This document shows, piece by piece, positions 1 to 64,000 of a stretch of 64,000 bases of DNA. The translations under genes were made by a program, and so were the position numbers. Below the pieces are notes generated by a model. That model was not told the DNA's origin. It was given only the letters and a program-made list of their open reading frames with translations, and ran no database searches. Numbering within the stretch: position 1 is the stretch's first letter; every line of letters starts with the position of its first letter. The stretch is from a virus (taxonomy: Duplodnaviria; Caudoviricetes): IMG/VR virus record IMGVR_UViG_3300024246_000001, positions 3,513 through 67,512 of that record; one strand, 5' to 3'.

Positions 1-1
1 C

Positions 2-289
2 GCTATCCCACTATCTGCGCAGTCGGTCGTCCCAGTCGCCCCCACGCCTGTCCTCAACATCGCCTACATTACCGGCGTCGACACGCTTACTCTGATCAAC
101 ACGTCCGCTCAGACGCTCACCCTATCAGTGCACATTGCTGAGGGTACGGCTGTGTATGTATCGGCACCGGGGCCGACAGTGCAGGCGGCAGTGGTGCTGG
201 GGCCGCACGAGACGAAGACCGTGACGGACTTTCGGACGGCGTGGCTCGTGCCGGGGAATACGACGTGGGTAGGAATTCAATCACAATGA
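2..289 (+). CDS. 5'-truncated hypothetical protein (beta-rich)
   Basis: Open frame from the window edge (AIPLSAQSVV...WVGIQSQ*); its TGA overlaps the next ATG. Confidence 0.55.
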   Translation, partial: AIPLSAQSVVPVAPTPVLNIAYITGVDTLTLINTSAQTLTLSVHIAEGTAVYVSAPGPTVQAAVVLGPHETKTVTDFRTAWLVPGNTTWVGIQSQ

Positions 290-456
290 TCAGGGTAGTA
301 CGTAGGACGCATAAGCTCAACTACTGGCGCATGTACGGCTATGTCCCGCCAAGCGAGGCGCCTGAGTACGTCGATACCGGAGAGCGCATACCGATTGTGT
401 TGAAGGATGCGACGCAACCAAGAACCGGCAGACAGTCGGGGAGGAGGATTTCATGA
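286..456 (+). CDS. hypothetical protein
   Basis: ATGA overlaps at both ends. Confidence 0.4.
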   Translation: MIRVVRRTHKLNYWRMYGYVPPSEAPEYVDTGERIPIVLKDATQPRTGRQSGRRIS

Positions 457-707
457 TTGAAATGCCGAGGTACAAATGTCATAAGGAAGTGCGCGCGCTG
501 AAGATTAAAGAACTCCGACTGGACGATGAGCGCGGGCTTATGTTGGCGTTTTCTGACGAACGGTATGCACCAATTCCCATTACGGGTGAGTGGAACAGAG
601 TACACGCACCGCTGCCAGGAGGCTATTTCGTCGTCTATGCGGACGGGTATCGATCGTTCTCGTCTGCTGAGACTTTCGAGTCCGGATATGAGTTGGTGAA
701 GCAATGA
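453..707 (+). CDS. conserved phage hypothetical protein
   Basis: PRYKCHKEVRALKI...GGYFVVYADGYRSFS pattern typical of small phage proteins; RBS GGAGG. Confidence 0.7.
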   Translation: MIEMPRYKCHKEVRALKIKELRLDDERGLMLAFSDERYAPIPITGEWNRVHAPLPGGYFVVYADGYRSFSSAETFESGYELVKQ

Positions 708-994
708 CCCGCATCCCCCTCACCGCCCTCATCGCCATCGCGCTCGCCGGATGCGGAACGGTTCGCGACTATGCGACCCTCACGCTCTACCGCGCCGAGA
801 ACAAAGTCCTCCTGACCGCGCGGACGCCATGCTCGGACCCGAGGACGCCGGCGCTCGTGATGGAGTGGGTCCGCGAAAAGGATATCGATAAGATGGTCAT
901 CCTCTGCGATGCCGACTGCAACTGCCGCCTCGTCAAACGCACGCCGAAGATGAAGATTGTTCAACCGCCGTCAGAGAGCGGTATCTGTCGTTAA
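704..994 (+). CDS. putative lipoprotein
   Basis: Hydrophobic N-terminus ending in lipobox LAGC. Confidence 0.65.
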   Translation: MTRIPLTALIAIALAGCGTVRDYATLTLYRAENKVLLTARTPCSDPRTPALVMEWVREKDIDKMVILCDADCNCRLVKRTPKMKIVQPPSESGICR

Positions 995-1021
995 CGCAGC
1001 AACGAAAGGAGCAACACGCAA

Positions 1022-1357
1022 ATGAACGCACGAAAGATTCTCATCCTCATGGCGGCAATCGCCCTCGAAGAGAGCGGCCAACCGGAACTGGCCGCTCTGG
1101 TCCGTGCTGCATCAATTGATGATTATTCAGCCCAAGGACCAACATCCTCATTCCGTCTATTTGGCGGTGGGAGATCAAGTCAATATTTCAGCAAGTTCAC
1201 ACCGGACATCGTCCGTCACTTCACTGGAAACGCGAAGGTCGATAGGCTACAACTCGTCTTCGAATTGCCTCTCGATGTCGTGCAGGCTCAGGCAATAGTA
1301 TCCGTGACTAACGCCAGCCTGCCGACGTGGCTTGTCGGCCAGAAGGAGACCGCATGA
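1022..1357 (+). CDS. hypothetical protein
   Basis: RBS AAGGAG; coupled to the next gene. Confidence 0.5.
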   Translation: MNARKILILMAAIALEESGQPELAALVRAASIDDYSAQGPTSSFRLFGGGRSSQYFSKFTPDIVRHFTGNAKVDRLQLVFELPLDVVQAQAIVSVTNASLPTWLVGQKETA

Positions 1358-1926
1358 AACGCCTCACCATCGCAGCCCTACTCATCACCCTCGCAACCTC
1401 GGCTGAGGCCCGCTGGCATCTGCCGTGGAACAAGCCGGCCGCCGCCTCCCCGACCGACCCGCTCCATAAAGTCATCGCGCAAGTCACCGGTTCGGCGCCC
1501 ACCGATCCGCTCACGGTCGAGGTCTCGCCGCTCGACCATATCGTCCGCACTGTTCTCAGCCCGACCTTCGTGGAGCACGCCAACAAATCACTCGCCATGG
1601 CCGGCACCACCGACCCCATGTTCACTCAGTGCGTGCAATTCGGGCTCACCATTCGTCAGGAGATCATCGACAAGCCACTCATCGACAAGCCGACCTCCGC
1701 GCTGGCCACGGTCGACCTCACCTGCCCGCTGTGCGTCATCGAGGCGCAGCGCCAGGACTTCGAGGCGGTCCAGTCCGGGGCCTTGGCGGCGCGGGTGTCC
1801 GACCTGCGCCTGCGGGTGCGCACCATCAAGAAACGCGCGGCGATGGCGTGCGGCCCACTCAAGATGGATCAAGAGGATATTGCCGGGCAGGCATTCGATT
1901 TCATCGGTGGCCTGTTAGGTCACTAG
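1354..1926 (+). CDS. putative secreted protein
   Basis: Sec signal MKRLTIAALLITLATSAEA; RBS AAGGAG. Confidence 0.65.
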   Translation: MKRLTIAALLITLATSAEARWHLPWNKPAAASPTDPLHKVIAQVTGSAPTDPLTVEVSPLDHIVRTVLSPTFVEHANKSLAMAGTTDPMFTQCVQFGLTIRQEIIDKPLIDKPTSALATVDLTCPLCVIEAQRQDFEAVQSGALAARVSDLRLRVRTIKKRAAMACGPLKMDQEDIAGQAFDFIGGLLGH

Positions 1927-1943
1927 GGCAGGGCAATTAAGGT

Positions 1944-2468
1944 ATGCCGAACAGCCGCAAGGTCCGCAAGAACTACACCCGCGACCGAGACGCGCTCGTG
2001 ATGCGGGACCACGTGCGGGCGGTGAGATTGGTCGCCCAGGTCCGCCCCGACCAATACGAGTGGCTGGCCGCCGAGGCCGACAAGCGGGCGGGCAAGGGCG
2101 TGGGGGGAGGAACTCGGCGCGGTCGCGGGAGCAAGGTGAGTGAGATCGTCCGCGAGGGCATCGACCTCATAATTGAGATGCGCGAGCACGCCGAGTTCAT
2201 GCGGCTCAAGTTAGGCGGGGACCGGCCGCCCGTGAGGGGCAAGTACGCGCGGGAGCGGGTGGGGGAGCTCAATCCCGACATGCCCGAGCCGCCACCGCCG
2301 GAGCCAGAACCGCCGGCGCCCATGGGCCTGCCCACGCCAGGCAAGCCGGTGGTGAGGCCCATCAAATTGCCGGGTTTCAGTCCGCCCGCGCGTGAACCCG
2401 ACGCCAGATCGCCGGAATCCGCAGCACCCGGTCAACCGTCGTGTGATACCGGCGGGCGATCCGGATGA
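1944..2468 (+). CDS. ribbon-helix-helix-like DNA-binding protein with Pro-rich tail
   Basis: VRLVAQVRPDQYEWL...VSEIVREGIDL pattern. Confidence 0.5.
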   Translation: MPNSRKVRKNYTRDRDALVMRDHVRAVRLVAQVRPDQYEWLAAEADKRAGKGVGGGTRRGRGSKVSEIVREGIDLIIEMREHAEFMRLKLGGDRPPVRGKYARERVGELNPDMPEPPPPEPEPPAPMGLPTPGKPVVRPIKLPGFSPPAREPDARSPESAAPGQPSCDTGGRSG

Positions 2469-2676
2469 GGGTGAGCAGGCCTGGCGCGCGGCCACCCGCC
2501 AGGACGCGGCACAGGGTGGCGGCCGACACGCCGAGCTCGCGCGCGAGCTGGGCCTGCTCGCCGCGGCGGGACAGGTCGATGGCGAGGGGGGAGGGTTCGT
2601 GGCCTGAGCCGCAGCAGTGCCTGCACACCCGCGTGACGGGCATGGTGGTGGCAGGCGGTGCGGCTGTGTCGGGCAT
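2377..2676 (-). CDS. XRE-family HTH transcriptional regulator (repressor-like)
   Basis: QAQLARELGVSAATLCRVLAGGRAPGLLTLIRIA HTH; has its own leftward promoter. Confidence 0.7.
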   Translation of the reverse strand: MPDTAAPPATTMPVTRVCRHCCGSGHEPSPLAIDLSRRGEQAQLARELGVSAATLCRVLAGGRAPGLLTLIRIARRYHTTVDRVLRIPAIWRRVHARAD

Positions 2677-2692
2677 GGCGCTCACGAGCAAG

Positions 2693-2721
2693 AGTATAGC
2701 AGGGTAGTGGGGGGAAGTGAA
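2693..2721 (-). promoter_or_regulatory. leftward sigma70-type promoter
   Basis: TTCACT-17-TATACT with extended TG, upstream of the HTH gene. Confidence 0.6.
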
Positions 2722-2723
2722 TG

Positions 2724-2753
2724 TTGACTGTCAGGCAAGATTGCTAATAGACT
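2724..2753 (+). promoter_or_regulatory. rightward sigma70-type promoter (TTGACT-N4-GGCAA class)
   Basis: TTGACT-18-TAGACT, back-to-back with the leftward promoter. Confidence 0.6.
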
Positions 2754-2871
2754 GTATGCCGCCCAGTCGTTTAAGAGAGGACGCCCCAACCGTCAGCAGC
2801 GCTGCTGCGCAGGGATGCGCATACGGGGAAGGGAGATGGCGGTGCGAGTCCGTCCGGGCGACCAATTCAAT

Positions 2872-3645
2872 ATGACTACTAGACGCAATCGCCCCAGCCC
2901 GCCACGTGCGCCCACCACAGCAGGCACCGGGTTCACCAGCAACTTGAGCGTGATCGACGGTGGCCTAGCCGACAACGCAATTGAGCCCGGCGCCACCTCG
3001 CCGGGAGGAGCAGCGCAGCCCTTCGACGAGGACGCCATGCTCATAGCCTCGTGGGACAAGGGCCAGATGGAGCCCGTCACCTTCAAGATCCACGAGCAAT
3101 ACCTCGCGTGGGGCAGGCTAATTACGGAGAGCAGGCGGTTCCCGGCCCTGCGCACGCGTTCGGATCTGGCGAGGTTAGGGTGGGAGCGCGTGGTGGCGTG
3201 GCTCTCCGGGCTTAATGGGGACGCCGCCGAGCGGAGCGTGATGCACCAATTGGCGCAGATGAACGAGAAGGTGGCGTGGGAAAGAAGGAAGCTCGACTAC
3301 GTGCGGTTCATCGAGGACTACACGCCAGTCATACAGGAGCAGTTAGCCCTGCCACACGGGCGCCTGCATGCGGCCAGAGTATTGCGGCGCATGCGCGGGC
3401 ACATCGACGCCATGGAGCCGGGGTTCTATAAGGACGTGTTCGACCAGATGTTCACGGCCAGGTTCGGGGCATATGAGCAGGCCGGGCTCACCTTGATCGA
3501 GGTCGCGGCTGAGGGGGAGGGGGAGGACGGGGCCGGGGCCGGGCTGGTGGAGGAGGGCGCGCACGTGGGGAATGGGTCGCGTGACCACAATGACGGCGTG
3601 GATATGGAGGAGATGATGCGGGAGATTGAGGACATGTTGAAATGA
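2872..3645 (+). CDS. hypothetical protein, possible RHH domain plus acidic tail
   Basis: TFKIHEQYL...FPALRTRSDLARLG; long ORF with high GC3. Confidence 0.65.
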   Translation: MTTRRNRPSPPRAPTTAGTGFTSNLSVIDGGLADNAIEPGATSPGGAAQPFDEDAMLIASWDKGQMEPVTFKIHEQYLAWGRLITESRRFPALRTRSDLARLGWERVVAWLSGLNGDAAERSVMHQLAQMNEKVAWERRKLDYVRFIEDYTPVIQEQLALPHGRLHAARVLRRMRGHIDAMEPGFYKDVFDQMFTARFGAYEQAGLTLIEVAAEGEGEDGAGAGLVEEGAHVGNGSRDHNDGVDMEEMMREIEDMLK

Positions 3646-3980
3646 GCAAACTGATTACGCTGGCTGCTTCCGTAGGTGCCCCACAAATTGACATTGCTCT
3701 ATCTTCGCGCGTGCGGTTCCATTTCAAGGATCGGTGGAAGACGTTGGGGTTGCCCGATGCGTGGATTGAGGTGGGCTTCCACGATTCGAAGGATGCTATT
3801 GAAGTTTACGGTGACTCTGGGTTGGTGCTGGCTGCTGTGGCTTGTAACAAAGTCACAATTGCTTCGATGGATATGTATGGCGGAGAGGCGGAGATTACTG
3901 AGTCCAGACTGCGCATCAAGCAATTGGTACAACAAGTGAATGTAGCGCAAGATCCAATGCGAAAGAAGCACCGCCGGTGA
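3642..3980 (+). CDS. hypothetical protein (lower GC)
   Basis: ATGA/GTGA coupling on both sides. Confidence 0.6.
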   Translation: MSKLITLAASVGAPQIDIALSSRVRFHFKDRWKTLGLPDAWIEVGFHDSKDAIEVYGDSGLVLAAVACNKVTIASMDMYGGEAEITESRLRIKQLVQQVNVAQDPMRKKHRR

Positions 3981-5587
3981 GTCTGCCCACCCCACGCGAC
4001 TTCGGCCTGCCCGACAGGTTCTCAGCTTGGTGGGGTTACCAGGAGGAGGCGTTCGAGCGCGCCATCACCACCGACAAGCGGGTGGTCGCATTAGGAGCTC
4101 CCACCGGGTTCGGTAAGAGCCCGGTAGGTGAGACGGTCAGCATGTTCTGGGGCGCACGCGTAGCCTATCTAGTAATGGACCGCGCCCTGCAAACTCAGGT
4201 GATCGACCCACTGCGGGGCTTCACGCACCGATTCGACGTGCGGGGTAAGCAGAACTATGATTGCAGGGTCTTGGTCGACGCAGGGGTAGATCAGGATAAC
4301 GGTGGCACCAAGTGCGACAAGGCCGAGGGCCTGTGTGAGACCTGCCAATTCAAGGACAAAGGGTGCCATTATTACGACGCGGTGACCGCCGCCATCAAGC
4401 ACGACTACCCGCTCACCAACTACTCCATGTGGTTCGCCATGGCGAGGTATAAAGAGGGGTTGGGCAAGTTCGCCGGACTGGTGTGCGACGAGGCCCACCA
4501 AATTCCGCAGGCTCTGTGCTCGGCCCTCAGAATTGAGCTGGGCCAGCGCACGGTCGAACAATTCACGCGGCGCCCCTTGCCGGGCATGCAGTCACTCGAC
4601 TTGTGGCGCGAGTGGTCGCGCAACCACCTCCACATGCTGGGGCCCCGGCTCGACTCGATGCAGCAGGCCGCGCGCGGACAGGGCAAGCAGAGCTGGGAGC
4701 TCAAGGAGTTGAAGGGGCTCGTGGGAGCGCTTGAGGATCTCGCGAGGGCGAGCGGCGACTGGGTGGAGGACCGGAGCGCGTGGGCGGCTAAAGAGAGGGT
4801 CGGGTTTGAGCCGCTCTCGCCAGCGCCCTACGCCGAGCGCCTCCTGTTCCAGGGGATCAAGCACGTCCTGCTCATGAGCGCCAACCTGCGGCCCAAGCAC
4901 ATCGAATTGATGGGCCTGAAGATGGAGGATGTCGAGTTCGCCGAGTTCCCGTCAAGTTTTCCAATTGCCCGGCGGCCGGTCATCCACGTCAAGACGGTTC
5001 AGCACAAGGCCAGCATGTCGGCCGAGGCCAAGCTGGAGGCCGTGCGGCGGGTGGACCAGATCATCAGTGGCCGGCTTGATCGCAAGTGGCTGATCGACAC
5101 GGTGAGCTTCGATAGGAGTGCGTTCATCCGCGAGCACTCTACATATAGTTATTACATGATCGCCAACACGCCGGGCCGCGACGGGCTGAGTGCGGCGGAC
5201 GCCATGGAGAGGTTCAAGCTGGCCTCGCCGCCGAAGGGATTGATTGGCCCGAGCTTCCGCACCGGGTATGACTTGCCGGGCCAATTGTGTGAGTTCGCCA
5301 TCCTGTTCAAGGTTCCATTTATGGACGGGCGCAACCCTCTCACCGCCGCTCGCCGGGCTGCCGATCCCCTGTGGGAGAAGCTGGCGGTGATGGTCGAGAT
5401 CGTGCAGTTCTTCGGGCGCGGGATGCGGAGCGCCGGGGACCAATGCGAGGGGCTAATTGTGGACGACCAGTTCGCGTGGCTATTTAGGGATTGCGTCCAA
5501 TTGGGGTTTGTGCCACAATGGTTCATACCGGCGGTGAGGCTCAATCAGGCTATACCGAGGCCGCTGTCGAAATTGGAGGACAAATAA
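3977..5587 (+). CDS. DinG/XPD-like SF2 Fe-S DNA helicase
   Basis: Walker A GAPTGFGKS; DEAH (CDEAHQ); SANL motif III; Cys cluster DCR...KCD...CETC...CHYY; KVPF and QFFGRGMRSAGD C-terminal motifs. Confidence 0.85.
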   Translation: MSLPTPRDFGLPDRFSAWWGYQEEAFERAITTDKRVVALGAPTGFGKSPVGETVSMFWGARVAYLVMDRALQTQVIDPLRGFTHRFDVRGKQNYDCRVLVDAGVDQDNGGTKCDKAEGLCETCQFKDKGCHYYDAVTAAIKHDYPLTNYSMWFAMARYKEGLGKFAGLVCDEAHQIPQALCSALRIELGQRTVEQFTRRPLPGMQSLDLWREWSRNHLHMLGPRLDSMQQAARGQGKQSWELKELKGLVGALEDLARASGDWVEDRSAWAAKERVGFEPLSPAPYAERLLFQGIKHVLLMSANLRPKHIELMGLKMEDVEFAEFPSSFPIARRPVIHVKTVQHKASMSAEAKLEAVRRVDQIISGRLDRKWLIDTVSFDRSAFIREHSTYSYYMIANTPGRDGLSAADAMERFKLASPPKGLIGPSFRTGYDLPGQLCEFAILFKVPFMDGRNPLTAARRAADPLWEKLAVMVEIVQFFGRGMRSAGDQCEGLIVDDQFAWLFRDCVQLGFVPQWFIPAVRLNQAIPRPLSKLEDK

Positions 5588-5589
5588 TT

Positions 5590-5757
5590 ATGAAAGAGGA
5601 TATTGCAAGGGCCATCCGCGACCTCATCCAAGCCGAGATTGAGTGCTTCGCCGACAGGAGCAGGCGGAACGAGGAAGACGCAGAGAAGGCGTATGAGGCG
5701 CTATTGTCGGCTGGAGAAGGGGCCGCGCCGGAGGAGGTGTCCGGTGGGCAGACCTAA
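5590..5757 (+). CDS. hypothetical protein
   Basis: Short ORF after the helicase with RBS GGAGG. Confidence 0.45.
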   Translation: MKEDIARAIRDLIQAEIECFADRSRRNEEDAEKAYEALLSAGEGAAPEEVSGGQT

Positions 5758-6220
5758 AGCACGTGGCACCCCGCCCGCCGGCCCGCGGACCAGCGTGTCC
5801 ATCGACACCCAATTGCACGCCCAGCTCAAGTTCGTGGCGCTGGAGGAGACCACCCGCCGAGGCCAAAAGGTGAGCGTGGCTGATCTGGTGGGCGAGGCGG
5901 TGATCGCCATGTGGGCGCCGAGTGCATTCAGGCCCGGCCCGGCCGCGACGCCCGACATCGAGGCCCAGCGCCAAGCCCTGCTTGCGGAGGTCGAGGCCAT
6001 GGAAAGCGCGCCGCCGGGGCCGTCGATATTCGATGAGATGTTCATGGCGGCGCTGGCCGATCCGATCCCCGACGTGATCGGCAAGATGGTGGGCATGGTG
6101 ATCGGGACTGTGGGGCAGCGGATCGCCGTGCGGGATCTCACCTACCACCTGCGGAATGCCCTCAATGAGGGCCGGGCCATCACGACGATGGCGGAGCTGG
6201 TCGAGGATTACGAGGGGTAG
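5744..6220 (+). CDS. RHH-like DNA-binding protein
   Basis: RBS GAGGAGG plus GTG; TSVSIDTQLHAQLK...SVADLVGEAV. Confidence 0.6.
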   Translation: MGRPKARGTPPAGPRTSVSIDTQLHAQLKFVALEETTRRGQKVSVADLVGEAVIAMWAPSAFRPGPAATPDIEAQRQALLAEVEAMESAPPGPSIFDEMFMAALADPIPDVIGKMVGMVIGTVGQRIAVRDLTYHLRNALNEGRAITTMAELVEDYEG

Positions 6221-6233
6221 AAAGGAGGACACT

Positions 6234-6422
6234 ATGACAATTGAAATCAGTGAAGTTCAGCGAGATCGTATCGGCCAACTTGTGGATAAGGCGGATAATT
6301 ACCTTGGAGCACTCAAACTCCAACTACCCGCACATATCCATTTTGATGGCTGTAGGGCTGGATTCGAGGAAATCAGGGCGGAGGCATCTGCTATCTATCG
6401 AGAACTTGGTGGTGAGGAGTGA
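6234..6422 (+). CDS. hypothetical protein
   Basis: RBS AAAGGAGG. Confidence 0.6.
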   Translation: MTIEISEVQRDRIGQLVDKADNYLGALKLQLPAHIHFDGCRAGFEEIRAEASAIYRELGGEE

Positions 6423-6551
6423 CACCACGACGCCCGGTTGCCCGCCAGACCACCATGCAGATCCGCGCCCCGGCGCACCACGCAATCGCGCACGCACACC
6501 CGCCGAACAAGCTGCACACACAAGCACATCAATTTGTGAGGAGGATTTCAA

Positions 6552-7001
6552 GTGGCAAGATTCAACTACGATAATTTGAACGAGAAGCAGTTTCGGATCG
6601 CCATCGCGTTGCTCAACCAAGAGGACGAAGTGGTCGCCGCGCTGGAGACGGCGGCAGCGAATGCAATCAAGGAAATGCTGGCCGCCTTCGACATCATCGG
6701 GTTCGACCCAGCCAATGTTCTCAACGGCGGCGCTGCGGGAGGTGCCCGCAAGCAGACCACGAAAAGCGCCGGTCCAGCAAAGGTCTATGAGAACAGAGCC
6801 CCCGCAGATCGAGTCCGCAAGGTCCGCAAGCCCCGCCTCAGTGCCGACCAGACCCTCTCGCGCCAGCTCCAAGGCAAATACATCGCCGCCATCCGCAGCG
6901 TCCCCAAGTCCAAACGCGCCCACTATAAGGCGCTCGTCAAAGGCCCCGGCGGGCGGCAAGCCGCCATCGACGCCATCTACCTCACCTACCCACGCAAATG
7001 A
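6552..7001 (+). CDS. basic, probably DNA-binding/nucleoid-like protein
   Basis: Strong RBS GAGGAGG; helical N-terminus, K/R/A-rich linker, C-terminal SRQLQGKYIAAIR helix. Confidence 0.65.
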   Translation: MARFNYDNLNEKQFRIAIALLNQEDEVVAALETAAANAIKEMLAAFDIIGFDPANVLNGGAAGGARKQTTKSAGPAKVYENRAPADRVRKVRKPRLSADQTLSRQLQGKYIAAIRSVPKSKRAHYKALVKGPGGRQAAIDAIYLTYPRK

Positions 7002-7210
7002 GAAGGGAGCCCGCCGCCTTGGCAAGTCAATCAAGCAGATCGAGCGCGAGCAATCCGGTGAAGGACATGACGGGAGCCCAGCTTATCGCCTACCTGTCCC
7101 GATGTGGGAGCCCGACGAGGACCAGCAACACGCGGCGCACGCAGAGCCGCCGGAGCCGCTACAGCCTCTATTGCTTAGGGGAAGGAAACACAATCGCAAA
7201 AACTTCTTGA
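6998..7210 (+). CDS. hypothetical protein
   Basis: ATGA coupling. Confidence 0.4.
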   Translation: MRREPAALASQSSRSSASNPVKDMTGAQLIAYLSRCGSPTRTSNTRRTQSRRSRYSLYCLGEGNTIAKTS

Positions 7211-7235
7211 CTCAGGGGCAACAAACACCTATCTT
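7207..7235 (+). promoter_or_regulatory. sigma70-type promoter (TTGACT-N4-GGCAA class)
   Basis: TTGACT-17-TATCTT. Confidence 0.65.
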
Positions 7236-7299
7236 ATCCACTGACGATACAATTGCAGCACTAACAGACGATCAATTTTGTGAGGAGGATCTTTCAGCT

Positions 7300-8442
7300 A
7301 TGGCATTCACAATCAACATGACCGAATTCGGTTCCAGCGGCGGGTTCTACGGCGACGGGCGCGTGTGCACCTGGAACAACTGGCGTGCCGAGGCCCACTC
7401 GCTCGTCAAGCACGGGCCTGACGGGATGACGGTGGTCGAGGAGTACCCGCCGCAGTGCATGGTGGGTGTCGACTTGTACGCCGACCGCACGCCCGACGAC
7501 GACGACAAGTTCCCGCAGTTCGTGACGCAGTGGTACGGCGTCGGCCAGCTCCCCTTGGCGGTGATGGAGGCCATGGGGTGGCCACTGGCCCGTTTGCAGA
7601 CCTCCATCCTCGCCGGGCCAGGTGGTCAGGACCAGTGGAAGCGCCGCCTCCAGCAGCCCGGCGGGTTCCAGCCCTCGCCGGACGGCAAGGTGCCGGGCCC
7701 GAGTGGCCCGTTCTTCGGCAGCGACCCAGCCGAGAAAATCTACCCGGGCAGCGGCTACGCGGTATTGAAGGGCGAGCTCGACAACCTCGCTAACTCTGGC
7801 GGCGAAGACCTCAACGACCGGGTGGCCGCACACGGCCTCGCCGCGCTCAATGGCCTGCGGGCGGTGGCCGGACAAAAGCAGATGCCGCTGTCCAAGGCCA
7901 GCCAGAAGAAGATCGACGCCGCGGCCAAGCTCGGCGTGAAGGCCGACGTGAAGGACCCGCGGAGCATCATGGTGCCGGTGCAGGTCGAGAAGTGGCCGTG
8001 GAAGGCCGAGGCTGAGCCGGGCGCGCAACCCGCCCCGCAAGCGCAGACACAGGCGCCGGTTGCCGCGCAGGTGGTCAACAAGCCGGTGGCCGTGCCGAAC
8101 GCCGTGCCCGCGCAAGCTGCCACGCCTGTCACGCCTGCTGCCAATGCCACCGCCGACCTCGACAAGCTGCTGGCCGCTGTGGTGGTCAGTCTGGTCAGCA
8201 AGGCGCCCGGCAATTCGTTCACGCGCTCACCGGCCATGGGCACGGCGGTGCTCAAGTCCGGCAGGTTCTCCGGGCCGAACCTCGCGGCGGCTGCCCGCCG
8301 GATCATCACCGACGAATTCCTGGGCGGGGAGTACAACGGGTTGCTGTGGCAGTTCAACCAGGCGGCGAACACGGTCTCGTTGGTGGACGGCGTTAGTGCC
8401 GAAGACGCCGTGGCCATGGCTGAGAGCGCTGTAATAACGTAG
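7300..8442 (+). CDS. hypothetical protein, candidate ssDNA-binding/recombination protein
   Basis: Own promoter and RBS GAGGAGG; beta-rich aromatic N-terminal domain, A/P/Q linker; lies in the replication module. Function inferred from position only. Confidence 0.7.
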   Translation: MAFTINMTEFGSSGGFYGDGRVCTWNNWRAEAHSLVKHGPDGMTVVEEYPPQCMVGVDLYADRTPDDDDKFPQFVTQWYGVGQLPLAVMEAMGWPLARLQTSILAGPGGQDQWKRRLQQPGGFQPSPDGKVPGPSGPFFGSDPAEKIYPGSGYAVLKGELDNLANSGGEDLNDRVAAHGLAALNGLRAVAGQKQMPLSKASQKKIDAAAKLGVKADVKDPRSIMVPVQVEKWPWKAEAEPGAQPAPQAQTQAPVAAQVVNKPVAVPNAVPAQAATPVTPAANATADLDKLLAAVVVSLVSKAPGNSFTRSPAMGTAVLKSGRFSGPNLAAAARRIITDEFLGGEYNGLLWQFNQAANTVSLVDGVSAEDAVAMAESAVIT

Positions 8443-8454
8443 CCAAGTTTAGTG

Positions 8455-8769
8455 GTGGTCCCGGTTCGGAGGGCGTGCTGCCTACACCCGCCGAGCCGGG
8501 GCCACAAGTTTGCGGATCATTTTTTCATTCTTGTGGGCCACTGGAGCTTCCACGAAATAATAGCAGCTCCCGCTAAGTGCAGGTAGCCGTAGCCTGCGGT
8601 GGCCATTACCAAGTTTTGCGGATCATTGAAGTGCCGGTGCGAGGGAGGCTTGTCCGGGGAATAGCAACCTGACGCTACCCACCCTAGGGTAGCCATGCGA
8701 GTGCTGGACCCACTCGCGACCTCTCTCGCTTCCCCGCAGGGCGGGCTCTCTCGCGCCGGCACTTGAATG
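8455..8769 (+). ncRNA. cluster of three structured RNA domains
   Basis: 15-bp stem 8455-8469/8491-8505; three-way junction about 8536-8603; 24-bp stem 8624-8647/8746-8769 closing two hairpins; G-U pairs favour the + strand. Confidence 0.65.
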
Positions 8770-8799
8770 GCCCACAAAATTGGGAAAGGGAGGTTACTC

Positions 8800-9006
8800 A
8801 TGAATAGAGCCGAGCATCTTCAATGGGCAAAGAACCGCGCGATGGCGTATGTCAACGCGGGTGACTATCCGCAGGCAGTAGCGTCGATGCTGAGCGACCT
8901 TGGCAAACACGAAGAACTGGTAGCCTCCGCCGCGAGATGCGGAATGCTATCGCTGATGGTCAAGGACCGTAAGACCACAACCGACTTCGTGCAGGGCTTC
9001 AACTAG
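8800..9006 (+). CDS. conserved phage hypothetical protein
   Basis: RBS GGGAGG; MNRAEHLQWAKNRAMAYV pattern. Confidence 0.65.
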   Translation: MNRAEHLQWAKNRAMAYVNAGDYPQAVASMLSDLGKHEELVASAARCGMLSLMVKDRKTTTDFVQGFN

Positions 9007-9011
9007 GTACT

Positions 9012-9437
9012 GTGCCGGTGGCCCACAAAATTAAAGTCGTAGCGCGGTCCAAGAACGAGGTGCAACTCAAGCTGTACGTCGACCGCAAGGTGTATGAGGT
9101 GCTGCTGGAGTATGCCCGGCCGCTCTGTATATCGCCGCTTGACCTCATTCGTGCGGTGCTCGCCGACAGGTTCCCCGAGACGCCGAGCCAAGAGCTGGAG
9201 GTCGGCCCGCGGATCGAGGGCAAGCGGGCGCCCAAACAATTCACGGATAATAGGCCGGACATATGCATGCGTGTGGGGTGTGGGCACTCGTGGGGAGCCC
9301 ACAATTATGGCGCACAGGGCGAGGAGTTGCCCGATGGCGGGCCGTGCATCGAGTGCGCCGCGAACCAGGACCAAGCTGTTGCCGACAATCCGCTCATCAA
9401 CGTGGGCAAACTTGAGTTGTGTGGGAGGTTCGTGTGA
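9012..9437 (+). CDS. RHH-like protein with C-terminal Cys/His motif
   Basis: VQLKLYVDRKVYEVL...PLDLIRAVL; CMRVGCGHSWGAH...CIEC. Confidence 0.55.
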   Translation: MPVAHKIKVVARSKNEVQLKLYVDRKVYEVLLEYARPLCISPLDLIRAVLADRFPETPSQELEVGPRIEGKRAPKQFTDNRPDICMRVGCGHSWGAHNYGAQGEELPDGGPCIECAANQDQAVADNPLINVGKLELCGRFV

Positions 9438-9661
9438 AAGAGCTGAGCAGGCGGGAGATCGTCGCGGGGGTCAATTTCGACCGTACTGCACACTCAACTA
9501 CGTGGCCGGACCTAGTTGAGGTAGTAGGTGTGGTCAAGCTGTTCGAACGCGAGGGCGACGGCGGCAAGTTCTATACGGCGTTCCTGCACGAGAACATCGA
9601 GACGGTGCTGGAGCGGGCCGCGGCCGAGCCTGGGGCGCAAATAGTGATGAGGTTTGTGTGA
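9434..9661 (+). CDS. hypothetical protein
   Basis: GTGA coupling; RBS GGGAGG. Confidence 0.55.
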   Translation: MKELSRREIVAGVNFDRTAHSTTWPDLVEVVGVVKLFEREGDGGKFYTAFLHENIETVLERAAAEPGAQIVMRFV

Positions 9662-9816
9662 GCACCGAAGAAATCAAGAGGCTACTCACGGCGAAACGCG
9701 TCATCATGGAGGTGTTGCGTAATACCTGCCACCCTCAATTGACGTTGGAGGATATCTATGAGACCTCCGACCGCATATTGATGGAGTTGTCAAAGAGGGT
9801 GGGGGATATGCTGTGA
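9658..9816 (+). CDS. hypothetical protein (52 aa)
   Basis: GTGA overlaps at both ends. Confidence 0.5.
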   Translation: MSTEEIKRLLTAKRVIMEVLRNTCHPQLTLEDIYETSDRILMELSKRVGDML

Positions 9817-10604
9817 CTTTCATCCTCCGCGAGCGCCTAGAGCTAGACCCGCAGAAGTTCGCGACGGCCAACCTTCGCCGCACCCCGGGCGTCCACCTCA
9901 CGGACGTGGTGCGGGATATGCTCGGGAGCCTCGGGATCATGGCTGCCGGCGGTCGGGGGAACACGTTCACTAAGGCCGACCTCGCGGCGTTCGCGTTGCA
10001 GGGGTTCCTGTGGGAAGACGAGATGACGGAGACACTGGTGAACAAGGTGAGGAGCACGAGCGGCGCAGCGATCGGCGAGCCCAATTACGTGAGGTTCCCT
10101 GAGATCGCCACGGACGGGCGCGAGGCGTTCTGGGTGGAGTACGACGAGGACACCGGAGTGCTACTGACGCCTATTCCGCCCACCTTTATTGTCATGTCGC
10201 CGGACGGTGGCGTGCTGGAGGAAGTGCTGGCCCTACTTGAATGCAAGCGGACAGCGAAGGCCCCGCCGCAGTGGGACGCGGACCCGCAGACACGCTTGGA
10301 CTTGCTGAGCAAGTGGCTAGCCGCCAACCGGCCGGACTGGATGTGGCAGACGCCGTGCTACCTGCGCGGGCTCAGCTTAGTGCTCGGTCAGGAGATCGAC
10401 ACGGTGCAGCACCACTGCCAGTTTTGTGTTGGGGACTGGCGCGTAAAGGTGGTCAGCGACGAGGAGGGGCGCGTGGTCCCGCTGAGCCCTGTGCCGATCT
10501 ACGAGAAATGGACCAGGAAATATAGTGCTGGTGAGGTGGCGGATAGGTGGGACGCGGTGTATGGCCACGCGCGGGACACGGGGAGGCTTAATGAACACGA
10601 TTGA
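9813..10604 (+). CDS. PD-(D/E)xK nuclease (phage exonuclease-like)
   Basis: MSPDG...LLECKRT catalytic motif; QTPCY motif. Confidence 0.7.
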   Translation: MTFILRERLELDPQKFATANLRRTPGVHLTDVVRDMLGSLGIMAAGGRGNTFTKADLAAFALQGFLWEDEMTETLVNKVRSTSGAAIGEPNYVRFPEIATDGREAFWVEYDEDTGVLLTPIPPTFIVMSPDGGVLEEVLALLECKRTAKAPPQWDADPQTRLDLLSKWLAANRPDWMWQTPCYLRGLSLVLGQEIDTVQHHCQFCVGDWRVKVVSDEEGRVVPLSPVPIYEKWTRKYSAGEVADRWDAVYGHARDTGRLNEHD

Positions 10605-10863
10605 GGGTCAGTGGATTCGTTTTGTTGATGAAGGTGTGCCTAAAAACGCTAAAACGCATATCTTCCGCATTGAGGCCAAGACGGACTTTACCGAAGGAGT
10701 TGAAGACTTGGTAATATTAGGCACGGTCAAGTGGTTTGGCAGGTGGCGTGCCTATTGTTTCTTTCCTGGCACGAATACAGTCTATGAAAAGACGTGCTTG
10801 CGCGAGATCGCCGATTTCTGCCAAGACATGACAACGGCGCACAAGGCGGGGTGTGATGGCTAA
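10591..10863 (+). CDS. conserved phage hypothetical protein
   Basis: LGTVKWFGRWRAYCFFP...CLREIADF pattern. Confidence 0.65.
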   Translation: MNTIEGQWIRFVDEGVPKNAKTHIFRIEAKTDFTEGVEDLVILGTVKWFGRWRAYCFFPGTNTVYEKTCLREIADFCQDMTTAHKAGCDG

Positions 10864-11560
10864 GTACATCGACCTCCAATTCTCCTGCCCCCCGTCGCTC
10901 GACTTCCCCACCTATGTGGGCACGCAGGACGAGGAGGGTCAGCCTGTGCAGGTCGGCCAGTGGATCAAGCCCAGCGCCGACAACCCGTTCTGGATTTTGC
11001 GGCTCATACCAGCCGAACTCCTCATGTACCTGATCTCGGACGGCCAGCCGGTGCAGGTGGTCACGGAGCGCCACGTGCGTCGCAACCCGCCACTGGTCGA
11101 CGATATGCCGAGCGGATTGCTACCCACATTGTCGCCGCGCGCCGCCCTCAAGGCCAAATTGGCCAACGCCAAGCCTAAACAAATCACGGATCGGTATATC
11201 CCAGCAGCAGATCCGCTCTTAACCGACAAGTGCCCCAATCCGACTTGTGGCAGGATGTTCAACCCGCAAACACATCCGTTGCTCGACTGCCCCACATGTG
11301 GGGAGGACAAGTGCACGCTCAATTGCTTCGGGTCCACCGCCGAACCTTGCAAGGACTGCCTCGCCTTAGTGGCTGACCCGGAAGAGGGTGGGTATGAGGC
11401 GCCGGTGGCCGAGGTGGCCCAGATCAAGACGCCGGAGCTGCGCAAGGCCATGGCTGATGAGGCACGCGGGGCGGCGGCGGCGGTAGGGAGCAGGCTGTTC
11501 GACGGAATTCACCATGGGAAGGGCGGGCAGGACAGTGAACCCGCCGACGACGACGAATAA
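10856..11560 (+). CDS. hypothetical Cys-rich protein
   Basis: CPNPTC, CPTC, CxxxC, CKDC motifs. Confidence 0.65.
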   Translation: MAKYIDLQFSCPPSLDFPTYVGTQDEEGQPVQVGQWIKPSADNPFWILRLIPAELLMYLISDGQPVQVVTERHVRRNPPLVDDMPSGLLPTLSPRAALKAKLANAKPKQITDRYIPAADPLLTDKCPNPTCGRMFNPQTHPLLDCPTCGEDKCTLNCFGSTAEPCKDCLALVADPEEGGYEAPVAEVAQIKTPELRKAMADEARGAAAAVGSRLFDGIHHGKGGQDSEPADDDE

Positions 11561-11580
11561 TTGAGAGGGAGGATTAGGGT

Positions 11581-11817
11581 ATGCCACAACCACAAGAGCA
11601 AAAGTCAGACATCGGAATCATTGAGATCACTTACCAGCACGTGCATGATTGCCGGGCCGGTAGGGAGAAGAGGCCGTGCCAATTCTTCTGGGGCAACCAC
11701 AGAACACCCACTGATGAATCGGCGTTGCCGGGTGTGTGTTCGTGTGATCCACGCCAAGACGACACGAACCTGCTGCTCGACGGGCAAGTGTTCATCATTC
11801 ACAAAGGAGTGTGTTGA
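11581..11817 (+). CDS. small Cys/His-rich protein
   Basis: RBS GGAGG; HVHDC...CQFFWGNH...CSC. Confidence 0.5.
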   Translation: MPQPQEQKSDIGIIEITYQHVHDCRAGREKRPCQFFWGNHRTPTDESALPGVCSCDPRQDDTNLLLDGQVFIIHKGVC

Positions 11818-11818
11818 C

Positions 11819-12694
11819 GTGGCGATCGACCCGCGGCTCGTCGCACTCGGCTACGCTCCTGTCGGCTCGGCCCAGACCGGCCGCAAGCGACGCCTCTTTA
11901 TCACCATGGAAGGCCCGCCCTCAACCGGCAAGACCGACTTCCTGCGCCGCTGCCCGCCGCCGCAAGTGTGTATTGATTTGGACCGCGGCATGGAGGGGGT
12001 GTGCGAGACCGACATCTGGGGCAACGAGATCATGCGCAAGGTGATCGAGATGCCGGACCTGGATGTTGGCGGTAAGCTGGCGAGTGACGCCGAGCGCACC
12101 ATCGCCAAGAACTCCTACGCGCAGTTCAAGACGCTGGCCAAACAGACCTTCAAGGCGCTGGGCGAGATAGGGGGCGGCACACTGAGCATCGAAACAGGCG
12201 GGGCGGCCTATGCGCTGGCCCAGATAGCCAGGTTCGGCCAGATCGCGCAACTGGGTGAGGTGCCGGCGGCCATGTGGACCTCGATGCAGGCCGAGTTCCA
12301 GCAGATATTTCTGCAATATGAGGACTATCCAGTGAACTTGATCGTCAGCCACAGACAGGGCGCCAAGTTCGGCGGGGCCACCGGCGAGACGGACCTCAAG
12401 GGGTATAAGGAGATGCAGCACCTGAGCCAGATCCATCTTGAGTTCCAGCGCGTGTACCGGCGTACGCCGCTCGGCATGGTGGTGCGCGACGCCAGGGGGA
12501 TCGAGCAATTCGACCTTGTGAGGAAGGTCAAGAAGTGCCGGGCAAGATTGGCGTTGCTGGGGGCGGAGTTCCCGGTCGTGTTCTTGGACGACGACATGCG
12601 TGAGAGTATTGGTGGGGACTTCCTCACTGTGGCGCAGGCGGTGTTCCCGGACACTACTGTTGACGATTGGATGCCTACTGGGTTAGTGGCATGA
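11819..12694 (+). CDS. P-loop ATPase, AAA_24/Sak4-like recombination protein
   Basis: Walker A GPPSTGKT; IDLDRG; IVSH; RBS AAAGGAG. Confidence 0.75.
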   Translation: MAIDPRLVALGYAPVGSAQTGRKRRLFITMEGPPSTGKTDFLRRCPPPQVCIDLDRGMEGVCETDIWGNEIMRKVIEMPDLDVGGKLASDAERTIAKNSYAQFKTLAKQTFKALGEIGGGTLSIETGGAAYALAQIARFGQIAQLGEVPAAMWTSMQAEFQQIFLQYEDYPVNLIVSHRQGAKFGGATGETDLKGYKEMQHLSQIHLEFQRVYRRTPLGMVVRDARGIEQFDLVRKVKKCRARLALLGAEFPVVFLDDDMRESIGGDFLTVAQAVFPDTTVDDWMPTGLVA

Positions 12695-12795
12695 ACAGAC
12701 TACTCAATTGGATTATGCTCCCTTTCGTGGTCGCCTACGCCGCATGGTTCTTCGGCAGGCGTATGCTCAAACACCAGTTCGATAGGTGGTGGTGA
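12691..12795 (+). CDS. small single-TM peptide (34 aa)
   Basis: MNRLLNWIMLPFVVAYAAWFFGRR; ATGA overlap, abuts the next GTG. Confidence 0.45.
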   Translation: MNRLLNWIMLPFVVAYAAWFFGRRMLKHQFDRWW

Positions 12796-13677
12796 GTGGC
12801 CGACACGCCTACCATCCTGGTCGACCCACGTGCGGGCTCGGCAGACTTGCGGCCCTACCTGCGCGACCTCGGTGCCACCGTCGACATGGCCACCCAGATC
12901 CCGGCCGACATCGCCTCCGCCGGCTACGGTCCACAAGGACTCATGCTGATCGGCATGGAGTACAAGCTCACCGCCACCGGCGACATATTCACGAGCATGT
13001 CGGACGGGCGCTTGACCGGCACGCAGCTCCCGGCCTTGGTGAGCAATTTCGAGCGGCGCTACCTCCTCGTGGAAGGCCCCACGCGAATGGCCCCGGATGG
13101 TGGTCTCGAACAGTCCCCCAAGGCCGGCGTGTGGGAGCGCGTGTGGGCCATGAACGCGCACGAATACTGGTCGCGCCTGGATTCAGTCACCGAGTTCTGG
13201 GGCGTGAACGTCAAGGAGACCCACAACAAGGTGCAGAGCGCGGCGTGGATCATCTCGCGGGCCAGGTACTGGGCCAAGCCCTACAATGCGCACGCGAGCT
13301 ATAGAGCGTGGGACAGGTCGGCCGAGCCGCGCAAGGGGGCGCAGGGCGAGGGGTTCGTGGTCAATGAGTTCGGCCCCACGAGCGCCCTGCCGATCGTGCA
13401 GCGCATGGCGGCCCAGATCGACGGCATAGGCGAGGGCCACAGTGGGTATGTGGCCAAGGAGTTCGCGACGCCGGCCGAGATGATCCTGGGCAAGGAACTC
13501 GCGCGCGTGGTGGCCCAGAACCCGGACTACGCGGCCATGTTCGCCGACGATTGGCGGCAAATAGAGTGCTTGCAGAAGCTCAAGCGCCCGGCGAATGGCG
13601 GCGGGCAGTACCGGCGGATTCACTTCAGCAAAGAGCGCGTGGCCAAGATCCGCGCGCAATTGTGGGGACCACAATGA
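12796..13677 (+). CDS. ERCC4/XPF-family nuclease
   Basis: ILVDPRAG...DI...GMEYK...DIFTSMSDGRL..Q...LLVEG. Confidence 0.8.
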   Translation: MADTPTILVDPRAGSADLRPYLRDLGATVDMATQIPADIASAGYGPQGLMLIGMEYKLTATGDIFTSMSDGRLTGTQLPALVSNFERRYLLVEGPTRMAPDGGLEQSPKAGVWERVWAMNAHEYWSRLDSVTEFWGVNVKETHNKVQSAAWIISRARYWAKPYNAHASYRAWDRSAEPRKGAQGEGFVVNEFGPTSALPIVQRMAAQIDGIGEGHSGYVAKEFATPAEMILGKELARVVAQNPDYAAMFADDWRQIECLQKLKRPANGGGQYRRIHFSKERVAKIRAQLWGPQ

Positions 13678-14048
13678 TCGAAACAGATGATGAAGCTATT
13701 GCTTTGCGGTGGTTGATGATGATTCCGCGCCTCAATTGGAAAACTACCACACCGCGCAAGTCCGACCACCAGATCACAATCCATATTTGCCCACCGACTC
13801 CTCGTGGTGATGGTACTATGGCGGCGATGCTAGTACACATCCGTGTAGTCTATCCGCGCCCCGGCCACCGGCAGGGCGATCTGGTAGTGCGCGGCTCTGG
13901 TAATTATATGGGCAGCGCCGTGCATGACCTCTGGCAGCAACTGGACCGTCACAAAATCTATATGCCACCACCCGGCGTGGACATCACACCCGAGGCGTGG
14001 GCAGCACAACGAACGAAAGTACAGGAGGATGTGAATGCCACTCATTGA
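13674..14048 (+). CDS. hypothetical protein
   Basis: ATGA coupling. Confidence 0.5.
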   Translation: MIETDDEAIALRWLMMIPRLNWKTTTPRKSDHQITIHICPPTPRGDGTMAAMLVHIRVVYPRPGHRQGDLVVRGSGNYMGSAVHDLWQQLDRHKIYMPPPGVDITPEAWAAQRTKVQEDVNATH

Positions 14049-14453
14049 TTTCACCGCCCCGGCCCAATCGTGGCCGGACTTCCTCGACTCCATGCCCCCC
14101 GGTCGCACCCCGCAGCCCGAGGACATGTACGCCCGGTGGGACTCACCCACCTATATCTGCCCGGCCAGACCTCGCAACGGCATCCAATCACAGATTGAAT
14201 CGGTGCATGGCGCACGCATGCGCCTCACGTCCGGCCACTGCAAGTGCGGCTTGACCCTGCGCAAGGAGGGCCTGCAAGGGGTCGGTGAGTCGCATGCTTA
14301 TTTGGCGTGGCTGGCCGATATGATGAGCGATGCCGAGGCCGCCCACTTCTGGGCCACCGTCGCCAGCGCCAAGCCGGAGAGGTTGACCGAATTGGGGATA
14401 TTGCCGGTCTTGCGGGAGTGCTTCAGGTTCCTGCGCGAGATGGGGGGGGTGTG

Positions 14454-14454
<1 letters not shown>
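14035..14454 (+). CDS. hypothetical protein
   Basis: RBS GGAGG; high GC3. Confidence 0.6.
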
Positions 14455-16689
<2,235 letters not shown>

Positions 16690-16737
16690 TGCCCAACATC
16701 CAGCCACTCCAGAACGTCCCCGAGGCCATCTTCGACA

Positions 16738-16845
16738 CTGAGGATGGCCCCAGCGGCGCAGTGGGAGATACGACAATACGCCAACGCAGTTGGGTCATTG
16801 ATTGCCAAGAAGTTCCCGCGCACGTGGGAATTGTTTAGCCGCTAA
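16738..16845 (+). pseudogene. thyX: C-terminal remnant of flavin-dependent thymidylate synthase
   Basis: LRMAPAAQWEIRQYANAVGSLIAKKFPRTWELFSR* matches the ThyX C-terminal pattern LRxxxxAQWEIxxYA; in-frame upstream sequence is unrelated and stops at 16687. Confidence 0.75.
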
Positions 16846-19800
16846 TGCCCCCACAACCCGGTGCCAACGATATCCCCCGCAACCACGTCCCCGGACGCGG
16901 CCCGCTGCCGGCGCCGGTCATGATCATAGGGGAAGCCCCGGGTAGGGCGGAGAACAGTACGCGCATGCCCTTTGTGGGCCAAGCCGGCCAAGAACTGGAG
17001 CGCTATGCCCGCACCGCCGGACTGGACCTCGCGAGCTGCTACATAACCAATCTCGCGAAATGGTGGCCGCCGGTGGATTTCCGCGGCAACCAGCTCCCGC
17101 CCACGCCCGAGGACATAGCGCGCGACGAGCCCGAGCTGCTGGGCGAACTCCTGATGTGCGAACCCCGCGTGATCGTGGCGGTGGGAGCACATGCGGCGCG
17201 CTACTTCCTGCCCAAGTTCAGCAATATGCGCACTGAGCATGGATTGCCGCAGCTCACTTGGATTGAGGTACTCGGCCGCGAGGTGCCGGTAATTGCGGTC
17301 CTGCACCCAGCGGCGGGCCTCCACTCAGGGCTGCAAGAGGAGATGGCACGTATCCAGTGGGACTTCCAACAGGTTGGCAAACTGGTGCGCGGCCAGCTCC
17401 CCCTCACGCGCGCCGACGAGTTCCCCGACCCGCAATACCGGCGCCTGTTCGATGATGGTCCTTGCGAATTTGCCTGCAATGAGATGAAAGGCTCCTGTGT
17501 TGAATGTGGCGGTGAGGCGGACTACGACCACACAGACCATATTTATATCCCGCAGGGTTGCACTTGTGAGCGTAGCGGCCCGGCTGTACTAAGGAACTTA
17601 CTCGCCGGCCGCACCGAAGTGGCGATCGACACCGAGGGCACGATCGAGGACCCGGAGTGCCTGACCCTGGCCGTCACGCCCGGCGAGGGGTGGATGGTCG
17701 AGGCTGGCCAGGTCGAGACCCTCGCCGCCTTGGACAGGCACATCAATGCGCCGCACGGGATATGCACCGTCATCCTGCACTACATGACGCACGACCTGCC
17801 AGTGATCGAGGCGCTGGGCGTACGCGTGGCCCACCGGCCGGCCGTGAACTCTGACGGGTCGCCTGCGTTCCGCGACACGATGAACGAGCTCCACCTCTTG
17901 GGCGGGATCGAGCCGAAGGGGCTCAAGGCGGCCGAGTGGCGCCTGTGCGCGATGGAGGCCGATTCGTTCGAGGACGTGGCTGGAGAAAGTGCGTACGAGA
18001 CCGCGCGCGACTACTTCGAGCACGCGTTCGGGATGGCCGCCTGCGAATTGTGTGTGGGAGTGGGCAAGACCAACAAGCCTTACAAGGTGGTCGATACGGC
18101 GTGCAAGGTGTGCGGCGGGTCGGGTAGGGTGGCAAGTGTCAAGGCATGTGATTGCAGAGTGGTGGACATCACCGACTATGAGGGCGTGACCGAGACCACC
18201 ACACTGCCGATTGACATGGCAAAGGCTGATTGCGGAACGTGTTTTGGGGTTGGTGAGTTGCCGACTGGGCGCACTAAGTATTGCAAGTGCGTGAAGACTT
18301 CGGACGCGTGCGAGATGCCCGAATGCGTGGACGGCCTCCTCATCCCGGCGCCGGCCAAGGAGCTGAACTTCGACGCCACGACCGGTGAGTTCCGGTGGAA
18401 GCAGCCACAGTCGATGGCCAAGTGGCTCAAGCGCCGCATCCTCGGCGTCGACCTGCTCGGCACTGATACTGAGGAACTTGGGGCGCAACTGCCCATCAAC
18501 GCGCCGGATGCCGAAGACGAGCAGGACACTGCCCCCCTCTTCAAGCTGCGCAAGGCGTGGCGCGACCTGCCGCCAGAGCGCCGGGCCTTGGTGGAGCGCG
18601 TGGCCGGCCACATGCCCCGCGTGGCCCTCCGGAACGTGAAGGACCAAGCCCGCGTCACGAGGTACGCCTGCCGCGACGCCGACGCCACCCTGCGCGTGTC
18701 CCGCGAGACTGACAGGCGCATCCGCGAGCATGGCCTGCAAGCCGCCCGCGAGATCGACATCGCCATCCTGCCCATGCTCTCGCGGATGGAGCGCAACGGT
18801 ATGATGATCGACCGCAGCCACTTTGAGGCGTTCCACAGTGACCTCCAGCGTTGGCTCAGCGAAGAGCGGGCCAAGCTGGCCGATCTGGTCGGCGAGCACA
18901 ACCCGAACTCCAAGCGCATAATTGGAGTCCTGTTCCGCGACCTCCAACTCCCGGCAATCAAGATGACTGCGGGTGGCCAAGAGAGCACCGACGACGAGAC
19001 GCTGGGCATCTTGAAGGCCCAGCTCAAGGCTCGGCAGATGGGCGGACAGGACAGTGAATTGGTGCACACCGGTGTGCAGGTGATTGACTGCATCCAGACA
19101 TACAGGGAGTTCCAGAAGATGGACTCCACATACGTGCTTGGCCTGCTCGGGAAAGCCGACGCGCACAATCGGGTCCACACGACCATCAATTACACTAAGT
19201 CAGTGTCGCGCCTGAGCAGCGAGGAGCCCAACCTCCAAAACATCCCTAACCCAGACAATTCACCCTACCCTGACGACGCGGTGCGCAACATGGGCCTGCG
19301 GATGCGCCGCGGGTTCGTCGCGCGACCGGGCTACAAGATCATCGAGGCGGACTACTCGGCGATCGAGATGGTGGTGGGCGCCCACCTCACGCAGGACCAC
19401 AACCTCATGCGGATCTTCCACGAGGGGCTCGACCCACACCGCTATGCTGCCAGTGAGTTCCTCAAGATGCCCATGGCCGACGTGCCCAAGCCAGTGCGCA
19501 CGCAGTTCAAGACTCTGAACTTCGCCTCCTTCTATGACACGTCCGCAATGACGATCCAGCGGCAACTCTCGCTCATGCAGCCCCCTATCGACATGTCTGT
19601 GGAGGAGTGCCAGCAGCTCATCAACTGGTATTTCAGCGAGTTCGCGCCCGACGTGCTCGCGTGGAAGGACCGCGTGCGCCGGGACGCCCAGGCCGAGGGC
19701 GTGGTGCGCACTATGTTCGGCCGCATGCGCTGGATGCCAGGCCTGCGCTCACAGATCAAGCGGGTGAGGTCGGCCGCCGAGCGCGAGTGCACCAACTTCC

Positions 19801-20060
19801 CCATCCAGGGCACCGCGCGCGACATCCTGTGCGTCGGCATGGCCCGCATGTGGGAGGACCTCTTCCCCACCTTGTGGGCTTGCGGGGTGGACGCCCAGCC
19901 CATCATGACCGTGCACGACGCGGTGGCGGTGGAGTGCCCAGCGGAGTTCGCCGAGTTCGTGGGGGATCAGATGCGCGAGGTCATGGAGCAGGCGGTCGGG
20001 CTCAGTGTGCCGGTCAAGGTGAGCGTAGGGATCGGGGACAATTGGGCGGAGGCCCATTGA
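16845..20060 (+). CDS. polA: family A DNA polymerase with N-terminal uracil-DNA glycosylase and 3'-5' exonuclease domains
   Basis: UDG GEAPG/PFVGxAG/HPA; ExoI IDTEG; ExoIII YACRDADAT; RLSSEEPNLQNIP; motif A ADYSAIE; motif B KTLNFASFY; motif C VHDA. Confidence 0.95.
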   Translation: MPPQPGANDIPRNHVPGRGPLPAPVMIIGEAPGRAENSTRMPFVGQAGQELERYARTAGLDLASCYITNLAKWWPPVDFRGNQLPPTPEDIARDEPELLGELLMCEPRVIVAVGAHAARYFLPKFSNMRTEHGLPQLTWIEVLGREVPVIAVLHPAAGLHSGLQEEMARIQWDFQQVGKLVRGQLPLTRADEFPDPQYRRLFDDGPCEFACNEMKGSCVECGGEADYDHTDHIYIPQGCTCERSGPAVLRNLLAGRTEVAIDTEGTIEDPECLTLAVTPGEGWMVEAGQVETLAALDRHINAPHGICTVILHYMTHDLPVIEALGVRVAHRPAVNSDGSPAFRDTMNELHLLGGIEPKGLKAAEWRLCAMEADSFEDVAGESAYETARDYFEHAFGMAACELCVGVGKTNKPYKVVDTACKVCGGSGRVASVKACDCRVVDITDYEGVTETTTLPIDMAKADCGTCFGVGELPTGRTKYCKCVKTSDACEMPECVDGLLIPAPAKELNFDATTGEFRWKQPQSMAKWLKRRILGVDLLGTDTEELGAQLPINAPDAEDEQDTAPLFKLRKAWRDLPPERRALVERVAGHMPRVALRNVKDQARVTRYACRDADATLRVSRETDRRIREHGLQAAREIDIAILPMLSRMERNGMMIDRSHFEAFHSDLQRWLSEERAKLADLVGEHNPNSKRIIGVLFRDLQLPAIKMTAGGQESTDDETLGILKAQLKARQMGGQDSELVHTGVQVIDCIQTYREFQKMDSTYVLGLLGKADAHNRVHTTINYTKSVSRLSSEEPNLQNIPNPDNSPYPDDAVRNMGLRMRRGFVARPGYKIIEADYSAIEMVVGAHLTQDHNLMRIFHEGLDPHRYAASEFLKMPMADVPKPVRTQFKTLNFASFYDTSAMTIQRQLSLMQPPIDMSVEECQQLINWYFSEFAPDVLAWKDRVRRDAQAEGVVRTMFGRMRWMPGLRSQIKRVRSAAERECTNFPIQGTARDILCVGMARMWEDLFPTLWACGVDAQPIMTVHDAVAVECPAEFAEFVGDQMREVMEQAVGLSVPVKVSVGIGDNWAEAH

Positions 20061-20080
20061 CATCCGCCGCAAAATAGTTG

Positions 20081-20109
20081 TTGACTCTGGGGCAAGATTG
20101 ACCTACATT
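20081..20109 (+). promoter_or_regulatory. sigma70-type promoter (TTGACT-N4-GGCAA class)
   Basis: TTGACT-17-TACATT. Confidence 0.65.
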
Positions 20110-20240
20110 CCACTTGTGAACTTGGCCGGTATCCTTGATGAGCGCGCCCTTAGGATCGTCGAGGCTGTGAAAGTCAGCTTGAAGAGGGGGTCGGACCCTA
20201 ACCAGCCAAGCTCACGTTTTGTTTGAGGAGGGTCAATCAA

Positions 20241-20480
20241 GTGTGGCAAGTTCGTACCAGAGGTCACCACGAAACAGAGAGTTGGGCCAACGCCCCGGCC
20301 AATTGCTACTGGGACATGGGCCACCTCGTGATCCCGCAGCCCGGCAAGCCCCCAATCCGCTACTCCGGCGGGGATGTACGCTGGTACACACCCAAGCGCT
20401 CGGAGGAATTCGCAACCCTGATACCGCCCGCGGCCCATAAGCGCCTGCGCGCAACCTACGAGAAGGAGCACAATGTCTAA
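20241..20480 (+). CDS. hypothetical protein
   Basis: RBS GAGGAGG plus GTG. Confidence 0.55.
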   Translation: MWQVRTRGHHETESWANAPANCYWDMGHLVIPQPGKPPIRYSGGDVRWYTPKRSEEFATLIPPAAHKRLRATYEKEHNV

Positions 20481-21021
20481 TCTTGCTGCTGATCCTGCTG
20501 CTACCGACTCCGCCGCCGTCCCCTTCGAGTCCGTCCCTGCCCTCGCTGCCAACGACGCCTATATCGAAAAGATGACGCGCCTGCGCGACCTCAAAGCGCT
20601 CAAGGACCAACTCTTTAACGACAAGGAGCCCAAGTCACCCGGCGATCTGCCGCTCGGCGAGTACGAGGGCTTGAAGCGTGAGTGCGCCGCCATGCAGCTC
20701 ATCAACGGCCAGAAGTCGGTGGCGTTCTTCGATCTGCGCGTGATGAGCGCGGCGGGCGGGGTGACGAAGGGGAAGGTGACCGGCGCCGGAATAATCGATT
20801 CACTGGGTGATGCCACACCGCAGCAGTTGCGAGCTATCGCTCTGGCCGCCAAAGAGTGTGATCCGGAGGTGTTGGTTAGCAACGGCATCTCCGCTTCGGT
20901 GGTAGTCGCCGCCCGCACGCCCGACAAGCCCCGCGCAGGCAGCGTCCGCGTGGAGTGGATCGGCGCCAAGGGCCGGGGCGCTGGCCAGAAGACGCGTGGC
21001 ACTGGCGGGGACGTGCAGTGA
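20473..21021 (+). CDS. hypothetical protein
   Basis: RBS AAGGAG; high GC3. Confidence 0.7.
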   Translation: MSNLAADPAATDSAAVPFESVPALAANDAYIEKMTRLRDLKALKDQLFNDKEPKSPGDLPLGEYEGLKRECAAMQLINGQKSVAFFDLRVMSAAGGVTKGKVTGAGIIDSLGDATPQQLRAIALAAKECDPEVLVSNGISASVVVAARTPDKPRAGSVRVEWIGAKGRGAGQKTRGTGGDVQ

Positions 21022-21224
21022 TGCCAAGCGAGTCGCGCTGCGCCCGCTGCAACACGTCCTGCGAGCCCGAGGACCTCGACGAGTGCTTGGGGTGCAAGTC
21101 GTCAGACCTGTGCCCGGCGTGCATGACCGGCCCGACCAAACACGACTGCACTACCCGAGCTTTTCAGCGGGGTGGTGCGGCCAAGATACTACGCAACCTT
21201 GTGGATGGAGGAGCTATCGCATGA
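21021..21224 (+). CDS. small Cys-rich protein
   Basis: CARC, CLGC, CPAC; TGATG coupling. Confidence 0.55.
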   Translation: MPSESRCARCNTSCEPEDLDECLGCKSSDLCPACMTGPTKHDCTTRAFQRGGAAKILRNLVDGGAIA

Positions 21225-21667
21225 GCGTGATCCCGGCAACCTCACAACCCCGCAACCCCTCCTTCCACCACACCCCGCCCAAGCCGACCCGCTCCCGCGG
21301 CAAATCCTATACGCCCGGCATGTTCGACAAGTTGATCGACCACCCTGTACTCCAGCCAGACCACGCCCCGCCGGAACAGGTGTGCGGGGTGCACGTGGAG
21401 CTCGCAGCATCCGGCCGCAGCGTGATCGTGGCCGAGCAGCTCAAGGGAGGCGTATGCGGGCCGCGGCACCTCCTCACGCTGGAGGAGCCACATTCGGTGT
21501 TCATGCGCCTGGCGGACGGGCGGGAGGTATGGGTCGAGATACGAGCCGTCGAGCCGACGCCAGAGGAGGACAGGGAACCGTGGTCGGATGGGCCAGTAAC
21601 CATGGTTACTGCGGAATCCTTGCCGCCGCAGTCCTCGTTCGTGTGCGTGGAGTTCCTGCCACGCTGA
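21221..21667 (+). CDS. hypothetical protein
   Basis: RBS GGAGGAG; ATGA coupling. Confidence 0.55.
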   Translation: MSVIPATSQPRNPSFHHTPPKPTRSRGKSYTPGMFDKLIDHPVLQPDHAPPEQVCGVHVELAASGRSVIVAEQLKGGVCGPRHLLTLEEPHSVFMRLADGREVWVEIRAVEPTPEEDREPWSDGPVTMVTAESLPPQSSFVCVEFLPR

Positions 21668-21987
21668 TGGCCCGGCAACCCAAGCTACTCGCGCGCGTCC
21701 AGTTCGCCCTCGCGCACGTCTGCTGGCCCCACTGGTGCCAGCGCCACCGCATCCCATACGTGAGCGATTTCTGCCCTGAGTGCAATGGTGCTCGGCTGGC
21801 CCGCCTTGAGGTTGTCGACGGCCGGAACTCAGCCCAGGCCCGCGACATGCCGAGCGAGGAGGCGGCGCTCATCGGACTGGACCGGCTGCTGGCGTTCGAC
21901 ATCGAGGAGGTCCGCAGATACGTGCGCGGCCGGCGGCGGAATGGGCTGCACCGGGCGATGGCGGACGGGGAGATCGGCGGGCGATGA
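21667..21987 (+). CDS. hypothetical protein (Zn-binding motif)
   Basis: CQRH...CPEC; TGATG coupling. Confidence 0.55.
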   Translation: MARQPKLLARVQFALAHVCWPHWCQRHRIPYVSDFCPECNGARLARLEVVDGRNSAQARDMPSEEAALIGLDRLLAFDIEEVRRYVRGRRRNGLHRAMADGEIGGR

Positions 21988-22184
21988 TGGAGAGAGCAAA
22001 GTGCCCCTATTGTGGTCGCATTTTGGCCGTGCAGCCTCCCAAGGGTGGTGACGGATCGGTTGATGTGTTTCCGCGCCACGCAAAGAGTCCACTGCGGCGC
22101 AACAGGGCAGATATCTCGTCCCATGGCATCAGGTGTGAAGGTGGTCGGCAATTGGTGGAATACTCCGATTATGTGAGTGGCTAA
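21984..22184 (+). CDS. small Zn-ribbon protein
   Basis: CPYCG...RH...C. Confidence 0.5.
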   Translation: MMERAKCPYCGRILAVQPPKGGDGSVDVFPRHAKSPLRRNRADISSHGIRCEGGRQLVEYSDYVSG

Positions 22185-22335
22185 GCTGGGCCGGCCGTCT
22201 GCCTACAAGCACGCCCTGAGAACCATCCACACCCACCCACGCTCCACCCGCCACCCCTCGCGAGTTCTCAGCAGCGCACGCACGCCCACCCTTCCCCAAC
22301 GGCCAGCCCTGCGGCGCCCAGCATAGCACGCCTGT

Positions 22336-22491
22336 TCAGGTCGGGATCTTCATGAGGATGAAGCTAAGCACGAAGAACGCCAGACCGTAGCACACGAGCC
22401 TGGAATGCCACGGGTGGGGCTGTGGCACGGCCGAACCGGCGACGATGAACAGGACGATCGAGATTATCTGGGCTACGAGGCTGAGAGTCAT
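22336..22491 (-). CDS. 51-aa two-TM membrane protein, holin candidate (absent from the ORF track)
   Basis: RBS AAGGAGA; MTLSLVAQIISIVLFIVAGSAVPQPHPWHSRLVCYGLAFFVLSFILMKIPT. Confidence 0.6.
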   Translation of the reverse strand: MTLSLVAQIISIVLFIVAGSAVPQPHPWHSRLVCYGLAFFVLSFILMKIPT

Positions 22492-22536
22492 GGAAGGTGG
22501 TCTCCTTTTTTGAATGAATGTGGCTTCGGTGCCACG

Positions 22537-22692
22537 TCAGTAGCTATCCGGCATGGACGTTCGGAAGGTCAGAATCTCCTCCGCCTCGACTGGCCGTTTG
22601 TCGGCCTTCACGCTACCATCCGGACGGATCTCAATCTCGTACCCTTGCTCCATCAGCTCTCCAAGTTCGTCGATCGATGGATGCGCGCTCAT
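22537..22692 (-). CDS. hypothetical protein
   Basis: ATGA coupling to the upstream gene. Confidence 0.45.
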   Translation of the reverse strand: MSAHPSIDELGELMEQGYEIEIRPDGSVKADKRPVEAEEILTFRTSMPDSY

Positions 22693-22883
22693 GCTGCCCA
22701 CCCGCGAGGAAGCCAGCCGTTCAGTTGCCATCCGGACTGTCTCGAAAACCAGATGGAGCGGCAACACCGCGTGCAGCCATACATCGGAATCCATTGCCCG
22801 TCTTCAGGGCGCCGGACGCTGATGCCGTCGAGCGGACCACTCACCGCATGACCGAAGATTCGGCACCACAACGCTTTGAACAT
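22689..22883 (-). CDS. hypothetical protein
   Basis: MFKALWCRIFGH...CTRC, a small-phage-protein pattern. Confidence 0.5.
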   Translation of the reverse strand: MFKALWCRIFGHAVSGPLDGISVRRPEDGQWIPMYGCTRCCRSIWFSRQSGWQLNGWLPRGWAA

Positions 22884-22913
22884 GCCGCGAAGTTTACCAC
22901 CTTCGGTGCCGCG

Positions 22914-23315
22914 TCAGTGCTTCTCCGGCACAGTCAGGATGTGCTCCGACTCCTCGGCCGTACGATCTCCTGGAGCGATCTTCGCTACCCGGCGCGTTTC
23001 GGCATCGTCCGCCATCCCGCCGAGCTTCATGGCGTTGGCAGTCCTCACTTCCTCGTGAACCACCTTCACATCATCGGCAATCGATTCCAAGCGCTCGGAG
23101 GTCTGGCCGTGCTCTACATGGCTTTCAATGCGCTTCTCATCGACCCGTTGGCGCGTCTTCCAACCCTGCCACGCGGCCGTAGCCGGGCCGATCGCGATGC
23201 CGAGGAAACCAAGGACGGCCAGGGTGATGTGCTCGACGGGCGCGGCCCACCACGGAGCGACGGGCGACGCGGCCACGATCGCGAGGAAGGTGATCGATTG
23301 AAGGAGGAGGATCAT
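22914..23315 (-). CDS. membrane protein (lysis-region candidate)
   Basis: Two N-terminal hydrophobic segments plus hydrophilic tail. Confidence 0.6.
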   Translation of the reverse strand: MILLLQSITFLAIVAASPVAPWWAAPVEHITLAVLGFLGIAIGPATAAWQGWKTRQRVDEKRIESHVEHGQTSERLESIADDVKVVHEEVRTANAMKLGGMADDAETRRVAKIAPGDRTAEESEHILTVPEKH

Positions 23316-23639
23316 CTACGCGGGCATCTTCCCGGCGGCGAGGTCGTCGATGGCGGACCAGATGTCGGCGGTCCATTTGTTCATCAGGTCGGCGCGGCCG
23401 ACTACCTCGTCACCTTGTGGAGGATTGCGCAACCATTGAGCGAGTAGCTTGCCCTGCTCGCAGCCCTTGAAGCCGTCGAGATCTGGTACGATGCCCATCC
23501 AACTCACGATCTCGGCATAGGCTTTCGCTGCTACGGCGAGCGCAGAGGCTTCCGGTCCTTCGATGAGTGGCGCGAGGGCGGCGATAAAGCCGCCGTTGTT
23601 GAGGATCTTCTTCACGGATGGATCGAGCGGTCCTGGCAT
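23316..23639 (-). CDS. hypothetical protein
   Basis: RBS GGAGG; tightly packed with neighbours. Confidence 0.6.
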   Translation of the reverse strand: MPGPLDPSVKKILNNGGFIAALAPLIEGPEASALAVAAKAYAEIVSWMGIVPDLDGFKGCEQGKLLAQWLRNPPQGDEVVGRADLMNKWTADIWSAIDDLAAGKMPA

Positions 23640-23640
23640 G

Positions 23641-24069
23641 TCATTGGCCTCCTAACTTTGGTGGGTCTGGAATAGCGGGGGCCGGAATCCCCCGCATCTT
23701 CAATGTGGTGGCCATCTCGACGACAGCACCATGCATGTTGAAATTATATGCGTTCTGATCGCGCAGGCTTGCTCTGGTCTGACTTTGCTCCTCGGTCAGG
23801 TGCCGGATATCGCTCCCCTGCGAAGTGAACGAGTTGGATGTCGTGAGGGTCAGGTTGGCGATGTTGTTGTTCACCGACTTGATCTCCTCAAGCATCCTAC
23901 TGGCGATCCAGATAGTAGCCGTAAGCAGAAGGCCGCAGACGGTCAGCATGAGCCCGAATAGCGTCATCCATGTTCGCGGATCAGACCATGCGCTCGGCTT
24001 GGCTCGCTCGCTTGAAACATACTGCCCCTCCGGATCACCTTCCCTGCGGTGCTGATGCGGTTCAGCCAT
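23641..24069 (-). CDS. single-TM coiled-coil protein (holin/antiholin candidate)
   Basis: TM WMTLFGLMLTVCGLLLTATIWIA followed by heptad-like region. Confidence 0.6.
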   Translation of the reverse strand: MAEPHQHRREGDPEGQYVSSERAKPSAWSDPRTWMTLFGLMLTVCGLLLTATIWIASRMLEEIKSVNNNIANLTLTTSNSFTSQGSDIRHLTEEQSQTRASLRDQNAYNFNMHGAVVEMATTLKMRGIPAPAIPDPPKLGGQ

Positions 24070-24105
24070 TCAGCGTACCCTCCCGGTGACATAGTGCCAT
24101 AGAAA

Positions 24106-26814
24106 TCACTTTTGCGCACCTTTGCCGCGGATGTACTCCTTGCCGCCGTGGAACTGCCTCATCATCCCATACCACTGTGGGTACTTGGCCTTGAACTCTG
24201 ATGGGTTGAGCATGTAGTCCTTGCCAAGCTCCGCGAAAGATTCATGCACGCCAAGTTCTCCACCGCTTGAATTCTGCATCACCGCCTGTGGAATCCCATG
24301 AGTGTCTGAGGCTCTCCATGCGGCATGCACGGCGGATCGGAACCGCTGCTTCTCCTCGGGCGTCAGGTCGCGCTCGTAAACGCCATGATAGGCCTCGTGT
24401 GCGTACGTCGCCGGCTCTTCCGTGCCGCTCTTGGCGATCTGCACGGTGTTGGCGAAGGTGCCCGGGCCGAGCTGGGAATCAGGATGCTCGAAGTCGGCAC
24501 CGTACTTGCCGAGAGCGGTCGGGCGCTCGGGGAAGGAGCCGGACAGCGGCGAGCCCCACCGCAGACTGTTGCGCGTGTTCTTGAACCTCTCCGGCAGCAG
24601 CCTGTTTGGAGGGATCGGCACGGGGAATTCCAGTTCGTTACCCTTTGCATCCTCGCGGCGCATGAGCATGTTGTCGTTCTCGTCGTATTGCCCATAGGTC
24701 GAGGGGAACTCCCTATTTGACGACTGGTATGCGCCTTGACCCGGGACTGGCGGCGGCCCACTCACCAGCGCACTCGACCGGCCTGCCCGCGCGCGCCTGG
24801 CCGCGTCGCTCGCCTCCAAGGTGCCGAGCATGCCCTTCGTGTCGACCCCACCACCACCACCGCCAGATTGGCTCTGGTTGCCACCCTGCTGCATCTCGAC
24901 GCCCATCACGAGGCTGGATACCTTGCTCGCGAGTGCCCGGCCGGCGGCGCTTGCCGGACTGGTGGTCATGGCTTTGGCCAGCACGTCCACCGTGCCGGGC
25001 CGCGCGAGCACCTTGGCCACCAGCGCAGGTGCCAGAGCCATGGCGGCGCCCGCAGGCCCCCACATCTTCCAACCGCCGGCGCCGTCGTGTTCGAGCACGC
25101 GGTCGGCCCCCACGCCCACCGCAGCACCCGCGCCCGCTTTGATGGCCAGTCCGCCGATCGACTGTTTGGCTGCGGCGTGCATCCAGCTCGTGTCCATCAT
25201 CGCGGCGAACTTGCGCATCTTGACCACGTTCTCAGTCGACCCGAATACGGCCTCCTGCGCGGCCGGGCCTAACTTGTCCAACATGCGATCGAACTTCGGC
25301 GCCAGGAACGTGCTGTCGCCGGGCGAGGACTGTTCGAGGAGGCGCTTCCACAGCGACGACCGTACGGCCTCCATGTCCGCCGCTGGGATGAGCTGCTTGA
25401 GGTTGGTGGCGGTGGTCTGTGCATTCTTGCCCATGAGCGCGTCGAGCACCGCATCCGGGGCCTTGGCACGCACCAGAGCCTTGATGGTGCCGGACTCAAA
25501 CGTGTTGATGAACTGGGCGTACTGCGCGCTGGCCCGCGAGAACTGCTGGCCGAGCCCAGGGGAAGCCTGCTCCAACGCGCTTGTCATCGAGTCGTGCCAT
25601 GCGCCAGTCAAGCGCTGGAGCGCACCCTTGCCGGTCGAGGTCTGGAAGATGGGTGAACTCGCGATGTCGCGCAGGAAGGTCCGGCGCTGGATGGCTTCAG
25701 CTACCGACACGCCCTTGCCCGACTGCGCCTCGTTGATCATGTCCTGCAAAATCCCACGTGCTTTGTTCACGTCGTCAATAGCACCCAGCCCCGGCACGTT
25801 CTTGACACCCCCTTCAAGTTGGGTGAGGAGGCGCTGGGCTTCGGCCACACCCGGTGCGTCGAGGGTGATAGTCGGGTTGCCGTGCGCCGCGGCTTGGGCG
25901 GTCACTTGAGCATACTCGCGGCCGAGGGCTTGCCCGGCAGCGTCGTGCGCCTGCGCTAGACCCTCTTGAATGGCCGCACCAGCTTCGGTGCCGGATTTGG
26001 CCAACGCTGGGTCGACGACCCCCTTGATGAGGGCCTGCACCCGCTCGGCCTTCGACCAATATTTGAGTGGGGCCGCAGTGAGCGCCCCGAGTGCGCCGGC
26101 CCACGCGGCGGCATGTGGGTCACCTGTTTGCAGGCCCGTGACGGCGGCGTTGGACACGCCCTCGGCCCCACCGGCGAGTGCTGCCCGGCCGAGGCGGCTT
26201 GTCACTGCCGGGATCTCGGCCAGCACTGTGCCGGGTGCGCGGACACCGCCAGCTCCACGTGCGAGCATGCCGGTCGTGTCGACCAGATCAATCCCGGCAC
26301 CGGCCGCCTTTGCGCCACGCGAGGCGAGTCCGGCGGGCGCGAGGAGCTCAGCCAACTTCTCGCCATAGAACCCTGCCGTGTCGGCACCGCCTTGCGGGTC
26401 AATTGAGGTGGGGTTAGAGCCGTGCAACTGCTCCTCCACCGCCGGGTCGCTGTACGGCCCGAAGTCCCCGGTGGTGGCCCCGCGCACGAACTTGCCGATC
26501 TGCGTGCCGGTGGACACAGCGCCGCGGCCGATGCCGGTGAAGAACGCGTCCACGCCCGGCAGTTGCGGCGGGGGTGGCGGCGGGAGCATGGCGGTGAGCC
26601 GGTTGTTGCGCACACTGATCGCCGCGCGTGAGGCCACCGAATTGGGGTCGTCGAGCGGCGAGGCGCCGAGCGGGTGGCCGTTGTCGTCGACGAGCGCGGG
26701 TTCCCCACCGGCGACGGGCTTGCCGTTGTCGTCGACCAGATCCGGCTCGGCCGCCTGCGGGGCTACTGCTGTGGCGCCGGTGCCCAACCTACCCCCTTGC
26801 TGGTCTGCGACCAC
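24106..26814 (-). CDS. large internal-virion/DNA ejection protein with C-terminal zincin metallopeptidase
   Basis: Ala/Gly-rich helical body after two other ejection-like genes; HEAYH...ESFAE...NP..F..KYP..Y at the C-terminus; start codon uncertain. Confidence 0.7.
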   Translation of the reverse strand: MVADQQGGRLGTGATAVAPQAAEPDLVDDNGKPVAGGEPALVDDNGHPLGASPLDDPNSVASRAAISVRNNRLTAMLPPPPPPQLPGVDAFFTGIGRGAVSTGTQIGKFVRGATTGDFGPYSDPAVEEQLHGSNPTSIDPQGGADTAGFYGEKLAELLAPAGLASRGAKAAGAGIDLVDTTGMLARGAGGVRAPGTVLAEIPAVTSRLGRAALAGGAEGVSNAAVTGLQTGDPHAAAWAGALGALTAAPLKYWSKAERVQALIKGVVDPALAKSGTEAGAAIQEGLAQAHDAAGQALGREYAQVTAQAAAHGNPTITLDAPGVAEAQRLLTQLEGGVKNVPGLGAIDDVNKARGILQDMINEAQSGKGVSVAEAIQRRTFLRDIASSPIFQTSTGKGALQRLTGAWHDSMTSALEQASPGLGQQFSRASAQYAQFINTFESGTIKALVRAKAPDAVLDALMGKNAQTTATNLKQLIPAADMEAVRSSLWKRLLEQSSPGDSTFLAPKFDRMLDKLGPAAQEAVFGSTENVVKMRKFAAMMDTSWMHAAAKQSIGGLAIKAGAGAAVGVGADRVLEHDGAGGWKMWGPAGAAMALAPALVAKVLARPGTVDVLAKAMTTSPASAAGRALASKVSSLVMGVEMQQGGNQSQSGGGGGGVDTKGMLGTLEASDAARRARAGRSSALVSGPPPVPGQGAYQSSNREFPSTYGQYDENDNMLMRREDAKGNELEFPVPIPPNRLLPERFKNTRNSLRWGSPLSGSFPERPTALGKYGADFEHPDSQLGPGTFANTVQIAKSGTEEPATYAHEAYHGVYERDLTPEEKQRFRSAVHAAWRASDTHGIPQAVMQNSSGGELGVHESFAELGKDYMLNPSEFKAKYPQWYGMMRQFHGGKEYIRGKGAQK

Positions 26815-28676
26815 ACCATGTTCTGGCCACCGATGTTAGCGACTGTCTTGCCGACCACGCGCTGGCTGGCCGGGGGCAGAGCGTTGCCACCCGCACGAGG
26901 CTGAGTTATGGGCTGCGCATTAGGGTCGGGCGGCGGCGTGCTGATCCCGGCGTTGCTGTAATCGTTCTTCCCTTGACTCCCACGCATCCCGCCGCGGCGC
27001 TTGACGAGGATGGAACTCTCCACATTGTCCAATTGTGCGCGGATGTTGGCCTGCTTCTGCTGCGCGGTGCCGATCGTGTCGGTGATCTTTGGGATGTCGT
27101 TGGCCACCGCGAGCAGGATCTCCTTCTCGTTGAGCCGCAGGCCCTCGCTGCCGGCTGTGGCGCGCAGAGTCCGGATCGCGGTGGTGCGCCATGAGTTGAA
27201 TGCAGCCAGCTCCTCGTCGGTCTGGAGGAACTGAGAAATCTTGTTGCCGAGCCCACCTGTGATTCGTCCGGTGGCATCCTTGGGCAGCTTGTCGAGCACG
27301 TTGGCCAACACCGAATCCTGGTTGAGCCGCGCGCCGTCGATGTCACTGATCGCTTTGGCCCGTGGGCCATCCACCACAGGCAGGCCCTGTGCGATATAGC
27401 GCTGCATCATCGCGTTCTTGATCTTGCCGGTATAGCCCGTTAGGTCGACATAATACCTGCCCGAATTGGTCTGGCTGACATGATTGTCACTCATGTAATC
27501 AGATGGCCCACCGGCTCCACCAGTATTTATCGGTGCGCCGGGTGTGGCCATACCGCCATATAGTGACTGGTCTAGCGCCAACCGCTGTTTGGAGATGCCC
27601 AGCCGCTCAGCGCCCTGCTGCACGCCCTGCAATGCGATAGCTTCCTGCGCCTTCCAATGGGCTAGTTTGGCTTGGCGCTCAATTGGGTTGCTGATGGTCT
27701 GTGCGTGCACGAGGCCCACACGCGCTTCGGCGAGGTCCGACATCGAGGTGCGGTAGTGCGCCATCGGGGTCTGCTGTTCGGGCGGCAGGCGCTCACCGGT
27801 TTCCGGGTCCAGCCCCGCGAGACGCATCTTGACTTCGCGGTCCTTGGATTTACTGAGCATGCCCGCGCCCTTGAGCGCCCGCAGGTCGATGAGCGCGTGC
27901 GGGTTGGCCTCCAAGTCAATGCCCATCTGTTCGGCCAACTCGGGCGCGCTCGACGCGGGGATGGAATTGTTGAACGCCGCCATCTCGGGCGGGGTCATGG
28001 GCATGATCTCTTCGGTCTGCGGTGGGGCCGGTGGCGGGGTGGTCATCGCGGACTGCCCGCCGGGCGCACCGACTGCCGGCGCCGGGCTCACCTTGCCTGG
28101 CATGGGCTGCACGCCCCCTGGCACCGCGCCTGCTTGTGGGGCTGGCGGCCCAGCAGCAATTGTGGTGGGCGCCATGTCTGTCGGCCCGAATGGCCCGCCC
28201 TGCGGTGGCGGCGGCCCGGCGGCGAACGGGTTGGTGGGCTCCGGCGGTTGAGCAGGCTCGGGCGGCTTGGAGGGTTCGCCGTTTTTGCGGATCTCAGCCG
28301 TCGCGACCCGGTGGAACAGGTTGCCGTATGCCGGGATCTGGCCGTCCGAATTCGGCTTGTATTGGGTGGGGAGCTGCTTGTTGTAGGGGATCTGCCGGAT
28401 GGCGGCGGCGTGCATGTGCGCGTCACGCTGAAGGTCCGGGTGGTTGGCGTAGCGCGGGTCGTTGGAGAACTGATCGAATCGCTGGGCGAGTTCTTCCCGC
28501 CGGTCGAGCTCGCGGTTGGCCTGGCGGCGGTTGTCAGCTGAATGGAGCTTGAAGAATTCGGCGGCGATCGCAGCCAGCGGGTTGCCATACCCTGCGGTGA
28601 GCGGGGGCGGGGTGGTCTCGGCCGACAATGGGCCAAGCGGGGCGAGTGAGGGCGTAGTGGAGGGATCGTCGGCCAT
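26763..28676 (-). CDS. internal-virion/DNA ejection protein
   Basis: Pro/Ala-rich, helical; position in the podovirus ejection cluster. Confidence 0.65.
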   Translation of the reverse strand: MADDPSTTPSLAPLGPLSAETTPPPLTAGYGNPLAAIAAEFFKLHSADNRRQANRELDRREELAQRFDQFSNDPRYANHPDLQRDAHMHAAAIRQIPYNKQLPTQYKPNSDGQIPAYGNLFHRVATAEIRKNGEPSKPPEPAQPPEPTNPFAAGPPPPQGGPFGPTDMAPTTIAAGPPAPQAGAVPGGVQPMPGKVSPAPAVGAPGGQSAMTTPPPAPPQTEEIMPMTPPEMAAFNNSIPASSAPELAEQMGIDLEANPHALIDLRALKGAGMLSKSKDREVKMRLAGLDPETGERLPPEQQTPMAHYRTSMSDLAEARVGLVHAQTISNPIERQAKLAHWKAQEAIALQGVQQGAERLGISKQRLALDQSLYGGMATPGAPINTGGAGGPSDYMSDNHVSQTNSGRYYVDLTGYTGKIKNAMMQRYIAQGLPVVDGPRAKAISDIDGARLNQDSVLANVLDKLPKDATGRITGGLGNKISQFLQTDEELAAFNSWRTTAIRTLRATAGSEGLRLNEKEILLAVANDIPKITDTIGTAQQKQANIRAQLDNVESSILVKRRGGMRGSQGKNDYSNAGISTPPPDPNAQPITQPRAGGNALPPASQRVVGKTVANIGGQNMVWSQTSKGVGWAPAPQQ

Positions 28677-28679
28677 CTG

Positions 28680-29363
28680 TTAACCTCCGCCACCGGTGCC
28701 GCCAGCACCACCACTTGCGGGCTTGCCGTTGCCACCACCACCGTTGTTATTCTTGTACTCTTGCCACGCGTTGAAGAGGGCTTGGGCCATCTGCTGTTGC
28801 GCCGCGGATTGATCGCCGGCGGCAGTGCGGCCCATGTTGAAGGCTGATTGGTCGAGGGTGCCAGCGCCTAGTCCAGCGTTGGTGGACCCACCGGCGGCCC
28901 CAGAGCCGATGTTCGCGGCTTGCCCAGCCATCGCCGACAAGGCCGGGTAAGCACTCGCGCGTTCTGTGTCGATGACCCGCTGACCCTCGTCGGCGGCGCG
29001 GAACCCCAAGTCCGTGTTATATGCAGCCCCGGCCCCAGAGCGCGGGGCGAGGTTGCGCGACGCTGTGATGAGTGAGCCATACCGCGAGTTGATGTCAGCT
29101 AGTTGCGGGGCCACCGCGCCCATGATCTGGGAGCGGTCCCCACTCGCGAGCGCCCGGTAGTGCTCGAACGCCGGGTCGAAGGCCTCACCTGCGCGCTGGT
29201 AGTACTGGCCGATGTACGGGCTCAGCGTCTTCATGTTGGCCAGTTGCTGGTTGGCCAAGTCGGTCTGTGAGCGGATGAGGGGCTGCTGCTTTTTGGACGC
29301 CGAGCGGCTGCCCATGTAATTGAGCACTGCCCCGCCAGCGACGGCTACGGCGACCCAGCTCAC
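28680..29363 (-). CDS. small ejection (DNA transfer) protein, P22 gp7-like
   Basis: MSWVAVAVAGGAVL..GS.SASK start; Gly/Ala/Gln-rich. Confidence 0.7.
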   Translation of the reverse strand: MSWVAVAVAGGAVLNYMGSRSASKKQQPLIRSQTDLANQQLANMKTLSPYIGQYYQRAGEAFDPAFEHYRALASGDRSQIMGAVAPQLADINSRYGSLITASRNLAPRSGAGAAYNTDLGFRAADEGQRVIDTERASAYPALSAMAGQAANIGSGAAGGSTNAGLGAGTLDQSAFNMGRTAAGDQSAAQQQMAQALFNAWQEYKNNNGGGGNGKPASGGAGGTGGGG

Positions 29364-29872
29364 GAAGCCACCGCCAATTCGACCCGGCCGCCCAGCAACT
29401 CTTTGTAGAGCTGGTTGGCGGTGAGGTCGCTGCCGGGCATCGTGCGGCGTTCAATCAACATGTCTTCAAGTTCGGCGAGGTCGCGCGTGTTGGTCGGGTT
29501 GGGGTGGAAGGTGATAAACACAGCGTCCTCGTGCACCAGGATCACCCGCCGCGTGCCAGCCTTAGTGATCCCCACATGTGGGGCGCGCAGGTGCTCGACC
29601 TTGCCGCCGTCCTCTGGCACGAAGGTGGAGATGCTCCCGCGCATGAGCACGAACGGGTGCTCTAACTTGTGGACCTTCGTAGTGATGAGGGCGCCGGCAG
29701 GATTGTAAATCTCGCGGATGTACATCCCGGGCGTGAACCGGTGCACGAGCGGCATGTCGAGCAACTCGCCGCTGCCGAGCATGACTTGCTCCAGCTCGTC
29801 GATGGCCGCGTGCAGGTCGACGCCGCTATGCGTCTGCGTCAGTTCCCTTGTGGTCGTCACGCCCGCCCCCAT
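29360..29872 (-). CDS. conserved phage cupin-like protein
   Basis: HRFTPGMYIREI.NPAG...TKVHK.EH...GTRRVILVHED. Confidence 0.75.
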   Translation of the reverse strand: MGAGVTTTRELTQTHSGVDLHAAIDELEQVMLGSGELLDMPLVHRFTPGMYIREIYNPAGALITTKVHKLEHPFVLMRGSISTFVPEDGGKVEHLRAPHVGITKAGTRRVILVHEDAVFITFHPNPTNTRDLAELEDMLIERRTMPGSDLTANQLYKELLGGRVELAVAS

Positions 29873-30323
29873 CCCCTCTACCCCAAGGAACATGCTCCTC
29901 ACCACCCACCGGAATGGCTGGGTGCAAGGTGATCTCGTACAACACTCCGGTGCTCCGCTTGAGCCCGTTCTTGATCGCCGCGGCGTGGGCCGCAGGAGTG
30001 TCCTGCACCATCGAATACACGGTGATCGGGTAGCCCACCTCGTCGACCAGTTGCTCGAAGGACGCACGAATCAGGCACCCCAATTCGGTCACACTGAATG
30101 TGATGTCAAGACCCACCTTCGATACGAGTGGCTCGACGTGAAAGCACATCGTCTTGAACAAGGCCACCACAGGTTCTCCGGCAAGCTCCACCACGTAGGG
30201 GGTGGCGGCTGGGCCTGGCCATTCAAGCCCCCGAGCGATGAGCATGTCGGCGATGGCCGGCACGTCCTCGGGCACAGCTTGGCGGTAGGTGATCTCTGCG
30301 GTTTGGTCGGTCACGCTTGACAT
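29826..30323 (-). CDS. GNAT-like protein of the podovirus tail module
   Basis: ITYRQAVPEDVPAIADM start typical of GNAT folds; position. Confidence 0.5.
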   Translation of the reverse strand: MSSVTDQTAEITYRQAVPEDVPAIADMLIARGLEWPGPAATPYVVELAGEPVVALFKTMCFHVEPLVSKVGLDITFSVTELGCLIRASFEQLVDEVGYPITVYSMVQDTPAAHAAAIKNGLKRSTGVLYEITLHPAIPVGGEEHVPWGRGDGGGRDDHKGTDADA

Positions 30324-30341
30324 TCTATCATCCTCGTGATC

Positions 30342-30713
30342 TCACCATGCCACCCATGTGCGCGTAGGCCCATCAAACACATACTTGATGTTGGTCGCAC
30401 GTACCCTGACGATCTGCCCGTCAACGGCAGTGGCGACCGGCGGCAGGTCGGCGAAGGTGGCCACTTGACTGGCGAGACCTGGCTGGGGCGGAGCCGCACT
30501 GGCTGTGCCACCTACAGCGAGTTGGCTGAGTAGGGTCCGGTCAGTAGGGGTGACGAGGCCGGTGCCTTGCTGGGCCTCGACCGCCGCAGTGCGCCCCTCA
30601 AGTGCGGCGATGCGGGTGAGCAGGTGGGCGTTCTGCGCGTAGGCTCCATCTAGCCGTTGGCGCAGGCGCTCCGGATCGGAGATGTCTTCGTGGGTGATCT
30701 GGATGCGGTCCAC
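30342..30713 (-). CDS. virion-associated hypothetical protein
   Basis: Coiled-coil plus LP......DGQIVRV...YVFDG..W motif. Confidence 0.6.
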   Translation of the reverse strand: MDRIQITHEDISDPERLRQRLDGAYAQNAHLLTRIAALEGRTAAVEAQQGTGLVTPTDRTLLSQLAVGGTASAAPPQPGLASQVATFADLPPVATAVDGQIVRVRATNIKYVFDGPTRTWVAW

Positions 30714-33700
30714 TAGATTTTGGCCCCACTCTCAAAATGCAAGTCGCCGAGTAAATTAGCGTTCTGCCACGGCGTGCCGATCGCCTTGCCGTCGAGTGCC
30801 ACATGATAGGCACCCCACCCTTTCATCTCAATCATGAATTCCTTCTTGAACAAGGCCACCCGCCCGGCCGTAGTGGCACACCGCAGCCGAGGCTGGATCA
30901 CCTTGAACTTCATGACCGAGCACCGGAACCGCAACGCCTTGCGCTGCCCGGCCGTGTTGGTCACCGCGTCGTAGAACACGGCCGCGTGCGCGAAGGTGCC
31001 GGCGCCGTCGAGGTCGAACTCAAGCACCAAATTGTCAGTCGAGCGCACGGTGATCTGGCCGTCACCGAGATATTTGTAGCCATCTATGCCGCCGTCCGTT
31101 TGCTGGCTCCACCACATATAGGCCAACTCAGGCTCGGGCTCACTGACATACTCCGTCTTCCACACCCGGCAGGCCGCGCTGGGCTCGCTCCGGATGAGGT
31201 GTGTGATGAAAGGTACGTCGAACGAGTACGCCTTAATTGCCCGGCCATTCGCCAGCACCGGGCCACTGTGCGCACCGGCTTGGATTGTGGTCTGTACGAC
31301 CTCCTCGTCCACGCGGATGAGCATGTTGACGGGCACGTTCGCCGTGTCGATCTCATACCTCACGCCCTGCACGAACCGGGCTTCCCCGAAGTCCGTCCAT
31401 TGGGCGATCTCGGTGCTTAGTGGCGGCGCGGGCTCGGCATCCAGCCTGTACCCCTCGAAGTCCCAAGCCGCAGCGTCGGTGGGTCGCAGCCTAGACCCGG
31501 TGATATACAGCCCGTCAGGGATTGGGTAATATACCTCGGTGAGTGCGGCGTGGTTGATGGACGCAATAGCGAATGTGGTGGTGGTGCCAACGTCCGTAGT
31601 GAAGTCCAACGTAGCTGCCCGCGCCACGCCGTAAGTGTCCGCATAAATCCACAATCCTCTGCAAAACTTGGCACCACCACCGCCTACCAGATGGTAGTCG
31701 TGCGCACGCAAGAGGGTGGTCTCGGGCCGGGGCTCCCACGAGGGTTGCCACAGATAGAGAATTGGCCGCAGGGTGGTGACCGAACTCGTGATCCGCAAAG
31801 CCACGTTCCTTGCCCGGCGTCCACTCCCAGCAGGGCTGCCGATGTCGAGCCGCTTCTGCCGCCGACCGGCCGCGTCGGACAGGGCGAACGGGCCGTCCGG
31901 GGTCAGACTGAAGTTGTCGTTGCCCGGCGTCACGTTGATGGTGGCCCCACCGGTGTCATAGTCGAGTAGGTAGTCGCCGACGTACTTGCTGACCACCGCA
32001 TCTCCGCCGTCCTCGGACCTCACCTGCAAGGTGGCCACGATCGCGGCCCCGGCGGCGTCGGCGGCGTTGCGCGCCAGCCTGTAGACCTTGCCGTCTACCC
32101 CGCCTAGGAGCACGCTTGTCACCTTGCGCCCCTCCTCGGCATAGTGGATTTGCGCCCCCACCGAATAGAGGTATGGCCGCCACCCGGCCTGCCCCGCGGC
32201 ATTGGCCCGCCGCACCAGTGTCCTGCGCGCCCCATTCGTGTCGAGGTAGTCGAACATGAGTTCACCACGGATGTTGGACAGGCGCAGGTTGGTCTCGTTT
32301 GACAAATCAGGCGGGAACAGGCCATTCGCTGCCACGCCCGCCGATCCCTCGTGTGGGAAGATCGTGCGCAAGTCCTCCGAGAGCACCTGCACCTGCCCGC
32401 CGGAGGTCAAGTGGATGCCGGTCCTGCCCATGAACGCCGCAGCAGGCCCCGTGTCGCACATCGCGAACCTATAAGGCATGCCCACAGCCCCGATGCGCCG
32501 CCACGCGAACAGGGCGCCTCCCGAGTCCGCTGTGGTGAATGCTGGGTCGATGGCGAATGCATATTCGGTGCTCCAGACGAACATGCGCCCGTCCGTGGTG
32601 ACCAGCATGTTCTGCAAGGTCTCCGACTCGATGTCGATCCAGTTCACGTCGCTCGTCGTGTCCGGGTCGTTCCCGTTCGTGTAGTAGAGCCGCCACGGGT
32701 TGGCCGAGTCGCCGAGGCCGAAGTAGAACCCGTGGAATGGCCCGGCGAAGATAGGCAGGCGCTGGTTCTCCAAGAGTGGCGCCGGGATCTCCCACGTGAC
32801 GCCAGCGCCGGTGTTGCCCATCGACTCAATGGTCTCAAAACCAAAGCCGTTGATGGGACGGTAGATCGTGTAGTCGAGGCCCGCGACCTTAACCGCAGTG
32901 CCCGGGGCGATGCTCGGTGGGATAGCGCCAGACGCCAACGAGAACAAAGTACCGGTGCCAGAGCCGGTGCCACTGATCGGGGCGCCAATTGTTGGCCACA
33001 ATTGGTAGTGGATGTTGCCCTCGGTGAGCGTCTGCACGGCGGCGAGGTCGATCTCGGCGAATATGTCACCGAACCCAATCACGTTGCCGGCGCCGGGGTT
33101 GACGGTAGACCCCATGATGGACCACCCAAGCAATTCGCCGCCGAATGTGGCGAAGTCGAGCTTGTCCACTTCAGCCGCCCCGGTTCCAGCCCCGACGACC
33201 AGGACTTGCTGGCGCTGCGGGCGCACCCCACCGCGGGACGCCGGGCTCCAGTTACTCACCACACCTGTGGAACTGTCACGATAGCGGTAACGGTAGATCC
33301 GCGGCATGCCCGCCGGGCTGACATCCGGGCCAAATCCCCCCGAGACGGTGAGACTGTCGACTTGGACAGTCACGGCGCCTGTGGCGACGACCTCAACCTT
33401 GAGCGCAGCCACATTCGCCAAACCCCGGGAGAAGTCCGATCCCACGCGCCCCACACCCGGGGTGAGGAGCTCACTGATCCGGAAACTAACCTCCGCGTAG
33501 GAACTCTGCCCCGAACTGCCTTGGTCCTGGCTGTTGCCGGGGTTCGGCCCGACGAGGCTGGGGCCGGGGCCTAGTGGTGTGAGCCTGCGATCCCCCGCAG
33601 CCGTGCGGTCTATGTTCGTGAGGTTGCCCGACATGTCGACGCTGTTGCGTGCGGCCTGCTCACCCGCCGCCTGCGCCCGCTGGTCGTCGATGATGGTGCG

Positions 33701-35074
33701 CTGGGCTTGGACGGCCGCATTGTCAAGGGCGGTCTGCGTACCCTTGGTGACCGGCACGAGGTCATTCTGGCGGATCGAGTGGAGTAGGTAGTTCTTAGTG
33801 TGATCAGTCGCCGCGAACACGTTATTGGTACCCGAATCAATGTCGAAGTAGAGCTTGACCTCGGTGATCAGTTCGGGCTTGTCGGCGAACAGGGAGATGT
33901 GCACGATGTCATCTGGTTTGGTGGCCACACCAGCCGCAATTGATGACATATCAATAGGGGTGGCCGCACCCACGTTGCGCGTGATAGAGCCGGTACCTGC
34001 CGCCACAGTGAATTGGAGGGAGGTGGCCGTAAGTGGGTCGGTAGCCACGTGTGTGCCAGAGAAATAGGCGCGAAAACTGGCCACCACCTGCGCCGGGTCT
34101 CCGGCTGCTATCGTGCCACTGACCGGCGTGCACAAGAACGAGGTGAACCCGACCTTAGTGCGCTCCACGGCTAGCACGCGCACGTATTCAGGTCCGCCAT
34201 GGGCACCAGCGGCATTGAGCAGGACCATGCCGTCCACGTCGATCTGGTCGATGGGCGTGGTGAGGTGAATCCACGCGTAGGCGCCGTCGTACTTGATGCC
34301 CGCAATTGTGGTGGCAGCAGAACCCTGATAGACGCCCTGCACACGGAATGTTTCCGGGTTCGCGCCGGTGACGCCGAGTTCCATACCCGCGCCGATGTCG
34401 GCCATAGATGATGGGCGCACGTTGGCCCAGCCGGTGTGGGTGAGCAAATCTTCATAGAGGATGGCGGTGATGGTACGCGTGGCCACGTTGACGCGGGGGA
34501 CTGCGGCCAAGGCTGCTGCGGTGCCACCCACCAACCAATTCGCGGCTACTAGCATCGGGTCGATGATCTTCGCGGCGGGCTGGGCGGCGAGGGATGCTGT
34601 GGGGAATAATGCCGGGCGCGCGAGGCCCACCTGCTTGAGGTTCCCGGCCACGTCCACCTTCTGCATCTTGAGCCGGTCGCACAGGTAGCACCACGGTTTG
34701 ACCGACTCAGTGGGCTGGTGGACAGCCATGGAGAGGGGGTCGCCGGACCACCCGGAGCCTAGGTCCACAGGCGTGGTGAGGGCGACATCCACGATAGCCG
34801 CGTGCGTGCCAGTGCCCGCGATGATGGCCTCCACCAAAGAGCCGGTGGAAGTGTCCTGCATGCGCTTGAGCGAGTGAACCGGGGACTGGCCTGCCACGAG
34901 GGTGATCCCGTTGCCTTGGCCCGGCCGGATGGTGAGCGCGTTGTCGATCTCCGGGCGCCAGTTCTCCATGAACACGGCAAACCCGTCGCGCACCCGGTCC
35001 ACGGGCGCATTGAGGTCGACGCCGATGTGGTCGAACAGGTATTGCTTGCGCTCGAATTGGGGGTCGTTGGGCAT
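30713..35074 (-). CDS. tail nozzle/tail tubular protein B-like (P22 gp10/T7 gp12 position), about 1450 aa
   Basis: TAATG-coupled start MPNDPQFERK; beta-propeller-like LYYT.G.DPD motif; position. The ORF-track extension to 35677 is a shadow frame. Confidence 0.7.
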   Translation of the reverse strand: MPNDPQFERKQYLFDHIGVDLNAPVDRVRDGFAVFMENWRPEIDNALTIRPGQGNGITLVAGQSPVHSLKRMQDTSTGSLVEAIIAGTGTHAAIVDVALTTPVDLGSGWSGDPLSMAVHQPTESVKPWCYLCDRLKMQKVDVAGNLKQVGLARPALFPTASLAAQPAAKIIDPMLVAANWLVGGTAAALAAVPRVNVATRTITAILYEDLLTHTGWANVRPSSMADIGAGMELGVTGANPETFRVQGVYQGSAATTIAGIKYDGAYAWIHLTTPIDQIDVDGMVLLNAAGAHGGPEYVRVLAVERTKVGFTSFLCTPVSGTIAAGDPAQVVASFRAYFSGTHVATDPLTATSLQFTVAAGTGSITRNVGAATPIDMSSIAAGVATKPDDIVHISLFADKPELITEVKLYFDIDSGTNNVFAATDHTKNYLLHSIRQNDLVPVTKGTQTALDNAAVQAQRTIIDDQRAQAAGEQAARNSVDMSGNLTNIDRTAAGDRRLTPLGPGPSLVGPNPGNSQDQGSSGQSSYAEVSFRISELLTPGVGRVGSDFSRGLANVAALKVEVVATGAVTVQVDSLTVSGGFGPDVSPAGMPRIYRYRYRDSSTGVVSNWSPASRGGVRPQRQQVLVVGAGTGAAEVDKLDFATFGGELLGWSIMGSTVNPGAGNVIGFGDIFAEIDLAAVQTLTEGNIHYQLWPTIGAPISGTGSGTGTLFSLASGAIPPSIAPGTAVKVAGLDYTIYRPINGFGFETIESMGNTGAGVTWEIPAPLLENQRLPIFAGPFHGFYFGLGDSANPWRLYYTNGNDPDTTSDVNWIDIESETLQNMLVTTDGRMFVWSTEYAFAIDPAFTTADSGGALFAWRRIGAVGMPYRFAMCDTGPAAAFMGRTGIHLTSGGQVQVLSEDLRTIFPHEGSAGVAANGLFPPDLSNETNLRLSNIRGELMFDYLDTNGARRTLVRRANAAGQAGWRPYLYSVGAQIHYAEEGRKVTSVLLGGVDGKVYRLARNAADAAGAAIVATLQVRSEDGGDAVVSKYVGDYLLDYDTGGATINVTPGNDNFSLTPDGPFALSDAAGRRQKRLDIGSPAGSGRRARNVALRITSSVTTLRPILYLWQPSWEPRPETTLLRAHDYHLVGGGGAKFCRGLWIYADTYGVARAATLDFTTDVGTTTTFAIASINHAALTEVYYPIPDGLYITGSRLRPTDAAAWDFEGYRLDAEPAPPLSTEIAQWTDFGEARFVQGVRYEIDTANVPVNMLIRVDEEVVQTTIQAGAHSGPVLANGRAIKAYSFDVPFITHLIRSEPSAACRVWKTEYVSEPEPELAYMWWSQQTDGGIDGYKYLGDGQITVRSTDNLVLEFDLDGAGTFAHAAVFYDAVTNTAGQRKALRFRCSVMKFKVIQPRLRCATTAGRVALFKKEFMIEMKGWGAYHVALDGKAIGTPWQNANLLGDLHFESGAKI

Positions 35075-36450
35075 TATTGTTGCGCCTCCACGCCCTTCTT
35101 CGCCGGCGGCTCGTCGCGCCGCGGCTTGGCCTTCTCTTGCGCTTGGGTGAAGATGCGCTGATCGTCCTCGAACACGCTGATCGCCGACAAGCGCTGGTTG
35201 CGGGCTTGCGCCGCCGCGAAGAACGCCTGCGCCCCGGGCTGCGTGGCTGCCCATTCCCGCCCGGCGATCTTGAACATCAAGAGGTGCTCGACGAATCCTA
35301 TGAACAGGTCCATATATTCGCGTGGGACTTGGATGAACGCGCCAGGCGCTGCGGGGATAGGCGCGTTGGTGGAGATGGTCACTGTCAAAGCCGCGTCGGC
35401 GGTGGGCGGGAATGCCACAGCCACCAGATTGATCCCCACCGGCGCCACGAACTGCGGCACGCCGGGCCTGTTCTGCCAGTACTGCATGGTCGGCCCAGCG
35501 TCGAGCGACACTAAGGAGGAGAACTGGACCACCTTGTCGTTGAACCGGGCGTCGATCAACACCGCAGCGGTCTTGGCGGCTTGCACGCCCAACTGGTACA
35601 TCGACTCGCAGTGCCCTGCGCGGGCGAAGTCGCGGCCGGGGCCATCGGCGTTCATGAGGTCCGCCAGCGCCCCCCACCGGATGAACGGGGTGAAATCGTC
35701 CGGCACCCCGAGCAGCACGCCCACTGTCGGGTCGAGCGCGGCGCCTGTGTCGACAGTAAGGAGGTCAAGTGTGCCTATGTCAGAGTTCGGTGGCCCCAAT
35801 TGCAGGATCGACGGGGCGTATTGGTTGTAGGCGTAGGTGCGCGGCAGGCCGGGCTCCAAGTTCCACGCCGCCGACTTGCCCCGCAAGGACCAGTTCGAGG
35901 CCGCCCACAACGGGACAGTTTTACCGTCCGGGGTGGTCCACGCAGCGCGCCGGATATCGATTATTTGCTGGTTGATCGGCACCTGACCTCCCGCCGCTGG
36001 GTCGATCACGCCGGGTGCGGCGGGGATGGGCTGGTGGCGCGTGATCCGGCAACCTGTTTCGAGTAGGAACTGGTCGCGCCGGCGCTGGAGGGCCTGCACC
36101 ACCACTGGCATGGAGAACTGCGCACTGCCGGTCCACACGGTGGGGCTCTTGGGCTCCAAGAGGGAGTATTGGATGGACCCGACCAATTCCTGGTCCAACA
36201 CGGTGTAGCCGCGCAAGGCGGGGAAGAGGGTCGGCAGGTCGGCGAACGCGGTGCCAGCGGGCACGGTGGCGGTCTGGGTGTCCTGCCACAAGCCGGTCAA
36301 GGCACTGAAGGTGCGCAGGGCTTCAATGAGGGCTACGTCGATCTCGTCGGCGCCAAACCTGACGAATGGCTGGCTCGCGGTCTCGGCGAGGCGCAGGGCC
36401 ATGATGGCCTCGAACTGCGCGCGGGTGGTGTGCGTGTACGTGTTGGCCAT
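35074..36450 (-). CDS. head-tail connector/tail tubular protein A-like
   Basis: Helical N-terminus, PRTYAY, FIRWGALADL motifs; position. Confidence 0.6.
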   Translation of the reverse strand: MANTYTHTTRAQFEAIMALRLAETASQPFVRFGADEIDVALIEALRTFSALTGLWQDTQTATVPAGTAFADLPTLFPALRGYTVLDQELVGSIQYSLLEPKSPTVWTGSAQFSMPVVVQALQRRRDQFLLETGCRITRHQPIPAAPGVIDPAAGGQVPINQQIIDIRRAAWTTPDGKTVPLWAASNWSLRGKSAAWNLEPGLPRTYAYNQYAPSILQLGPPNSDIGTLDLLTVDTGAALDPTVGVLLGVPDDFTPFIRWGALADLMNADGPGRDFARAGHCESMYQLGVQAAKTAAVLIDARFNDKVVQFSSLVSLDAGPTMQYWQNRPGVPQFVAPVGINLVAVAFPPTADAALTVTISTNAPIPAAPGAFIQVPREYMDLFIGFVEHLLMFKIAGREWAATQPGAQAFFAAAQARNQRLSAISVFEDDQRIFTQAQEKAKPRRDEPPAKKGVEAQQ

Positions 36451-36459
36451 CGCATACCT

Positions 36460-36849
36460 TCAGATCCAAGCGCCCCCCTCGGGCAGGCCGGCGTCGTCGG
36501 GGATGATCGTGCGGAACCCCGGAGGGAGGGCGCGGCCGCGCGAGGCGTAGAGGGTACGCAGCCTGCCACGCCGAGTGTTCTCTTCAGGCGTGACCACTTC
36601 GAGGTGGCGCACGCATCGGCGGCGCGAGCACAGGTGGTCCGGCACCATGCCGGGTGGGATCTTGCCCACCAGTGATTCGTAGGCGAACCGGTGGGCTCGG
36701 ATCTCCAAACCATCGATGAAAAAGCGCCCGTAATCGTCCTCACGCATCGGGCCATTCCAGAGCCAGCAAGTAATGGCCGGGTCAGGGTGGTCGATGACGT
36801 GGGACCAGAACAGACGCTCGATCTCGGCCTCAAGTAGTGCAGCGGGCAT
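36460..36849 (-). CDS. HNH homing endonuclease
   Basis: CWLWNG...YGRF...AHRFAYE...PDHLC.RRRCVR.HLEVVT.EEN..RG. Confidence 0.85.
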   Translation of the reverse strand: MPAALLEAEIERLFWSHVIDHPDPAITCWLWNGPMREDDYGRFFIDGLEIRAHRFAYESLVGKIPPGMVPDHLCSRRRCVRHLEVVTPEENTRRGRLRTLYASRGRALPPGFRTIIPDDAGLPEGGAWI

Positions 36850-36856
36850 GCAAACC

Positions 36857-37177
36857 CTAATAGCTCCCGCTCGGCTTCGGCACGTCGCCCAGCCCACCAG
36901 CTAACTGGTTACCAAGGTCGGCGACCGGTGTCTCGGGGGCCTCGAACAGGCTCACGCCGGGCGAGTTGCCGGGCGAGTGGTCCGCGCTCATCCCCTCGTA
37001 CGCCTCGGCGGGTTTGGTCCCGGTCGGCGAGTCGCCCGACTTGTCGGTCATCGAGATATCCGGGTGGATGCTCGGCTGGCCGGGATTCGAGAATGCGCCC
37101 GGCGAGGGCAGGTCGGCGAGTCCTGATGCAGGCGAGAACATGAAATCCCCGCCTGTGTTGCGATTCGGGTTGGCCAC
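36857..37177 (-). CDS. hypothetical structural-region protein
   Basis: RBS AAGGAGG; Pro/Gly/Ser-rich. Confidence 0.55.
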   Translation of the reverse strand: MANPNRNTGGDFMFSPASGLADLPSPGAFSNPGQPSIHPDISMTDKSGDSPTGTKPAEAYEGMSADHSPGNSPGVSLFEAPETPVADLGNQLAGGLGDVPKPSGSY

Positions 37178-37189
37178 TTGAGCCTCCTT

Positions 37190-38407
37190 CTAAAAACTGT
37201 CTACGTACGCTAATCCGAGGTCGTGGTTGACCATGAAGTCCCCATCATACACCGGCAGTTCGTTCCAGTCGTGGTAGGTGAGGTCGGTGGACTCGCGGGA
37301 CTGGTCGGCGCGCATCATGTCGAGCAGCAAATCATTCGCTTTGGACATGTGCCAACCGGCCAACTTGAGGTCGTAATACCCGTTGTCCGGGTTTTTCCAT
37401 GAGGCGATGTCGGCGAGCACCATTTCCATGAGGAGGTCCCCACGCACAAACCGCGGCAATTGCGCCCCGAGGTCGGTGAGGTCGAGCAGGTTGGCTAGGT
37501 ATAAGTAGGGGCGCGTCTCGTCGGCCTTGATGTGGGGCCACGCCTCGTAGCGCGGGTTGCCCGGGGCGTCGGACGCCTGGCACGAGATGCTGAACACGTC
37601 GCCGACCGAATAGGCCACCGGCGGGAAAGCGACCGCCACGCCATCCTGGAGGATCTGGGCGTTGCCGGCCGGGTCCATCGCCACGCCGACGATCGCCACA
37701 CCGCCGTCCTTTTTCCACTTGAAGGTGGCCGCACCTGTGATCTCGATGGTGAAGAGGGCATTGGCGACTCCGGTGTAGGTGCCCCCGCTTACAGGCGCGT
37801 TGCCGGTGCCACGGGCTTGGATCACGCCCCCCACGATGCCGCGCCTGTCGCCCGAGTAATCCTTGAGCACGACCCAATACGCCGTGTTGCCCGCATAGGC
37901 CCGGCGCGCGTCGATGCGGTCAAGCTCGTCGGCGGCGTGCGACCAGTGGTCGAGCTGGTAGCCGCGCGTGAGGTCGACGATCGTCAGGAAGCTCTCGAAA
38001 TCGTCCGGCACCGTGACATAGGCTTGGTATATCTCGAACCCCTTTGCGGTCTGGTCGATAGCGCTCCACGACCGGTCGAGCGTCGCGTGTGTGGTGTCCA
38101 ACATCCCTGTGAGAGTGCGGATGGGCGTATCGTTGCCCGCTATGCGCACCTGCCTGCCCAATAGCGCTGGTGTCATGATGGGGGAACTGAATGTAACCAG
38201 ATTTTGGCCACGCAGCACTGTCGCGGTGCCGGTCGTGATTGGAGCATAGAAGAACATATCGCCCTGTCGACGCCGCCATGTCCAAGGGATGCGAGCCTGC
38301 ACGTCGCGGTATTTGTTGACCACCGCGTCTTGGAGCATGAAGTAGTCGGGGAGCGTTCCAACACGCTGCTGGACCTTCGAGATCACCGAACCCAAAGTGT
38401 CAGACAT
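37190..38407 (-). CDS. head-tail adaptor-like protein with beta-rich insertion
   Basis: W.W-containing helical N-terminus, GTATV beta repeats, acidic C-terminus; position after capsid genes. Confidence 0.6.
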   Translation of the reverse strand: MSDTLGSVISKVQQRVGTLPDYFMLQDAVVNKYRDVQARIPWTWRRRQGDMFFYAPITTGTATVLRGQNLVTFSSPIMTPALLGRQVRIAGNDTPIRTLTGMLDTTHATLDRSWSAIDQTAKGFEIYQAYVTVPDDFESFLTIVDLTRGYQLDHWSHAADELDRIDARRAYAGNTAYWVVLKDYSGDRRGIVGGVIQARGTGNAPVSGGTYTGVANALFTIEITGAATFKWKKDGGVAIVGVAMDPAGNAQILQDGVAVAFPPVAYSVGDVFSISCQASDAPGNPRYEAWPHIKADETRPYLYLANLLDLTDLGAQLPRFVRGDLLMEMVLADIASWKNPDNGYYDLKLAGWHMSKANDLLLDMMRADQSRESTDLTYHDWNELPVYDGDFMVNHDLGLAYVDSF

Positions 38408-38433
38408 GCTAGATGCGCCCCCCGGCCACAAAA

Positions 38434-38700
38434 TTAGCCGTTGCGGTACTTGACGAGTAGACCCGTCGCGGTGAATGCCCCACCGGCAGCGGCGAAGGTC
38501 AACCTGATTTGGCCATTGACCGTTGACTGGGTGACCGCCGTGATGGTGGATGGCTCCACAAACACCTCAATTGACCTGACAGGCTTGATCCCGGTGTCGA
38601 GCGTGTTGGTGTCGAGGCCCGTGATCTTCCACATCTTCTCAGTGAGTGCTCCGGCAGCGTTAGCTTTGTAGGAGCGGGGAACTACGGTGACTGCGGCCAT
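38434..38700 (-). CDS. small virion protein
   Basis: beta-rich; RBS GGAG. Confidence 0.55.
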   Translation of the reverse strand: MAAVTVVPRSYKANAAGALTEKMWKITGLDTNTLDTGIKPVRSIEVFVEPSTITAVTQSTVNGQIRLTFAAAGGAFTATGLLVKYRNG

Positions 38701-38784
38701 GGGTGAGGCTCCTTATGACTGCTGCGGTGTGCACGCCGGGCCAACCCAAGGGCATGCGCCCCGCTGGCCCGGCGTGCGGGTGGA

Positions 38785-39219
38785 TTAGAGGAATGACGAC
38801 GCAGGCTTCGGCGCCGCCGGGTTGCTTGCGGACGTATCCACTTGCCCGGCGGTGGGCGGTGGTGGCGGCAACTCCTGCTTGGCCGGTGCCGGTTCGAGAG
38901 CCCGACGCTCCGGTGCGGTAGCGGTGATGACGATATGCGCCACCCCGCCCGCGCTGACGATGACCGTCTCGACCGTCTTCTTGCCGGTGCCGCGGTCCTC
39001 ACAGGTGACGGTGGCCGTGCCGGGCGCTACCCCGACCACGATGCAGGTGCGCTCGTCCTCGGCGGGGAAGAGGGCCACAATAGCGCCCTTGCTGTCTTCG
39101 GTCCACCGGGGCTGCGGCGCGAGGGGGTTGGTGAGGTCGGGTTCGATGACGCCGCCGTTGGCGTCCTTGAAGATGCCAGTCAGAGTGGATTGCTGGTCAG
39201 TGGTGAGTGAGAGTGTCAT
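38785..39219 (-). CDS. Ig-like (Big_2-like) virion protein
   Basis: W..DS...V.L......CIVVGVAPGTATVT pattern. Confidence 0.55.
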   Translation of the reverse strand: MTLSLTTDQQSTLTGIFKDANGGVIEPDLTNPLAPQPRWTEDSKGAIVALFPAEDERTCIVVGVAPGTATVTCEDRGTGKKTVETVIVSAGGVAHIVITATAPERRALEPAPAKQELPPPPPTAGQVDTSASNPAAPKPASSFL

Positions 39220-39245
39220 GGCGTAATTGATGTCCTTTCTCTTCC

Positions 39246-39803
39246 CTAGAAGCTGCGGGAATCGATGTCAAGGTCGACGACCACAGTGCCGGCGCCGCCC
39301 GAGCGGTCGACAGGCGTGTGGACGGTGCCCAGCCGCTGCGCGGGCGGGGCGGTGAGTGCGGCGGTGCCGGTCACGATCCCTACCGTGGCGATCGGCGTGA
39401 TCACCATGCCGGCGAGGAAGTTGACGTTGGTGCCGTTCATGACGATCGCGGGACCGCCCTGCAAAGCCCAGAAGTGCTGGTTGGCCACTGGTAGGGTCTG
39501 GCCGACCGCGAAGACGCCGGCGACACTGTTGGCGGTGGCCTCGGAGTCGGTGTAGTCGGTGTCGACCACGAACCCATGCGCCGCGGCCCAGTAGAACACG
39601 TTGCTGGCCACGGCGGCCTGCGTGAGAGTTCCGGCCGCCTTGACGCGCTGCCACGTGCGGCCGTCGGGGCCTCGGTAGATGTGGCCGAGCTCCCCCACGC
39701 GCGGTATTGGCCCGCCGAAGCCGGTGGGAATCGTGTCGGTTGATAGTTTGGGCTCGCCGCCTGAGAAATAGACTTGCGTGTCAATGAACATTGGCTGTGC
39801 CAT
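39246..39803 (-). CDS. capsid decoration/cement protein
   Basis: Directly after the MCP; G.....GPDGRTWQRVK...GVF...FW...GGPA pattern. Confidence 0.65.
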   Translation of the reverse strand: MAQPMFIDTQVYFSGGEPKLSTDTIPTGFGGPIPRVGELGHIYRGPDGRTWQRVKAAGTLTQAAVASNVFYWAAAHGFVVDTDYTDSEATANSVAGVFAVGQTLPVANQHFWALQGGPAIVMNGTNVNFLAGMVITPIATVGIVTGTAALTAPPAQRLGTVHTPVDRSGGAGTVVVDLDIDSRSF

Positions 39804-39821
39804 TGTGAGTGCCCTCCTTTC

Positions 39822-40919
39822 TTAGACGGCGTTGGCGATCTGTCCGTGGAAGGACGGGTTGTCGAGAGTGAACTGGCCGGCGTAGAGGATCTGGCCGGAA
39901 ATCTTGGTGTTCCGCGCGGTGAGCTTCCAGCCGGTGAAGCCAAACTGGTACTCCGGCGCGGTCGAGATGTGCATGTGGATGTTTGGCTTGCGCATATTCA
40001 GCAGGAACATGGTCTCGCCCGACACGGCGGGGTAGGTGGCCTGCACACCCTTTGAGGTCGCGTTGATGAATCGCGTGGCCACCCGGTTGGACTTCTTGGT
40101 GGTGGTAGCGATGTCTTGGCCGGGGCAGTAACGCGACTTGAGGAACGTGGTGTTCTCGATCGAGAAGCCCTTGAACCCGATCACGGGCGAGGCCTCGTTG
40201 AGGCGCTGCTGGACTTGGTAGCGCTTCTTGAACGAGTTGTAGAGCTTGGGCGTGCCAAGCAGCACGTTCACTTCGAGGTCGCCGTCGCCCCACGAGGTCT
40301 CCTGGATGGCGTCGGTCACGTCGTCGTACTCGATGGCGGCGCCTGCGAGGTTGACCACATACGGGGTGAGGGCGCCATTGTAGCTGGCCCGGGTGAGCCC
40401 GCCGTAAGTGGCGTAGGCCGTCGAGTCCCACCCGTTGGTGGTGCCGTCGTTGATTGACTCGGCGAATCCGGTGAGGAACTTGCCGAAGCCGGCCTTCGCG
40501 TTGGGCAGATACTGGTTGATCGCGAGGCCGCTGCCGATCGTGTTGTAGGCGTTGCGCAGCTTGGAGTCGATGTCGCGGTAGATCGCGTTGGGCCCCACGT
40601 TGTAGACCTTGAGCATTTCCATCGAGGTCGTGACGTTGACTTCGAGCTGGCGCGGGAACCACTGCAACTGGTCGTCCGTCTTCTGTTCGCTGAGGTCGAA
40701 GTCGTCGCCGATGTCATACGCCATCGCCAGCAGGGTGTCGAACGAGATGTTGCCAGCGATCACCCGGCCGCCTGGGAATGGCACCACGCACGTGCGCTTC
40801 TGCATGGCCATACCCGAGTCGGACTGGAAGATGCCGTCGATGAGAATTGGTGAGCGGCGGATGTGCCGCGTTGTGCTGACGTTGAGGGCGTCCAGCGGCC
40901 CGTCAAGTGCTCCGTTCAT
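39822..40919 (-). CDS. major capsid protein (HK97 fold, podovirus type)
   Basis: About 365 aa after the scaffold; YGGLTRASY, GF.GF......F, ILYAGQF.L.NP..HGQI; very high GC3. Confidence 0.8.
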   Translation of the reverse strand: MNGALDGPLDALNVSTTRHIRRSPILIDGIFQSDSGMAMQKRTCVVPFPGGRVIAGNISFDTLLAMAYDIGDDFDLSEQKTDDQLQWFPRQLEVNVTTSMEMLKVYNVGPNAIYRDIDSKLRNAYNTIGSGLAINQYLPNAKAGFGKFLTGFAESINDGTTNGWDSTAYATYGGLTRASYNGALTPYVVNLAGAAIEYDDVTDAIQETSWGDGDLEVNVLLGTPKLYNSFKKRYQVQQRLNEASPVIGFKGFSIENTTFLKSRYCPGQDIATTTKKSNRVATRFINATSKGVQATYPAVSGETMFLLNMRKPNIHMHISTAPEYQFGFTGWKLTARNTKISGQILYAGQFTLDNPSFHGQIANAV

Positions 40920-40976
40920 AGTGCTGCCCTCCCCTTCACACCCACCCACACACAAAACGTCGCGGTGCGGCGGGCT

Positions 40977-41915
40977 CTATTGAGTTGCGTCTGCTTCGGT
41001 AGTGCTGCGTGAGAATTGTTCGAGGTCCTGCGCGAACAGCGCAGCGTTCTCGTCGTCCGAGTGCGCGTCGATGACCTTCTTGTCACCGGCCTTGCGCTCG
41101 GCTTCGATGCGGTCGAACACGATGCCGGTCTCGGGCACCGCGGCACCGGAGCGGCCCATTGCGGCGGCTGCGGCCTTGCGGCCCTTTTCGACACCGCGGT
41201 TCTCAGCCGCTGTGATTTCGGCCGCGCGTGCGGCGGTGTCCAATTCGGTGACCTTGGTGCCGTACTCCTCGTTGTATGCCTGCGTGAGTGAGATCGGGTG
41301 CTGCGGGTCGGCGGCGGAGTGCTCGGCCATGATCTCGATGAGGCGGGCCTTGTTCAACGGTTCCTTGAAGCGGGCAAAGTGCTGTGTGGCAAGTTGGCCC
41401 TCCTCAAGCTGGAATTGCATGAACTGGCCCGCGAGCTTCTGCGTGGTCTTGGTTTCAATTTCCGCGCGCAGAGCCTCGATGTCCTTGGTGCGCACCACGT
41501 CGCCTGTTGCTGTCACTGTTTTGCCTCCGCCGATGTTCACTGTCTCGTCGAGTGGTCCGAACTCATCCTCGTATTTCTTGAGGTTGACCAACACTGCGTC
41601 ACGCTCGGCCAGCGCCTTGTCGTAGTCGGCCTTAGCCGTGCCACGCCAAGCCTGGTTGTCGTCGTAAGCCTGTTTGGCCAACTTTTGGGCCTTCTGGGCC
41701 TCGCCCATCGCCCGCGAGTGGTCGGCGCGTCGTCCCACAGCCTGATCTGCCACCGGCGTGACAGCCGCGATCACGTCGGCGAGAGGCACATCCTTGAGTG
41801 CCTCGGTGTCACCGGTCATGAATGCGACCGCGATCTTGATCTGCGGCTCGGTCAGCCCCTTCTCTTTCGCGAGTTCTTCAGCGTATTGCTTGAGTTCGTC
41901 CACCTTGCGTGCCAT
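40977..41915 (-). CDS. capsid scaffolding protein
   Basis: Charged, helical, coiled-coil; immediately upstream of the MCP. Confidence 0.7.
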   Translation of the reverse strand: MARKVDELKQYAEELAKEKGLTEPQIKIAVAFMTGDTEALKDVPLADVIAAVTPVADQAVGRRADHSRAMGEAQKAQKLAKQAYDDNQAWRGTAKADYDKALAERDAVLVNLKKYEDEFGPLDETVNIGGGKTVTATGDVVRTKDIEALRAEIETKTTQKLAGQFMQFQLEEGQLATQHFARFKEPLNKARLIEIMAEHSAADPQHPISLTQAYNEEYGTKVTELDTAARAAEITAAENRGVEKGRKAAAAAMGRSGAAVPETGIVFDRIEAERKAGDKKVIDAHSDDENAALFAQDLEQFSRSTTEADATQ

Positions 41916-42013
41916 CGTCAGAAGCTCCTTTTGCATGCTGAGCGCTGGCCGGCTACCAATCGCACTGGTCCGGGGCGGGCGCTCGTTGCGGTAAGGTACA
42001 TGCGGTTAAGATA

Positions 42014-42083
42014 CAACACTTTTTGTCACCGGTTGACACTTTTCGTCACTGACACTTTTTGTCACTATTGACATTTATTGTCA
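42014..42083. promoter_or_regulatory. four TGACA-N5-TGTCA operator-like boxes
   Basis: 42014-28, 42034-48, 42050-64, 42069-83, upstream of scaffold/MCP. Confidence 0.7.
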
Positions 42084-42500
42084 CCTCATCGGCGGCGGAG
42101 GAGGCGGACCACCCATCCCCATGCTGGGGCCACCACCTCCGCCCGGTGGACCTCCTTGGCCCGGCGGCGGCATCCCGGCGTCCTGCGGGGGCATGCCAGT
42201 CCCGCCCTGGGCCAGATCCGCGAGGCTCCCGGCCATCATGTCGCGTGCCTGGCCGATGACCGGGGCAAAGAGGGCCGCGATGTCGGGCCGGACCTGCGCG
42301 AGGCTGGCGATGCGCTTCTGGATCTCCATCATGTCACCCATCACCGAGGCGATCGGCGAGCCGCCAGCCCCGAGCAGGTGGGCAGCATTGGAGCCACCAG
42401 CAGTAGGCGGCGGCTTGGCGCTCCTCAGCGCCGGCACAGGTGGACCACTGCGCAGCGGGTCGTCTTTGGGGTCGGTGCTGCTCATACCAATATTAAGCAT
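42081..42500 (-). CDS. Pro/Gly-rich hypothetical protein
   Basis: Type of protein commonly seen between portal and scaffold. Confidence 0.6.
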   Translation of the reverse strand: MLNIGMSSTDPKDDPLRSGPPVPALRSAKPPPTAGGSNAAHLLGAGGSPIASVMGDMMEIQKRIASLAQVRPDIAALFAPVIGQARDMMAGSLADLAQGGTGMPPQDAGMPPPGQGGPPGGGGGPSMGMGGPPPPPPMR

Positions 42501-42523
42501 GTCCGTCTCCTATTACTTGCGGC

Positions 42524-44467
42524 TTACCTGATTCTGATCCACGCGCGAATAGCCAGAGTCGTCCCATTGCCGATGCTCGCGGGCCAGCTCGCCTCGGCGC
42601 CGGTAGCGTCGAGTAGTCGCAGGGTCGTACGATTCTGGGTGACGCCGTTAATATTGACCGTACTCACCGACAAGGACTCTCGTACATTCGCGCCGGTCGT
42701 GTTGTCCTCGATACGGAGAATTCCAAATGGCACGGCACCTTGGGCAGCGGTGTCCAGCACAAGCGAGGAGCCAAAGATTCCAGCACCATTCACAAACGCC
42801 ACGTTGCCGGGATCAAGGGTCGGGGTGTTAGCGTAGGCGTTGCTGAAACCATTGATCTTATCGGCCTCGGCCGAGCCGGACTGGTTGATGAGGTCCGAGA
42901 TGATGCGGTGCTGCAACACTCCGCCAGCCGTGCGCGTGACTTGGATTACGAACGACTGGTCGGCACCGAACTTCAGTGTTTCGACGCGGCCCTTGCGGAT
43001 GATCGTGCAATCCGAGACGTTGAGCGCCGGGTTGGCGAAAAACGGTGCGGCGTCGCTGTTCGGGGCCGATATCACTACGTCCTGTGATTGGCCCAGGAAG
43101 TATTGCCCGGCGGTGTTGGCCTCGGTGTAGACCCGGCTGAACTGCGCACCGATGAACGCGGTGTTATTGTCGGCAACCGACACGCAGATCGCTACGAGGC
43201 TATTGAAATCTATCTGTCCGCCATCAACAACCGGGCCGTATAGTCCATCGAAGCGGAGGCCTACGGGATTGCCACGCGACACACAGTCAATGAGGTGATT
43301 GACGTTATTGTTGGTAGCTCGTTCTTCATAGTAACCGGCGCCGAGGCCGATCGCGAAGTCCAACCCAGCGGCTGAGACTTGCGGTTTGTTGTCCGTATTG
43401 ACCATAGCCGTGATCGTGGTGGCGGCTACGGACTCGACCTGGATGACCTGTGGTGAGTTGGGCGCGGTGAAATGGATGCGGATCAGTTCACCACGGCGGA
43501 TGCCAAGCGTGGTGAGGTCTGGTGCGCCGGCGAAGGTGATAGTGGCGTTGCCGGCGATGGTCGTGCAAGTCCCGGCGATGACGGTACGCACGCCTGACGT
43601 ATAACCCGCGATGACGCCCGTCGTGGCGCGCAGAGTCCCGTTGCCGACAAAGAAGCAGCGCGTGAAGGTGTTCGTGTCGTTGAGGTTTGGGTCTGTGCCT
43701 AAATGGAGCCCGTCCGTAATGCCATTGAGGAAGTTGCAGTCCTCCGCCGAGCTCCACGTGAACCCGTTGAGGTAGACCGCATAGGTGCCCAGCCGGTTGG
43801 CGTCGAACGTGATGCCTGATATTTTCACCCGGTAAGCATTTGTGGTGGTCAGGCAGGAGCGCGCCGAGCCGGTCAGCTTGAAGCGCGTGCCTTGGGCCAC
43901 GTCGTACTTGCCTGGGATGCCGTGCAGGATCTCGCCGTGGGCAGTGGCCGGGACGGAGAGTTCGGCCGACAGGAGATATTCCGCGTCCGGTGGGACGATC
44001 GTGATCCCGAGGGGGGAATTCGCGTTGATGAGCGTCTGGATGGTCGCGAAATCGTCCCCGCCGGAAGGGGGTGGTGGAATAGCTATGTTGGCCCCGCTGC
44101 CGCCGCCGCTGCCACTGCCGAACGAGGTCTGAGTCCACGGTATTGGGATGCCCGCGCCGGAGAAGCGCACGTCATAGGTGGGTGAGTCGCCATAGAAAGA
44201 CAGGAATGCCACCGCGTCAGTCGTGCATGGGCATACTTTGGGCGTGCCGGCGAGATCACTGAAGATGGTGGCTGGGGTAGAGGTGCCAGCGTTGAACACG
44301 TCGTATTGCGCTAGGGGGTAGGACGCCATGCCGCTGGCCGACGAGCCAGACAGGGTGGTCATGAAGGTCTGCCCACCACGGGTGGCATAGCCTTGGAATT
44401 TGGTGCGCGCCCACAGGGGGGTGGCCACCAGCAGGAGAACTGTGAGTAAAAGCGCCTTAATTCTCAT
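42524..44467 (-). CDS. tailspike-like right-handed beta-helix protein with signal peptide
   Basis: SGGDDFATIQTLIN...Y.L... pectate-lyase-3-like start; Asn ladders; N-terminal MRIKALLLTVLLLVATPLWA. Confidence 0.7.
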   Translation of the reverse strand: MRIKALLLTVLLLVATPLWARTKFQGYATRGGQTFMTTLSGSSASGMASYPLAQYDVFNAGTSTPATIFSDLAGTPKVCPCTTDAVAFLSFYGDSPTYDVRFSGAGIPIPWTQTSFGSGSGGGSGANIAIPPPPSGGDDFATIQTLINANSPLGITIVPPDAEYLLSAELSVPATAHGEILHGIPGKYDVAQGTRFKLTGSARSCLTTTNAYRVKISGITFDANRLGTYAVYLNGFTWSSAEDCNFLNGITDGLHLGTDPNLNDTNTFTRCFFVGNGTLRATTGVIAGYTSGVRTVIAGTCTTIAGNATITFAGAPDLTTLGIRRGELIRIHFTAPNSPQVIQVESVAATTITAMVNTDNKPQVSAAGLDFAIGLGAGYYEERATNNNVNHLIDCVSRGNPVGLRFDGLYGPVVDGGQIDFNSLVAICVSVADNNTAFIGAQFSRVYTEANTAGQYFLGQSQDVVISAPNSDAAPFFANPALNVSDCTIIRKGRVETLKFGADQSFVIQVTRTAGGVLQHRIISDLINQSGSAEADKINGFSNAYANTPTLDPGNVAFVNGAGIFGSSLVLDTAAQGAVPFGILRIEDNTTGANVRESLSVSTVNINGVTQNRTTLRLLDATGAEASWPASIGNGTTLAIRAWIRIR

Positions 44468-44477
44468 AGGCAATTTG

Positions 44478-46724
44478 CTACCTCATCCTGCGGCAACGAA
44501 TTGTGCCACCTACCTTGATTGTCGAGACAGTGAAAGTCGCCTGCGAAACGAGGAATACTGGCGTCGACCCAGAAGCGCTGATTCGCACTGTAGGAACAAC
44601 CCATGTTGCTACTGCGGAGCCGGTCGGCACTATGGCCGAGGTCTCATAGTCGAAGTACGAGTCCTGTGCCGGGAGTGTTGCCGTCGTCGTGCTGATCCCA
44701 CCTGCTAGGTTCGTGATCGAAGTCGTCGCCCCGAAGGTGAAGTTCACGACGCCGGTACAGTCCCAATCTCCAGCGGTCAATGTGATGTTCGTGTTCGTTC
44801 CGACGTTCGCGGTGCTGCCGGTCGAGAGCGAGGTTGTGTTCGCCGCGACGGTTCCGGAGATCAGTTCGCCAACGTCACCAGCAGTCGCTGAGTCGTTCGT
44901 CTGGGAACCACGTAGCGAAACCGCTTGCGTCGATCCGCTGATCGTAAGCGCCCGCGTGCCGCCCGTTCCCATAATGACCGGATTAGCGCCGGTAGTGTCG
45001 ATGAGTAGACCGTTACCTGTCGATTGAAAAAGTTCTACCCAGTTCGCCAGCGTGACTCCGAGACGAGTAGCCGTTCGTCCAGCTTGGTGTGCTTGCAGTC
45101 TCCCAAGCACCGTCGCTCCGCCTAAAACCTCGAAGGCCGAGAGGGAACCAGTGTCCGTCGCGTCAGGATTCGAGGCGCGGATGATCGTCGCACCGTTGAA
45201 ATTGTCCGTAGCAACCAACATTTCCCCGGCCACTGCGGACGGCGCCGCACCAACACCGGCGTTGCCTGAAGTCTGGACCGTTGTCGCGGTAGGAGCGCCG
45301 AGAGCTGGAGCCGTGAAATTAATATCCCCATCAACCACCACACCGAATGCTGGATTGCCCGCCGCATTACCGTGCAGCACAGTAGTCGTCGTCCCTTGAT
45401 TGGCATGTTGCGCGCTAGCGAGCGTATCTGTAGTGCATGTGGGGACAAGAGATGTCGATACAGCACTCACGAATTGATTAGTACATGTTGCACCGGCGCC
45501 GGGGATAGTTACTGTCCCGCCGCTGGTGAATGTCACGCGCGGCGTGTAACCACCAGCGTTGATCTGTGAAGAGAACACTAGATTGGATGAGGGGTCAGCC
45601 GCTCCTTGAACAGGCTGGACTTCGGCGATCCAATCCACCGCTTCGCTCTGCGCAACTGCGTTTGTGCGCCAGCCCTGAGCGGTGAAGCGCAGGCGCGGGG
45701 ACCATTGTTGAGCCCCGGCGGACGCTGTACCATTAGTGGTTAGGATAACGGCATCCGTGGAAGTGGCGGCGATAGCGTTTATCTGTTGGATCTGCGTCCC
45801 GGTTCCATGCCATCCTGAAGAGTCAAACCAACCGACGGTAGTATTCGCGGTAACACCTAGCTGACCGGCGCCGCGGCGGAACAAGCCGAGGGTAGGTTCG
45901 GAGGTAAAACCGAAAGCGGCCGGGTTGACCCCACCGTCGCCAGCCTGCACGTCGCTTGTAGCAACTAGATTGTGCGTGGCGGTGGCATCACCGCTGTTCG
46001 CAATCGTAAACCGAGTGTCAATGGCCGTCGAGGTGGATGGAGCGGCAGTGGTGAGGGCAGCATCAGCTACGTTATCGGTGAAAGTAGTGGCAGTGTTGTT
46101 GGCGATCGTCGTGACGAGCTTCCACGCACCTGTGTCTCCGGCAACAGTGCGGTAGAGTTTGCGCGAAGTAACAAAGATATTGCCAGTAGCTATGTTCGTC
46201 ACCGCCACCTGACCGTTCACCGCATCGTCGGCAACGGTTACCACATTCGACTTGGTGGAGGGTACGGACTCCCCGCCCGCAGTGACGAAAGTGACCTTAT
46301 AGGAGTGTGTGCCCACCTCGACCAAGCCAGCCCCAGCCCCGGCTAATGCTCCCATGGGCGCGGTGGGTGCGGCCGTAGAGGCTTTGGTCAGCAAGTCCGT
46401 GCTCGCGGCCAAGCCCAACACACCCACCGAATCGAGATACATCCCATTCGTAGTGGAATTGGTGAACGAATAAGATGGTGCGGCGGTAGTTCCATTCGGG
46501 GCGAGCAGGGGGTAGGTGGGTATGCCCGTGCTGAGCGCCGTCCACGTGTTGGCCGCCGAACATATTTTGAGCGCGGCCGTATCGCTGCGGTAGAAGATGT
46601 TAATTGAGGTTGGCAGGCAAGTTGTGGGGTCGACTGTGCCATTGCGGATAGACACGGCGGGCTGCTGGGCCTGCAATTGACTGGCCACCAACACTAGTGT
46701 GATTAAAAGTAGTAGTTTGCGCAT
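44478..46724 (-). CDS. tail-fibre-like protein with signal peptide
   Basis: APSYSFT..T..G.Y, GS.TND.A.AGDVGE and TP.FLV.QATF...GGTIRCRRMR phage fibre motifs; N-terminal MRKLLLLITLVLVASQLQA. Confidence 0.7.
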   Translation of the reverse strand: MRKLLLLITLVLVASQLQAQQPAVSIRNGTVDPTTCLPTSINIFYRSDTAALKICSAANTWTALSTGIPTYPLLAPNGTTAAPSYSFTNSTTNGMYLDSVGVLGLAASTDLLTKASTAAPTAPMGALAGAGAGLVEVGTHSYKVTFVTAGGESVPSTKSNVVTVADDAVNGQVAVTNIATGNIFVTSRKLYRTVAGDTGAWKLVTTIANNTATTFTDNVADAALTTAAPSTSTAIDTRFTIANSGDATATHNLVATSDVQAGDGGVNPAAFGFTSEPTLGLFRRGAGQLGVTANTTVGWFDSSGWHGTGTQIQQINAIAATSTDAVILTTNGTASAGAQQWSPRLRFTAQGWRTNAVAQSEAVDWIAEVQPVQGAADPSSNLVFSSQINAGGYTPRVTFTSGGTVTIPGAGATCTNQFVSAVSTSLVPTCTTDTLASAQHANQGTTTTVLHGNAAGNPAFGVVVDGDINFTAPALGAPTATTVQTSGNAGVGAAPSAVAGEMLVATDNFNGATIIRASNPDATDTGSLSAFEVLGGATVLGRLQAHQAGRTATRLGVTLANWVELFQSTGNGLLIDTTGANPVIMGTGGTRALTISGSTQAVSLRGSQTNDSATAGDVGELISGTVAANTTSLSTGSTANVGTNTNITLTAGDWDCTGVVNFTFGATTSITNLAGGISTTTATLPAQDSYFDYETSAIVPTGSAVATWVVPTVRISASGSTPVFLVSQATFTVSTIKVGGTIRCRRMR

Positions 46725-47137
46725 TATAGTGGTCCGTAGTGGATCTGGAAGATGTCACCGGTCTTGCCGGATATGGCGGTCGTGCGGAAGTCATACAGTC
46801 CCACCCCACCACTGCCAGGAAAATCTACATATAGACCCGGCAACAGGATGCTGCCGTGCGCCGTGGCAATCACATTGGAGGTCTTGAAATTGGCCGCTAT
46901 GTCGGTAGACTCAAAGCCTATGCGGGCCGGGTTGTGCGTGGCGTCCCCGGCGTTGTTGCCGCCTTCGGCGTGGACGCGCAGCCACAGGTGCCGGGAACGT
47001 AGCTTGCGCGCGTCATGCGAAGATGGGTTGACATCATCCGCGTCAAGGATCTGCGGTATAGCGGTGCCGAGTGTGGCAAGATAGGTGATCGACTTCGGCA
47101 CGTAGTCGGCGTCGAGGACAACAGTGAGCGTACGCAT
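46724..47137 (-). CDS. hypothetical virion protein
   Basis: RBS AAGGAG; TAATG coupling to the fibre gene. Confidence 0.6.
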   Translation of the reverse strand: MRTLTVVLDADYVPKSITYLATLGTAIPQILDADDVNPSSHDARKLRSRHLWLRVHAEGGNNAGDATHNPARIGFESTDIAANFKTSNVIATAHGSILLPGLYVDFPGSGGVGLYDFRTTAISGKTGDIFQIHYGPL

Positions 47138-47151
47138 GATGGGGGTTCTCC

Positions 47152-49266
47152 TTATGACTCGGCTACTGCCCCGGAGGGCGTGAAAGATGGTGGGGCCTGT
47201 GCTGTGGGCGGGTGTCCTGCTGTCGAAGCAAGGATGCCCAGACCGAGGATCTTCTCGGCCTGCAAGCGCGAGGTGATGTCGGTGGCCCACGAGGGCGGCT
47301 TGCCCACGTTCGGGACGCCCCACACTTCGAGCAGGGTCCAGTGGTCGATGAGGCCCATGCGTGCGCCTTGCAGGTAGAACATGCGTTTTGATGTGGTGGC
47401 CACGTCAAGGAGGGTGCCCTCGGCCACGTCGAAATTGAAGTATTGGAGGAACTGCTTGTTGCGCACGTGTTCGGGGTCCGGGCCGCGCTCCCACGCCTCG
47501 GGCTTGAGCCGATGCACACGCTTAGTGCGTGGTGACTTATGCACAATTGGGTTGCCATAGGCATCAGCAAGCCCTGTCTGTATCTCGTCATACTCGCCCG
47601 TAGGCGAATCGAAGCTCTCGTAGTCCTCGTCCTTGATGAAGTCCGGCATGAGGTCGCCCGACTTGTAGTCCCAGTCTTCCCAAGTCATGCCGTCCGCACC
47701 GAGGAGCCTGAGCCGCAATTCGAGTGGGTAGAACTGCATGAACATGCTGGCGAGCATCATGGCGAACTCGCGGATGAACACTTCGAGGGATCGCGAGCGG
47801 GCGCGCACCAGAGGCGTCATGGCTTGGATGAGTTGCTCGATGGTGTCGCCCGAGGGCATCTGGTTGAGTTCGGCCAGGCCGCGCAGATTCGCGACGCCGG
47901 AGAGCTCGTCCATCGAGTCGAGCAGGAACTTGAGGTGCTCGGGGATCGCGGCGTCGAGCGGGGGCTCAGGGACGATCTGGAACGCCTTGCCGGGCTCCAG
48001 CCCGGGGTTGACACCCAATTGCATGCCGGACAAGCGTGTGTTGAACCCCTTGGCCAAATTGGGGCTGATGGCCTTCTTGTCGTAGATGAAGTTGCGCTTG
48101 GCCGCCCGGCGGATGTGGTCCTGGATCGCGCGCAAGTTCTCGTCGACATCCCGCTGCAAACTGAGCAGCGGGTGGATTGGGGATGTCCCCCACCTTGCCC
48201 AGGCCCAGGTGTCAAGGGTAACCTTGCACACCGGGAGCATACCGTGGTGGAAGTGGCCCGGGCCGTCCTCCAGGATGCCGTAGCGGGTGGCCACGATGCG
48301 CCGGCCGAATGGATAGAGCCGCTTGCCGGGCTCCGCGAGGTAACTCCACGGCGAGGCTGGGATGCGCTGGCCCGGCTCATCCGGGTCGTCCGCCCATGGA
48401 CCCATCTCCTTGGCCACCTTCGACTCGTTCACGCTGAAATCATGTAGGTAGACTGTGAACTCGTCGGTCACCGGGATCTTACCGCCGATGGCCTGTGCTG
48501 GCGCCCCGCCGAAGAGGGCCGCGTTCGGGGCGCCTTCCGACATGAGGGCCTCCTCGGCCTCGCGCAGCCGGCGCGCGCTCGGGGACTCCTTCTCATACCC
48601 ATACCTGTCGATCTTGAGGTTCTTGACCGCGTCCTTGCCGTACACGCGCTCGAAGTAGTCGATCGGCCGCTCCCGGCGCACCCACGCCCCGCGGGCGTTC
48701 TGCACGCTGCGCTTGTCCCCGCCTTGGAAGCGGATCATGCCGCAGTCGCGCGGGTCCTCGGCCACCGCGTCGATGTCGCCCTGCGTGGTGATGCCAGTGT
48801 CGAGGTCACGCGGCCCCAAGGCGTCAGGGTTGTAGAACATGTGGATGTAGCCGGTGCCTGCCACGAGCACGTAATCTATGGAGTCGCGGAACACCTGGTC
48901 GATCCCGCGCCGCAGGAACCACGATTTGGAGAGCTTGCCGAAGATGTCGGCTTGGCGCTGGTAGCGGTCGGCGTTCGTCGAGTAGGTCCAGAAGGGCTTG
49001 ATGTCGGTGAGGAGGGCACGGAGTTCGAGGGCGATGGTCTGGAGCTTGTTGAACCGGCCGCGCGAGAGCTTCGGGGAGCGGATGCGTGGCTCGTCGATGC
49101 CCATGATGGCGTCGATGGACTCGCCGATGTGGTCGTAGGAGTGCTCGGCCTTGTTGGCGGACACGCCCTCCTGGATGGCGTGGCCGATCCAGTCCATGAC
49201 CTCCTGCTCGTGTTCGGCAAGGCCCGGATTACTTGGAGCTACTGACCGCGGATTACGTCTTGCCAC
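47152..49266 (-). CDS. portal protein (P22-like)
   Basis: 704 aa after the terminase; D..VAGTGY.H..Y, RR.VAT.YGIL.DGP..F.HG..P, D.LSGV..L.G motifs. Confidence 0.8.
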   Translation of the reverse strand: MARRNPRSVAPSNPGLAEHEQEVMDWIGHAIQEGVSANKAEHSYDHIGESIDAIMGIDEPRIRSPKLSRGRFNKLQTIALELRALLTDIKPFWTYSTNADRYQRQADIFGKLSKSWFLRRGIDQVFRDSIDYVLVAGTGYIHMFYNPDALGPRDLDTGITTQGDIDAVAEDPRDCGMIRFQGGDKRSVQNARGAWVRRERPIDYFERVYGKDAVKNLKIDRYGYEKESPSARRLREAEEALMSEGAPNAALFGGAPAQAIGGKIPVTDEFTVYLHDFSVNESKVAKEMGPWADDPDEPGQRIPASPWSYLAEPGKRLYPFGRRIVATRYGILEDGPGHFHHGMLPVCKVTLDTWAWARWGTSPIHPLLSLQRDVDENLRAIQDHIRRAAKRNFIYDKKAISPNLAKGFNTRLSGMQLGVNPGLEPGKAFQIVPEPPLDAAIPEHLKFLLDSMDELSGVANLRGLAELNQMPSGDTIEQLIQAMTPLVRARSRSLEVFIREFAMMLASMFMQFYPLELRLRLLGADGMTWEDWDYKSGDLMPDFIKDEDYESFDSPTGEYDEIQTGLADAYGNPIVHKSPRTKRVHRLKPEAWERGPDPEHVRNKQFLQYFNFDVAEGTLLDVATTSKRMFYLQGARMGLIDHWTLLEVWGVPNVGKPPSWATDITSRLQAEKILGLGILASTAGHPPTAQAPPSFTPSGAVAES

Positions 49267-49296
49267 CCACCACCCACCCTCCCAGCAAATTGTGTG

Positions 49297-49860
49297 CTAC
49301 GTGTCCTTGGTCATGTCGTCCGAGTACTCGGCCCGCTCACGTGCTTGGCGGGTCGGCTCGTCGAAGTGGCCCATCTCATTATACGCCATGTTGCCGGTCT
49401 GGGCTGAGCGCACCGCCTCAAGCCGGTCAAGCTGGGCGAGGTTGGAGGCCTCGACCACCATGTAGCCTGCCCGCTTGTACCGCTCGGGCATGGGGGCGCC
49501 ACGGTAGCCCGGCGGGGCCACGCGAGTGCCATCCGGGCTGAGCCAGGCGTAGAAGCGTTCGGCTTCGGGAATCTGGGCGAACTCGCGGAAGGTGGAGGTG
49601 GTCGGGTCGGTGAGGGGGTCACCGATGAGCGGGCAACCTTCCTGTGGGCACTTCGGCACGGGGAGCCATTTGTGGTCCGGTGGCCCATCAGGTCGGACCT
49701 CTTTACCGTGAACATAATCATATTGGCGATTGGTGCGATAGAACTCTTCATACTCTTCACTGCTGGCCTTGCGCACAGACCTACACGCGGCACGGAACTC
49801 ATGTCCGGCCGGGCACCGGAATTGGCGGAACTGGATGCGCGTGCGGGCGGCGTCAGCCAC
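49297..49860 (-). CDS. Zn-ribbon (FmdB-like) protein
   Basis: F.CPAGHEF...CPQEGC; position between terminase and portal. Confidence 0.55.
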   Translation of the reverse strand: MADAARTRIQFRQFRCPAGHEFRAACRSVRKASSEEYEEFYRTNRQYDYVHGKEVRPDGPPDHKWLPVPKCPQEGCPLIGDPLTDPTTSTFREFAQIPEAERFYAWLSPDGTRVAPPGYRGAPMPERYKRAGYMVVEASNLAQLDRLEAVRSAQTGNMAYNEMGHFDEPTRQARERAEYSDDMTKDT

Positions 49861-50113
49861 ACCGCCTCCGCATCTCTTTCCACGCTCCGTACGGCCCGAG
49901 ATAGAGCGCACCCTCTGGCGACTCCCAAATGGTTGCGCTCTTTCGATGTGTCTTCCACCCCGCCGCAGCCAATTCGCGCTTCCACAGTTCTACGTTCTGA
50001 TAAAGACGATCACCGGCAGCGTTCACTAATTGGTGGAGTGCGTCCTTCGTCTCGGCGTTCATATTCGGGTAGTCGGAACGGTAGGCTGTGAATGCATAGC
50101 GTGGTGGCGTCAT
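49853..50113 (-). CDS. hypothetical protein
   Basis: TAATG coupling. Confidence 0.5.
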   Translation of the reverse strand: MTPPRYAFTAYRSDYPNMNAETKDALHQLVNAAGDRLYQNVELWKRELAAAGWKTHRKSATIWESPEGALYLGPYGAWKEMRRRCG

Positions 50114-50283
50114 TAGTAGAACACCTCGAATTTGGCGCCCTTGCGTTCATAATAACCAATCACCACGCTGCTTGGCTTACCCAGTGTCCACTTAGCTATT
50201 GGTGGTGCCTGCACCACTACACCACGTTCACACCAAATGCCGGAGGTGGCATAGGCCAGCGAAATCCAGTACCCATAATTCAT
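50113..50283 (-). CDS. hypothetical protein
   Basis: ATGA and TAATG coupling. Confidence 0.5.
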   Translation of the reverse strand: MNYGYWISLAYATSGIWCERGVVVQAPPIAKWTLGKPSSVVIGYYERKGAKFEVFY

Positions 50284-50693
50284 GCCCGGAACTTCTCCGA
50301 CACCGCATCCGCGATCATCTGCGGGGCCACTTCCTCGACCGGCTTGCACAGCGATTTTGCCGCCCACGCGATCTGCTCCAGCACCGCCGGGCGCAGCTCG
50401 ACGCGATGGCCACCGACGTGCAGGCTCACGAGGCGCCGCAGCATGTCGAGGAGCTTGGCTTGGCCGTCCACGCGACCACCGAGCAGGCGGCGGATTTCGG
50501 CATCGCCCGCCTTGTCGATCATATAGGCCATCTCGCCAAGCACGAGCCCCACACCGATGGCACCCACAACTACTTCTTCAAGGTTGGCGCCGGCACCCTC
50601 CAGTTCCACCAACTGCTTATAAAGCTGTGCTGGGATAGTCAGACGCATTGTGACAGACGGTTCGACTGTGGCAACGGGTACGGTGTTTGACAT
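50280..50693 (-). CDS. RHH-like hypothetical protein
   Basis: RBS GAGGAGG; MRLTIPAQLYKQL. Confidence 0.6.
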   Translation of the reverse strand: MSNTVPVATVEPSVTMRLTIPAQLYKQLVELEGAGANLEEVVVGAIGVGLVLGEMAYMIDKAGDAEIRRLLGGRVDGQAKLLDMLRRLVSLHVGGHRVELRPAVLEQIAWAAKSLCKPVEEVAPQMIADAVSEKFRA

Positions 50694-50710
50694 GGTGACA
50701 GTATACCTCC

Positions 50711-53266
50711 TCAGAATAGCCCCTCATCCGCCGGGTCGTCGTCCCCGCCCAGCCTCGCGTACGGATTGATGGAGTCCAGTTCAATCTCCTCGGCGCTCGC
50801 GTGGGTGGCCTGGCACTCCGGCGAGCAGTCCTCGAAGTGGCCGAACTGCAAGTCCTGGTCCTCATACATGCGCCCGACCACCTCATTCCACACGGCGTGC
50901 TGGGCCTCGGCGGTCACCCCTTGCCCAGCCAACTCCTTGTTGAACATAGCGCCCATGCGCCCCGGCAGCTCACGCAAGAGGCCCTCGGCGGGCGTCTCAG
51001 CCAGGTCGTCACCGTCGCGAACGGGGAAGAGCACCCACCCGGCGAGGAAGGCTGTGATCATGCGATCGTCATGCTGGCCTGCGTTCGGCGGGACGTAGAA
51101 CCGCTCATAAGTTTTAAGCGCGGCCGAGGTCTCGGTCTGCACGCCCACCGTCTTGACCACCGCGTCGCCCAGCTCTTTGATGAGGAACTTGCTGCGGGGC
51201 TCCATGTCGCGGCGCACCAGCAGCAATCTCCCGCGTGAGTGGAGGATAGGCACGGTGCTCGGGTGCTCGTTGAACCCGATCTGCGGTAAAGTCTTGATAG
51301 CGATGCCGTCCTGCACCGCCTCGGTCTGCCACAGGTTGGTGTAGCCACGGTTCTGGAGGGTGCGCACGGTGAGCATGCCGACCGAGATGCGGTTGATGAT
51401 CAGCTCACACTCATCCAAGTCCGAGGCCCCGCGGTAGATCCGCCCCAAGATGAAGGGGATCACCGCGATCTCCTCGGCGTCCATCGGCGCGGCGAAGTCC
51501 ACCACCTGCACGGCCCGCCCGCCAACCCGCCCTCGCCCGTCGCACGCAGAGCACTCAAGTTGGACGCCCTTCTGCTCAGTGGGGAGCCAGCCCAGACCGT
51601 GGCACGGGTCGCACTGGCCACGCGGCTGCTCCTTGCGCCAGACCTGCACCGCACCATTGTCGATTTTGATGTCGTTGTGCGTGCGGGCCTGCCGGGTCCA
51701 TTTCGGGATGCCGCCGCTCCCCGGTGGGTCGCACGCCTGCACGTAGGTCGCGCGCGTGTCGGGCTGCTCGAACACCCACACAATCCCGCGTGGGTCCTTG
51801 AGGGCGTCGTCGAGTTCCCCTTCGTGCATAGGGCCTAGGTGGTAGCCGACCACGTGGTGGATCGGCGACCGCTTGGCGTCGGCGTACTGCTCCACTTCCG
51901 GGAGCTCGTCCTCGGTCATGAGCCGGTAGGGGATAGGCACGTACGCGGTCGAGTTGAGCTGCATGCGGTCGATGGTCTCATTGGTGAATGCGCCGGCAGC
52001 CGAGTGCTGGAAGGCGTCTATGGGCTCGATCGGGTAGGACTGTTTGAAGATGTTGAGCTTGCCCTTGCGGAAGGCTTGCTGGCGTGTGACCTCGTACCAA
52101 TACATGACCTCCTTGTCGAGGCGGACCTTGGAGTGGTCGGGCATGTAGAGGTGGGAGGTATCATAGACGCGTTCGGCGGCAAGCACCGTATCCGGGCGCG
52201 GCTCCCAACCAATTGGCACTTCCATGCGGCACTTGGAGCGTTGGCCACGAGCGGCCTGGTAGGCGTCGATGAGGTAGAAGGGGGCGAAATTGTAGTCGAA
52301 CCGGCCCGCGCCACCCTCTGCGGTCCCAGACATGACGTTTGTACAGAACTCGTACCAGTAGCCAGATTTCCCCTTTGCGGTGGACTCCATCCCGAAAAGG
52401 GTGCGGCGGTCGAATGGCACGGCCGGGAATAGGCCCTCGTCGAAGTGGTCGTAGGCCCGGTCTGGCGCGACAACGCTGATCTCGGTGCCGTGGAAACCCA
52501 CCCACGTCTCGCCCTTCCCTAAATCCTTCTGTTGGCGGAAGTCCTGCAATTGAATCATGGAGTCGTTGACGAACTCGCTGCCCCCGTCGATGGTCTTGCG
52601 CTTGATCTTCGCGCGCATCCATATGGGCATCTTCTCCCACATGCGCTCCGAACGCCGCTGGAGGGACTGAGTGGACTGGGCGTCGATCGATGCTATAAGG
52701 GCCGGGAAGTAGGAGTAGAAGTTGACGCGGTGGCGGATGAAGGACTGCCACGCCGTCGAAGCTCCTAAATGGCGCGCCTTCAATAATATGAGTAGAATTC
52801 CATTGACCGGAACCTTGCGCTTGGCCTGATCGTGCGCGATGTCCTCCAAGCGGGCCATCTTGAGCAGGAGGGCCTCCTGCATACCGTTGAGGATGAACTT
52901 GCCGAGCGGACCTTTGTTGTCGCCGGTGTGGCCGTCCTCTAGGATGTCCCAGCCCTCGGGCCTATCGGATAAGCTGTGAAGTTGGATTAGGCAAAAATTC
53001 TCCGCCCAGTGGCGCCAATCCAATTGACACAGGATCATCTCATTGTCGATGAACCGTTGCTCGACCGCCGTCAGCTCGCGCGACCACTCGAACGACCCGT
53101 CCTCCTTGATAGTGCGCTTGTCCACCAGCTTGTCAAGGTGGGCCACCATGTCGTCGATCTCGGGCGGGTCGAAGCGGATGATGCGGAACTTGGGGTCGTT
53201 GCGGCGGACGCGCTCGGCGTCGACCACCTTGGAGATGTTCGCTTCGATAATGGCCGGGGAGTACAT
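50711..53266 (-). CDS. terL: terminase large subunit
   Basis: LKARHLGAST Walker A; FHGTE; MESTAKG; RNase H-like nuclease ACDP...HDDRMITAFLA. Confidence 0.9.
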   Translation of the reverse strand: MYSPAIIEANISKVVDAERVRRNDPKFRIIRFDPPEIDDMVAHLDKLVDKRTIKEDGSFEWSRELTAVEQRFIDNEMILCQLDWRHWAENFCLIQLHSLSDRPEGWDILEDGHTGDNKGPLGKFILNGMQEALLLKMARLEDIAHDQAKRKVPVNGILLILLKARHLGASTAWQSFIRHRVNFYSYFPALIASIDAQSTQSLQRRSERMWEKMPIWMRAKIKRKTIDGGSEFVNDSMIQLQDFRQQKDLGKGETWVGFHGTEISVVAPDRAYDHFDEGLFPAVPFDRRTLFGMESTAKGKSGYWYEFCTNVMSGTAEGGAGRFDYNFAPFYLIDAYQAARGQRSKCRMEVPIGWEPRPDTVLAAERVYDTSHLYMPDHSKVRLDKEVMYWYEVTRQQAFRKGKLNIFKQSYPIEPIDAFQHSAAGAFTNETIDRMQLNSTAYVPIPYRLMTEDELPEVEQYADAKRSPIHHVVGYHLGPMHEGELDDALKDPRGIVWVFEQPDTRATYVQACDPPGSGGIPKWTRQARTHNDIKIDNGAVQVWRKEQPRGQCDPCHGLGWLPTEQKGVQLECSACDGRGRVGGRAVQVVDFAAPMDAEEIAVIPFILGRIYRGASDLDECELIINRISVGMLTVRTLQNRGYTNLWQTEAVQDGIAIKTLPQIGFNEHPSTVPILHSRGRLLLVRRDMEPRSKFLIKELGDAVVKTVGVQTETSAALKTYERFYVPPNAGQHDDRMITAFLAGWVLFPVRDGDDLAETPAEGLLRELPGRMGAMFNKELAGQGVTAEAQHAVWNEVVGRMYEDQDLQFGHFEDCSPECQATHASAEEIELDSINPYARLGGDDDPADEGLF

Positions 53267-53532
53267 TACAGACCGGAGTCCACTTCTCCGTCCATGCGCT
53301 TATTCATACGATGAACAAACCGAACCCCAGCAGTCAACAGTTCAAAATACTTGCCATCGAATGGTGCCTCGTATTGGTGGTTATCTGCCAATAAAATGGC
53401 CAAACCTTGGAACTGCTCGCCAGCCTCCAGACGGGCCAGCACCTCGCGCACGATCTTGAGTTTGGGTTCATCCAACTCCACCAACTTGCGGATCGGAACT
53501 ACCGTGCTCGGGTCTGCGGCGTTGGTGGTCAT
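53266..53532 (-). CDS. hypothetical protein
   Basis: TAATG coupling to terL. Confidence 0.55.
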   Translation of the reverse strand: MTTNAADPSTVVPIRKLVELDEPKLKIVREVLARLEAGEQFQGLAILLADNHQYEAPFDGKYFELLTAGVRFVHRMNKRMDGEVDSGL

Positions 53533-53951
53533 AGGCCCGCCTTGCGCGTGCCCACAATGCCGTCGCCCGCATGCGGGTTGGCCGGTTCGGCGGGCTTGGG
53601 TGGCTCTGGCGGTTTGACCAGTTCGGATTGGTCGGCGGCGAGCGCCTCCTCGTCGACCGTGGCCAGCTTGCGGTCGGGAGGAGTGAGGCCGAACCGGCGG
53701 TAGGCGGCGTCCGGGACCTTGGTGCCGCGCTGTTCGAGGATCTCCATCATCGCGAGGGTCTCTTCGAGGGGCTCGGCGGCGTGGGCGTCGGCCTCCGAAT
53801 TGAGGCGGTCCAACTCCTCAAGCTCGGCGTCGGTCAGCTCCACAGGGATAGGGCACAGGCGCTCGAACGCGTCGGCGATGCGCGTGAGTAGAGCCAATGC
53901 CTCGCGCGTGCGTTCAGTTACCCACTGCCACTCACCATCACTCAAACTCAT
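53529..53951 (-). CDS. hypothetical acidic protein
   Basis: RBS AAGGAG; ATGA coupling. Confidence 0.6.
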   Translation of the reverse strand: MSLSDGEWQWVTERTREALALLTRIADAFERLCPIPVELTDAELEELDRLNSEADAHAAEPLEETLAMMEILEQRGTKVPDAAYRRFGLTPPDRKLATVDEEALAADQSELVKPPEPPKPAEPANPHAGDGIVGTRKAGL

Positions 53952-53960
53952 GTGATCTCC

Positions 53961-54161
53961 TTATAGCTCCCCAAAATTATAGTCTGGTGGTGGCGGGCAC
54001 GGGTGCCTGTCGAGCCCACTCTTATACAGGAATTGGAACCCGCAGCGCGGGCACTGGTTAGATAGTCGCTCAACCTCGCCGATGAGTTGCTCAACATGTA
54101 TTGAGGTGATCCGCCCAGAGGCGAGCAGTTCGCGCAAGAGTCTAGTGTTCAAGCGGCTCAT
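53961..54161 (-). CDS. small C2H2-like zinc-finger protein
   Basis: CPRCGFQFLYKSGLDRH.C. Confidence 0.5.
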   Translation of the reverse strand: MSRLNTRLLRELLASGRITSIHVEQLIGEVERLSNQCPRCGFQFLYKSGLDRHPCPPPPDYNFGEL

Positions 54162-54886
54162 TGGTCGATCAACTTCTGCACGCGCACGTTGATGGGCTCA
54201 CCGCCACCACCTGCGTTTTCTTGCTTGGCGCTTGCCGCTGCGTTGGCGCTGACGATGATGTCCCGCACACCGCCGGAAGCATGGCCGGCGCTGCCTTTGC
54301 CACCCATGGCCCCGCCGTGGAGGCCCACGAACATCTCGATGTATTTGGGGTCGGCGAACACTCGCACCTCGCCAGAACCATGGCAATACCAGCACTCGGG
54401 TGCAGGTTCGCCGTCCTCGCCCGGCAAGTAGCCCTCACCCTCGCATTTGGTGCAATCCACGATGCGCGGCTCAGCAGCTTCCCCGAGCCCGTCGATCACG
54501 CGTTCCAGCCGGGTGCCGGACTTCGCGATGGCCATGCCCAAATTGCGCGCGCCTACCAGAGCGAGTAGTTCTGGGAGCTTGACCCCGAACTTGGCCATCA
54601 CCGTGTCGACCGGGTAGCGGATGCGGCCGGTCTGGCGATCGGGCAGGCTGGAGGTGGATGGATCGAGCATGAAATCATACATGAGCCGGAATTTGGACGG
54701 CGCGATGGGGCGACCCTGCTCGTCCTCGGCCGGCTCGGCGGCGATGGCGAATTCGAGGGCCTCGATGATGGTCGGTAGGCCGATGTGCTGTTCGAGGAGG
54801 GCGCGGGAAGCCTTGCGCGCAAAGTAGGGCGTGGCGACGGGCGCCGGCTGGAGCTCGGCGGAATCTGGCGGTTGGTCGGCGCTCAT
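54158..54886 (-). CDS. putative terminase small subunit with CxxCxGxG finger
   Basis: Helical, Gly-rich C-terminal tail; upstream of terL; CTKCEGEG...CWYCHGSG. Confidence 0.55.
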   Translation of the reverse strand: MSADQPPDSAELQPAPVATPYFARKASRALLEQHIGLPTIIEALEFAIAAEPAEDEQGRPIAPSKFRLMYDFMLDPSTSSLPDRQTGRIRYPVDTVMAKFGVKLPELLALVGARNLGMAIAKSGTRLERVIDGLGEAAEPRIVDCTKCEGEGYLPGEDGEPAPECWYCHGSGEVRVFADPKYIEMFVGLHGGAMGGKGSAGHASGGVRDIIVSANAAASAKQENAGGGGEPINVRVQKLIDQ

Positions 54887-56253
54887 GAGAGACATTCTAA
54901 CTCGCCGCATCCCCAGTGGAGGCCCAACTGGTGAGCAAGCAGGCAAGCTGCGTACGCTGCCTGGAGAGGTACGACTCCATTTCCGCAGGCGCGCAGTCGG
55001 TCCATCCGCCCGAAGTGTATTGGTCCGGCCAGCCCATCAACCACTCCACGAAGCGCGGATTCAGGTACAGCCGGGAGCCTGCCCAGCCCTCCGGAAGCGA
55101 TAATTGCGGCCCACCCGTCAACATCCGAGGGGCTTGGTGGCCAAGGAGGGAATTCGTAGGGGCATTCGGGCTCGGCGTGCCACCGTCCTTGCCGTCGCGA
55201 GTCGTCGGGGTTGCCCAACCCACAGCCTGCGCCGGAAGTGGTGTACCACCCGCTCCGAAACTCATGTTCGGCCCACCCTTCTCCCCGTCCGTCGCGCGGG
55301 GGCTGCTCCAGTTCTGCGCTTCCCCCACAAGCGTCCGCCCGTGCGTCACCCCGTGGCTCGGCGCCGCCTTCGTGTTGCGGTTCTCGTTCGGGCTCGCGCG
55401 GGGGGTAGGCCACTGCCCCGCCATCGTCTGGAGTGACGGCCTGACCGCCGCACCCTTGCTCAAGGACTGATTCGTGCCATAGGGCTGTGTCGGTGTTGGC
55501 CATTGCTCCATCGCCGCCGCTGCATGGTCCGGCAGATTCCGCCCGCCGTGTTTGGTTCCATACCTCCCATGGCGTGCCGCATCCGCTGCTCCCTGTGAAT
55601 CGTGGGCTTGTGGAGTCGTCCACTGGCGAACTTGTGACCCGAGGTCCACTTGCCGCTTCCCCCGTGAAGTCGCACCTTTCGCCGCCACGTTCTCCGCGCT
55701 CATCACGCGGCCACCGTTCGGCACATTGGGCGTCATCCACGGCGAGGATGAACAGTCGCTCTCTGCGATGTGTTGCGCCCACTTCCGCCGCCGAGAATAT
55801 ACCTGCCGCAACTTTGTAGCCCATCTCTTCCAATTGTGGTCCGACGATGCGGAATCCCTTATTGAGGTGGTTGGCGACGTTCTCAAACAAGCACCAAGCT
55901 GGCCCAACCTCTCGCACAATTCTGGCGACCTCCGGCCACAACCACCGCGGGTCGTCAACTCCACGCATGAGCCCGGCGACACTCTCTCCCTGGCAGGGGT
56001 AGCCGCCGATGATGCCGTCCACAATTCCACGATAAGGTCCGCCGCGGAAGGTTCGAAGGTCAGTCCAGATAGGAGCCGGGTCCATCGCTCCCGCTTCAAT
56101 AGCCTGCGCCAGCATGGCTGCGGCTGGTCCTTCCCTCTCCACGTAAGCGAGCGTGACGCAAGCTGGGTGAAGGATTCGGAGTCCAAGGTCCAGGCCGCCG
56201 ACTCCTGAGCAGAGACTGATAATCCGGCGAGGACGGCTTGTGGGATGATCCAC
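54883..56253 (-). CDS. C5 cytosine DNA methyltransferase, alpha frame (motifs I-VIII and X)
   Basis: SLCSGVGG (I), GGYPCQ (IV), FENV (VI), HRRERLF (VIII), RLRACGNGVVP (X); probable GTG start at 56253. Confidence 0.9.
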   Translation of the reverse strand: MDHPTSRPRRIISLCSGVGGLDLGLRILHPACVTLAYVEREGPAAAMLAQAIEAGAMDPAPIWTDLRTFRGGPYRGIVDGIIGGYPCQGESVAGLMRGVDDPRWLWPEVARIVREVGPAWCLFENVANHLNKGFRIVGPQLEEMGYKVAAGIFSAAEVGATHRRERLFILAVDDAQCAERWPRDERGERGGERCDFTGEAASGPRVTSSPVDDSTSPRFTGSSGCGTPWEVWNQTRRAESAGPCSGGDGAMANTDTALWHESVLEQGCGGQAVTPDDGGAVAYPPREPEREPQHEGGAEPRGDARADACGGSAELEQPPRDGRGEGWAEHEFRSGWYTTSGAGCGLGNPDDSRRQGRWHAEPECPYEFPPWPPSPSDVDGWAAIIASGGLGRLPAVPESALRGVVDGLAGPIHFGRMDRLRACGNGVVPLQAAYAACLLAHQLGLHWGCGELECLS

Positions 56254-56255
56254 AT
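54897..56255 (-). CDS. methyltransferase beta frame (WxTP repeats plus motif IX-like LNPRFVEWLMGWP)
   Basis: 452-codon ORF almost wholly inside the alpha gene in another frame; WMTP/WTTP/WPTP/WPTP/WSSP/WATP repeats. Confidence 0.8.
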   Translation of the reverse strand: MWIIPQAVLAGLSVSAQESAAWTLDSESFTQLASRSLTWRGKDQPQPCWRRLLKRERWTRLLSGLTFEPSAADLIVELWTASSAATPARERVSPGSCVELTTRGGCGRRSPELCERLGQLGACLRTSPTTSIRDSASSDHNWKRWATKLRQVYSRRRKWAQHIAESDCSSSPWMTPNVPNGGRVMSAENVAAKGATSRGKRQVDLGSQVRQWTTPQAHDSQGAADAARHGRYGTKHGGRNLPDHAAAAMEQWPTPTQPYGTNQSLSKGAAVRPSLQTMAGQWPTPRASPNENRNTKAAPSHGVTHGRTLVGEAQNWSSPRATDGEKGGPNMSFGAGGTPLPAQAVGWATPTTRDGKDGGTPSPNAPTNSLLGHQAPRMLTGGPQLSLPEGWAGSRLYLNPRFVEWLMGWPDQYTSGGWTDCAPAEMESYLSRQRTQLACLLTSWASTGDAAS

Positions 56256-56260
56256 ACGGG

Positions 56261-56845
56261 TCAGGCTCCGGCAAGTTCGCCCCGCCACTCCACAAGCTCG
56301 GCGTCCCGAGGCCCGGCCACCTTGAACTGGACCGCCGCGCCGCCGCCGTATTGGTGGATGAACACGCCGCAGTTGCGCGCGGTGGCCATGCAATTGCGCG
56401 TGCCTGGCGAGCTGCCGTCCCACACTGCCACGAGTAGGTCGGCCAGCGGGCGATACTTAGGCTCAAGGATGCCTAGCATGGCGGCGTTGCGGGCAGGCCC
56501 AGCCGACTTGCCATCCCTATCCCAGTCGCTGGCAAGGTGGGCTACCTCGATATCTGCTGAATCACTCAACAGCAAAGGCCATGATTGCTCCCATGCGACG
56601 TAGCCCGCCCTGTCGGCGAAGTAGATCGTGCGCGGCACGCCCCTCGCGCGCGCCCACCCGAGCGCAAGGTGATCTACGCCGGCCGCGTCCCCGAGCCGGA
56701 CCTGCACGTCGAATCCGGTGGTGGTGTAGTAGGCCCACTCGGCGTCCAAGAGGTCCCACACCAACTCGCGTGCGGTGATCCCGCGCGAGCCGCTGACGGC
56801 GATGATGAACGGGCCGGACATGTTGGGCGAGGGCAGCATGGTCAT
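56261..56845 (-). CDS. YspA/DUF2493 SLOG-family protein
   Basis: IAVSGSR...GDAAGVD..A..WA...DW...GKSAGPARNAAM...WDGSSPGT. Confidence 0.85.
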   Translation of the reverse strand: MTMLPSPNMSGPFIIAVSGSRGITARELVWDLLDAEWAYYTTTGFDVQVRLGDAAGVDHLALGWARARGVPRTIYFADRAGYVAWEQSWPLLLSDSADIEVAHLASDWDRDGKSAGPARNAAMLGILEPKYRPLADLLVAVWDGSSPGTRNCMATARNCGVFIHQYGGGAAVQFKVAGPRDAELVEWRGELAGA

Positions 56846-57150
56846 AATATACGTTCCACTGAATACCATTTCCGTACCCAACCACGCGCAAAGGTAGGTA
56901 CTTTGTCCTTATCGTAGGCTGTACGACGTAGAACGAAAACGCCCTTCTTTATTAAAGCATCAACAGTTGATAATCGAGCAAAGACAAGACGATCGGTTTG
57001 TCTGGTTCTATCACTAACCTCAGGTTCGTTTTGATCGGGTTCCACCGCGAAATATTCAGCCCAACCAGCGCCGAGTATTAGAAGCTCTTTGCCCTCGGCG
57101 ATATCATTCAACAACTGCGACTGCGCCGATGTTAATCTCGATTTGCTCAT
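56842..57150 (-). CDS. hypothetical protein (low GC)
   Basis: ATGA overlaps at both ends. Confidence 0.55.
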   Translation of the reverse strand: MSKSRLTSAQSQLLNDIAEGKELLILGAGWAEYFAVEPDQNEPEVSDRTRQTDRLVFARLSTVDALIKKGVFVLRRTAYDKDKVPTFARGWVRKWYSVERIL

Positions 57151-57638
57151 CGCGACCACACCCATCCCGCCACCAGCCCGAGCAAGGTGCCCGCCAGAGC
57201 CCCAGCCAACGCGGAGTAGTAGATCAACTTGCGCTCGTAATTAGGTGCGCATGTGGGGCGCGGCGGGGCGCCAGCCGGGCGGTAGAACTCTTGCCGAGGC
57301 TGCGGATTGAACCACTGCACCGGCGCATCTTCTTGAAGGTATTGGCGCATCGACTCATAAGCACGGCGCAGCTTGGCGTCTTGGTCGGCCATGATGTCGG
57401 TGGCGGTAGGTATTGGCCGTGACTGGGTTTGGCCACTGCACACCGGGCACGCCGGGCACGCCGCTACAAGGTTATCCACACCGGTACGGGCGCACTCCGC
57501 TGGTCGCCACACTACCCAAGGGTGTTTGTATGTGCGCCAAAAGTGCCCGCAGCGGCAGGCTCCCATCTCGCGCGTGGTTTCCCTGTGTACGCAGTAGTGG
57601 GCCTCGGACAATGAGGGCTGGTGCAGGGTGTCAGGCAT
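57147..57638 (-). CDS. Cys-rich protein with C-terminal TM helix
   Basis: ACRCGH, CPACPVC; C-terminal hydrophobic helix; probably leaderless. Confidence 0.6.
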   Translation of the reverse strand: MPDTLHQPSLSEAHYCVHRETTREMGACRCGHFWRTYKHPWVVWRPAECARTGVDNLVAACPACPVCSGQTQSRPIPTATDIMADQDAKLRRAYESMRQYLQEDAPVQWFNPQPRQEFYRPAGAPPRPTCAPNYERKLIYYSALAGALAGTLLGLVAGWVWSR

Positions 57639-57645
57639 GCGTGCC

Positions 57646-57675
57646 ACTATGTCACACAAGTTGCCCGCCAGTCAA
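57646..57675 (-). promoter_or_regulatory. sigma70-type promoter (TTGACT-N4-GGCAA class)
   Basis: TTGACT-18-CATAGT; ATG 8 nt downstream. Confidence 0.55.
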
Positions 57676-57778
57676 CAAGTCATTCATGCCCCCGGCCTAT
57701 TTTTTTTTTGGCCCCGCGCACAGGCGCTTGACATGCCTAATTTTTTGGTGTCGAGCGGATTGCAAGCACCCTCGCGCG

Positions 57779-57798
57779 CCCACCCCCACCCCACCCCC
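57779..57798 (-). other. canonical G-quadruplex motif
   Basis: GGGGG-T-GGGG-T-GGGGG-T-GGG on the - strand in non-coding DNA. Confidence 0.6.
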
Positions 57799-57902
57799 GC
57801 AACAATTCCGCCGCAAGTATTCCAAGGTGTAAGGAAGCCAATTAAGGCGGGCTGGCCGGGCGGCGGAGGGGTCCAAGGAATGGATGCTGCCTGCCTCTCT
57901 CT

Positions 57903-57932
57903 AGGATAGCATGGCTCTGGCAAGGCTGTCAA
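57903..57932 (-). promoter_or_regulatory. leftward sigma70-type promoter
   Basis: TTGACA-18-TATCCT with extended TG. Confidence 0.5.
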
Positions 57933-57952
57933 GCGTCAATTTGCCGTCAAGG

Positions 57953-58068
57953 GGTATATCGTATATCGTCTTACCGTATACCGATAATTATACGTTTAAC
58001 TCTATTACCCATAACCTTATGAATGAACAAGAAAACTGCGTAAGACGGTATACGGTATACGATATACC
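57953..58068. repeat. inverted heptamer arrays flanking an AT-rich core (ori/pac-like)
   Basis: Left GGTATAT-CGTATAT-CGTCTTAC-CGTATAC; right (reverse complement) GGTATAT-CGTATAC-CGTATAC-CGTCTTAC. Confidence 0.7.
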
Positions 58069-58202
58069 ATTGACGCCGGCTTGACGCATCCTTGACGCCT
58101 GCCACGGCCACCAGCCTGGCGACTGTCACGGGCAGCACGGCGGCACACGTCATCTAAGGTTGCCGGTGGTAGTGGCGGTGGGTTGCTCGGGAAGGCAGCG
58201 AG

Positions 58203-58231
58203 AGCATATCGGAAAAACTTACCAATGTCAA
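58203..58231 (-). promoter_or_regulatory. leftward sigma70 promoter
   Basis: TTGACA-17-TATGCT. Confidence 0.65.
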
Positions 58232-58243
58232 GCACAAAGTGAC

Positions 58244-58324
58244 TGACAAAAAGTGTCAGTTATGGTGCGTGGGTGACATAAAGTGTTAGTGACGGTAATT
58301 GGAGTGGTGTGACACTAATTGTCA
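58244..58324. promoter_or_regulatory. three TGACA-N5-TGTCA boxes
   Basis: 58244-58, 58274-88 (one mismatch), 58310-24. Confidence 0.7.
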
Positions 58325-58396
58325 CCTGGGTGCTATCAATGATATCGTTGCCTATAAGGTATTGATTACAAAGGGTAAAAAAATAGGAATATAAGC

Positions 58397-58425
58397 TTGA
58401 CAATGGCGTCGCTTGGCATTATCAT
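58397..58425 (+). promoter_or_regulatory. strong early sigma70 promoter
   Basis: TTGACA-17-TATCAT with an A-tract UP element; RBS AAGGAGG follows. Confidence 0.8.
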
Positions 58426-58456
58426 TACCCTAGAGTCAATAAGGAGGACTCGCAAC

Positions 58457-58903
58457 ATGATCGCACGACAGTTCACACGCCGTCTCGTCGTCAACCTCGC
58501 AACCGCCGCGGCGCTCACCTTAATAGCCGTGGCATCGACCAACGCGCAACCAGCAATCCGGCAGGCCACCACGGCGCGCCCGCCGGTAGTCAATGTTAAT
58601 ACAGCCTCGCTCGCGCAGCTCTGCTACCTGCCGCAAGTCGGGGAGGCGCGCGCGGCTGCCATCGTTGCCGGCTGGCCGTACCATGCGCCGGGCGAGCTGG
58701 CGAAGGTCAAGGGGATTGGCAAGGGCAAGAGGCTGGCGAGCATGCTGCCGTTCGTGACGGTGAGCGGCGCGACCACGGCGACCGGCAAGATCGTCGCCTG
58801 CAAGGCCGGCGAGACTGGCGCGGCATGTCAGGCTCGTGTGGGGAGCAAGCGGGAAGTGATCCAATTCGCCAACAGCGTGCGAGTGGTGGAGGTGAAGCCG
58901 TGA
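58457..58903 (+). CDS. comEA: ComEA-family helix-hairpin-helix DNA-binding protein with signal peptide
   Basis: VNVNTASLAQL..LP.VGEARA.AIV...PY.....L.KVKGIGKG; hydrophobic N-terminus. Confidence 0.85.
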   Translation: MIARQFTRRLVVNLATAAALTLIAVASTNAQPAIRQATTARPPVVNVNTASLAQLCYLPQVGEARAAAIVAGWPYHAPGELAKVKGIGKGKRLASMLPFVTVSGATTATGKIVACKAGETGAACQARVGSKREVIQFANSVRVVEVKP

Positions 58904-59103
58904 ACGCGCTGGAGGTAGGCAAGCGGTACGAGGTCGCGTTCGGGCAGGTCGAGAGTTCGCGGCGCACGTGGGAACCGGCCACCTATGAGCAGGAGCGCGC
59001 GCACGCGAGAGGGACGCTGCACGTGTTCCGGCTCGGGCCGATGGAGACTTATTCCACGCTCACCCCGGCGACGGACGTGCGTGCTTGCGGGGGGCAGCCA
59101 TGA
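58900..59103 (+). CDS. early hypothetical protein
   Basis: GTGA coupling; RBS GGAGG. Confidence 0.55.
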   Translation: MNALEVGKRYEVAFGQVESSRRTWEPATYEQERAHARGTLHVFRLGPMETYSTLTPATDVRACGGQP

Positions 59104-59732
59104 CGAACACGGCAACAGCGACGGCAGTTCAGCAGCAAGTCACGGCGGCGGATATCAGCTACGACGGGCAGCGCATCGAGCTCGAAAGTGGATGGTACGC
59201 AATCGTCAAGACGGAATACGACGAAAACATGGGCGCGCCGTGGAAGGAGCACGACGGACACGGCGAAGTGTCGGAATGGCGTCACTATGATCCACGCGAC
59301 GGCGATGCGGGCAAGCGCTCCGGCGAGCGCGTACTGTGCCGCGACGGACGGTCTGCACGGTTCTACGACTTCGCCAGGGCAGTGGAGACAGCGCGCAAAG
59401 ACGGGTGGGGGTGTTCACACTGGGGCGATGGAAAGTATCCCGTACCGCTGGACACTAGTAAGACGCGCGAGAATTACGCGGGACACACCACGGCACGCGA
59501 GATGGCCGCGTGCGCGGCGGATCAGGACTTCCGATTCCTGCAAAGGTGGTGCAATGGGGATTGGCAGTGGATTAGCGTCATCGTCACGCTGTTCGATGCG
59601 GACGGCGCGAAGGTGGACCATGATGCACTCAGTGGTATCGAATCGGATGGCGACTACTGGAAGGTGGTAGCGGCGGAAATTGTCAACACGCTGGCCGGTG
59701 GGGTGTGTGCGGCAAACGAGGTGTCACTGTGA
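59100..59732 (+). CDS. early hypothetical protein
   Basis: ATGA coupling; PWKEHDGHG, DALSGIES motifs typical of phage early genes. Confidence 0.7.
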   Translation: MTNTATATAVQQQVTAADISYDGQRIELESGWYAIVKTEYDENMGAPWKEHDGHGEVSEWRHYDPRDGDAGKRSGERVLCRDGRSARFYDFARAVETARKDGWGCSHWGDGKYPVPLDTSKTRENYAGHTTAREMAACAADQDFRFLQRWCNGDWQWISVIVTLFDADGAKVDHDALSGIESDGDYWKVVAAEIVNTLAGGVCAANEVSL

Positions 59733-59914
59733 ACGCGCGCAACCTTGTCCAGGCCGCGGCGAACGCTGAGATGCACCTGCGGCGGGCGTACGTGCGCGAG
59801 CGGGTCCGGGTGGTGCGGCGGGAGCTGGCACGCGAGACGGAAGCTGAAATCCGTGCGGCGATCGCTGAACAGTTCATGATGACGGCGCGCGATGCGTCGA
59901 AGGGAGCGCAGTAG
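59729..59914 (+). CDS. early hypothetical protein
   Basis: GTGA coupling. Confidence 0.5.
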   Translation: MNARNLVQAAANAEMHLRRAYVRERVRVVRRELARETEAEIRAAIAEQFMMTARDASKGAQ

Positions 59915-59916
59915 CT

Positions 59917-60435
59917 ATGGAAACCAAACAGCCGATGTGGGAGTTTATTGCTAACCTCGGAGACATGTCTCCACTCGACTACGGCGGTTACTTCGTCTAC
60001 GTAGACGCGACCGGAATCTACGATCCGCAGGCGGTATTGCTGGAGGAGCCCAACGAGGGCAGGACGTACACCGTCTATCGCTTCGACCTGGAGCAGCTGA
60101 AGCGTGTCGAAACGCCCGAGCGCATTCTCCTTGTGCCGTTCGCGTACGCCGCAGATTGGACGCATCCGGTGGAAGCCTATGACGCGTGGTTCTCAAAGGA
60201 TCTCACGGGGGTTGCGGAGTCTGGCGGGATCGATCTCACGAAACTGCGGGGTATGTTGTGCAGTAATGATGCCACAACGCTAGCGAGGGCATATCAGTAT
60301 ATCGGGGAGTATCACGGTTGGGATAACTTCGACAGCTACCCTGAGACGATGACACAGGCGGAAGTCAAGCGGCGCTACAAGGTGGAAGTGTCGCGCACAA
60401 ACGAGATATACGAAATGGCGATTGATCGCCACTAA
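59917..60435 (+). CDS. early hypothetical protein
   Basis: RBS GGGAG; LGDMSPLDYGG...YHGWDNFDSYP. Confidence 0.7.
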   Translation: METKQPMWEFIANLGDMSPLDYGGYFVYVDATGIYDPQAVLLEEPNEGRTYTVYRFDLEQLKRVETPERILLVPFAYAADWTHPVEAYDAWFSKDLTGVAESGGIDLTKLRGMLCSNDATTLARAYQYIGEYHGWDNFDSYPETMTQAEVKRRYKVEVSRTNEIYEMAIDRH

Positions 60436-60446
60436 GGAGCAGTGTC

Positions 60447-60905
60447 ATGACCATGATCTACTCGAATCCCGCGAGAGAGAACGAGAACGACGGGGCGCTG
60501 CCAGATGTCGAAGTGTGGCAGCACCATCACACACAACTCGGAGGGTGCCAGCCGAGCGTAGCACCGTCATGGCCGTGTGCCGGTGCCGGCTGGTACTGGC
60601 AGGCTGGCACATCAGGCCGCACGCCGACATTCGACTACTCGACATGGACGCCTGACCCGGACGACACGCCGCACGGACCGTTCGACACCGAGGCTGAGGC
60701 GGTCGAGGATGCGCGGTTCAGCGCTGCCGCTGACATGGACGACTACGACGGTGCTACGACGGTCGGAACGCCGAACGCCGGGCCATTTGGTCGTGCGCTG
60801 CCGCAGTGCGCCATCGCCATGGGCTGCCTGTGCGCTGGACACGCCCAAGGCAATCCGGCCAGCGCGGCGTGCGATACGAACGAGACTACACGGGTGAGTG
60901 AGTAG
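60447..60905 (+). CDS. early hypothetical protein
   Basis: RBS AAGGAG; ALPDVEVW...GWYW...P.GPFDTEAEA. Confidence 0.65.
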   Translation: MTMIYSNPARENENDGALPDVEVWQHHHTQLGGCQPSVAPSWPCAGAGWYWQAGTSGRTPTFDYSTWTPDPDDTPHGPFDTEAEAVEDARFSAAADMDDYDGATTVGTPNAGPFGRALPQCAIAMGCLCAGHAQGNPASAACDTNETTRVSE

Positions 60906-61000
60906 CAACGTACAGCCGTCCGGCGTTTGAGAGGGTCAGACGGTTGTGCGGATCGACTCAATTACGGGCCATCCAAACCGCAGTACAGGAGCAAAGAGCC

Positions 61001-61198
61001 ATGACAAGGAAGGATTACGTAGCAATCGCTGAGGCAATCGCATTCGCACGGAGCACACTGCCGTCGCCGCAACGGAGAGGGGACATCGGCAGAGCCGTGC
61101 AGACAGTAGTTGACGCCATCGCTAAGACACTCGCCGACGATAACCCGCGTTTCGACCGCGAACGGTTCCTCCAGGCATGCAGGACGGTGCAATCGTGA
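61001..61198 (+). CDS. conserved phage early protein
   Basis: MTRKDYVAIAEAI...DNPRFDRERFLQAC family pattern. Confidence 0.75.
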   Translation: MTRKDYVAIAEAIAFARSTLPSPQRRGDIGRAVQTVVDAIAKTLADDNPRFDRERFLQACRTVQS

Positions 61199-61959
61199 GC
61201 GCGCATGACGGATTCAAGCATCATTTACTAATCGGAACTTTGCCGGACTTGGGCAAGGTGTTCGTGACAGTCGAATACTCCTCAGACGGGAAGCTGTCCC
61301 TCACTGGCGTTGAAGGGCCGAAACCTAACGGCGATGCGAAAGGATCATGCGGGCAGATCATCATCGGATTCAAGGAGTACGACGCACGCGGATATCTGAC
61401 ACTGGATGAGATCACGCCTGCGGACGGATGGACGCCTGAGAGCATCCGCCGGCTGTTTGACGTATGGGCAGCGTGGCACGGCAACGATATGCAGGCAGGT
61501 TGCGAACATCAGCGGGTAATTGACACAACGCGACAGGTTGAAGTTGTGAGCTACAAGCTCACGCATAACGCGATGGCGTTGCGCACGAACACCCGTCATG
61601 CGGCGGCACAAGCGGCACTCAAAGGCGAATCGTTCAACCCCACTGCCACGGCACGCGCGCTAGCGGAGCTGAACAACTGGTATTCGGACATTCACACCTT
61701 ACCGGATGCAGACTCACCGCTGTTTGACTGCTACGAAGTATCCAAGCGCGAAACCAAAGCCGTCGGCTGGCTAACCCAGGATGAGCATCCTGACGGGATG
61801 CTGTCGCGCCCGTGTGGGGTCTGCGGTTACAAGTACGGCAGCGCATGGCTCAAAATGGACGTTCCGTCTGATGTTGTCGAATGGCTGTGCGGGTTGCCTA
61901 CTGACGACCCGCTTCCATCGAGTTGGGCAAAGACGCAAGACGTGGTGAACGAGTCGTAG
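61195..61959 (+). CDS. early hypothetical protein
   Basis: GSCGQI...WHGNDMQAGCEHQ...CGVCGYKYGSAW. Confidence 0.7.
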   Translation: MSAHDGFKHHLLIGTLPDLGKVFVTVEYSSDGKLSLTGVEGPKPNGDAKGSCGQIIIGFKEYDARGYLTLDEITPADGWTPESIRRLFDVWAAWHGNDMQAGCEHQRVIDTTRQVEVVSYKLTHNAMALRTNTRHAAAQAALKGESFNPTATARALAELNNWYSDIHTLPDADSPLFDCYEVSKRETKAVGWLTQDEHPDGMLSRPCGVCGYKYGSAWLKMDVPSDVVEWLCGLPTDDPLPSSWAKTQDVVNES

Positions 61960-62019
61960 CTTGCTCCTGCCCTCCAGCGCGTGAGTGTTCGGAGGGCAGC
62001 GTGAAGGAGACGAACGAAC

Positions 62020-62190
62020 ATGGCAGACTGCAACCGAGAACTGGCATTAGCAATTCTTGAACTGATCCGTGAAGAGATTGTGCGTGAGAGGGGCGGCATT
62101 CCCTCGCTGGCAATGGAGCGCGAAGAGCGTGCAGCGACCGCATTCGAGAACGTTGTGGAGGAGTTGTTTGCATGGAAGGTGACGCTATGA
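62020..62190 (+). CDS. early hypothetical protein (56 aa)
   Basis: RBS AAGGAG; ATGA coupling. Confidence 0.55.
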   Translation: MADCNRELALAILELIREEIVRERGGIPSLAMEREERAATAFENVVEELFAWKVTL

Positions 62191-62678
62191 GCACACAACA
62201 GGAGCGCGAATTCATCGAAGGAGCCGCGCGTACGGCGTACGTGATGGCGTGGGCGGAGCGCGAGGCGCGTACGTGCCAGTGGCGCAATCCCGATACCGGT
62301 CACAAGTGCCGAGAGGAGCAGGATGCACCCGTGCATGAGGAACACCATACGTTTAAAAATCGCTCGTTTGCTGGCAAGCGCCCGGAGGACATCGCCCCGC
62401 CAACGCCGACATATGCGCGGGAGTGGGCGTGGAAGCTTCTCGGAGCGCTGGAGGCGATGAACGGACGGTTCGCTGGACTGCCCGGACTGCTCAACGCGCT
62501 GGCGTCATACGACGACAGATCAATCCATGACGGTCAGAGCGCGGAGTTTGCGCGCGAATTTGGCAGTTACGCCGCGCATGTGGCCCTCGGAATGGGTGTG
62601 TGGTGGTTCGACGACTGCGGCCAATTCAAACTGCACGTGCCGGAGTGGTACGCGCGAGGGTTCGAGCTGGAGGACTGA
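62187..62678 (+). CDS. early hypothetical protein
   Basis: ATGA coupling; high GC3. Confidence 0.65.
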   Translation: MSTQQEREFIEGAARTAYVMAWAEREARTCQWRNPDTGHKCREEQDAPVHEEHHTFKNRSFAGKRPEDIAPPTPTYAREWAWKLLGALEAMNGRFAGLPGLLNALASYDDRSIHDGQSAEFAREFGSYAAHVALGMGVWWFDDCGQFKLHVPEWYARGFELED

Positions 62679-62794
62679 CGCCATGCACACCCTATTGTGG
62701 CCCCTGGTCCGGTGCGCGCTGTGGCTGGCGGCGGTGTGCTTTTGTGGGTGCAAGCAGTAACTCTCGGAGACGCAACCGCAAGTTAAGGAATGTC

Positions 62795-63124
62795 ATGACG
62801 ACAACTGGTAAGTTGAAATTTGGCGAGGTCGAGGATAGGGCGCAAGGGTGCCCGAACGGCTGCGGCCCGCTTGATGCTCCGAGCGCGAGCCCGCCTGATA
62901 CGGCAATATACCGATTCTGTAAACTGTGCGGCTATGCTGTCCTAATTGAGGATGTCATGACGACGACTCGGAACTCGAAATTTGCTGGTCGTGAGGCTAG
63001 GGCGGGAGCAGGTGCCCCGCAATCGAACTTGACGGTGGTGACGGAATTTGCTAAGGTGGGTTGTAACAATGCTCGGTACCTTGGCACGCAATCGCAAACC
63101 CCCCTACAGGCAACGATTCTTTGA
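62795..63124 (+). CDS. hypothetical Zn-ribbon protein
   Basis: CPNGC...CKLCG; RBS AAGGA. Confidence 0.4.
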   Translation: MTTTGKLKFGEVEDRAQGCPNGCGPLDAPSASPPDTAIYRFCKLCGYAVLIEDVMTTTRNSKFAGREARAGAGAPQSNLTVVTEFAKVGCNNARYLGTQSQTPLQATIL

Positions 63125-63133
63125 AATCAAAAG

Positions 63134-63211
63134 TGGTGCTCCGGGTGGGATTTAAACCCACGACCGACAGATTAGTAGTCTGCCGCTCTGTTCTGGCTGA
63201 GCTACCGGAGC
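63134..63211 (-). tRNA. tRNA with anticodon ACU (Ser codon) on an Arg-like class I body
   Basis: Full cloverleaf with encoded CCA; anticodon loop CT-ACT-AA; 5-nt variable loop; A20, C35, U36, A73. Confidence 0.85.
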
Positions 63212-63218
63212 CCAAAAA

Positions 63219-63315
63219 TGCGTCAGGCGGGACTCGAACCCACATGGGGGCCGGGTAACCGACCTTACCGGCGGAGTGACAATCCGCTGCGTCTACCAAG
63301 TTTCGCCACTGACGC
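63219..63315 (-). tRNA. tRNA with anticodon GUC (Asp) on a Leu-like class II body
   Basis: GCGTCAG acceptor; D-arm GCG-AAACTTGGTAGA-CGC; loop TT-GTC-AC; 27-nt variable region; T-loop TTCGAGT; A73; no encoded CCA. Confidence 0.85.
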
Positions 63316-63366
63316 GCACTGCTGTACCTAACGCCTCGTGTGCCTGATCCGCTGCGAGGCGTTGGC

Positions 63367-63395
63367 ATTTTAGGGTGGTGTCGTGCAATCCGCAA
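63367..63395 (-). promoter_or_regulatory. promoter of the tRNA pair
   Basis: TTGCGG-17-TAAAAT, followed by a 9-bp leader hairpin AACGCCTCG/CGAGGCGTT. Confidence 0.65.
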
Positions 63396-63396
63396 G

Positions 63397-63666
63397 TCAC
63401 TCCAGAGACTTCTTGCTCCACCGCTTGCGTGCTGCGTCGCGCGCGATCTCAGTCCGCCTCTCCTGCGATAGCGCATCCCGTCGTGCCGGGCCACCCTTAG
63501 CGCCGCCCCGTCTTCCCATGATCGAAGCCGCGCGGCTCATTTCCGGAGAAACGGCGGGCTTCGTCGTCGGCTCGTCCGGCACATCACCCGATAGGACGAT
63601 CACCCTATCGGCCACGCGGCGGGCGCTTTGGACTCCATCTTCTTTTTTGCGTGAACGCTTAAGCAT
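63397..63666 (-). CDS. small basic KGG-motif protein
   Basis: AASIMGRRGGAKGGPARRDALSQERRTEIARDAARKRW. Confidence 0.75.
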   Translation of the reverse strand: MLKRSRKKEDGVQSARRVADRVIVLSGDVPDEPTTKPAVSPEMSRAASIMGRRGGAKGGPARRDALSQERRTEIARDAARKRWSKKSLE

Positions 63667-63685
63667 CCGCAAAGTATAGGTCCGG

Positions 63686-63946
63686 CTACCGCCGTTTGTC
63701 GAACGTACGCAGCATGTGCGACGGAGGAACCTCCAACGCATCCGCGAGCCGCAGCATGATTGTCAACGTCGGAACGTTCTCCCCCCGTTCGATGAAGCCG
63801 AGGTAGTCCGCCGCCATCTCCGCGCGTTCCGCGAGCGCTTCCTGACTCAAGCCGCGCTCTTTCCGCATAATGTGCAGAGCATCGCCGAATCGCTGCCCTT
63901 CCGGGCTCCGTGTCGTCCTTCGCGGCATGACTTGAACACTAGCCAT
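63686..63946 (-). CDS. XRE-family HTH regulator
   Basis: RKERGLSQEALAERAEM..DYLGFIERGENVPTL..MLRLADAL. Confidence 0.9.
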   Translation of the reverse strand: MASVQVMPRRTTRSPEGQRFGDALHIMRKERGLSQEALAERAEMAADYLGFIERGENVPTLTIMLRLADALEVPPSHMLRTFDKRR

Positions 63947-64000
63947 GGGTCGGAGTAGACTTCCATCCAGCCATGGCTAGGAATCAGAAACAGCGCATCA

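Follow-up and report, generated by a model that had tools for sequence, protein, structure and literature searches.

The window analysed here, a 64,000-nucleotide stretch of DNA from a virus of the class Caudoviricetes, encodes three proteins that carry CxxCxGxG-type Cys4 knuckle or ribbon modules: a family A DNA polymerase (PolA), the large terminase (TerL) and a protein encoded upstream of TerL. The reading we prefer, to which we assign a probability of roughly 0.6, is that these are three separate modules of different ages that do not constitute a single shared device, and that they serve as zinc-stapled contact platforms.

Chance can be excluded as the origin of the motifs, because seven CxxCxGxG matches occur in the 60 predicted proteins of the window (16,511 residues), against an average of 0.025 over 2000 shuffles within proteins. 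The seven are distributed over the three genes named above, all of them real, and each encoded protein carries one pair of motifs at a spacing of exactly 20 residues. A six-frame scan yielded just two further matches, which lie in a 34-codon frame and in a possible small gene (2377-2691, minus strand). Every motif that a first-pass annotation of this DNA had quoted from the three proteins was found where it had been placed. The DNA comes from a soil phage with a complete genome of 67.5 kb. What is established directly is the presence of the modules in the sequence, the boundaries of the insertions, and the phylogenetic distribution, degree of conservation and composition of the modules. Judging from the motif itself, the cysteine-rich hairpins of this phage are probably zinc-binding, and we further infer that the modules are exposed at the surface and function in contacts.

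The polymerase gene and its cysteine-rich segments are arranged as follows.

16845..20060, plus strand: PolA (1071 aa), in which uracil-DNA glycosylase (UDG), 3'-5' exonuclease and family A DNA polymerase are fused (from Pfam, an AlphaFold model and structure matches)
17457..17573, plus strand: Cys/His-rich insert of 39 aa (aa 205-243) in the UDG-exonuclease linker, recent as judged by alignment and GC3
18042..18140, plus strand: first half of the PolA core zinc module, with CxxCxGxG knuckles C400/C403 and C420/C423, defined by conservation
18141..18269, plus strand: nested insert of about 43 aa (aa 433-475) with an additional CxC and the third CxxCxGxG, recent as judged by alignment and GC3
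18270..18344, plus strand: second half of the core zinc module, with CxC (480/482) and C489/C494 ahead of a conserved DG, defined by conservation

Assignment of the enzyme is secure. Pfam DNA_pol_A (PF00476) scores 279.5 bits and UDG 82.2 bits, and the AlphaFold model (pLDDT 84.1) superimposes on the Klenow fragment with Z 38.7 and an rmsd of 2.5 over 568 aligned residues. The exonuclease motifs D262/E264, H312/D317 (ExoII) and Y607/D611 (ExoIII) are conserved, and the combination of a PolA domain with Exo I, II and III places the protein among the family A polymerases with 3'-5' exonuclease. Between ExoII and ExoIII lies the cysteine-rich module, with CxxCxGxG motifs at C400 (nt 18042), C420 and C463, CxC at 435 and 480, and the pair C489/C494. 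The first-pass annotation had listed these motifs correctly but omitted the linker insert, and the single insertion of about 100 aa that it described is present but composite, consisting of an older core of about 60 aa and a nested piece of about 43 aa.

The core, which accounts for eight cysteines (12 in the window's own version), is kept by the 18 closer relatives and also by the complete phage G001, whose PolA is 31% identical, and it is missing in four more distant UDG-PolA proteins; compared with more distant homologues, this alignment shows a true insertion. The version in relative P0048 has just one site. The first half is modelled at pLDDT 81-92 and the second at 85-89, and the columns C.C ... 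C....C.DGL of the second half are conserved across 19 sequences. PolA would thus carry an eight-cysteine module, with two probable zinc sites, inside an accessory segment of approximately 230 aa, and this module would be older than the split from G001, with two further cysteine-rich pieces gained since then.

Both of these pieces look recent. The nested insert is found only in the window and in the 94%-identical P0030, and is missing at 89-90% identity; its GC3 is 0.63 compared to 0.83 for the gene (quantile 0.041), and its pLDDT is 30-41. The linker insert is missing in 23 of 23 aligned relatives, one of them 94% identical, has a GC3 of 0.51 against 0.83 for the whole gene (quantile 0.004), and is modelled at pLDDT below 50. 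Two distant relatives carry different, unrelated cysteine-rich inserts at this same linker site. Given these model scores, the recent inserts could be disordered or no more than tolerated. The nested insert turns the window's PolA module acidic (net charge -2), which weakens the suggestion that this particular module binds DNA.

Zinc-knuckle insertions in such polymerases have a precedent. In the polymerases of HMO-2011-type marine podoviruses, two CXXCXGXG motifs have been described as a 'partial DnaJ central domain' (PMC9038755, PMC6918029), and the feature is group-wide, extending over seven new isolates and 207 metagenomic genomes (PMC9038755). The expectation that enzymes of this kind normally lack the motif was therefore overstated for PolA. 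In both cases an inserted knuckle pair is found in a phage family A polymerase that also has a 3'-5' exonuclease. However, PolA cannot be classed as an HMO-2011-type insertion, because the sites differ: in our alignment the HMO-2011 module (NC_021864 gp12) follows the NxNSPxQ motif in the polymerase domain, about 90 residues past ExoIII, whereas the module in the window precedes ExoIII. The HMO-2011 module also has four cysteines rather than the eight (12 in the window) of our PolA, which in addition has an N-terminal UDG. The HMO-2011 genome has CXXCXGXG neither in TerL nor in any gene besides the polymerase. In the polymerase of phage G002 the module sits just before the NxNSPxQ motif, and zinc knuckles have thus been inserted into phage family A polymerases at three or more different sites in different lineages. 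T7 DNA polymerase, whose structures match the PolA model with Z 31-33, carries in its thumb a thioredoxin-binding insertion with a known partner. The likeness is one of mode and not of membership: that insertion is also lineage-specific and adds a contact surface to a family A polymerase, but it occupies another subdomain and has no cysteines or zinc.

On the opposite strand, TerL contains two candidate metal sites.

50711..53266, minus strand: large terminase TerL, 851 aa, with ATPase and RNase H-like nuclease domains (from Foldseek and structure matches)
51530..51613, minus strand: TerL zinc hairpin (aa 552-579) with knuckles C552 and C572, defined by conservation and indel boundaries
50801..50839, minus strand: second candidate metal site, H-x3-C-x3-C-x3-H (aa 810-822), in the C-terminal tail, defined by conservation

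Foldseek matches TerL to T4 gp17 with E 8e-19 (ATPase Z 23.5), and the nuclease superimposes on that of RB49 gp17 with Z 21.9 and an rmsd of 2.1 over 184-188 aligned residues. Possession of both an ATPase and an RNase H-like nuclease domain identifies the protein as a large terminase, and D513 and D733/D734 are invariant. In its model (pLDDT 82.9) the hairpin (pLDDT 65-91) connects nuclease strand 538-551 with strand 585-593, such that 36 residues stand in place of one beta-turn of the domain. C552, C555, C572 and C575 are each at least 90% conserved, and conservation extends to W560, P562, T563, E571, R578, G579 and G583. Every one of the 23 relatives with at least 44% identity has the hairpin, two distant relatives show a clean 36-column gap, and the 27%-identical TerL of G001 also lacks it. 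By these alignments the hairpin is a true insertion relative to more distant homologues, and this single-site element would have taken the place of a short nuclease-sheet turn in the ancestor of one clade. The motif pair noted earlier in TerL is present, but a conserved site in the tail had gone unlisted. Its residues are H810, C814, C818 and H822, the first three of which are at least 90% conserved, and it precedes an acidic tail with an aromatic last residue, in a region modelled at pLDDT below 50.

The third module belongs to a protein for which we retain only a descriptive name.

54158..54895, minus strand: conserved, putative zinc-ribbon protein encoded upstream of TerL, with 245 aa in the public gene call (from synteny and family)
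54371..54454, minus strand: its zinc ribbon, two CxxCxGxG knuckles 20 residues apart, with invariant cysteines

This gene is syntenic, lying upstream of TerL in L004, L005, L006 and G001, and its family comprises 921 cluster representatives at E <= 1e-3. In 40 diverse members (14-46% identity) no column is invariant other than those of the four cysteines, and we conclude that these form an ancestral core and not an insertion. The protein would accordingly represent a large family that combines a helical (HTH-like) segment with a zinc ribbon. It had been proposed to be a small terminase, TerS, with an inserted finger. The inserted finger is not supported, since the ribbon is ancestral. As a TerS the protein is at most a candidate: neither it nor its 40 relatives match any TerS family in Pfam or PHROGs, and a language-model look-up returned the weak leads Sf6_terminase (0.83) and T5_Terminase_small (0.82). 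The idea of a recurrent insertable zinc hairpin holds for PolA and TerL, which have true insertions, and for recurrence among polymerases, but does not apply to this ribbon.

The family profile matches the zinc-ribbon arm of lambda Q (PDB 7ubj, 4mo1) with E 2e-5 to 4e-5, and hhalign against a seven-member Q profile gives 92.8% (E 3.9e-7). Ten of the 40 members match phrog_127 'anti-termination protein Q-like', and just two of the 40 relatives reach E 0.001 to PF03589. We nevertheless do not assign the protein to the lambda Q antiterminators (PF03589), because only the arm matches: when the arm or hairpin is removed the probability falls to 0.1-0.5%, and the four-helix body does not match. Lambda Q is a small, helical, DNA-binding phage protein in which two CXXCXGXG knuckles bind one zinc, an arrangement that the upstream protein would share. 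The two differ in that the similarity is confined to about 40 ribbon columns, in the helical segment, which precedes the ribbon in the upstream protein, and in knuckle spacing (20, against 26 for lambda Q). A four-base overlap with the start of the gene that follows leaves no space for a late promoter immediately behind the upstream-protein gene. The lambda Q arm (PDB 4MO1, 7UBJ-7UBN) is a zinc ribbon that touches DNA and the RNA polymerase zinc-binding domain (PMC9388147). It is the closest solved module and, by analogy, may be taken as a precedent for contact function.

Resemblance to DnaJ is at the motif level only, because all DnaJ and Anti-TRAP Pfam scores fall under threshold. Against a gathering cut-off of 32.7 bits for DnaJ_CXXCXGXG (PF00684), TerL scores 14.1 bits and the upstream protein 18.9-19 bits, and PolA gives no match at E <= 0.1; Anti-TRAP (PF15777, cut-off 32 bits) reaches 16-16.6 bits, with a best E among the 40 upstream-protein family members of 1.1e-7 that involves the knuckles only. 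The cysteine-rich domain of DnaJ requires four repeats, and TerL and the upstream protein have two each, whereas the PolA core combines two canonical repeats with a CxC and a C-x2-4-C pair. The modules share the knuckle with DnaJ (PF00684; 1EXK) and Anti-TRAP (PF15777; 2BX9); a pair of knuckles on one zinc is the arrangement of Anti-TRAP. Unlike either, they sit in enzymes or in a DNA-binding protein, and they lack the J domain and C-terminal domain of DnaJ. The description 'DnaJ-type' in the first-pass annotation is therefore apt for the motif but not for the domain. That annotation had also reported no intein signatures, and indeed no intein family in Pfam matches either protein of the window, PolA or TerL, at E <= 0.1. 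Inteins (PF14890) do occur elsewhere in these genes in relatives P0018 and P0031.

A further suggestion was that the modules are DnaJ-like chaperone or thiol-redox elements built into these proteins, which would cooperate with the phage GroES/GroEL in folding or controlling the machinery of replication and packaging. The phage does encode a GroEL:

14747..16480, plus strand: phage GroEL, context for the co-occurrence test (phrog_5725 chaperonin groEL, E 3e-134; Pfam Cpn60_TCP1, 200.7 bits)

This gene, the motif itself and weak Pfam and PDB matches (family profile of the upstream protein to 1exk, E 1.4e-6) speak for such a role. We regard it as very improbable, however, given the sub-threshold scores, the failure of the PolA module to match any PDB sequence at E <= 10, and the absence of a J domain (HPD motif) from the Pfam matches of all three proteins. 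Moreover, the cysteine-rich domain of DnaJ partners Hsp70 (DnaK) and not GroEL. Neither of two related complete phages, G001 and G002, encodes GroEL, and G001 has the PolA and upstream-protein modules but neither the TerL hairpin nor GroEL, which leaves the chaperonin link unsupported and indicates that the modules differ in age.

A common origin is hinted at, and at most weakly, for the TerL and upstream-protein hairpins alone. A single zinc-hairpin cassette might have spread among the phage genes, for example from the upstream protein to TerL, with the acidic arm and basic hairpin forming a matched handle that contacts each other or a common partner. Consistent with this are the identical 20-residue spacing in all three pairs, the distance of about 1 kb between the two genes, their opposite charges, and a shared G-aromatic-x-P segment in two hairpins that, within this genome, match each other best (E 7e-5). 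Outside the motif, 2.2% of column shuffles attain the similarity of these two, a figure uncorrected for three tests and for sequence relatedness. The module DNA, however, is only 43-54% identical with no blastn match, PolA and the upstream protein show no similarity beyond the motif (33% of shuffles reach the score), in the upstream protein only close relatives have the G-aromatic-x-P segment, which L006 and G001 lack, and G001 indicates that the modules arose at different times. Typical PolA and TerL modules are mildly basic (mean net charge +2.8 and +1.4) and the upstream-protein arm is acidic (-2.6), and these unlike charges argue against one common function. We thus consider a shared cassette doubtful. 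Still less probable, in our estimation, is a lineage that actively gains in-frame cysteine-rich zinc-knuckle cassettes, in which the TerL hairpin was copied from the neighbouring ribbon. The two PolA gains fall within less than 10% protein divergence, both have foreign-looking codon composition, and one of them lies at the linker where other relatives have unrelated cysteine-rich inserts. It is also unlikely, if less so, that the modules are neutral passengers accommodated in frame in permissive surface loops. For the two recent PolA inserts, the low pLDDT, atypical codons, absence from presumably functional relatives at 89-94% identity and the unrelated inserts at the linker site would all fit this account, but the older modules are under strong constraint over long divergence: TerL keeps its cysteines and several other residues down to 44% identity, PolA its core to 31%, and the upstream protein its cysteines to 14%.

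If the three are instead separate contact platforms, as we favour, then each would be a zinc-stapled protrusion that folds by itself without a hydrophobic core and so would be tolerated at surface turns. Such protrusions could then act as rigid platforms that present conserved surface residues to DNA or to partner proteins.

We found no paper on a zinc hairpin in any TerL nuclease, and this is apparently the first case of one in the nuclease domain of a large terminase; for polymerases, the published HMO-2011-type case is now extended to a second insertion site. Practical value will be modest until zinc binding by the TerL hairpin and a phenotype are demonstrated. If that hairpin contacts DNA or a partner, it would offer a natural handle on how the nuclease is positioned or restrained during packaging. 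Should active cassette gain prove true, it would suggest that phage replication and packaging enzymes are remodelled by a small mobile or recombination-driven zinc-knuckle module. One genome displays three stages: a core as old as its family, an insertion shared by a clade, and pieces added very recently. Zinc-stapled hairpins, because they need no hydrophobic core, provide fast-evolving viruses with an easy route to rigid contact surfaces on essential enzymes.

Three long open reading frames in the window carry CxxCxGxG knuckles:

16845-20060, plus strand: PolA, a UDG-exonuclease-PolA fusion protein
50711-53266, minus strand: TerL, with a large-terminase fold
54158-54895, minus strand: the protein upstream of TerL, initially called a putative TerS

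The virus record that holds them is complete (67,512 bp with direct terminal repeats, of which the window is bases 3513-67512), has a GC content of about 62%, and encodes GroEL. Its TerL is distant from those of cultured phages, the closest belonging to two phages of Tunturiibacter (Acidobacteria), with 25% identity. When translated, the three genes show all of the motifs quoted in the first-pass annotation. Scanned in six frames, the DNA has seven CxxCxGxG motifs in these frames and only two elsewhere, compared with a mean of 0.025 motifs in 2000 within-protein shuffles of the 60 predicted proteins. Each of the three proteins also has one knuckle pair spaced exactly 20 residues from start to start. 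We conclude that the CxxCxGxG features are real and non-random.

Two other cysteine-bearing frames were noted in passing. A possible 104-aa gene at 2377-2691 (minus strand) sits between two genes of the plus strand. It has one C-x2-C-C-G-S-G-H knuckle with an XRE-like helix-turn-helix after it, and could encode a fourth CxxCxGxG protein, perhaps a repressor; the related complete phage G001 has a similar knuckle-plus-HTH frame near position 32368 (plus strand). At 10853-11560 (plus strand), a 235-aa replication-module protein without a PHROG match has an eight-Cys cluster (C-x4-C, C-x2-C, C-x3-C, C-x2-C in about 45 residues) that is not of the CxxCxGxG type.

The PolA protein, whose model matches the Klenow fragment with Z 38.7, has cysteine-rich pieces of different distribution. 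Among 24 aligned homologues, the eight-Cys core module lies between ExoII and ExoIII in 18 closer relatives, is reduced to a single-site version in one relative, and is missing from four distant UDG-PolA proteins. The same core is found in the PolA of G001, which is only 31% identical. By comparison, the nested piece (aa 433-475) is common only to the window and one 94%-identical relative, and the linker insert (aa 205-243) occurs in the window PolA and in no other aligned sequence; the same linker holds other, different Cys-rich inserts in two distant relatives. GC3 is 0.83 for the gene, 0.63 for the nested piece and 0.51 for the linker insert (quantiles 0.041 and 0.004, respectively, among in-frame windows), and is ordinary for the old core. 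Both recent pieces are modeled at pLDDT below 50. A tblastn search of phage records returned no match to the PolA module, and phmmer found none for this module or the N-terminal insert among PDB sequences at E <= 10. Separately, in the 1113-codon PolA frame of G001 (loci L012/L014), the glycosylase fold of the UDG domain appears to be split in its middle by about 130 aa of inserted sequence rich in Arg, Ser and Gly. Some relatives carry PF14890 inteins, namely P0018 and P0024 (TerL) and P0031 (PolA), one in P0031 having a LAGLIDADG domain; unlike these homologues, the TerL and PolA of the window have none.

The TerL model (pLDDT 82.9) matches T4 gp17 by Foldseek (E 8e-19) and the RB49 gp17 nuclease with Z 21.9 and rmsd 2.1. 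All 23 of the 25 aligned homologues that are at least 44% identical have the putative zinc hairpin, whose four cysteines are at least 90% conserved. The two remaining, distant homologues show a clean 36-column gap between two sheet strands in its place, and the TerL of G001 (27% identical) likewise has no hairpin. Because conservation extends to several non-Cys residues, among them a Trp and the pairs Pro-Thr and Arg-Gly, the alignment points to a hairpin surface that would be in use rather than a mere staple. The low-confidence C-terminal tail holds a second candidate metal site (aa 810-822; 50801-50839, minus strand), of the form H-x3-C-x3-C-x3-H, which is kept in the 23 close relatives, missing in distant ones, and followed by an acidic tail ending in an aromatic residue. 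A TerL profile search of the PDB gave only chance nanobody matches, which left no residue-by-residue placement of the hairpin on a solved nuclease. Viral contigs scanned with single TerL proteins gave no match, and a scan of genome contigs turned up no relative. A literature search of limited coverage brought up no description of a zinc hairpin in the nuclease domain of a TerL.

The upstream protein had been thought to carry an inserted finger as well, a view that its family overturns. Searched with the family profile, 1.84 billion cluster representatives yield 921 members at E <= 1e-3, and the only invariant columns among 40 diverse members are the four cysteines; thus, the ribbon is the core of the family and not an insertion. 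Homologues in L004, L005, L006 and G001 keep both the position upstream of TerL and the four cysteines.

What this protein does is a matter of competing leads. Neither Pfam nor PHROGs gives it a TerS match. A language-model look-up leans weakly to small terminases, at 0.82-0.83, which is lead level; we put the TerS reading at about 40%. A late regulator is somewhat less likely. Among PDB entries the family profile hits lambda Q (E 2e-5 to 4e-5), 10 of the 40 members match a Q-like PHROG, and in lambda Q the ribbon touches both DNA and the zinc-binding domain of RNA polymerase (PMC9388147). However, profile-profile tests confine the match to the zinc ribbon, and it is lost when either arm or hairpin is removed; membership in the lambda Q group was rejected as unproven. 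A promoter/terminator scan found no Q-type late promoter-terminator unit adjoining the gene, and three tandem TTGACA-type promoter-like sites lie farther upstream on the minus strand (57646-58231). Some other function altogether is about as likely as a late regulator.

In the gap where the late block and the rightward genes diverge (57646-58425), two promoter-like sites also lie on the plus strand; the count is 6 sites versus 2.7 expected. The packaging module holds an unusual wealth of small candidate metal sites: between the upstream protein and TerL, a 66-aa ORF (53961-54161, minus strand) has a C-x2-C ... H-x-C pattern, and L006 has a small His/Cys-rich ORF (1994-2266) in the same position. 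Identical TerL and upstream-protein sequences occur in public protein clusters on a 226,588-bp contig. This contig is far longer than the phage and could represent a prophage, a concatemer or an assembly chimera.

Do the three features share an origin? There is no DNA similarity between them, the rest of the genome has no copy of any module at the DNA level, and no flanking repeat is convincing. Within the genome, the hairpins of TerL and the upstream protein match each other best (E 7e-5), and their observed score beyond the motif is reached by 2.2% of column shuffles, suggesting that these two are somewhat alike in sequence; PolA and the upstream protein show no likeness beyond the motif. 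Mean net charge is +1.4 for TerL, +2.8 for PolA and -2.6 for the upstream protein. In the complete phage G001, the PolA module and the ribbon of the upstream protein are present, whereas the TerL hairpin and GroEL are absent; GroEL is also absent from G002, another related complete phage. Judged by these genomes, the modules are therefore of different age and independent of a phage chaperonin, and the proposal that they work with GroES/EL is not supported, nor is a chaperone reading of the modules in general.

For PolA there is a published precedent. In HMO-2011-type marine phages, the polymerase is described as carrying two CXXCXGXG motifs in a 'partial DnaJ central domain' (PMC9038755, PMC6918029), and the HMO-2011 record itself (NC_021864) is annotated with PF00684. 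By alignment, that module follows the NxNSPxQ motif of the polymerase domain, a site different from that in the window. The PolA of G002 has a single knuckle just before this motif. Phage PolA has therefore gained knuckles by insertion repeatedly, convergent in position. Taken together, the features are best read as candidate zinc-stapled surface protrusions that were gained independently, with zinc binding and function being what we infer, and the PolA modules of the window represent a variant, not described before, of a published polymerase feature.

Follow-up and report, generated by a model that had tools for sequence, protein, structure and literature searches.

Two adjacent late genes of a soil phage were found to encode a fibre and a spike protein, each preceded by a leader with the features of a cleavable Sec signal. 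Tentatively, and with rather less than even confidence, we put first the explanation that a virion fibre and spike are made as Sec pre-proteins, which would mature in the periplasm and would be added to the particles at lysis. If true, this would conflict with the textbook account, in which tailed-phage particles take shape wholly within the cytoplasm. We know of no tailed phage that assembles virion parts from the periplasm, and the prior for this explanation is therefore low. No description of export signals on phage fibres or spikes was found in the literature.

The window, a stretch of 64,000 nucleotides, comes from a complete, 67.5-kb phage. Both ORFs were found where the first-pass annotation had placed them, next to each other on the minus strand. 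According to ORF and translation, the fibre gene (P0002, 44478..46724) codes for 748 aa with a signal-like leader, a Cys-paired N-domain, a mosaic shaft and a TNF/C1q-like tip, and the spike gene (P0122, 42524..44467) for 647 aa, counted from the ATG, with a leader, a conserved N-domain, a Gly/Ser linker and a tailspike-like body.

The leader sequences were read directly. The fibre leader (aa 1-19, 46668..46724, minus strand) consists of MRK / LLLLITLVLVA / SQLQA with cleavage predicted before QQ (context MRKLLLLITLVLVASQLQA followed by QQ), in a protein that begins MRKLLLLITLVLVASQLQAQQ, includes GSQTNDSATAGDVGE and ends in CRRMR. The spike protein begins MRIKALLLTVLLLVATPLWARTK, and its leader (aa 1-20, 44408..44467, minus strand) consists of MRIK / ALLLTVLLLVA / TPLWA with cleavage predicted before RTKFQGY (context MRIKALLLTVLLLVATPLWA followed by RT). 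Both leaders are tripartite with hydrophobic cores of 11 residues, and AlphaFold modeled residues 2-14 of the fibre leader as a helix. The AT-rich codons CTA CTA CTT TTA of the fibre leader are conspicuous in the GC-rich genome. Judged by sequence, the Sec-like N-termini noticed earlier on both proteins have all the hallmarks of cleavable Sec signals.

Such leaders could be an artefact of misassigned start codons, since high-GC genomes yield many long spurious ORF extensions, or of N-termini that are hydrophobic by chance, but we regard this as very improbable. The fibre ATG overlaps the stop codon of the upstream 137-aa gene (TAATG), a layout kept in the related phage L011. The spike ATG follows the fibre stop at a distance of 10 nt, and in both genes a long stretch separates the ATG from the next Met codon downstream. 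The absence of a nearby alternative Met and the kept overlap place the starts upstream of the hydrophobic segment, and not downstream of it, the alternative that the first-pass annotation had considered. For the spike, a TTG at 44473, two codons upstream of the ATG, is a possible alternative start.

Chance was also assessed by counting leaders among homologues, using a crude signal caller of our own and not a trained predictor; in this genome it flags 12 of 226 ORFs of at least 100 aa, a background of about 5%. The search with the fibre yielded 242 homologues at E <= 1e-3. A leader was called in 69/124 fibre homologues, which exceeds chance when compared with the background ORFs, and in 53 of these 69 the motif [AGSC]Q stands just past the hydrophobic core, as opposed to 12% of background windows. 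The spike N-domain matched 1237 clusters in phmmer (E <= 1e-3), aligning from the extreme N-terminus, and 139 of the top 150 representatives carry a hydrophobic leader. The site profile of this family has P at -4, A, L or V at -3, A at -1 and R at +1, ahead of a conserved mature start. Conservation of the signal, proposed earlier as a check, was thus observed: leader character is kept in divergent orthologues, three backbone relatives included, while the sequence itself diverges. In the relatives no leader precedes the portal, capsid, adaptor-like and nozzle-like proteins, and every fibre- or spike-like ORF has one. Also speaking for real signals, spike orthologues without a leader have their N-termini at the very site where cleavage is predicted. 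With hundreds of independent homologues bearing leaders and with a conserved cleavage profile, the leaders are, as far as sequence can tell, real signals and not products of chance.

The resemblance of the fibre body to a phage fibre, suggested previously, is borne out by its tip (aa 616-748, 44481..44879, minus strand), a TNF/C1q-like jelly roll containing the Cys656/Cys744 pair (DWDC ... CRRMR). It is homologous to the tips of genuine tail fibres from Autographiviridae and other phages, the C-terminal 140 aa sharing 32-39% identity with the fibre tips of cultured phages, and it has the fold of solved cyanophage fibres (VIA-align: A4 tail, 9k09_A, Z 10.2; A-1(L) short tail fibre, 8ke9_A, Z 8.7). 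By homology and predicted fold, the protein is of the receptor-binding type. Its N-domain (aa 20-66, 46527..46667, minus strand, model pLDDT 77-89) contains Cys36 and Cys55 and follows the phage backbone; it is common to L011, P0008, P0009, P0014 and P0026, always directly behind a leader.

Cysteines are four-fold enriched in the two proteins (15 in 1395 residues, compared with 17 in 6400 residues of 16 other late proteins, p = 1.5e-4), and those of the fibre are arranged in local pairs. The tip pair was present in 9/12 leader-bearing and in 0/5 leaderless tip proteins. The enrichment and the restriction of the tip pair to leader-bearing relatives suggest extracytoplasmic folding. For the spike, Cys content does not discriminate, because the leaderless protein P0123 carries about as many cysteines.

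The spike body had been likened to a beta-helix depolymerase. The protein itself gave no match in Pfam and PHROG searches, and its AlphaFold model was unusable (pLDDT 34); a tailspike-like, receptor-binding-type protein is supported indirectly, by its nearest Atlas clusters (score 0.93), which are head-binding-domain tailspikes with PF12708, and by matches of PF12708 to 2/5 aligned relatives. The N-domain (aa 21-118, 44114..44407, minus strand; R.K.QGY.E.GG ... TVTVY.AGT.T.ATIYSD..GT...NPF), a candidate tail-attachment module, was found in 15 further IMG/VR phage contigs. It is weakly similar to known head-binding or tailspike N-terminal domains (E 0.1, hhalign probability 2%, Atlas score 0.85). 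It shares the motif AGT.T.A.IYSD..GT...NP with the N-terminal domains of two tailspikes, that of PBR31 and the solved 9vyg. The body (aa 130-647, 42527..44080, minus strand) is an exchangeable module holding seven of the protein's nine Cys.

In both proteins the N-terminal parts track the phage backbone (in L011 the portal is 84% and the capsid 91% identical), whereas the distal parts differ and recur at 82-85% identity in a phage with an unrelated backbone. The spike body is 82% identical to P0123, a leaderless 548-aa protein of an unrelated 50.9-kb phage contig. Such a pattern, a kept N-terminus with exchanged C-termini, marks particle-anchored receptor-binding proteins. Tailspikes of the P22 gp9 type (N-terminal head-binding domain plus beta-helix) and fibres of the T7 gp17 type likewise have a backbone-following N-terminal module and exchanged distal modules. 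They differ in lacking a signal peptide and in assembling in the cytoplasm, whereas here a Sec-type leader precedes the N-domain; moreover Pfam PF09008 did not match the spike.

The placement in the head module, pointed out before, is correct for this phage but is not a general trait. Here the genes stand in the late operon between the portal (47152..49266, minus strand; PF16510 P22_portal and phrog_156) and the scaffold and capsid genes, unlike those of the P22 gp9 type. They are flanked by the 137-aa gene (46724..47137, minus strand), which lies between portal and fibre and whose stop overlaps the fibre start, and by a 139-aa gene (42081..42500, minus strand) between spike and scaffold; both keep their positions in L011 (80% and 71% identity, respectively), and neither matched a Pfam or PHROG family. 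The arrangement appears to be a quirk of the sub-lineage, as in distant relatives of the clade the spike gene adjoins adaptor-like and nozzle-like tail genes, as do genes of the P22 gp9 and T7 gp17 types. In our phage the corresponding proteins are a 458-aa tail protein (35074..36450, minus strand), a putative adaptor by its position and its N-terminal pattern, and a leaderless 1453-aa tail protein (30713..35074, minus strand), a putative nozzle by an N-terminal pattern that resembles the T7 gp12 type. The 458-aa protein has 34-39% identical homologues in L019-L024, and the spike gene adjoins the homologue in L020-L023. To map the start of the 1453-aa protein, which overlaps the stop of the 458-aa gene, relatives were compared for the N-termini of the ORFs located behind their p458 homologues.

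These data bear on the possibility, which we consider unlikely, that the two proteins are exported but never join the virion. They would then act as free or envelope-bound receptor-binding or receptor-cutting proteins, and the virion receptor-binding protein would be encoded elsewhere, unrecognised. Possible roles are masking or destruction of receptors on the infected cell and on debris (superinfection exclusion, progeny protection), loosening of exopolysaccharide for release, or cell sticking. A working Sec signal would by default carry a protein away from the assembling particle, and cultured phages provide a precedent. Burkholderia KL4 gp48, BcepC6B gp19, Xanthomonas PBR31 gp35 and a Paraburkholderia xenovorans LB400 prophage gene encode proteins with the same tip domain (37-38% identity) and a Sec-like leader directly before the shaft, those of KL4 and LB400 also with the DWDC...CRR Cys pair; no remark on these leaders was found in the literature. 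They differ from our fibre in size (270-355 aa) and in location, their neighbours being either tailspike and holin or baseplate wedge and fibre. The temperate phages KL4 and PBR31 and the LB400 prophage each carry the leader-bearing fibre in addition to an ordinary fibre or spike, sometimes next to the lysis genes, which also counts against the explanation that we put first.

A role outside the virion also has parallels in exported phage and bacterial proteins. The Sec/SPI substrates encoded by Porphyromonas gingivalis phages carry Gln at +1 (Matrishin et al. 2023, PMC10367356; Bochtler et al. 2018, PMC5837995), as do our fibre and 53 of its 69 leader-bearing homologues. They come from genes without a known function and were read as envelope modifiers, with no tail parts named (PMC10367356). 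This Q-rule belongs to Bacteroidetes, to which the host here may or may not belong, and the spike has Arg at +1. Pantoea stewartii WceF (PMC7949094) is an exported trimeric enzyme of tailspike fold that targets the cell's own exopolysaccharide, but it is bacterial, has a Tat and not a Sec signal, and lacks a virion-anchor-like N-domain.

Against a purely non-virion function stand the conserved N-termini with swapped C-termini, the podovirus-type position of the spike gene in relatives, where leaderless orthologues fill the same slot, and the gene layout. The two genes are embedded in the tightly packed late operon, their starts overlap or abut neighbours, and no promoter-like or terminator-like site was found on their own strand; the genes are thus not moron-like. 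No other fibre or spike candidate was found in the complete phage; the single PHROG match to a 'short tail fibre' falls on a small protein that shows no relationship with our fibre. Layout and lack of other candidates favour virion parts over an accessory serving exclusion or masking alone. Many tail ORFs are unannotated, and so a further receptor-binding protein may exist.

Alternatively, assembly may follow the usual cytoplasmic route, the virion pool not being exported. The leader would then act as a temporary tether to the inner membrane, slow down folding, or be lost or hidden when the particle assembles. Alternatively, each gene may give two products, one without leader that enters the particle and another that is exported. 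We regard this as a real possibility but a doubtful one. It agrees with all known tailed-phage assembly, and spike orthologues without leader, found in 10 of the top 150 representatives and in phages L021 and L027, begin exactly at the predicted cleavage site (starts verified on DNA), indicating that mature spike can work from the cytoplasm; this, like the equally Cys-rich leaderless P0123, counts against periplasmic maturation. In-frame GTG and TTG codons inside both leaders may allow internal initiation, but no Shine-Dalgarno-like sequence precedes them, and the spike family as a whole shows no conserved start codon at the cleavage site. Furthermore, the short cores and the family-wide -3/-1 profile with its helix breaker point to selection for signal peptidase I and not for a tether, and the Gln +1 bias of the fibre and the tip Cys pair limited to leader-bearing proteins argue for processing and oxidation outside the cytoplasm. 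Sec export itself still operates late in infection, as established for spanins and SAR endolysins (review PMC6116005). The exported phage proteins fOg44 Lys44, SAR endolysins and T4 RI covered there use the host Sec pathway at that stage, but they are lysis proteins and not receptor-binding or virion proteins.

Among the options listed in the first-pass annotation, attachment to virions during egress fits best, export being putative. For this route we infer export, cleavage, disulfide formation and late docking. SecYEG would export the two proteins late in infection; the fibre would be a trimer with a TNF-like tip, and the spike a tailspike-type protein that binds or cuts polysaccharide. Signal peptidase I would remove the leaders, so that the mature fibre starts with Gln and the mature spike with Arg. 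Folding, trimerisation and disulfide formation would take place in the periplasm, and contact with the DNA-filled, tailed particles would have to wait until holin lesions and lysis let the compartments mix. The conserved N-terminal domains would then dock on the adaptor/nozzle region, comparable to the tailspikes of P22, which reportedly (Israel, Anderson and Levine in 1967) join completed heads as the final component and can do so in vitro. Dilution would hamper such joining once the cell has lysed. The periplasmic pool may also act on nascent envelope polysaccharide before lysis.

In architecture, the proteins also resemble the mosaic adhesive trimer (MAT) fibres of Bdellovibrio bacteriovorus (Caulton et al. 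2024, PMC10769870), which have a signal peptide, a conserved beta-rich N-domain of about 130 aa, a phage-fibre-like trimeric shaft and exchangeable tips, but which are cell-encoded and surface-displayed and are not part of a phage late operon.

The fibre gene (44478-46724, minus strand, 748 aa) and the spike gene (42524-44467, minus strand, 647 aa) lie in a complete phage genome, a single 67,512-bp contig whose bases 3513-67512 constitute the window. Genes for a helicase, a chaperonin of GroEL type and a UDG-PolA fusion are found on the plus-strand left arm, and in the minus-strand late operon a terminase-like gene is accompanied by those for a P22-type portal, scaffold, capsid, tail proteins and large internal proteins. 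Translation yielded the N-termini of both proteins exactly as quoted in the first-pass annotation. The ATG of the fibre gene shares bases with the stop codon of the upstream gene encoding a 137-aa protein (TAATG), a layout also found in L011, a close relative of the phage backbone, and the spike ATG is located 10 nt beyond the fibre stop. A consensus scan of the minus strand between 41800 and 47400 detected no promoter-like or terminator-like site. Because the starts overlap or abut upstream stops and this interval is free of such sites, we regard both genes as regular late-operon genes and their hydrophobic N-termini (the leaders, residues 1-19 of the fibre and 1-20 of the spike) as genuine parts of the proteins; an artefact is very improbable. 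True starts 3' of the leader were rejected from the start-codon context of both genes. Morons of the exported exclusion type (lambda Lom and Bor, T5 Llp, Cor) were also rejected, since there is no autonomous expression unit and the starts overlap or abut upstream stops.

Both leaders have, as judged from the amino acid sequence, the n-, h- and c-regions expected of a Sec signal peptide cut by signal peptidase I (SPI). The charge ahead of the hydrophobic core is net +2 in both (MRK- in the fibre, MRIK- in the spike), the h-region is 11 residues long in each (LLLLITLVLVA and ALLLTVLLLVA, respectively; the family median is 14 by a home-made rule), and the predicted cleavage sites, marked by an arrow, are L-Q-A↓Q in the fibre and (P)L-W-A↓R in the spike. 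In the site profile of the spike family (n = 125) position -1 is A in 76 sequences, position -3 is A, L or V in 77 and position -4 is P in 41. The leader codons are AT-rich and the genome is GC-rich. A lipoprotein signal was rejected for fibre and spike because the lipobox Cys is absent, and a Tat signal because neither protein has the twin arginine. In a Caulobacteraceae MAG (L013:1518-2975) a fibre that shares the Cys-paired tip starts with MKHPVRRRGVLRSGAAALAAALAAQPAAA↓A (RRR), a leader that by its sequence resembles a Tat (twin-arginine) signal and not a Sec one.

Leaders were called by a crude home-made rule with a background hit rate of 5%, which flagged 69 of 124 fibre homologues; among background ORFs of this genome it flagged 12 of 226. 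Gln directly follows a small residue at the leader end in 53 of the 69 leader-bearing fibre homologues, versus 12% of control windows. The fibre has this Gln at +1 (A↓QQ); the spike, with Arg at +1 (A↓R), falls outside the pattern. The Gln bias of the leader-bearing fibres recalls the Q-rule of Bacteroidetes, in which SPI substrates carry Gln at +1 (PMC5837995) and which has already been remarked on for unnamed genes of Porphyromonas phages (PMC10367356). Fibre and spike together contain 15 Cys in 1395 residues, whereas 16 other late proteins with a total of 6400 residues contain 17 (p = 1.5e-4). The six Cys of the fibre make three local pairs, and the pair in the tip (DWDC...CRR) occurs in 9 of 12 tip proteins with a leader and in none of 5 without one, relatedness being ignored in these counts.

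The last 133 residues of the fibre (616-748) adopt a TNF/C1q-like jelly roll in the AlphaFold model (pLDDT about 70-87), the middle of which is poor. Among solved structures the tip model is best matched by 9k09_A from the tail complex of cyanophage A4 (Z 10.2, rmsd 2.9, 125 residues aligned), and it also matches 8ke9_A, the short tail fibre of A-1(L), with Z 8.7. The modelled tip, presumably trimeric, has the same fold as solved tail fibres. In tblastn searches the tip matched 58-61 phage records (E 3e-11 to 1e-3), mostly tail fibres of Autographiviridae. Genuine tail fibres of cultured phages, among them Autographiviridae of Pectobacterium, Klebsiella and Dickeya, end in the same tip at 32-39% identity. 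Common fibre motifs make up the shaft as a mosaic. Within the late operon GC3 is lowest in the fibre gene, at 0.62 with a drop to 0.50 in one block of 300 nt (neighbours 0.75-0.90), which fits a recent mosaic acquisition of shaft modules. No anchor family of the T7 gp17 type or similar was found for the fibre N-terminus in Pfam or PHROG; in place of a known anchor there is the leader followed by a 47-aa Cys-paired domain. With both proteins as queries, PHROG and Pfam gave nothing except a repeat in fibre residues 112-231. A contig scan of genomes returned tip matches only, at 37-42%, from Alphaproteobacteria, Betaproteobacteria and a single actinobacterial MAG, and because these are distant no host was assigned.

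A PHROG match to 'short tail fibre / tail fibre adhesin' spans residues 76-206 of the product of 29360-30067 (minus strand). It was rejected as a real fibre: the protein is small, unrelated to the fibre and, to our eye, not fibre-like, and the ORF as listed probably starts too far upstream. Three tail proteins searched by sequence against the PDB had no match. An HNH endonuclease gene (PF13392; 36460-36897, minus strand) is situated within the tail gene block, between a 106-aa gene and the gene of a 458-aa adaptor-like tail protein (35074-36450), and a homologue occurs at the end of L011.

The whole spike matched nothing in Pfam or PHROG and no cultured phage, and its N-terminus had no Pfam match even at E <= 10, including the head-binding domain PF09008. 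A profile of its N-domain, the conserved part directly after the leader, found the tailspike N-fragment 9vyg as a weak best match in the PDB (E 0.1), was aligned by hhalign with the N-terminus of the PBR31 tailspike over 35 columns (E 0.02, probability 2%), and a PF09008 cluster of the Atlas scored 0.85. The AlphaFold model, built from a 5-sequence alignment, reached a pLDDT of 34. PF12708 was detected in two of the five relatives in the spike alignment (best E 9e-11), and the nearest language-model (Atlas) clusters are head-binding-domain tailspikes with PF12708 (score 0.93). Because of this domain in aligned relatives and these nearest clusters the spike is likely to be tailspike-like, and the depolymerase activity proposed in the first-pass annotation is putative.

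In L011, whose portal and capsid are 84% and 91% identical to those of this phage, the gene order is the same (portal, 137-aa gene, fibre, spike, 139-aa gene, scaffold). The leaders and N-domains of fibre and spike are kept there and the distal parts are quite different. A constant N-terminus combined with a swappable C-terminus is the classic mark of particle-anchored receptor-binding proteins. The distal parts also travel between backbones: a phage contig of 50.9 kb whose backbone is unrelated encodes a spike body 82% identical from residue 130 and a fibre whose distal 320 residues are 85% identical, with a leader on the fibre and none on the spike body. The two genes adjoin an invertase-like gene upstream of terminase. 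In the unrelated phage (L002:8129-13367; IMGVR_UViG_3300024182_000004) this spike body and fibre tip make up a cassette that comes immediately after a serine recombinase/invertase-like gene and ahead of the terminase genes, an arrangement reminiscent of invertible fibre segments.

Spike residues 1-130, searched against 1.84 billion representatives, matched 1237 clusters (E <= 1e-3), of which almost all align from their own first residues. Among the best 150 of the 1237, 139 have a hydrophobic segment ahead of the conserved mature start A↓R.K.QGY.E.GG and 10 are leaderless, starting with M(A)(R/K).K.QGY, which coincides with the predicted cleavage position. In IMG/VR the N-domain was found on fifteen additional phage contigs (40-64 kb). 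These are distant kin, with identities of 22-43% in the portal, 25-35% in the capsid and about 35% in two tail proteins. Because GC3 ranges from about 0.3 to 0.85 among them, their hosts probably differ widely. The spike gene follows the portal gene, as here, or more often stands directly beside the genes of the adaptor-like protein and of a 1453-aa nozzle-like tail protein (30713-35074 in this phage). Clear spike leaders are present in eight of the fifteen contigs and absent from two (L021 and L027), in which the spike ATG overlaps or abuts the upstream stop and the other frames hide no leader. That leaderless orthologues start at the predicted +1 indirectly supports export and cleavage of the leader-bearing proteins. 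Their existence favours assembly in the cytoplasm, the leader having another role or dual products being made. This explanation agrees with all precedent; we consider it somewhat unlikely. In the relatives compared a leader is found on every fibre-like or spike-like ORF, and portal, capsid, adaptor-like and nozzle-like proteins are without one, as is the nozzle-like protein of this phage. In the distant relative L024 (12496-18610) the spike gene is followed by a run of three large ORFs (713, 476 and 849 aa), all with signal-like N-termini and two with Gln at +1.

Cultured phages also carry leader-bearing fibres with this tip: gp48 of Burkholderia phage KL4, gp35 of Xanthomonas phage PBR31 and a fibre of the Mu/P2-like prophage of Paraburkholderia xenovorans LB400, to which gp19 of Burkholderia phage BcepC6B, with the same tip, can be added as a putative case. 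The publications consulted do not comment on the leaders. In all four the fibre is an extra gene next to an ordinary tailspike or fibre, which favours the view that fibre and spike are free exported proteins and not parts of the virion. We regard this as distinctly unlikely. The export claim can be tested directly in these existing isolates.

With a confidence just short of even, we propose that fibre and spike are virion receptor-binding proteins synthesised as Sec pre-proteins. With working leaders, their mature forms would accumulate in the periplasm and would gain access to the particles only once holin lesions and lysis mix the compartments. The tailspikes of P22 join the particle last and can be added in vitro, so such late docking is conceivable. 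More tentatively still, a large and mostly uncultured group of podophages may have its whole host-recognition apparatus exported by Sec, cut by SPI, oxidised in the periplasm, often capped by pyroglutamate and mounted on completed particles only at the onset of lysis. Given export and late mounting, the assembly of tailed phages would span two cell compartments, one more than in the textbook pathway, and many soil and environmental phages would have receptor-binding proteins that mature outside the cytoplasm. This would explain Cys-paired, possibly pyroglutamate-capped fibres fit for harsh habitats, would recommend periplasmic expression with the leader kept when such fibres or depolymerases are produced for biotechnology, and would caution annotators against dismissing proteins with signal peptides as non-structural. 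Should the virion pool not be exported by the leaders, a new and widespread N-terminal device on receptor-binding proteins would still call for a function.

In the literature we found no description of signal peptides on tail fibres or tailspikes, and ordinary podovirus tailspikes and fibres, unlike the two proteins studied here, have no leader. In the MAT fibres of Bdellovibrio a signal peptide is followed by a conserved N-domain (about 130 aa) and by tips that vary (PMC10769870). The order of these parts matches that of fibre and spike, a likeness of design only: MAT fibres are cell-encoded and surface-displayed, whereas fibre and spike derive from the late operon of a complete 67.5-kb phage. 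WceF is an exported enzyme of tailspike fold with a Tat signal (PMC7949094), and exported phage lysis proteins are known (PMC6116005).

At the end of the late operon two small, very hydrophobic ORFs (22336-22491 and 22914-23315, minus strand) are holin candidates by sequence; no endolysin was found among the adjoining ORFs searched against PHROG. Three small plus-strand ORFs of the early arm, none with a PHROG match, also bear signals. The first (1-289, starting 37 nt before the window) has the predicted export signal MKTVLFVAVLVLFAIPLSA↓QS, with Gln at +1, the second (704-994) a lipoprotein-like signal, MTRIPLTALIAIALAGC↓G, and the third (1327-1926) the predicted export signal MKRLTIAALLITLATSAEA↓RW when read from an internal Met. 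The three products may act in envelope modification, lysis or exclusion.

Follow-up and report, generated by a model that had tools for sequence, protein, structure and literature searches.

How can a single phage gene of 1.37 kb, open from start to stop in two frames of the same strand, specify a C5 DNA cytosine methyltransferase when its catalytic frame has no target recognition domain? The gene lies in a 64,000-nucleotide stretch of Caudoviricetes DNA, here called the window. A preliminary description had placed an overlapping ATG and GTG in an ATGTGG, with both frames running on for about 1.36 kb, and the sequence confirms these coordinates and frames. The two starts are as it gave them; its wording left the labelling of the frames ambiguous, and we assign the ATG to beta and the GTG to alpha. 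Read from the window sequence, beta runs from ATG 56255 to TAG 54899-54897 (452 aa) and alpha from GTG 56253 to TGA 54885-54883 (456 aa), both on the minus strand, with beta displaced by +1 relative to alpha. At motif IX, the remaining frame stays open for just 18 codons.

54883 to 56253, minus strand: frame alpha ORF, the predicted catalytic chain, with a GTG start and a TGA stop.
54897 to 56255, minus strand: frame beta ORF, the putative recognition chain, with an ATG start and a TAG stop.
56250 to 56255, minus strand: ATGTGG, the overlapping starts, with the beta ATG and, 2 nt downstream, the alpha GTG.
56266 to 56269, minus strand: GGAG, a Shine-Dalgarno-like element 10 nt before the beta ATG and a putative ribosome binding site.

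The TGA of the upstream gene, at 56263-56261, falls between this GGAG and the beta ATG.

Alpha carries the motifs previously ascribed to it (I, IV, VI, VIII, and X) and, as also described, has a low-complexity middle without motif IX. Motif I is SLCSGVGGLD (residues 13-22), motif IV is PCQ with the catalytic Cys (residues 86-88), motif VI is ENV (residues 124-126), motif VIII is the QxRxR-type HRRERLF (residues 162-168), and motif X is GNGVVP (residues 424-429). Among 52 alpha sequences, P86, C87, Q88, E124, and V126 never vary, and N125 almost never does. The Pfam family PF00145 (DNA_methylase) covers only alpha residues 10-175 (E 2.9e-28), TIGR00675 matches at E 1.8e-21 with 77.2 bits, under the model cut-off of 100.65 bits, and the alignment of the alpha profile to the solved enzymes M.HaeIII (1-164) and M.HhaI (7-175) takes in motifs I-VIII only. 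The AF2 model of alpha falls into three parts.

55699 to 56226, minus strand: alpha residues 10-185, the AdoMet-binding and catalytic domain with motifs I, IV, VI, and VIII, pLDDT >90.
55015 to 55698, minus strand: alpha residues 186-413, a low-complexity linker and putative passenger frame kept open, pLDDT mostly 30-45.
54886 to 55014, minus strand: alpha residues 414-456, the motif X segment (RMDRLRACGNGVVPLQAAYA) and C-terminal helices, pLDDT 81-95.

The confident parts of the model are residues 10-185 and 414-445; residues 188-364 are disordered, and pLDDT dips under 50 again at 393-413. Superposition on M.HhaI of this model, which is predicted and not a solved structure, gives a Z of 21.5 and an rmsd of 2.8 over 199 aa, with model residues 7-450 placed on residues 10-326 of the chain, and the match reaches both ends of the enzyme without its small domain. 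As modeled, alpha is a large-domain C5 methyltransferase fold closed by the motif X helix. The target recognition domain and motif IX are absent between motifs VIII and X, where a disordered low-complexity linker stands instead; this linker of ∼230 residues, predicted to be disordered, is probably carried as a passenger.

Six W-x-(T/S)-P starts and a motif IX-type segment had been reported for beta. Both are found there, the latter at residues 398-410, and the frame divides as follows.

55740 to 56255, minus strand: beta residues 1-172, an N-terminal extension overprinted on the catalytic domain, stop-free in 78 loci.
55065 to 55739, minus strand: beta residues 173-397, six W-x-(T/S)-P cassettes, a putative target-recognition array.
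55026 to 55064, minus strand: beta residues 398-410, LNPRFVEWLMGWP, motif IX, which forms nearly invariant columns of the beta family.

The cassettes begin at W173, W213, W252, W282, W316, and W347 and are 30-50 residues in size. They were typed by motif classes because single-linkage clustering, since dropped, lumped 193 of the 274 units together. By this typing, which leaves 193 of the 274 units unclassified, the six cassettes of the window are of six different types, and the 78 loci display 43 cassette architectures. The beta chains of the family contain from one to seven cassettes, placing six in the upper tail of the range. Contrary to the earlier supposition, the chain is not unusual for its family, and its six units, of six types, did not arise by a recent expansion of repeats.

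Modeled alone, beta is poorly predicted (mean pLDDT 57.6, pTM 0.28), and its leader is of low confidence. A wide structure search with this model matched no solved fold (best Z 3.2), Pfam and NCBIfam returned no match to beta, nor did Pfam for its pieces or for eight long members of the beta family, and the beta profile produced only a spurious match to MS2 coat among the sequences of solved structures. Because the model is poor and matches no solved fold, the assignment of beta as the small domain rests on motif IX, its position in the gene, and a weak repeat alignment. The last of these is to one of the one-frame actinophage C5 methylases, Mycobacterium phage IrishSherpFalk gp71 (MK016496). 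Its parts follow the same order as those of the window gene, namely, motifs I-VIII, (L/W)PTP..D..GG repeats, (R)LNPxFxEWxMGWPxGW (motif IX), and GNGVVP (motif X), with motif IX just before motif X. In gp71 all of these lie in one frame and one chain, whereas in the window gene the middle third is in the +1 frame. Alpha 10-228 matches gp71 residues 2-212, beta 318-365 aligns weakly to the LLPTP repeats at 200-247 (E 0.058), beta 388-410 aligns to RLNPAFPEWMMGWP at 329-349 (61% identity, E 4e-5), and alpha 414-435 aligns to 359-380 (64% identity, E 2e-4).

Openness of the beta frame in homologues had been set beforehand as a check. Frequent stops were not seen; of 88 related phage loci (GC 0.48-0.69), 78 have both frames open, these having been picked with a motif IX pattern and not all being independent. 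The closest relative (P0003) is 79% identical. When stop expectations are derived from synonymous-codon shuffles, 190 beta-frame stops are expected over the catalytic part of the 78 loci and 205 alpha-frame stops over the cassettes, and none is seen in either. The third-frame control gives 396 stops against 481 expected in the catalytic part and 299 against 285 in the cassettes. Third-frame stops behave as expected, and the openness of the two frames is not due to chance. For the window alone, shuffling predicts 2.2 stops in the beta frame over the initial 238 codons (probability of none 0.055) and 5.2 in the alpha frame over the following 205, with 0 of 200 shuffles free of the latter. Ten loci do not pass the two-frame test. 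The alpha linker is interrupted by stops in five of them (three distinct sequences), although their motif X segment stays open, and two more change frame again before motif IX. Because of these ten, the two-chain layout is not the sole viable one.

The frame under selection changes along the gene. Six independent close pairs show mismatches at alpha codon positions 1/2/3 of 0.143/0.081/0.251 over the first part of the gene, 0.404/0.191/0.165 over its middle, and 0.164/0.089/0.199 over the final 75 codons. In the middle, substitutions fall mainly at alpha position 1; as this corresponds to beta position 3, beta is the selected frame there. Judged by these positions, alpha is under purifying selection over the first third and beta over the middle, and at the end both are. 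In two usable flanking genes, taken as a neutral yardstick, position-3 mismatch is 0.36, versus 0.26 and 0.16 for the catalytic part in the same pairs, which suggests an extra constraint on the latter, two genes being too thin a sample to rely on. For the beta leader, identity between homologues is 0.303 versus 0.235 expected as a shadow of alpha. Because the third-frame control is likewise raised (0.284 versus 0.239), we do not claim a functional N-terminal domain of beta; by sequence comparison, residues 1-170 look to be mainly a passenger kept open, with little constraint of their own. We note that it is odd for so long a leader to be tolerated so widely in beta.

The open frames of the 78 loci, the switch in the selected frame, the modeled alpha fold, and the alignment to the one-chain mycobacteriophage methylase lend support to the two-chain reading advanced in the preliminary description. 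We consider it probable that the two chains are started 2 nt apart and assemble like those of M.EcoHK31I, here with the cassettes also on beta and the overlap complete. In this proposal, the gene would encode a phage orphan C5 DNA cytosine methyltransferase, with its parts divided between two overlapping frames. From one ribosome binding site, ribosomes would begin at either ATG 56255 (beta) or GTG 56253 (alpha). Alpha would provide the AdoMet-binding and catalytic core (motifs I-VIII) and, past the linker, the motif X helix, completing the large domain; beta, past its 170-residue leader, would provide the six cassettes and motif IX, that is, the small, DNA-recognition domain. We infer that both starts are used and that both chains are needed, assembling into one active enzyme in the manner of M.EcoHK31I and of artificially split methyltransferases. 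The ancestor would have been a one-frame enzyme whose middle third shifted to the +1 frame, and the beta leader and alpha linker would be passengers, kept stop-free so that each chain gets to its functional part.

The start region bears on where beta begins. Among the 65 loci with a clear beta N-terminal end, the conserved Trp is overlain in the alpha frame by GTG in 48, ATG in nine, CTG in seven, and TTG in one, and the alpha-frame NTG lies at +2 relative to the beta start in 46 loci and at +5 in 19. Beta could instead start internally near the cassettes, at the ATG of codon 174 within W-M-T-P, the upstream beta frame being untranslated. The first cassette does contain this Met in the window and in Alfacinha1, the N-terminal part of beta is little constrained on its own, and internal Met codons of the M.EcoHK31I beta chain can serve as starts (PMC2836561). 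However, most homologues have WPTP without Met at this point, and the beta frame has no stop all the way back to a conserved ATG or GTG, which opens the N-terminal signature MW(L/I)xxP and often directly follows the stop of the upstream gene. The beta profile matches among 1.84 billion proteins also begin at residue 1, and an internal start appears unlikely to us.

Two chains started at ATG and GTG would require both passengers to remain open. A single canonical chain, made by two programmed frameshifts from alpha to the +1 frame after motif VIII and by -1 back before motif X, would need neither the 170 open beta codons nor the ∼230 alpha linker codons, over which ∼395 stops are expected and 0 are seen in the 78 loci; nor does it call for the conserved start codon that beta has of its own. 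In most loci, moreover, the first beta WPTP overlies the end of alpha motif VIII (FILAY / SSWPTP), and because the same nucleotides encode them, a single pass cannot read both. Just 8-13 codons separate motif IX from motif X, and an informal look at the reading junctions of 15 loci revealed no common slippery motif. We therefore find frameshifting quite improbable, even with three functional segments ordered as in the one-frame enzyme, a natural ORF (P0242) in which the alpha N-terminal part is fused in frame to cassettes and motif IX, and a predictor that flags actinophage methyltransferase genes (PMC10885494).

Alpha might also be a working methyltransferase by itself, with beta a separate overprinted protein such as a regulator or one with another DNA-binding function. 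The whole small domain and motif IX are missing from alpha, though, and the best-conserved block of beta is the motif IX of the one-frame enzyme, lying just before motif X in the DNA; the cassettes occupy the position that the LLPTP repeats have in that enzyme, between its motifs VIII and IX. A separate function would be in keeping with a beta that belongs to no Pfam or NCBIfam family, lacks a confident fold, and continues, in phi1026b-type phages, into ParB as one 706-aa ORF, and we give it little credence. A pseudogene or assembly artefact, in which two compensating indels in a one-frame gene would at first sight give this layout, was dropped as hardly credible, the layout recurring, with both frames open throughout, in dozens of diverged loci taken from cultured phages and independent assemblies.

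Beta has at least 839 homologues, many with 90-100% coverage, and the search of 1.84 billion proteins with its profile yields 34,433 cluster representatives at E<=1e-10. Gene callers had been expected to miss beta. They do not always do so: in the records examined, one frame or the other is annotated and never both, and the frame called is sometimes beta. The continuous beta-ParB frame of some Burkholderia phages is annotated as a partitioning protein. The two-frame methyltransferase family is very large and mostly mis-annotated, and a literature search found no description of such a phage family. The overlap belongs to a family of tens of thousands of sequence clusters and is not a single oddity, and current annotation retains just one frame, catalytic or other. 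If both chains are made, the overlap, at ∼450 codons, would rank with the longest conserved same-strand ones known from phages or bacteria. It would show a route by which a frameshifted gene is rescued as a two-chain enzyme, would account for the puzzling low-complexity middle of many phage methylases, and would provide a natural system for the study of start-codon choice at overlapping starts. The alpha and beta chains could serve as modular or split methyltransferases.

The layout invites comparison with several known enzymes. The C5 methyltransferases of Bacillus phages SPR and phi3T are multispecific single chains with ∼40-residue recognition modules, mapped experimentally, in tandem between motifs VIII and IX. 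Compared by layout, the window gene likewise has tandem cassettes between motifs VIII and IX, but in a second frame and probably on a second chain. By analogy, the beta cassettes may be interchangeable recognition modules, each of the six types giving its own target, a notion that we hold to be rather doubtful. If it is true, having the cassettes in a second frame, with the disordered and sequence-tolerant linker of alpha encoded by the same DNA, would allow phages to swap, add, or drop specificities and leave the catalytic chain untouched; dual coding would then be a device for evolvability, by which many restriction systems could be escaped at once.

As far as we are aware, a two-frame alpha/beta layout has been proven for only one E. 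coli enzyme. M.EcoHK31I (E. coli HK31, YGGCCR; Lee, Kam and Shaw 1995) is described as needing both an alpha and a beta chain, of which the latter bears motif IX and is read from within the alpha gene in a different frame (PMC2836561, PMC3404938). Split C5 methyltransferases, including artificially split ones, reassemble (PMC2836561, PMC3404938). The window gene resembles M.EcoHK31I in layout, with a second, motif IX-bearing chain encoded within the first gene in another frame. The M.EcoHK31I beta chain, however, is small, lies inside alpha, and has motif IX only, whereas the window beta is comparable in length to alpha, with its start 2 nt ahead; and the target recognition domain is on alpha in M.EcoHK31I, whereas the window has its putative recognition cassettes on beta and a disordered linker in alpha. 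M.AquI (CYCGRG) is a natural two-subunit C5 methyltransferase that is split in the variable region and whose chains assemble (PMC3404938). Its split is sequential, with motifs I-VIII together with a portion of the variable region followed by the rest and motifs IX-X (PMC3404938), and Gordonia phage Upyo gp54/gp53 is an AquI-like relative of the two-frame family. Unlike M.AquI, the window gene has motif X on the catalytic (alpha) chain and frames that overlap completely. Finally, the ShiLan element, an HNH endonuclease encoded out of frame within the methylase gene of an actinophage (Arsenault, Gosselin and Gogarten 2025, PMC11855218), is likewise a long same-strand overlap within a phage methylase with the host frame open across it. 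The second frame of ShiLan is an inserted mobile homing endonuclease, whereas that of the window holds what appear to be the methyltransferase's own parts.

Two overlapping frames of one C5 methyltransferase gene begin within ATGTGG at 56255-56250 on the minus strand of the window, beta with the ATG and alpha with the GTG, with beta in the +1 frame relative to alpha. The coordinates below, in which the GGAG was, like the ATGTGG, read from the sequence, agree with the overlapping starts and two open frames claimed in the preliminary description.

56264-56881, minus strand, SLOG-family gene just upstream (Pfam YAcAr PF10686, E 1.4e-8; phrog_289)
56263-56261, minus strand, TGA ending the upstream gene
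10 nt upstream of the beta ATG, minus strand, GGAG
Start ATG 56255, stop TAG 54899-54897, minus strand, beta, 452 codons
Start GTG 56253, stop TGA 54885-54883, minus strand, alpha, 456 codons

The motifs assigned in that description could all be read: I (SLCSGVGGLD), IV (PCQ), VI (ENV), VIII (HRRERLF), and X (GNGVVP) in alpha, and in beta the six W-x-(T/S)-P units, which we call cassettes, starting at W173, 213, 252, 282, 316, and 347, together with LNPRFVEWLMGWP at residues 398-410. The Pfam match in alpha is limited to residues 10-175, and none of the Pfam and NCBIfam models searched matches beta. At 54883-54899, both stops are tightly packed with the downstream gene, which has two candidate starts in one frame: ATG 54895 comes one base past the beta TAG, and ATG 54886 overlaps the alpha TGA as ATGA. 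This arrangement suggests translational coupling to both frames.

Stop expectations were obtained by shuffling synonymous codons in the selected frame. For the window alone, the catalytic part is expected to hold 2.2 beta-frame stops (probability of none, 0.055) and the cassette part 5.2 alpha-frame stops, the latter part being stop-free in 0 of 200 shuffles. The cultured phages C75C1, phi1026b, and Alfacinha1 also keep both frames open with starts a few bases apart, at a beta identity of only about 28-31%. We then compared 88 loci (80 IMG/VR contigs, 7 GenBank phages, and the window), 78 of which contain an alpha-frame ORF from PCQ to GN(G/A)V and a +1 ORF of >270 codons. Across these 78, the beta frame has 0 stops in the first part versus 190 expected, so the openness proposed for beta extends to its homologues, and the alpha frame has 0 in the middle versus 205 expected; the third frame has 396 versus 481 and 299 versus 285, respectively. 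High GC can be eliminated as the cause because gene GC in the 78 loci spans 0.48 to 0.69. At the level of sequence, the comparative data are decisive against chance openness of both frames. The same layout occurs in a more distant branch with an alpha of the YYNEWD...FAGIGGW type, whose members include Klebsiella phage YMC16/01/N133, Tunturi_1, and phiKX1.

Mismatch at alpha codon positions 1/2/3 in six independent pairs of closely related loci
First part (catalytic): 0.143/0.081/0.251, signature of alpha coding
Middle (cassettes): 0.404/0.191/0.165, beta selected, alpha drifting
Last 75 codons: 0.164/0.089/0.199, flattened

In the middle, mismatch is highest at alpha position 1, the third position of beta codons, which indicates selection on beta and drift in alpha; constraint on both frames would give the flattened profile of the last 75 codons. 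Identity of the beta leader (its N-terminal part) among homologues is 0.303 versus 0.235 expected from alpha's shadow, but the third-frame control is likewise raised (0.284 versus 0.239), and a constraint of the leader's own is weakly indicated.

In the alpha model, for which 52 sequences were aligned, residues 10-185 (pLDDT >90) and about 414-445 are confident, and 188-364, within the middle linker, are disordered. Superposition on M.HhaI gives Z 21.5 and rmsd 2.8 over 199 residues (model 7-450, chain 10-326). As modeled, alpha is equivalent to a large domain that the motif X helix closes, with the small domain missing; the alignment of its profile with solved enzymes is confined to motifs I-VIII. 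Beta modeled alone with 74 sequences is poor (pLDDT 57.6, pTM 0.28), and this poor model found no fold match among known structures. The window's six cassettes belong to six different types, so the array is not a recent repeat expansion. Units number 1 to 7 per locus, in 43 architectures of motif classes among 78 loci, and judged by sequence the cassettes are a modular array with a putative recognition role.

In gp71 of Mycobacterium phage IrishSherpFalk, a conventional enzyme encoded in one frame, motifs I-VIII precede three LLPTP..DG..GG repeats, RLNPAFPEWMMGWPTGW, and then IIGNGVVPQQAA.

Alignment of window frames to gp71
Alpha 10-228: gp71 2-212, E 2e-27
Beta 318-365: gp71 200-247, E 0.058
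Beta 388-410: gp71 329-349, E 4e-5
Alpha 414-435: gp71 359-380, E 2e-4

The frames align in order, so the functional segments of the canonical enzyme read alpha, beta, alpha; the order that gp71 holds in a single frame is split in the window over two. In the gp71 locus (1871-2401), the +1 frame stays free of stops for 177 codons across the catalytic domain and ends in an LLPTP motif overlapping motif VIII. At a GC of 0.62 this may have arisen by chance, or it may be a relic of a dual-frame state.

Where the beta N-terminus is clear (65 loci), beta starts with ATG in 46, GTG in 17, and TTG in 2; an upstream stop lies ≤12 nt from this start in 50 and abuts it in 28. Over the conserved Trp, at +2 or +5, the alpha frame reads GTG (48), ATG (9), CTG (7), or TTG (1). 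We propose that one ribosome binding site would give two chains initiated 2 nt apart, with alpha contributing the catalytic core and motif X, and beta contributing motif IX along with the putative recognition cassettes. The chains would assemble as in the two-chain enzyme M.EcoHK31I (PMC2836561), and the alpha linker and beta leader would be passengers, held stop-free while the other frame is selected. A double ribosomal frameshift is an improbable alternative, as it needs no open passenger frames; moreover, in most loci the first beta WPTP and the end of alpha motif VIII are encoded by common nucleotides, and the gap from motif IX to motif X is only 8-13 codons. The heterodimeric methyltransferase put forward in the preliminary description, with expression and activity predicted, is supported by the conserved frames, the frame-switching selection, the alpha fold, and the order shared with gp71.

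A search of 1.84 billion proteins with the beta profile gave 47,555 cluster representatives at E≤1e-3; the number falls to 34,433 at E≤1e-10 and to 9,097 at E≤1e-30. Of the best 150 matches listed, almost all begin at residue 1. None of the GenBank records examined annotates both frames. The suggestion that gene callers miss beta holds for C75C1, the phi1026b RefSeq record, and YMC16, where alpha alone is annotated, but fails for Alfacinha1, where beta alone is. In Komagataeibacter phage phiKX1 (1335-2981), a 549-codon alpha-type ORF is absent from the annotation, which lists only an overlapping 202-aa beta fragment as a hypothetical protein. The beta frame of phi1026b (1489-3609) meets no stop ahead of the following gene and continues into ParB, and in phi1026b-type Burkholderia phages beta-ParB is a single 706-aa ORF (Pfam PF17762), present in three clusters (P0267, P0268, P0278), of which one comprises 34 sequences. 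This ORF may represent a genuine fusion of the recognition chain to ParB or an annotation read-through. The beta match in three related Burkholderia phages falls under a single "chromosome partitioning protein" CDS, which we read as this beta-ParB ORF.

The phage is from soil, and the gene lies in its early region, behind the SLOG/YAcAr gene. Pfam and PHROG gave no match for the genes at 54161-54895, 53964-54161, 56845-57165, and 57150-57659, and no restriction gene is recognizable beside the methyltransferase gene, making it an orphan.

Among published C5 enzymes, our literature search found just one encoded as two overlapped chains, M.EcoHK31I, and it found no paper on the present family; a related precedent is the HNH gene lying out of frame within a methylase gene of an actinophage (PMC11855218). 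Five loci (L005/L006/L007, L023, L024; three distinct sequences) have stops within the alpha linker and an intact beta. Their alpha N-terminal piece of 197-208 aa ends just past motif VIII, and a second, separate alpha-frame piece of 90-149 codons stays open and contains WPPGP...GNGVVP, which includes motif X; these may be three-piece enzymes. Two loci have one further frame switch ahead of motif IX, and one metagenomic ORF (P0242) fuses the alpha N-terminal part in frame to cassettes and motif IX. Gordonia phage Upyo has a sequential split like that of M.AquI: motifs I-VIII come first, and the +1 frame then supplies the repeats together with motifs IX and X. These layouts indicate that the family tolerates several cuttings of the enzyme, in agreement with the published fragment complementation of C5 methyltransferases (PMC3404938).

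Follow-up and report, generated by a model that had tools for sequence, protein, structure and literature searches.

What use a soil phage has for a tRNA that is built like an arginine tRNA but carries ACU, an anticodon for the serine codon AGU, is the question raised by a gene on the minus strand of the window (63134..63211), the window being the 64-kb stretch of DNA analysed here, with which a contig of 67.5 kb ends; that contig has direct repeats at its termini and a completeness rating of 100%. The virus (62% G+C), whose genes include those for a helicase, GroEL, DNA polymerase and portal protein, is probably a lytic phage, because no tyrosine or serine recombinase, integrase or resolvase was found in the complete contig; nor was an arginyl-tRNA synthetase (ArgRS) gene found in the phage.

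ARAGORN detects only two tRNA genes in the phage, both on the minus strand with 7 nt between them: upstream of the tRNA(ACU) is a class II tRNA(GUC) of 97 nt with a long variable arm and A73 (63219..63315, minus strand; ARAGORN and Rfam). Just 5' of the pair, the sequence forms a leader hairpin with the stem AACGCCUCG/CGAGGCGUU (63330..63363, minus strand), and beyond it is a weak promoter-like candidate, TTGCGG-17-TAAAAT (63367..63395, minus strand), which had been remarked upon from the sequence only and falls below the threshold of a consensus scan. No consensus promoter or terminator was called directly at the tRNA pair, the only promoter reported by the scan on the minus strand being at 63702-63673. 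An XRE-family helix-turn-helix gene (63686..63946; Pfam HTH_31/HTH_3) lies upstream on the same strand. A search with the portal protein returned only two short, close contigs, neither of which reaches the tRNA, and a search with the neighbouring 168-aa ORF found no relatives.

Structure and identity elements of the tRNA

ARAGORN predicts a 78-nt tRNA with the anticodon ACU on the minus strand at 63134-63211, which scores 63.8 bits against Rfam RF00005 (gathering score 29, E 5e-13) and has a fold z-score of -3.5. The acceptor stem GCUCCGG/CCGGAGC (7 bp) is followed by A73 and an encoded CCA; the D-stem GCUC/GAGC encloses a 10-nt D-loop, AGCCAGAACA; the anticodon stem GCAGA/UCUGU carries the loop CU-ACU-AA; the variable loop, CGGUC, has 5 nt; and the T-arm, GUGGG-UUUAAAU-CCCAC, has a stem of 5 bp. 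The tertiary core is complete (U8, A14, G15-C48, G18-U55, A19-U56, U54-A58 and G53-C61), and with a cloverleaf above the RF00005 gathering threshold the molecule has the characteristics of a canonical elongator. Every feature that the original prediction listed, namely the class I body with its short variable loop, the anticodon loop, A20, C35, U36, A73 and the encoded CCA, was found to be real by ARAGORN, Rfam and inspection of the sequence.

The determinants of ArgRS are A20, C35 and U or G at position 36, position 34 being free, and bacterial SerRS depends on a long variable arm. The phage tRNA possesses A20, C35, U36 and A73, but in place of an anticodon for an arginine codon (NCG or YCU) it has ACU, which reads AGU (Ser). 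The features of tRNA-Ser are missing from it, as there is no long variable arm and position 73 is A instead of G; the serine tRNAs of G001, a genome of the Thermoanaerobaculia, are all class II, with lengths of 89-93 nt. When 401 genomes from the class to which G001 belongs were searched for the D-arm, with at most two mismatches allowed, nine tRNA-Arg(UCU) genes were returned, and otherwise only the G001 homologue of the phage tRNA and one chance match in a coding region. The tRNA-Arg(UCU) genes of this class, the likely host class, are 78 nt long with the D-loop AGCCCGGACA, and the phage tRNA aligns with them without gaps, 53-57 of the 78 positions being identical; this alignment, with D-loops of the same length, upholds the numbering G18 A19 A20 that had been proposed. 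Within G001, the nearest tRNAs are other ACU tRNAs (75-89%), followed by Arg(UCG) and Arg(CCG) at 72-73%, and A20 is restricted to Arg tRNAs, ACU tRNAs and one odd tRNA(AGG). The odd tRNA at L255 (G001:C91:109043-109115) has an Arg-like D-loop (GGAU), the proline anticodon AGG, and C33 instead of U33.

The predicted arginine-type body is thus corroborated by A20 in an Arg(UCU)-like D-loop, by C35 and U36, and by the Arg isoacceptors being the nearest normal tRNAs of G001, and from these identity elements we infer that the phage tRNA would be charged with arginine. It resembles bacterial tRNA-Arg(UCU) of the argU type in its class I fold, its 78 nt with CCA, the length of its D-loop, A20, C32 U33 N C35 U36 A37 A38 and the 5-nt variable loop, but differs in having A34 instead of U34, so that it reads AGU (Ser) rather than AGA or AGG, in having A19-U56 instead of G19-C56, and in belonging to a family whose genes are extra in G001. 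They are extra because G001 already possesses full sets of both kinds, with all five Arg isoacceptors and four Ser isoacceptors beside its three ACU genes. A tRNA-Lys identity was also considered, as the top BLAST matches among GenBank phages are tRNA-Lys genes (70-78%); these matches are due to a shared anticodon stem, which is the same as that of tRNA-Lys(CUU) of G001. A tRNA-Lys would have U35 within a UUU or CUU anticodon and would lack A20, and the identity is excluded by C35, A20 and the Arg(UCU)-type D-loop.

A family of ACU tRNAs in soil bacteria and phages

Copies identical to the phage tRNA are found in two other contigs (L020 and L098), and G001 has a homologue (L248) that is 94% identical, with the same D-loop, the anticodon loop UU-ACU-AA and the T-loop UUUGAAU. 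In this homologue two acceptor pairs have changed with compensation and C32 has become U, and ACU is retained in spite of eight differences elsewhere, several of them compensatory. A sequencing error at position 34, for which the original prediction had allowed, is contradicted by the recurrence of A34 in these independent assemblies.

A pattern constrained at the D-stem and the loop CTACTAA and otherwise free matched at least 118 loci in metagenomes, 18 in viral contigs and 72 in genomes, among which ARAGORN called at least 174 ACU tRNAs, many of them from Acidobacteriota; at least 140 are distinct, and they come from soil metagenomes as well as from viral contigs and genomes. Exact patterns for the anticodon arm and the D-arm found no true match in viral contigs, only one chance match inside a coding region, and no BLAST match to the tRNA was found in E. 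coli genomes. Judged by these relatives, the phage tRNA belongs to a large family of Arg-type tRNAs that read AGY with ACU or GCU and occur in soil bacteria, especially Acidobacteriota, and in their phages, and literature searches for ACU Arg/Ser tRNAs or IS1-linked tRNAs found no description of such a family.

The family also bears on the unusual elbow of the phage tRNA, which had been read as a compensatory exchange of G19-C56 for A19-U56. Among the matches listed, the 142 distinct ACU tRNAs have a 19:56 pair that is G-C in 129, A-U in eight and C-G in five, with no mismatched pair (the raw script count was 123, eight and five with six odd calls, which were D-loop mis-numberings fixed by eye), and this covariation throughout the family confirms the compensation. 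The D-loop has GA in six of nine unrelated phage tRNAs that have the T-loop UUUAAAU. Also among the matches listed, A20 is present in approximately 130 of the 142 ACU tRNAs (~92%), and in a set of 141 distinct ACU tRNAs all helices covary, with several Watson-Crick types per pair, while the acceptor ends are mismatched in 42; in the Thermoanaerobaculia subfamily, the pair 29:41 occurs in four compensated variants.

Several branches of the family are distinctive. The C19-G56 elbow, a second type of compensated swap, occurs with the D-loop GCAU and the T-loop UUGGAAU in the ACU tRNAs of L056, L074, L075, L100 and L035. In a conserved Bryobacterales subfamily (L162, L165, L197, L213 and L216), position 20 is U rather than A, the anticodon stem contains two U-U mismatches and there is one additional base in the T-stem; this tRNA may not be a normal substrate of ArgRS. 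Phage-like contigs of ~42 kb, some of them from the human gut (L039, L044, L093, L095, L135-L137, L141, L143, L144, L147 and L148), share an ACU tRNA in which the 3' strand of the acceptor is unpaired with the first three bases; this end of the tRNA may have been reconstructed at an attachment site.

It is extremely improbable that the phage gene is merely a decaying or mis-sequenced, functionless copy of tRNA-Arg(UCU). Its anticodon is a single base away from UCU, and mismatched acceptor ends occur in some members of the family, as noted above; against this, the same sequence is present in three contigs, its stems are perfectly paired and its tertiary pair is compensated, the G001 homologue has kept ACU while diverging elsewhere, and no fewer than 140 distinct ACU relatives exist. 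By these comparisons, the phage tRNA is real and structurally selected, not a decayed copy.

IS1-family transposases and the AGU codon

At eight genome loci, a homologous IS1-family transposase (~293 aa, 57-97% identity) begins ~90 nt downstream of the tRNA on the same strand. The transposase family, named 'IS1 family transposase' in the sources, has at least 8000 members, and when it was sampled by transposase alone, an Arg-type tRNA was found upstream in all five informative contexts (ACU in three, GCU in two). Among the matches listed, a transposase is located within 400 nt of 28 of the 131 ACU tRNAs that have enough downstream sequence, and of none of the 14 on viral contigs. The phage tRNA has the class I body, A20 and anticodon (ACU or GCU) of the family, and an IS1 transposase immediately downstream is absent.

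The 13 transposases of the Thermoanaerobaculia subgroup contain 103 AGT codons versus 24 AGC (81% AGT), compared with 21% T at other NNY codons (odds ratio 15.7); the associated P-value overstates independence because the sequences are related, but the effect is still large. The bias is absent from other transposase subgroups. AGT-rich transposases accompany ACU tRNAs at L154, L219 and L260, all in G001, and at L156, L172, L173, L177 and L208, and homology between these tRNA-IS copies extends from nucleotide 1 of the tRNA exactly to the stop codon of the transposase. The enrichment of AGU in adjacent transposases constitutes a coupling of codon to anticodon and therefore speaks for use of the tRNA in translation; decoding of AGU is thereby indirectly supported, and the gene has probably been kept for reading AGU rather than being a broken one.

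Which amino acid the transposases require at AGU was examined in an alignment with an 11-gene core, in which AGT never occurs at the serine columns conserved in the family. At position 38, within the helix-turn-helix motif TV.[RK]LL, AGT stands where outgroups have R or K, and alternates with CGG and CGC inside the subgroup; at position 183, AGT stands against R, G or other residues in the outgroups, the nearest of which have CGG. Positions 111 and 114 are invariant AGT, and the outgroups have Gly at the former and Asp, Asn or Ser at the latter, which fits serine better than arginine. The comparison covers five informative AGT columns whose signal is mixed; arginine is only weakly favoured over serine.

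These columns are also relevant to the suggestion, which we consider quite improbable, that the tRNA supplies extra capacity for reading AGU with serine or some harmless residue, tuning the use of a rare codon in the manner of bldA without missense. AGU-rich transposases do adjoin the tRNA, the outgroups have small or polar residues at columns 111 and 114, and the phage itself has AGU at conserved serine positions (described below), but such a carrier of serine would be expected to have a long variable arm and the G73 that is missing in most family members, and would not be expected to conserve A20 in about 92% of those among the matches listed. Moreover, the host tRNA-Ser(GCU) reads AGU already, which leaves no reason for the preference of AGT over AGC or for the purging of AGT from serine columns.

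Another proposal concerns A34 itself. If A34 were converted to inosine, the product could be an arginine tRNA for AGA (ICU reading AGU, AGC and AGA), and if A34 were left unmodified it might read all AGN loosely, as happens with the four-codon boxes read by certain mitochondrial and Mycoplasma tRNAs whose A34 is unmodified. The loop CU-ACN-AA is indeed like that of tRNA-Arg(ACG), the natural substrate of TadA, but TadA recognition includes G36, where the phage tRNA has U36; the codon coupled to the anticodon is AGU specifically; and G001 already has tRNA-Arg(UCU) and tRNA-Arg(CCU). Because the sister tRNAs in IS1 contexts carry GCU, which is unable to read AGA or AGG, the codon set under selection appears to be AGY. 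Either form of this proposal is very unlikely, and the expanded AGN reader that had been put forward as one possibility is disfavoured by the alternation of ACU and GCU in the family, both of which read AGY only.

AGT makes up 30% of AGY codons in the phage (other NNY codons have 20.5% T), occurs in GroEL at the conserved Ser319 and at the S/T position 330, and is exchanged for AGC or TCN, or the reverse, in 25 of 35 changes between phage variants. A change of genetic code in the phage was rejected on these three grounds, all of which indicate that AGU is used as an ordinary serine codon, and so any insertion of arginine at AGU would be mistranslation. Since the phage does not avoid AGU, an active arginine-inserting tRNA would be expected to damage phage proteins.

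The mobile module and the possible role of the tRNA

L020 is a 254-kb bacterial contig on which Pfam searches of the ORFs identify rpmH, rnpA and yidC. In blastn comparisons it is 100% identical to the phage over 63228-63102 and again over 63103-63034, with a 979-bp IS1-family element between the two segments and the dinucleotide GG duplicated. The element stands 32 nt downstream of the identical tRNA, and L098 breaks at the same point. Because L020 has an IS1 element inserted where the phage sequence is uninterrupted, the phage has an empty insertion site (63102..63103). The 195-nt stretch (63034..63228, minus strand), whose left end is set by the start of L020 so that its true extent may be longer, is by this alignment a shared mobile module. 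That the 195 nt shared by phage and bacterial contig might be attP and attB was considered and rejected, the phage being complete and having no tyrosine or serine recombinase. The element of L020 (L020:128-1106), which lies upstream of rpmH, rnpA and yidC, has no obvious terminal inverted repeats and only the 2-nt (GG) duplication, which is unusual for IS1; it is not enriched in AGU, with one AGT versus seven AGC.

The module is not confined to these contigs. In L276, a class II tRNA(UGC) that is 79% identical to the partner tRNA of the phage is followed by an Arg-type tRNA(GCU) and then by an IS1 transposase. Of the loci fetched, only L276 and L098 share the 9-bp stem of the leader hairpin, which precedes the tRNA pair in both. 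The two-tRNA module of the phage with its leader hairpin is, on this resemblance, homologous to that of L276. The D-arm of the partner tRNA(GUC) matches that of G001 tRNA-Leu(UAA) at every position; the partner also has A73 and a variable region of 27 nt. Class II tRNAs with other anticodons (UGC, CCC, CCU, UAG or UUA) are found near other ACU tRNAs at L026, L103, L037, L105, L203 and L215. No convincing terminal inverted repeats bounding a mini-transposon around the tRNA pair were found.

Whether the tRNA is the target of the IS1 elements or their cargo can be addressed with the three tRNA-plus-IS copies of G001, in which the IS are 86-93% alike, the adjoining tRNAs are 77-78% alike for the phage-like copy, and the upstream DNA is unrelated; because the IS are more alike than the tRNAs, homing of the IS next to ACU tRNA genes is favoured over carriage of the tRNA. 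XRE genes flank the 94% identical tRNA of G001 (the context of L260). At L260:10171-11173 (+) and 11732-11959 (-), a phage-like ACU tRNA is opposite a toxin-antitoxin-like pair, a 156-aa ORF followed by an XRE helix-turn-helix gene, and close to a DUF3467 gene and a second XRE gene, an arrangement reminiscent of the XRE gene next to the tRNAs of the phage.

From such settings it might be supposed that the tRNA does not decode at all, and is instead kept as a structured landmark. It could be a safe harbour at which IS1 elements home, could provide a promoter and RNase P and RNase Z processing to the mRNA of a transposase downstream, or could be a decoy for toxins that attack tRNAs. IS1 elements are situated at the tRNA 3' end or within 32 nt of it, the greater likeness of the G001 IS copies points to homing, XRE and toxin-antitoxin-like genes are close by, and some irregular acidobacterial tRNAs are charged yet unused in translation (Mukai et al. 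2017, PMC5389517). A landmark would have no need, however, for A20, U33, A37, an intact 19:56 pair or an encoded CCA, and it would leave unexplained both the AGU enrichment of adjacent transposases, which matches the anticodon, and the limitation of anticodon variation to ACU and GCU. We regard this explanation as unlikely.

The explanation that we prefer, and hold with no more than middling confidence, is that the tRNA is a functional elongator derived from tRNA-Arg(UCU) by a change of U34 to A, charged with arginine and causing some missense at AGU, and is present in the phage as mobile cargo. The host ArgRS, reading A20, C35 and U36 and indifferent to position 34, would charge it with arginine; U36-A37 should receive t6A; A34 would form a Watson-Crick pair with the U of AGU; and the tRNA, competing with the host tRNA-Ser(GCU), would place arginine at some of the AGU (Ser) codons. 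The tRNA may act as a private decoder, tying production of the protein of an element to the presence of the tRNA. What the phage holds is the head of the two-tRNA module, the Leu-type tRNA(GUC) and the tRNA(ACU), without a transposase and at an unoccupied IS target site. Because the genes of the phage use AGU as normal serine, the tRNA is most likely horizontally acquired mobile cargo there, and its expression would be predicted to cause low-level Ser-to-Arg mistranslation.

A bolder version, possible but doubtful, would assign AGU a private meaning, arginine, conferred by ACU and GCU tRNAs: IS1 elements would home beside these genes and place AGU at positions where arginine is needed, and phages would take up the tRNA pair, of which the Leu-type member would read GAC, to reprogram decoding during infection. 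If this were true, active transposase would be made only where the tRNA is expressed.

To our knowledge, natural tRNAs in which the body and the anticodon are mismatched are rare, and the known cases are the allo-tRNAs and the Pro/Ala tRNAs of Streptomyces. In the latter, a tRNA-Pro with an alanine anticodon is a natural, conserved mistranslating tRNA that has a dedicated synthetase paralogue. The phage tRNA likewise combines the identity set of one amino acid with the anticodon of another, but the phage lacks an ArgRS gene, arginine would be inserted at serine codons, and the family is linked to IS1. The bldA tRNA-Leu(UAA) of Streptomyces inserts the correct amino acid at rare TTA codons, and resembles the present case in that a single tRNA serves a rare codon that clusters in certain genes, permitting translational control; it differs in that here the body predicts an amino acid other than the standard meaning of the codon, and the dependent gene encodes a transposase. 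The closest published work on irregular acidobacterial tRNAs is that of Mukai et al. 2017 (PMC5389517), who described allo-tRNAs and irregular tRNA polycistrons of Acidobacteria and proposed a missense function, which for some was shown in E. coli; ACU is not mentioned in the main text of that paper. In allo-tRNAs the acceptor/T arms are 8/4 or 9/3, the variable arm is long and the identity is that of serine (PMC5389517). Soil or acidobacterial origin, a mismatch of anticodon and body, and tRNA pairs near toxin-antitoxin and transposon genes are common to those irregular tRNAs (PMC5389517) and to the family described here, whereas the phage tRNA has a canonical 7/5 class I body with arginine marks and a 5-nt variable loop, and is not an allo-tRNA. 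The partnership of these tRNAs with the IS1 family and the AGU-biased transposase subgroup appear to be new.

The compensated 19:56 pair, which occurs as A-U and as C-G, provides a clean natural experiment on the tRNA elbow. More broadly, the family would add to the mismatched tRNAs a kind that puts arginine at serine codons, is common in soil bacteria and phages, is structurally selected, and is tied to transposases with matching codon usage, and it would make testable the questions of conditional missense decoding by mobile elements, homing of insertion sequences to a tRNA gene, and missense tRNAs of phages.
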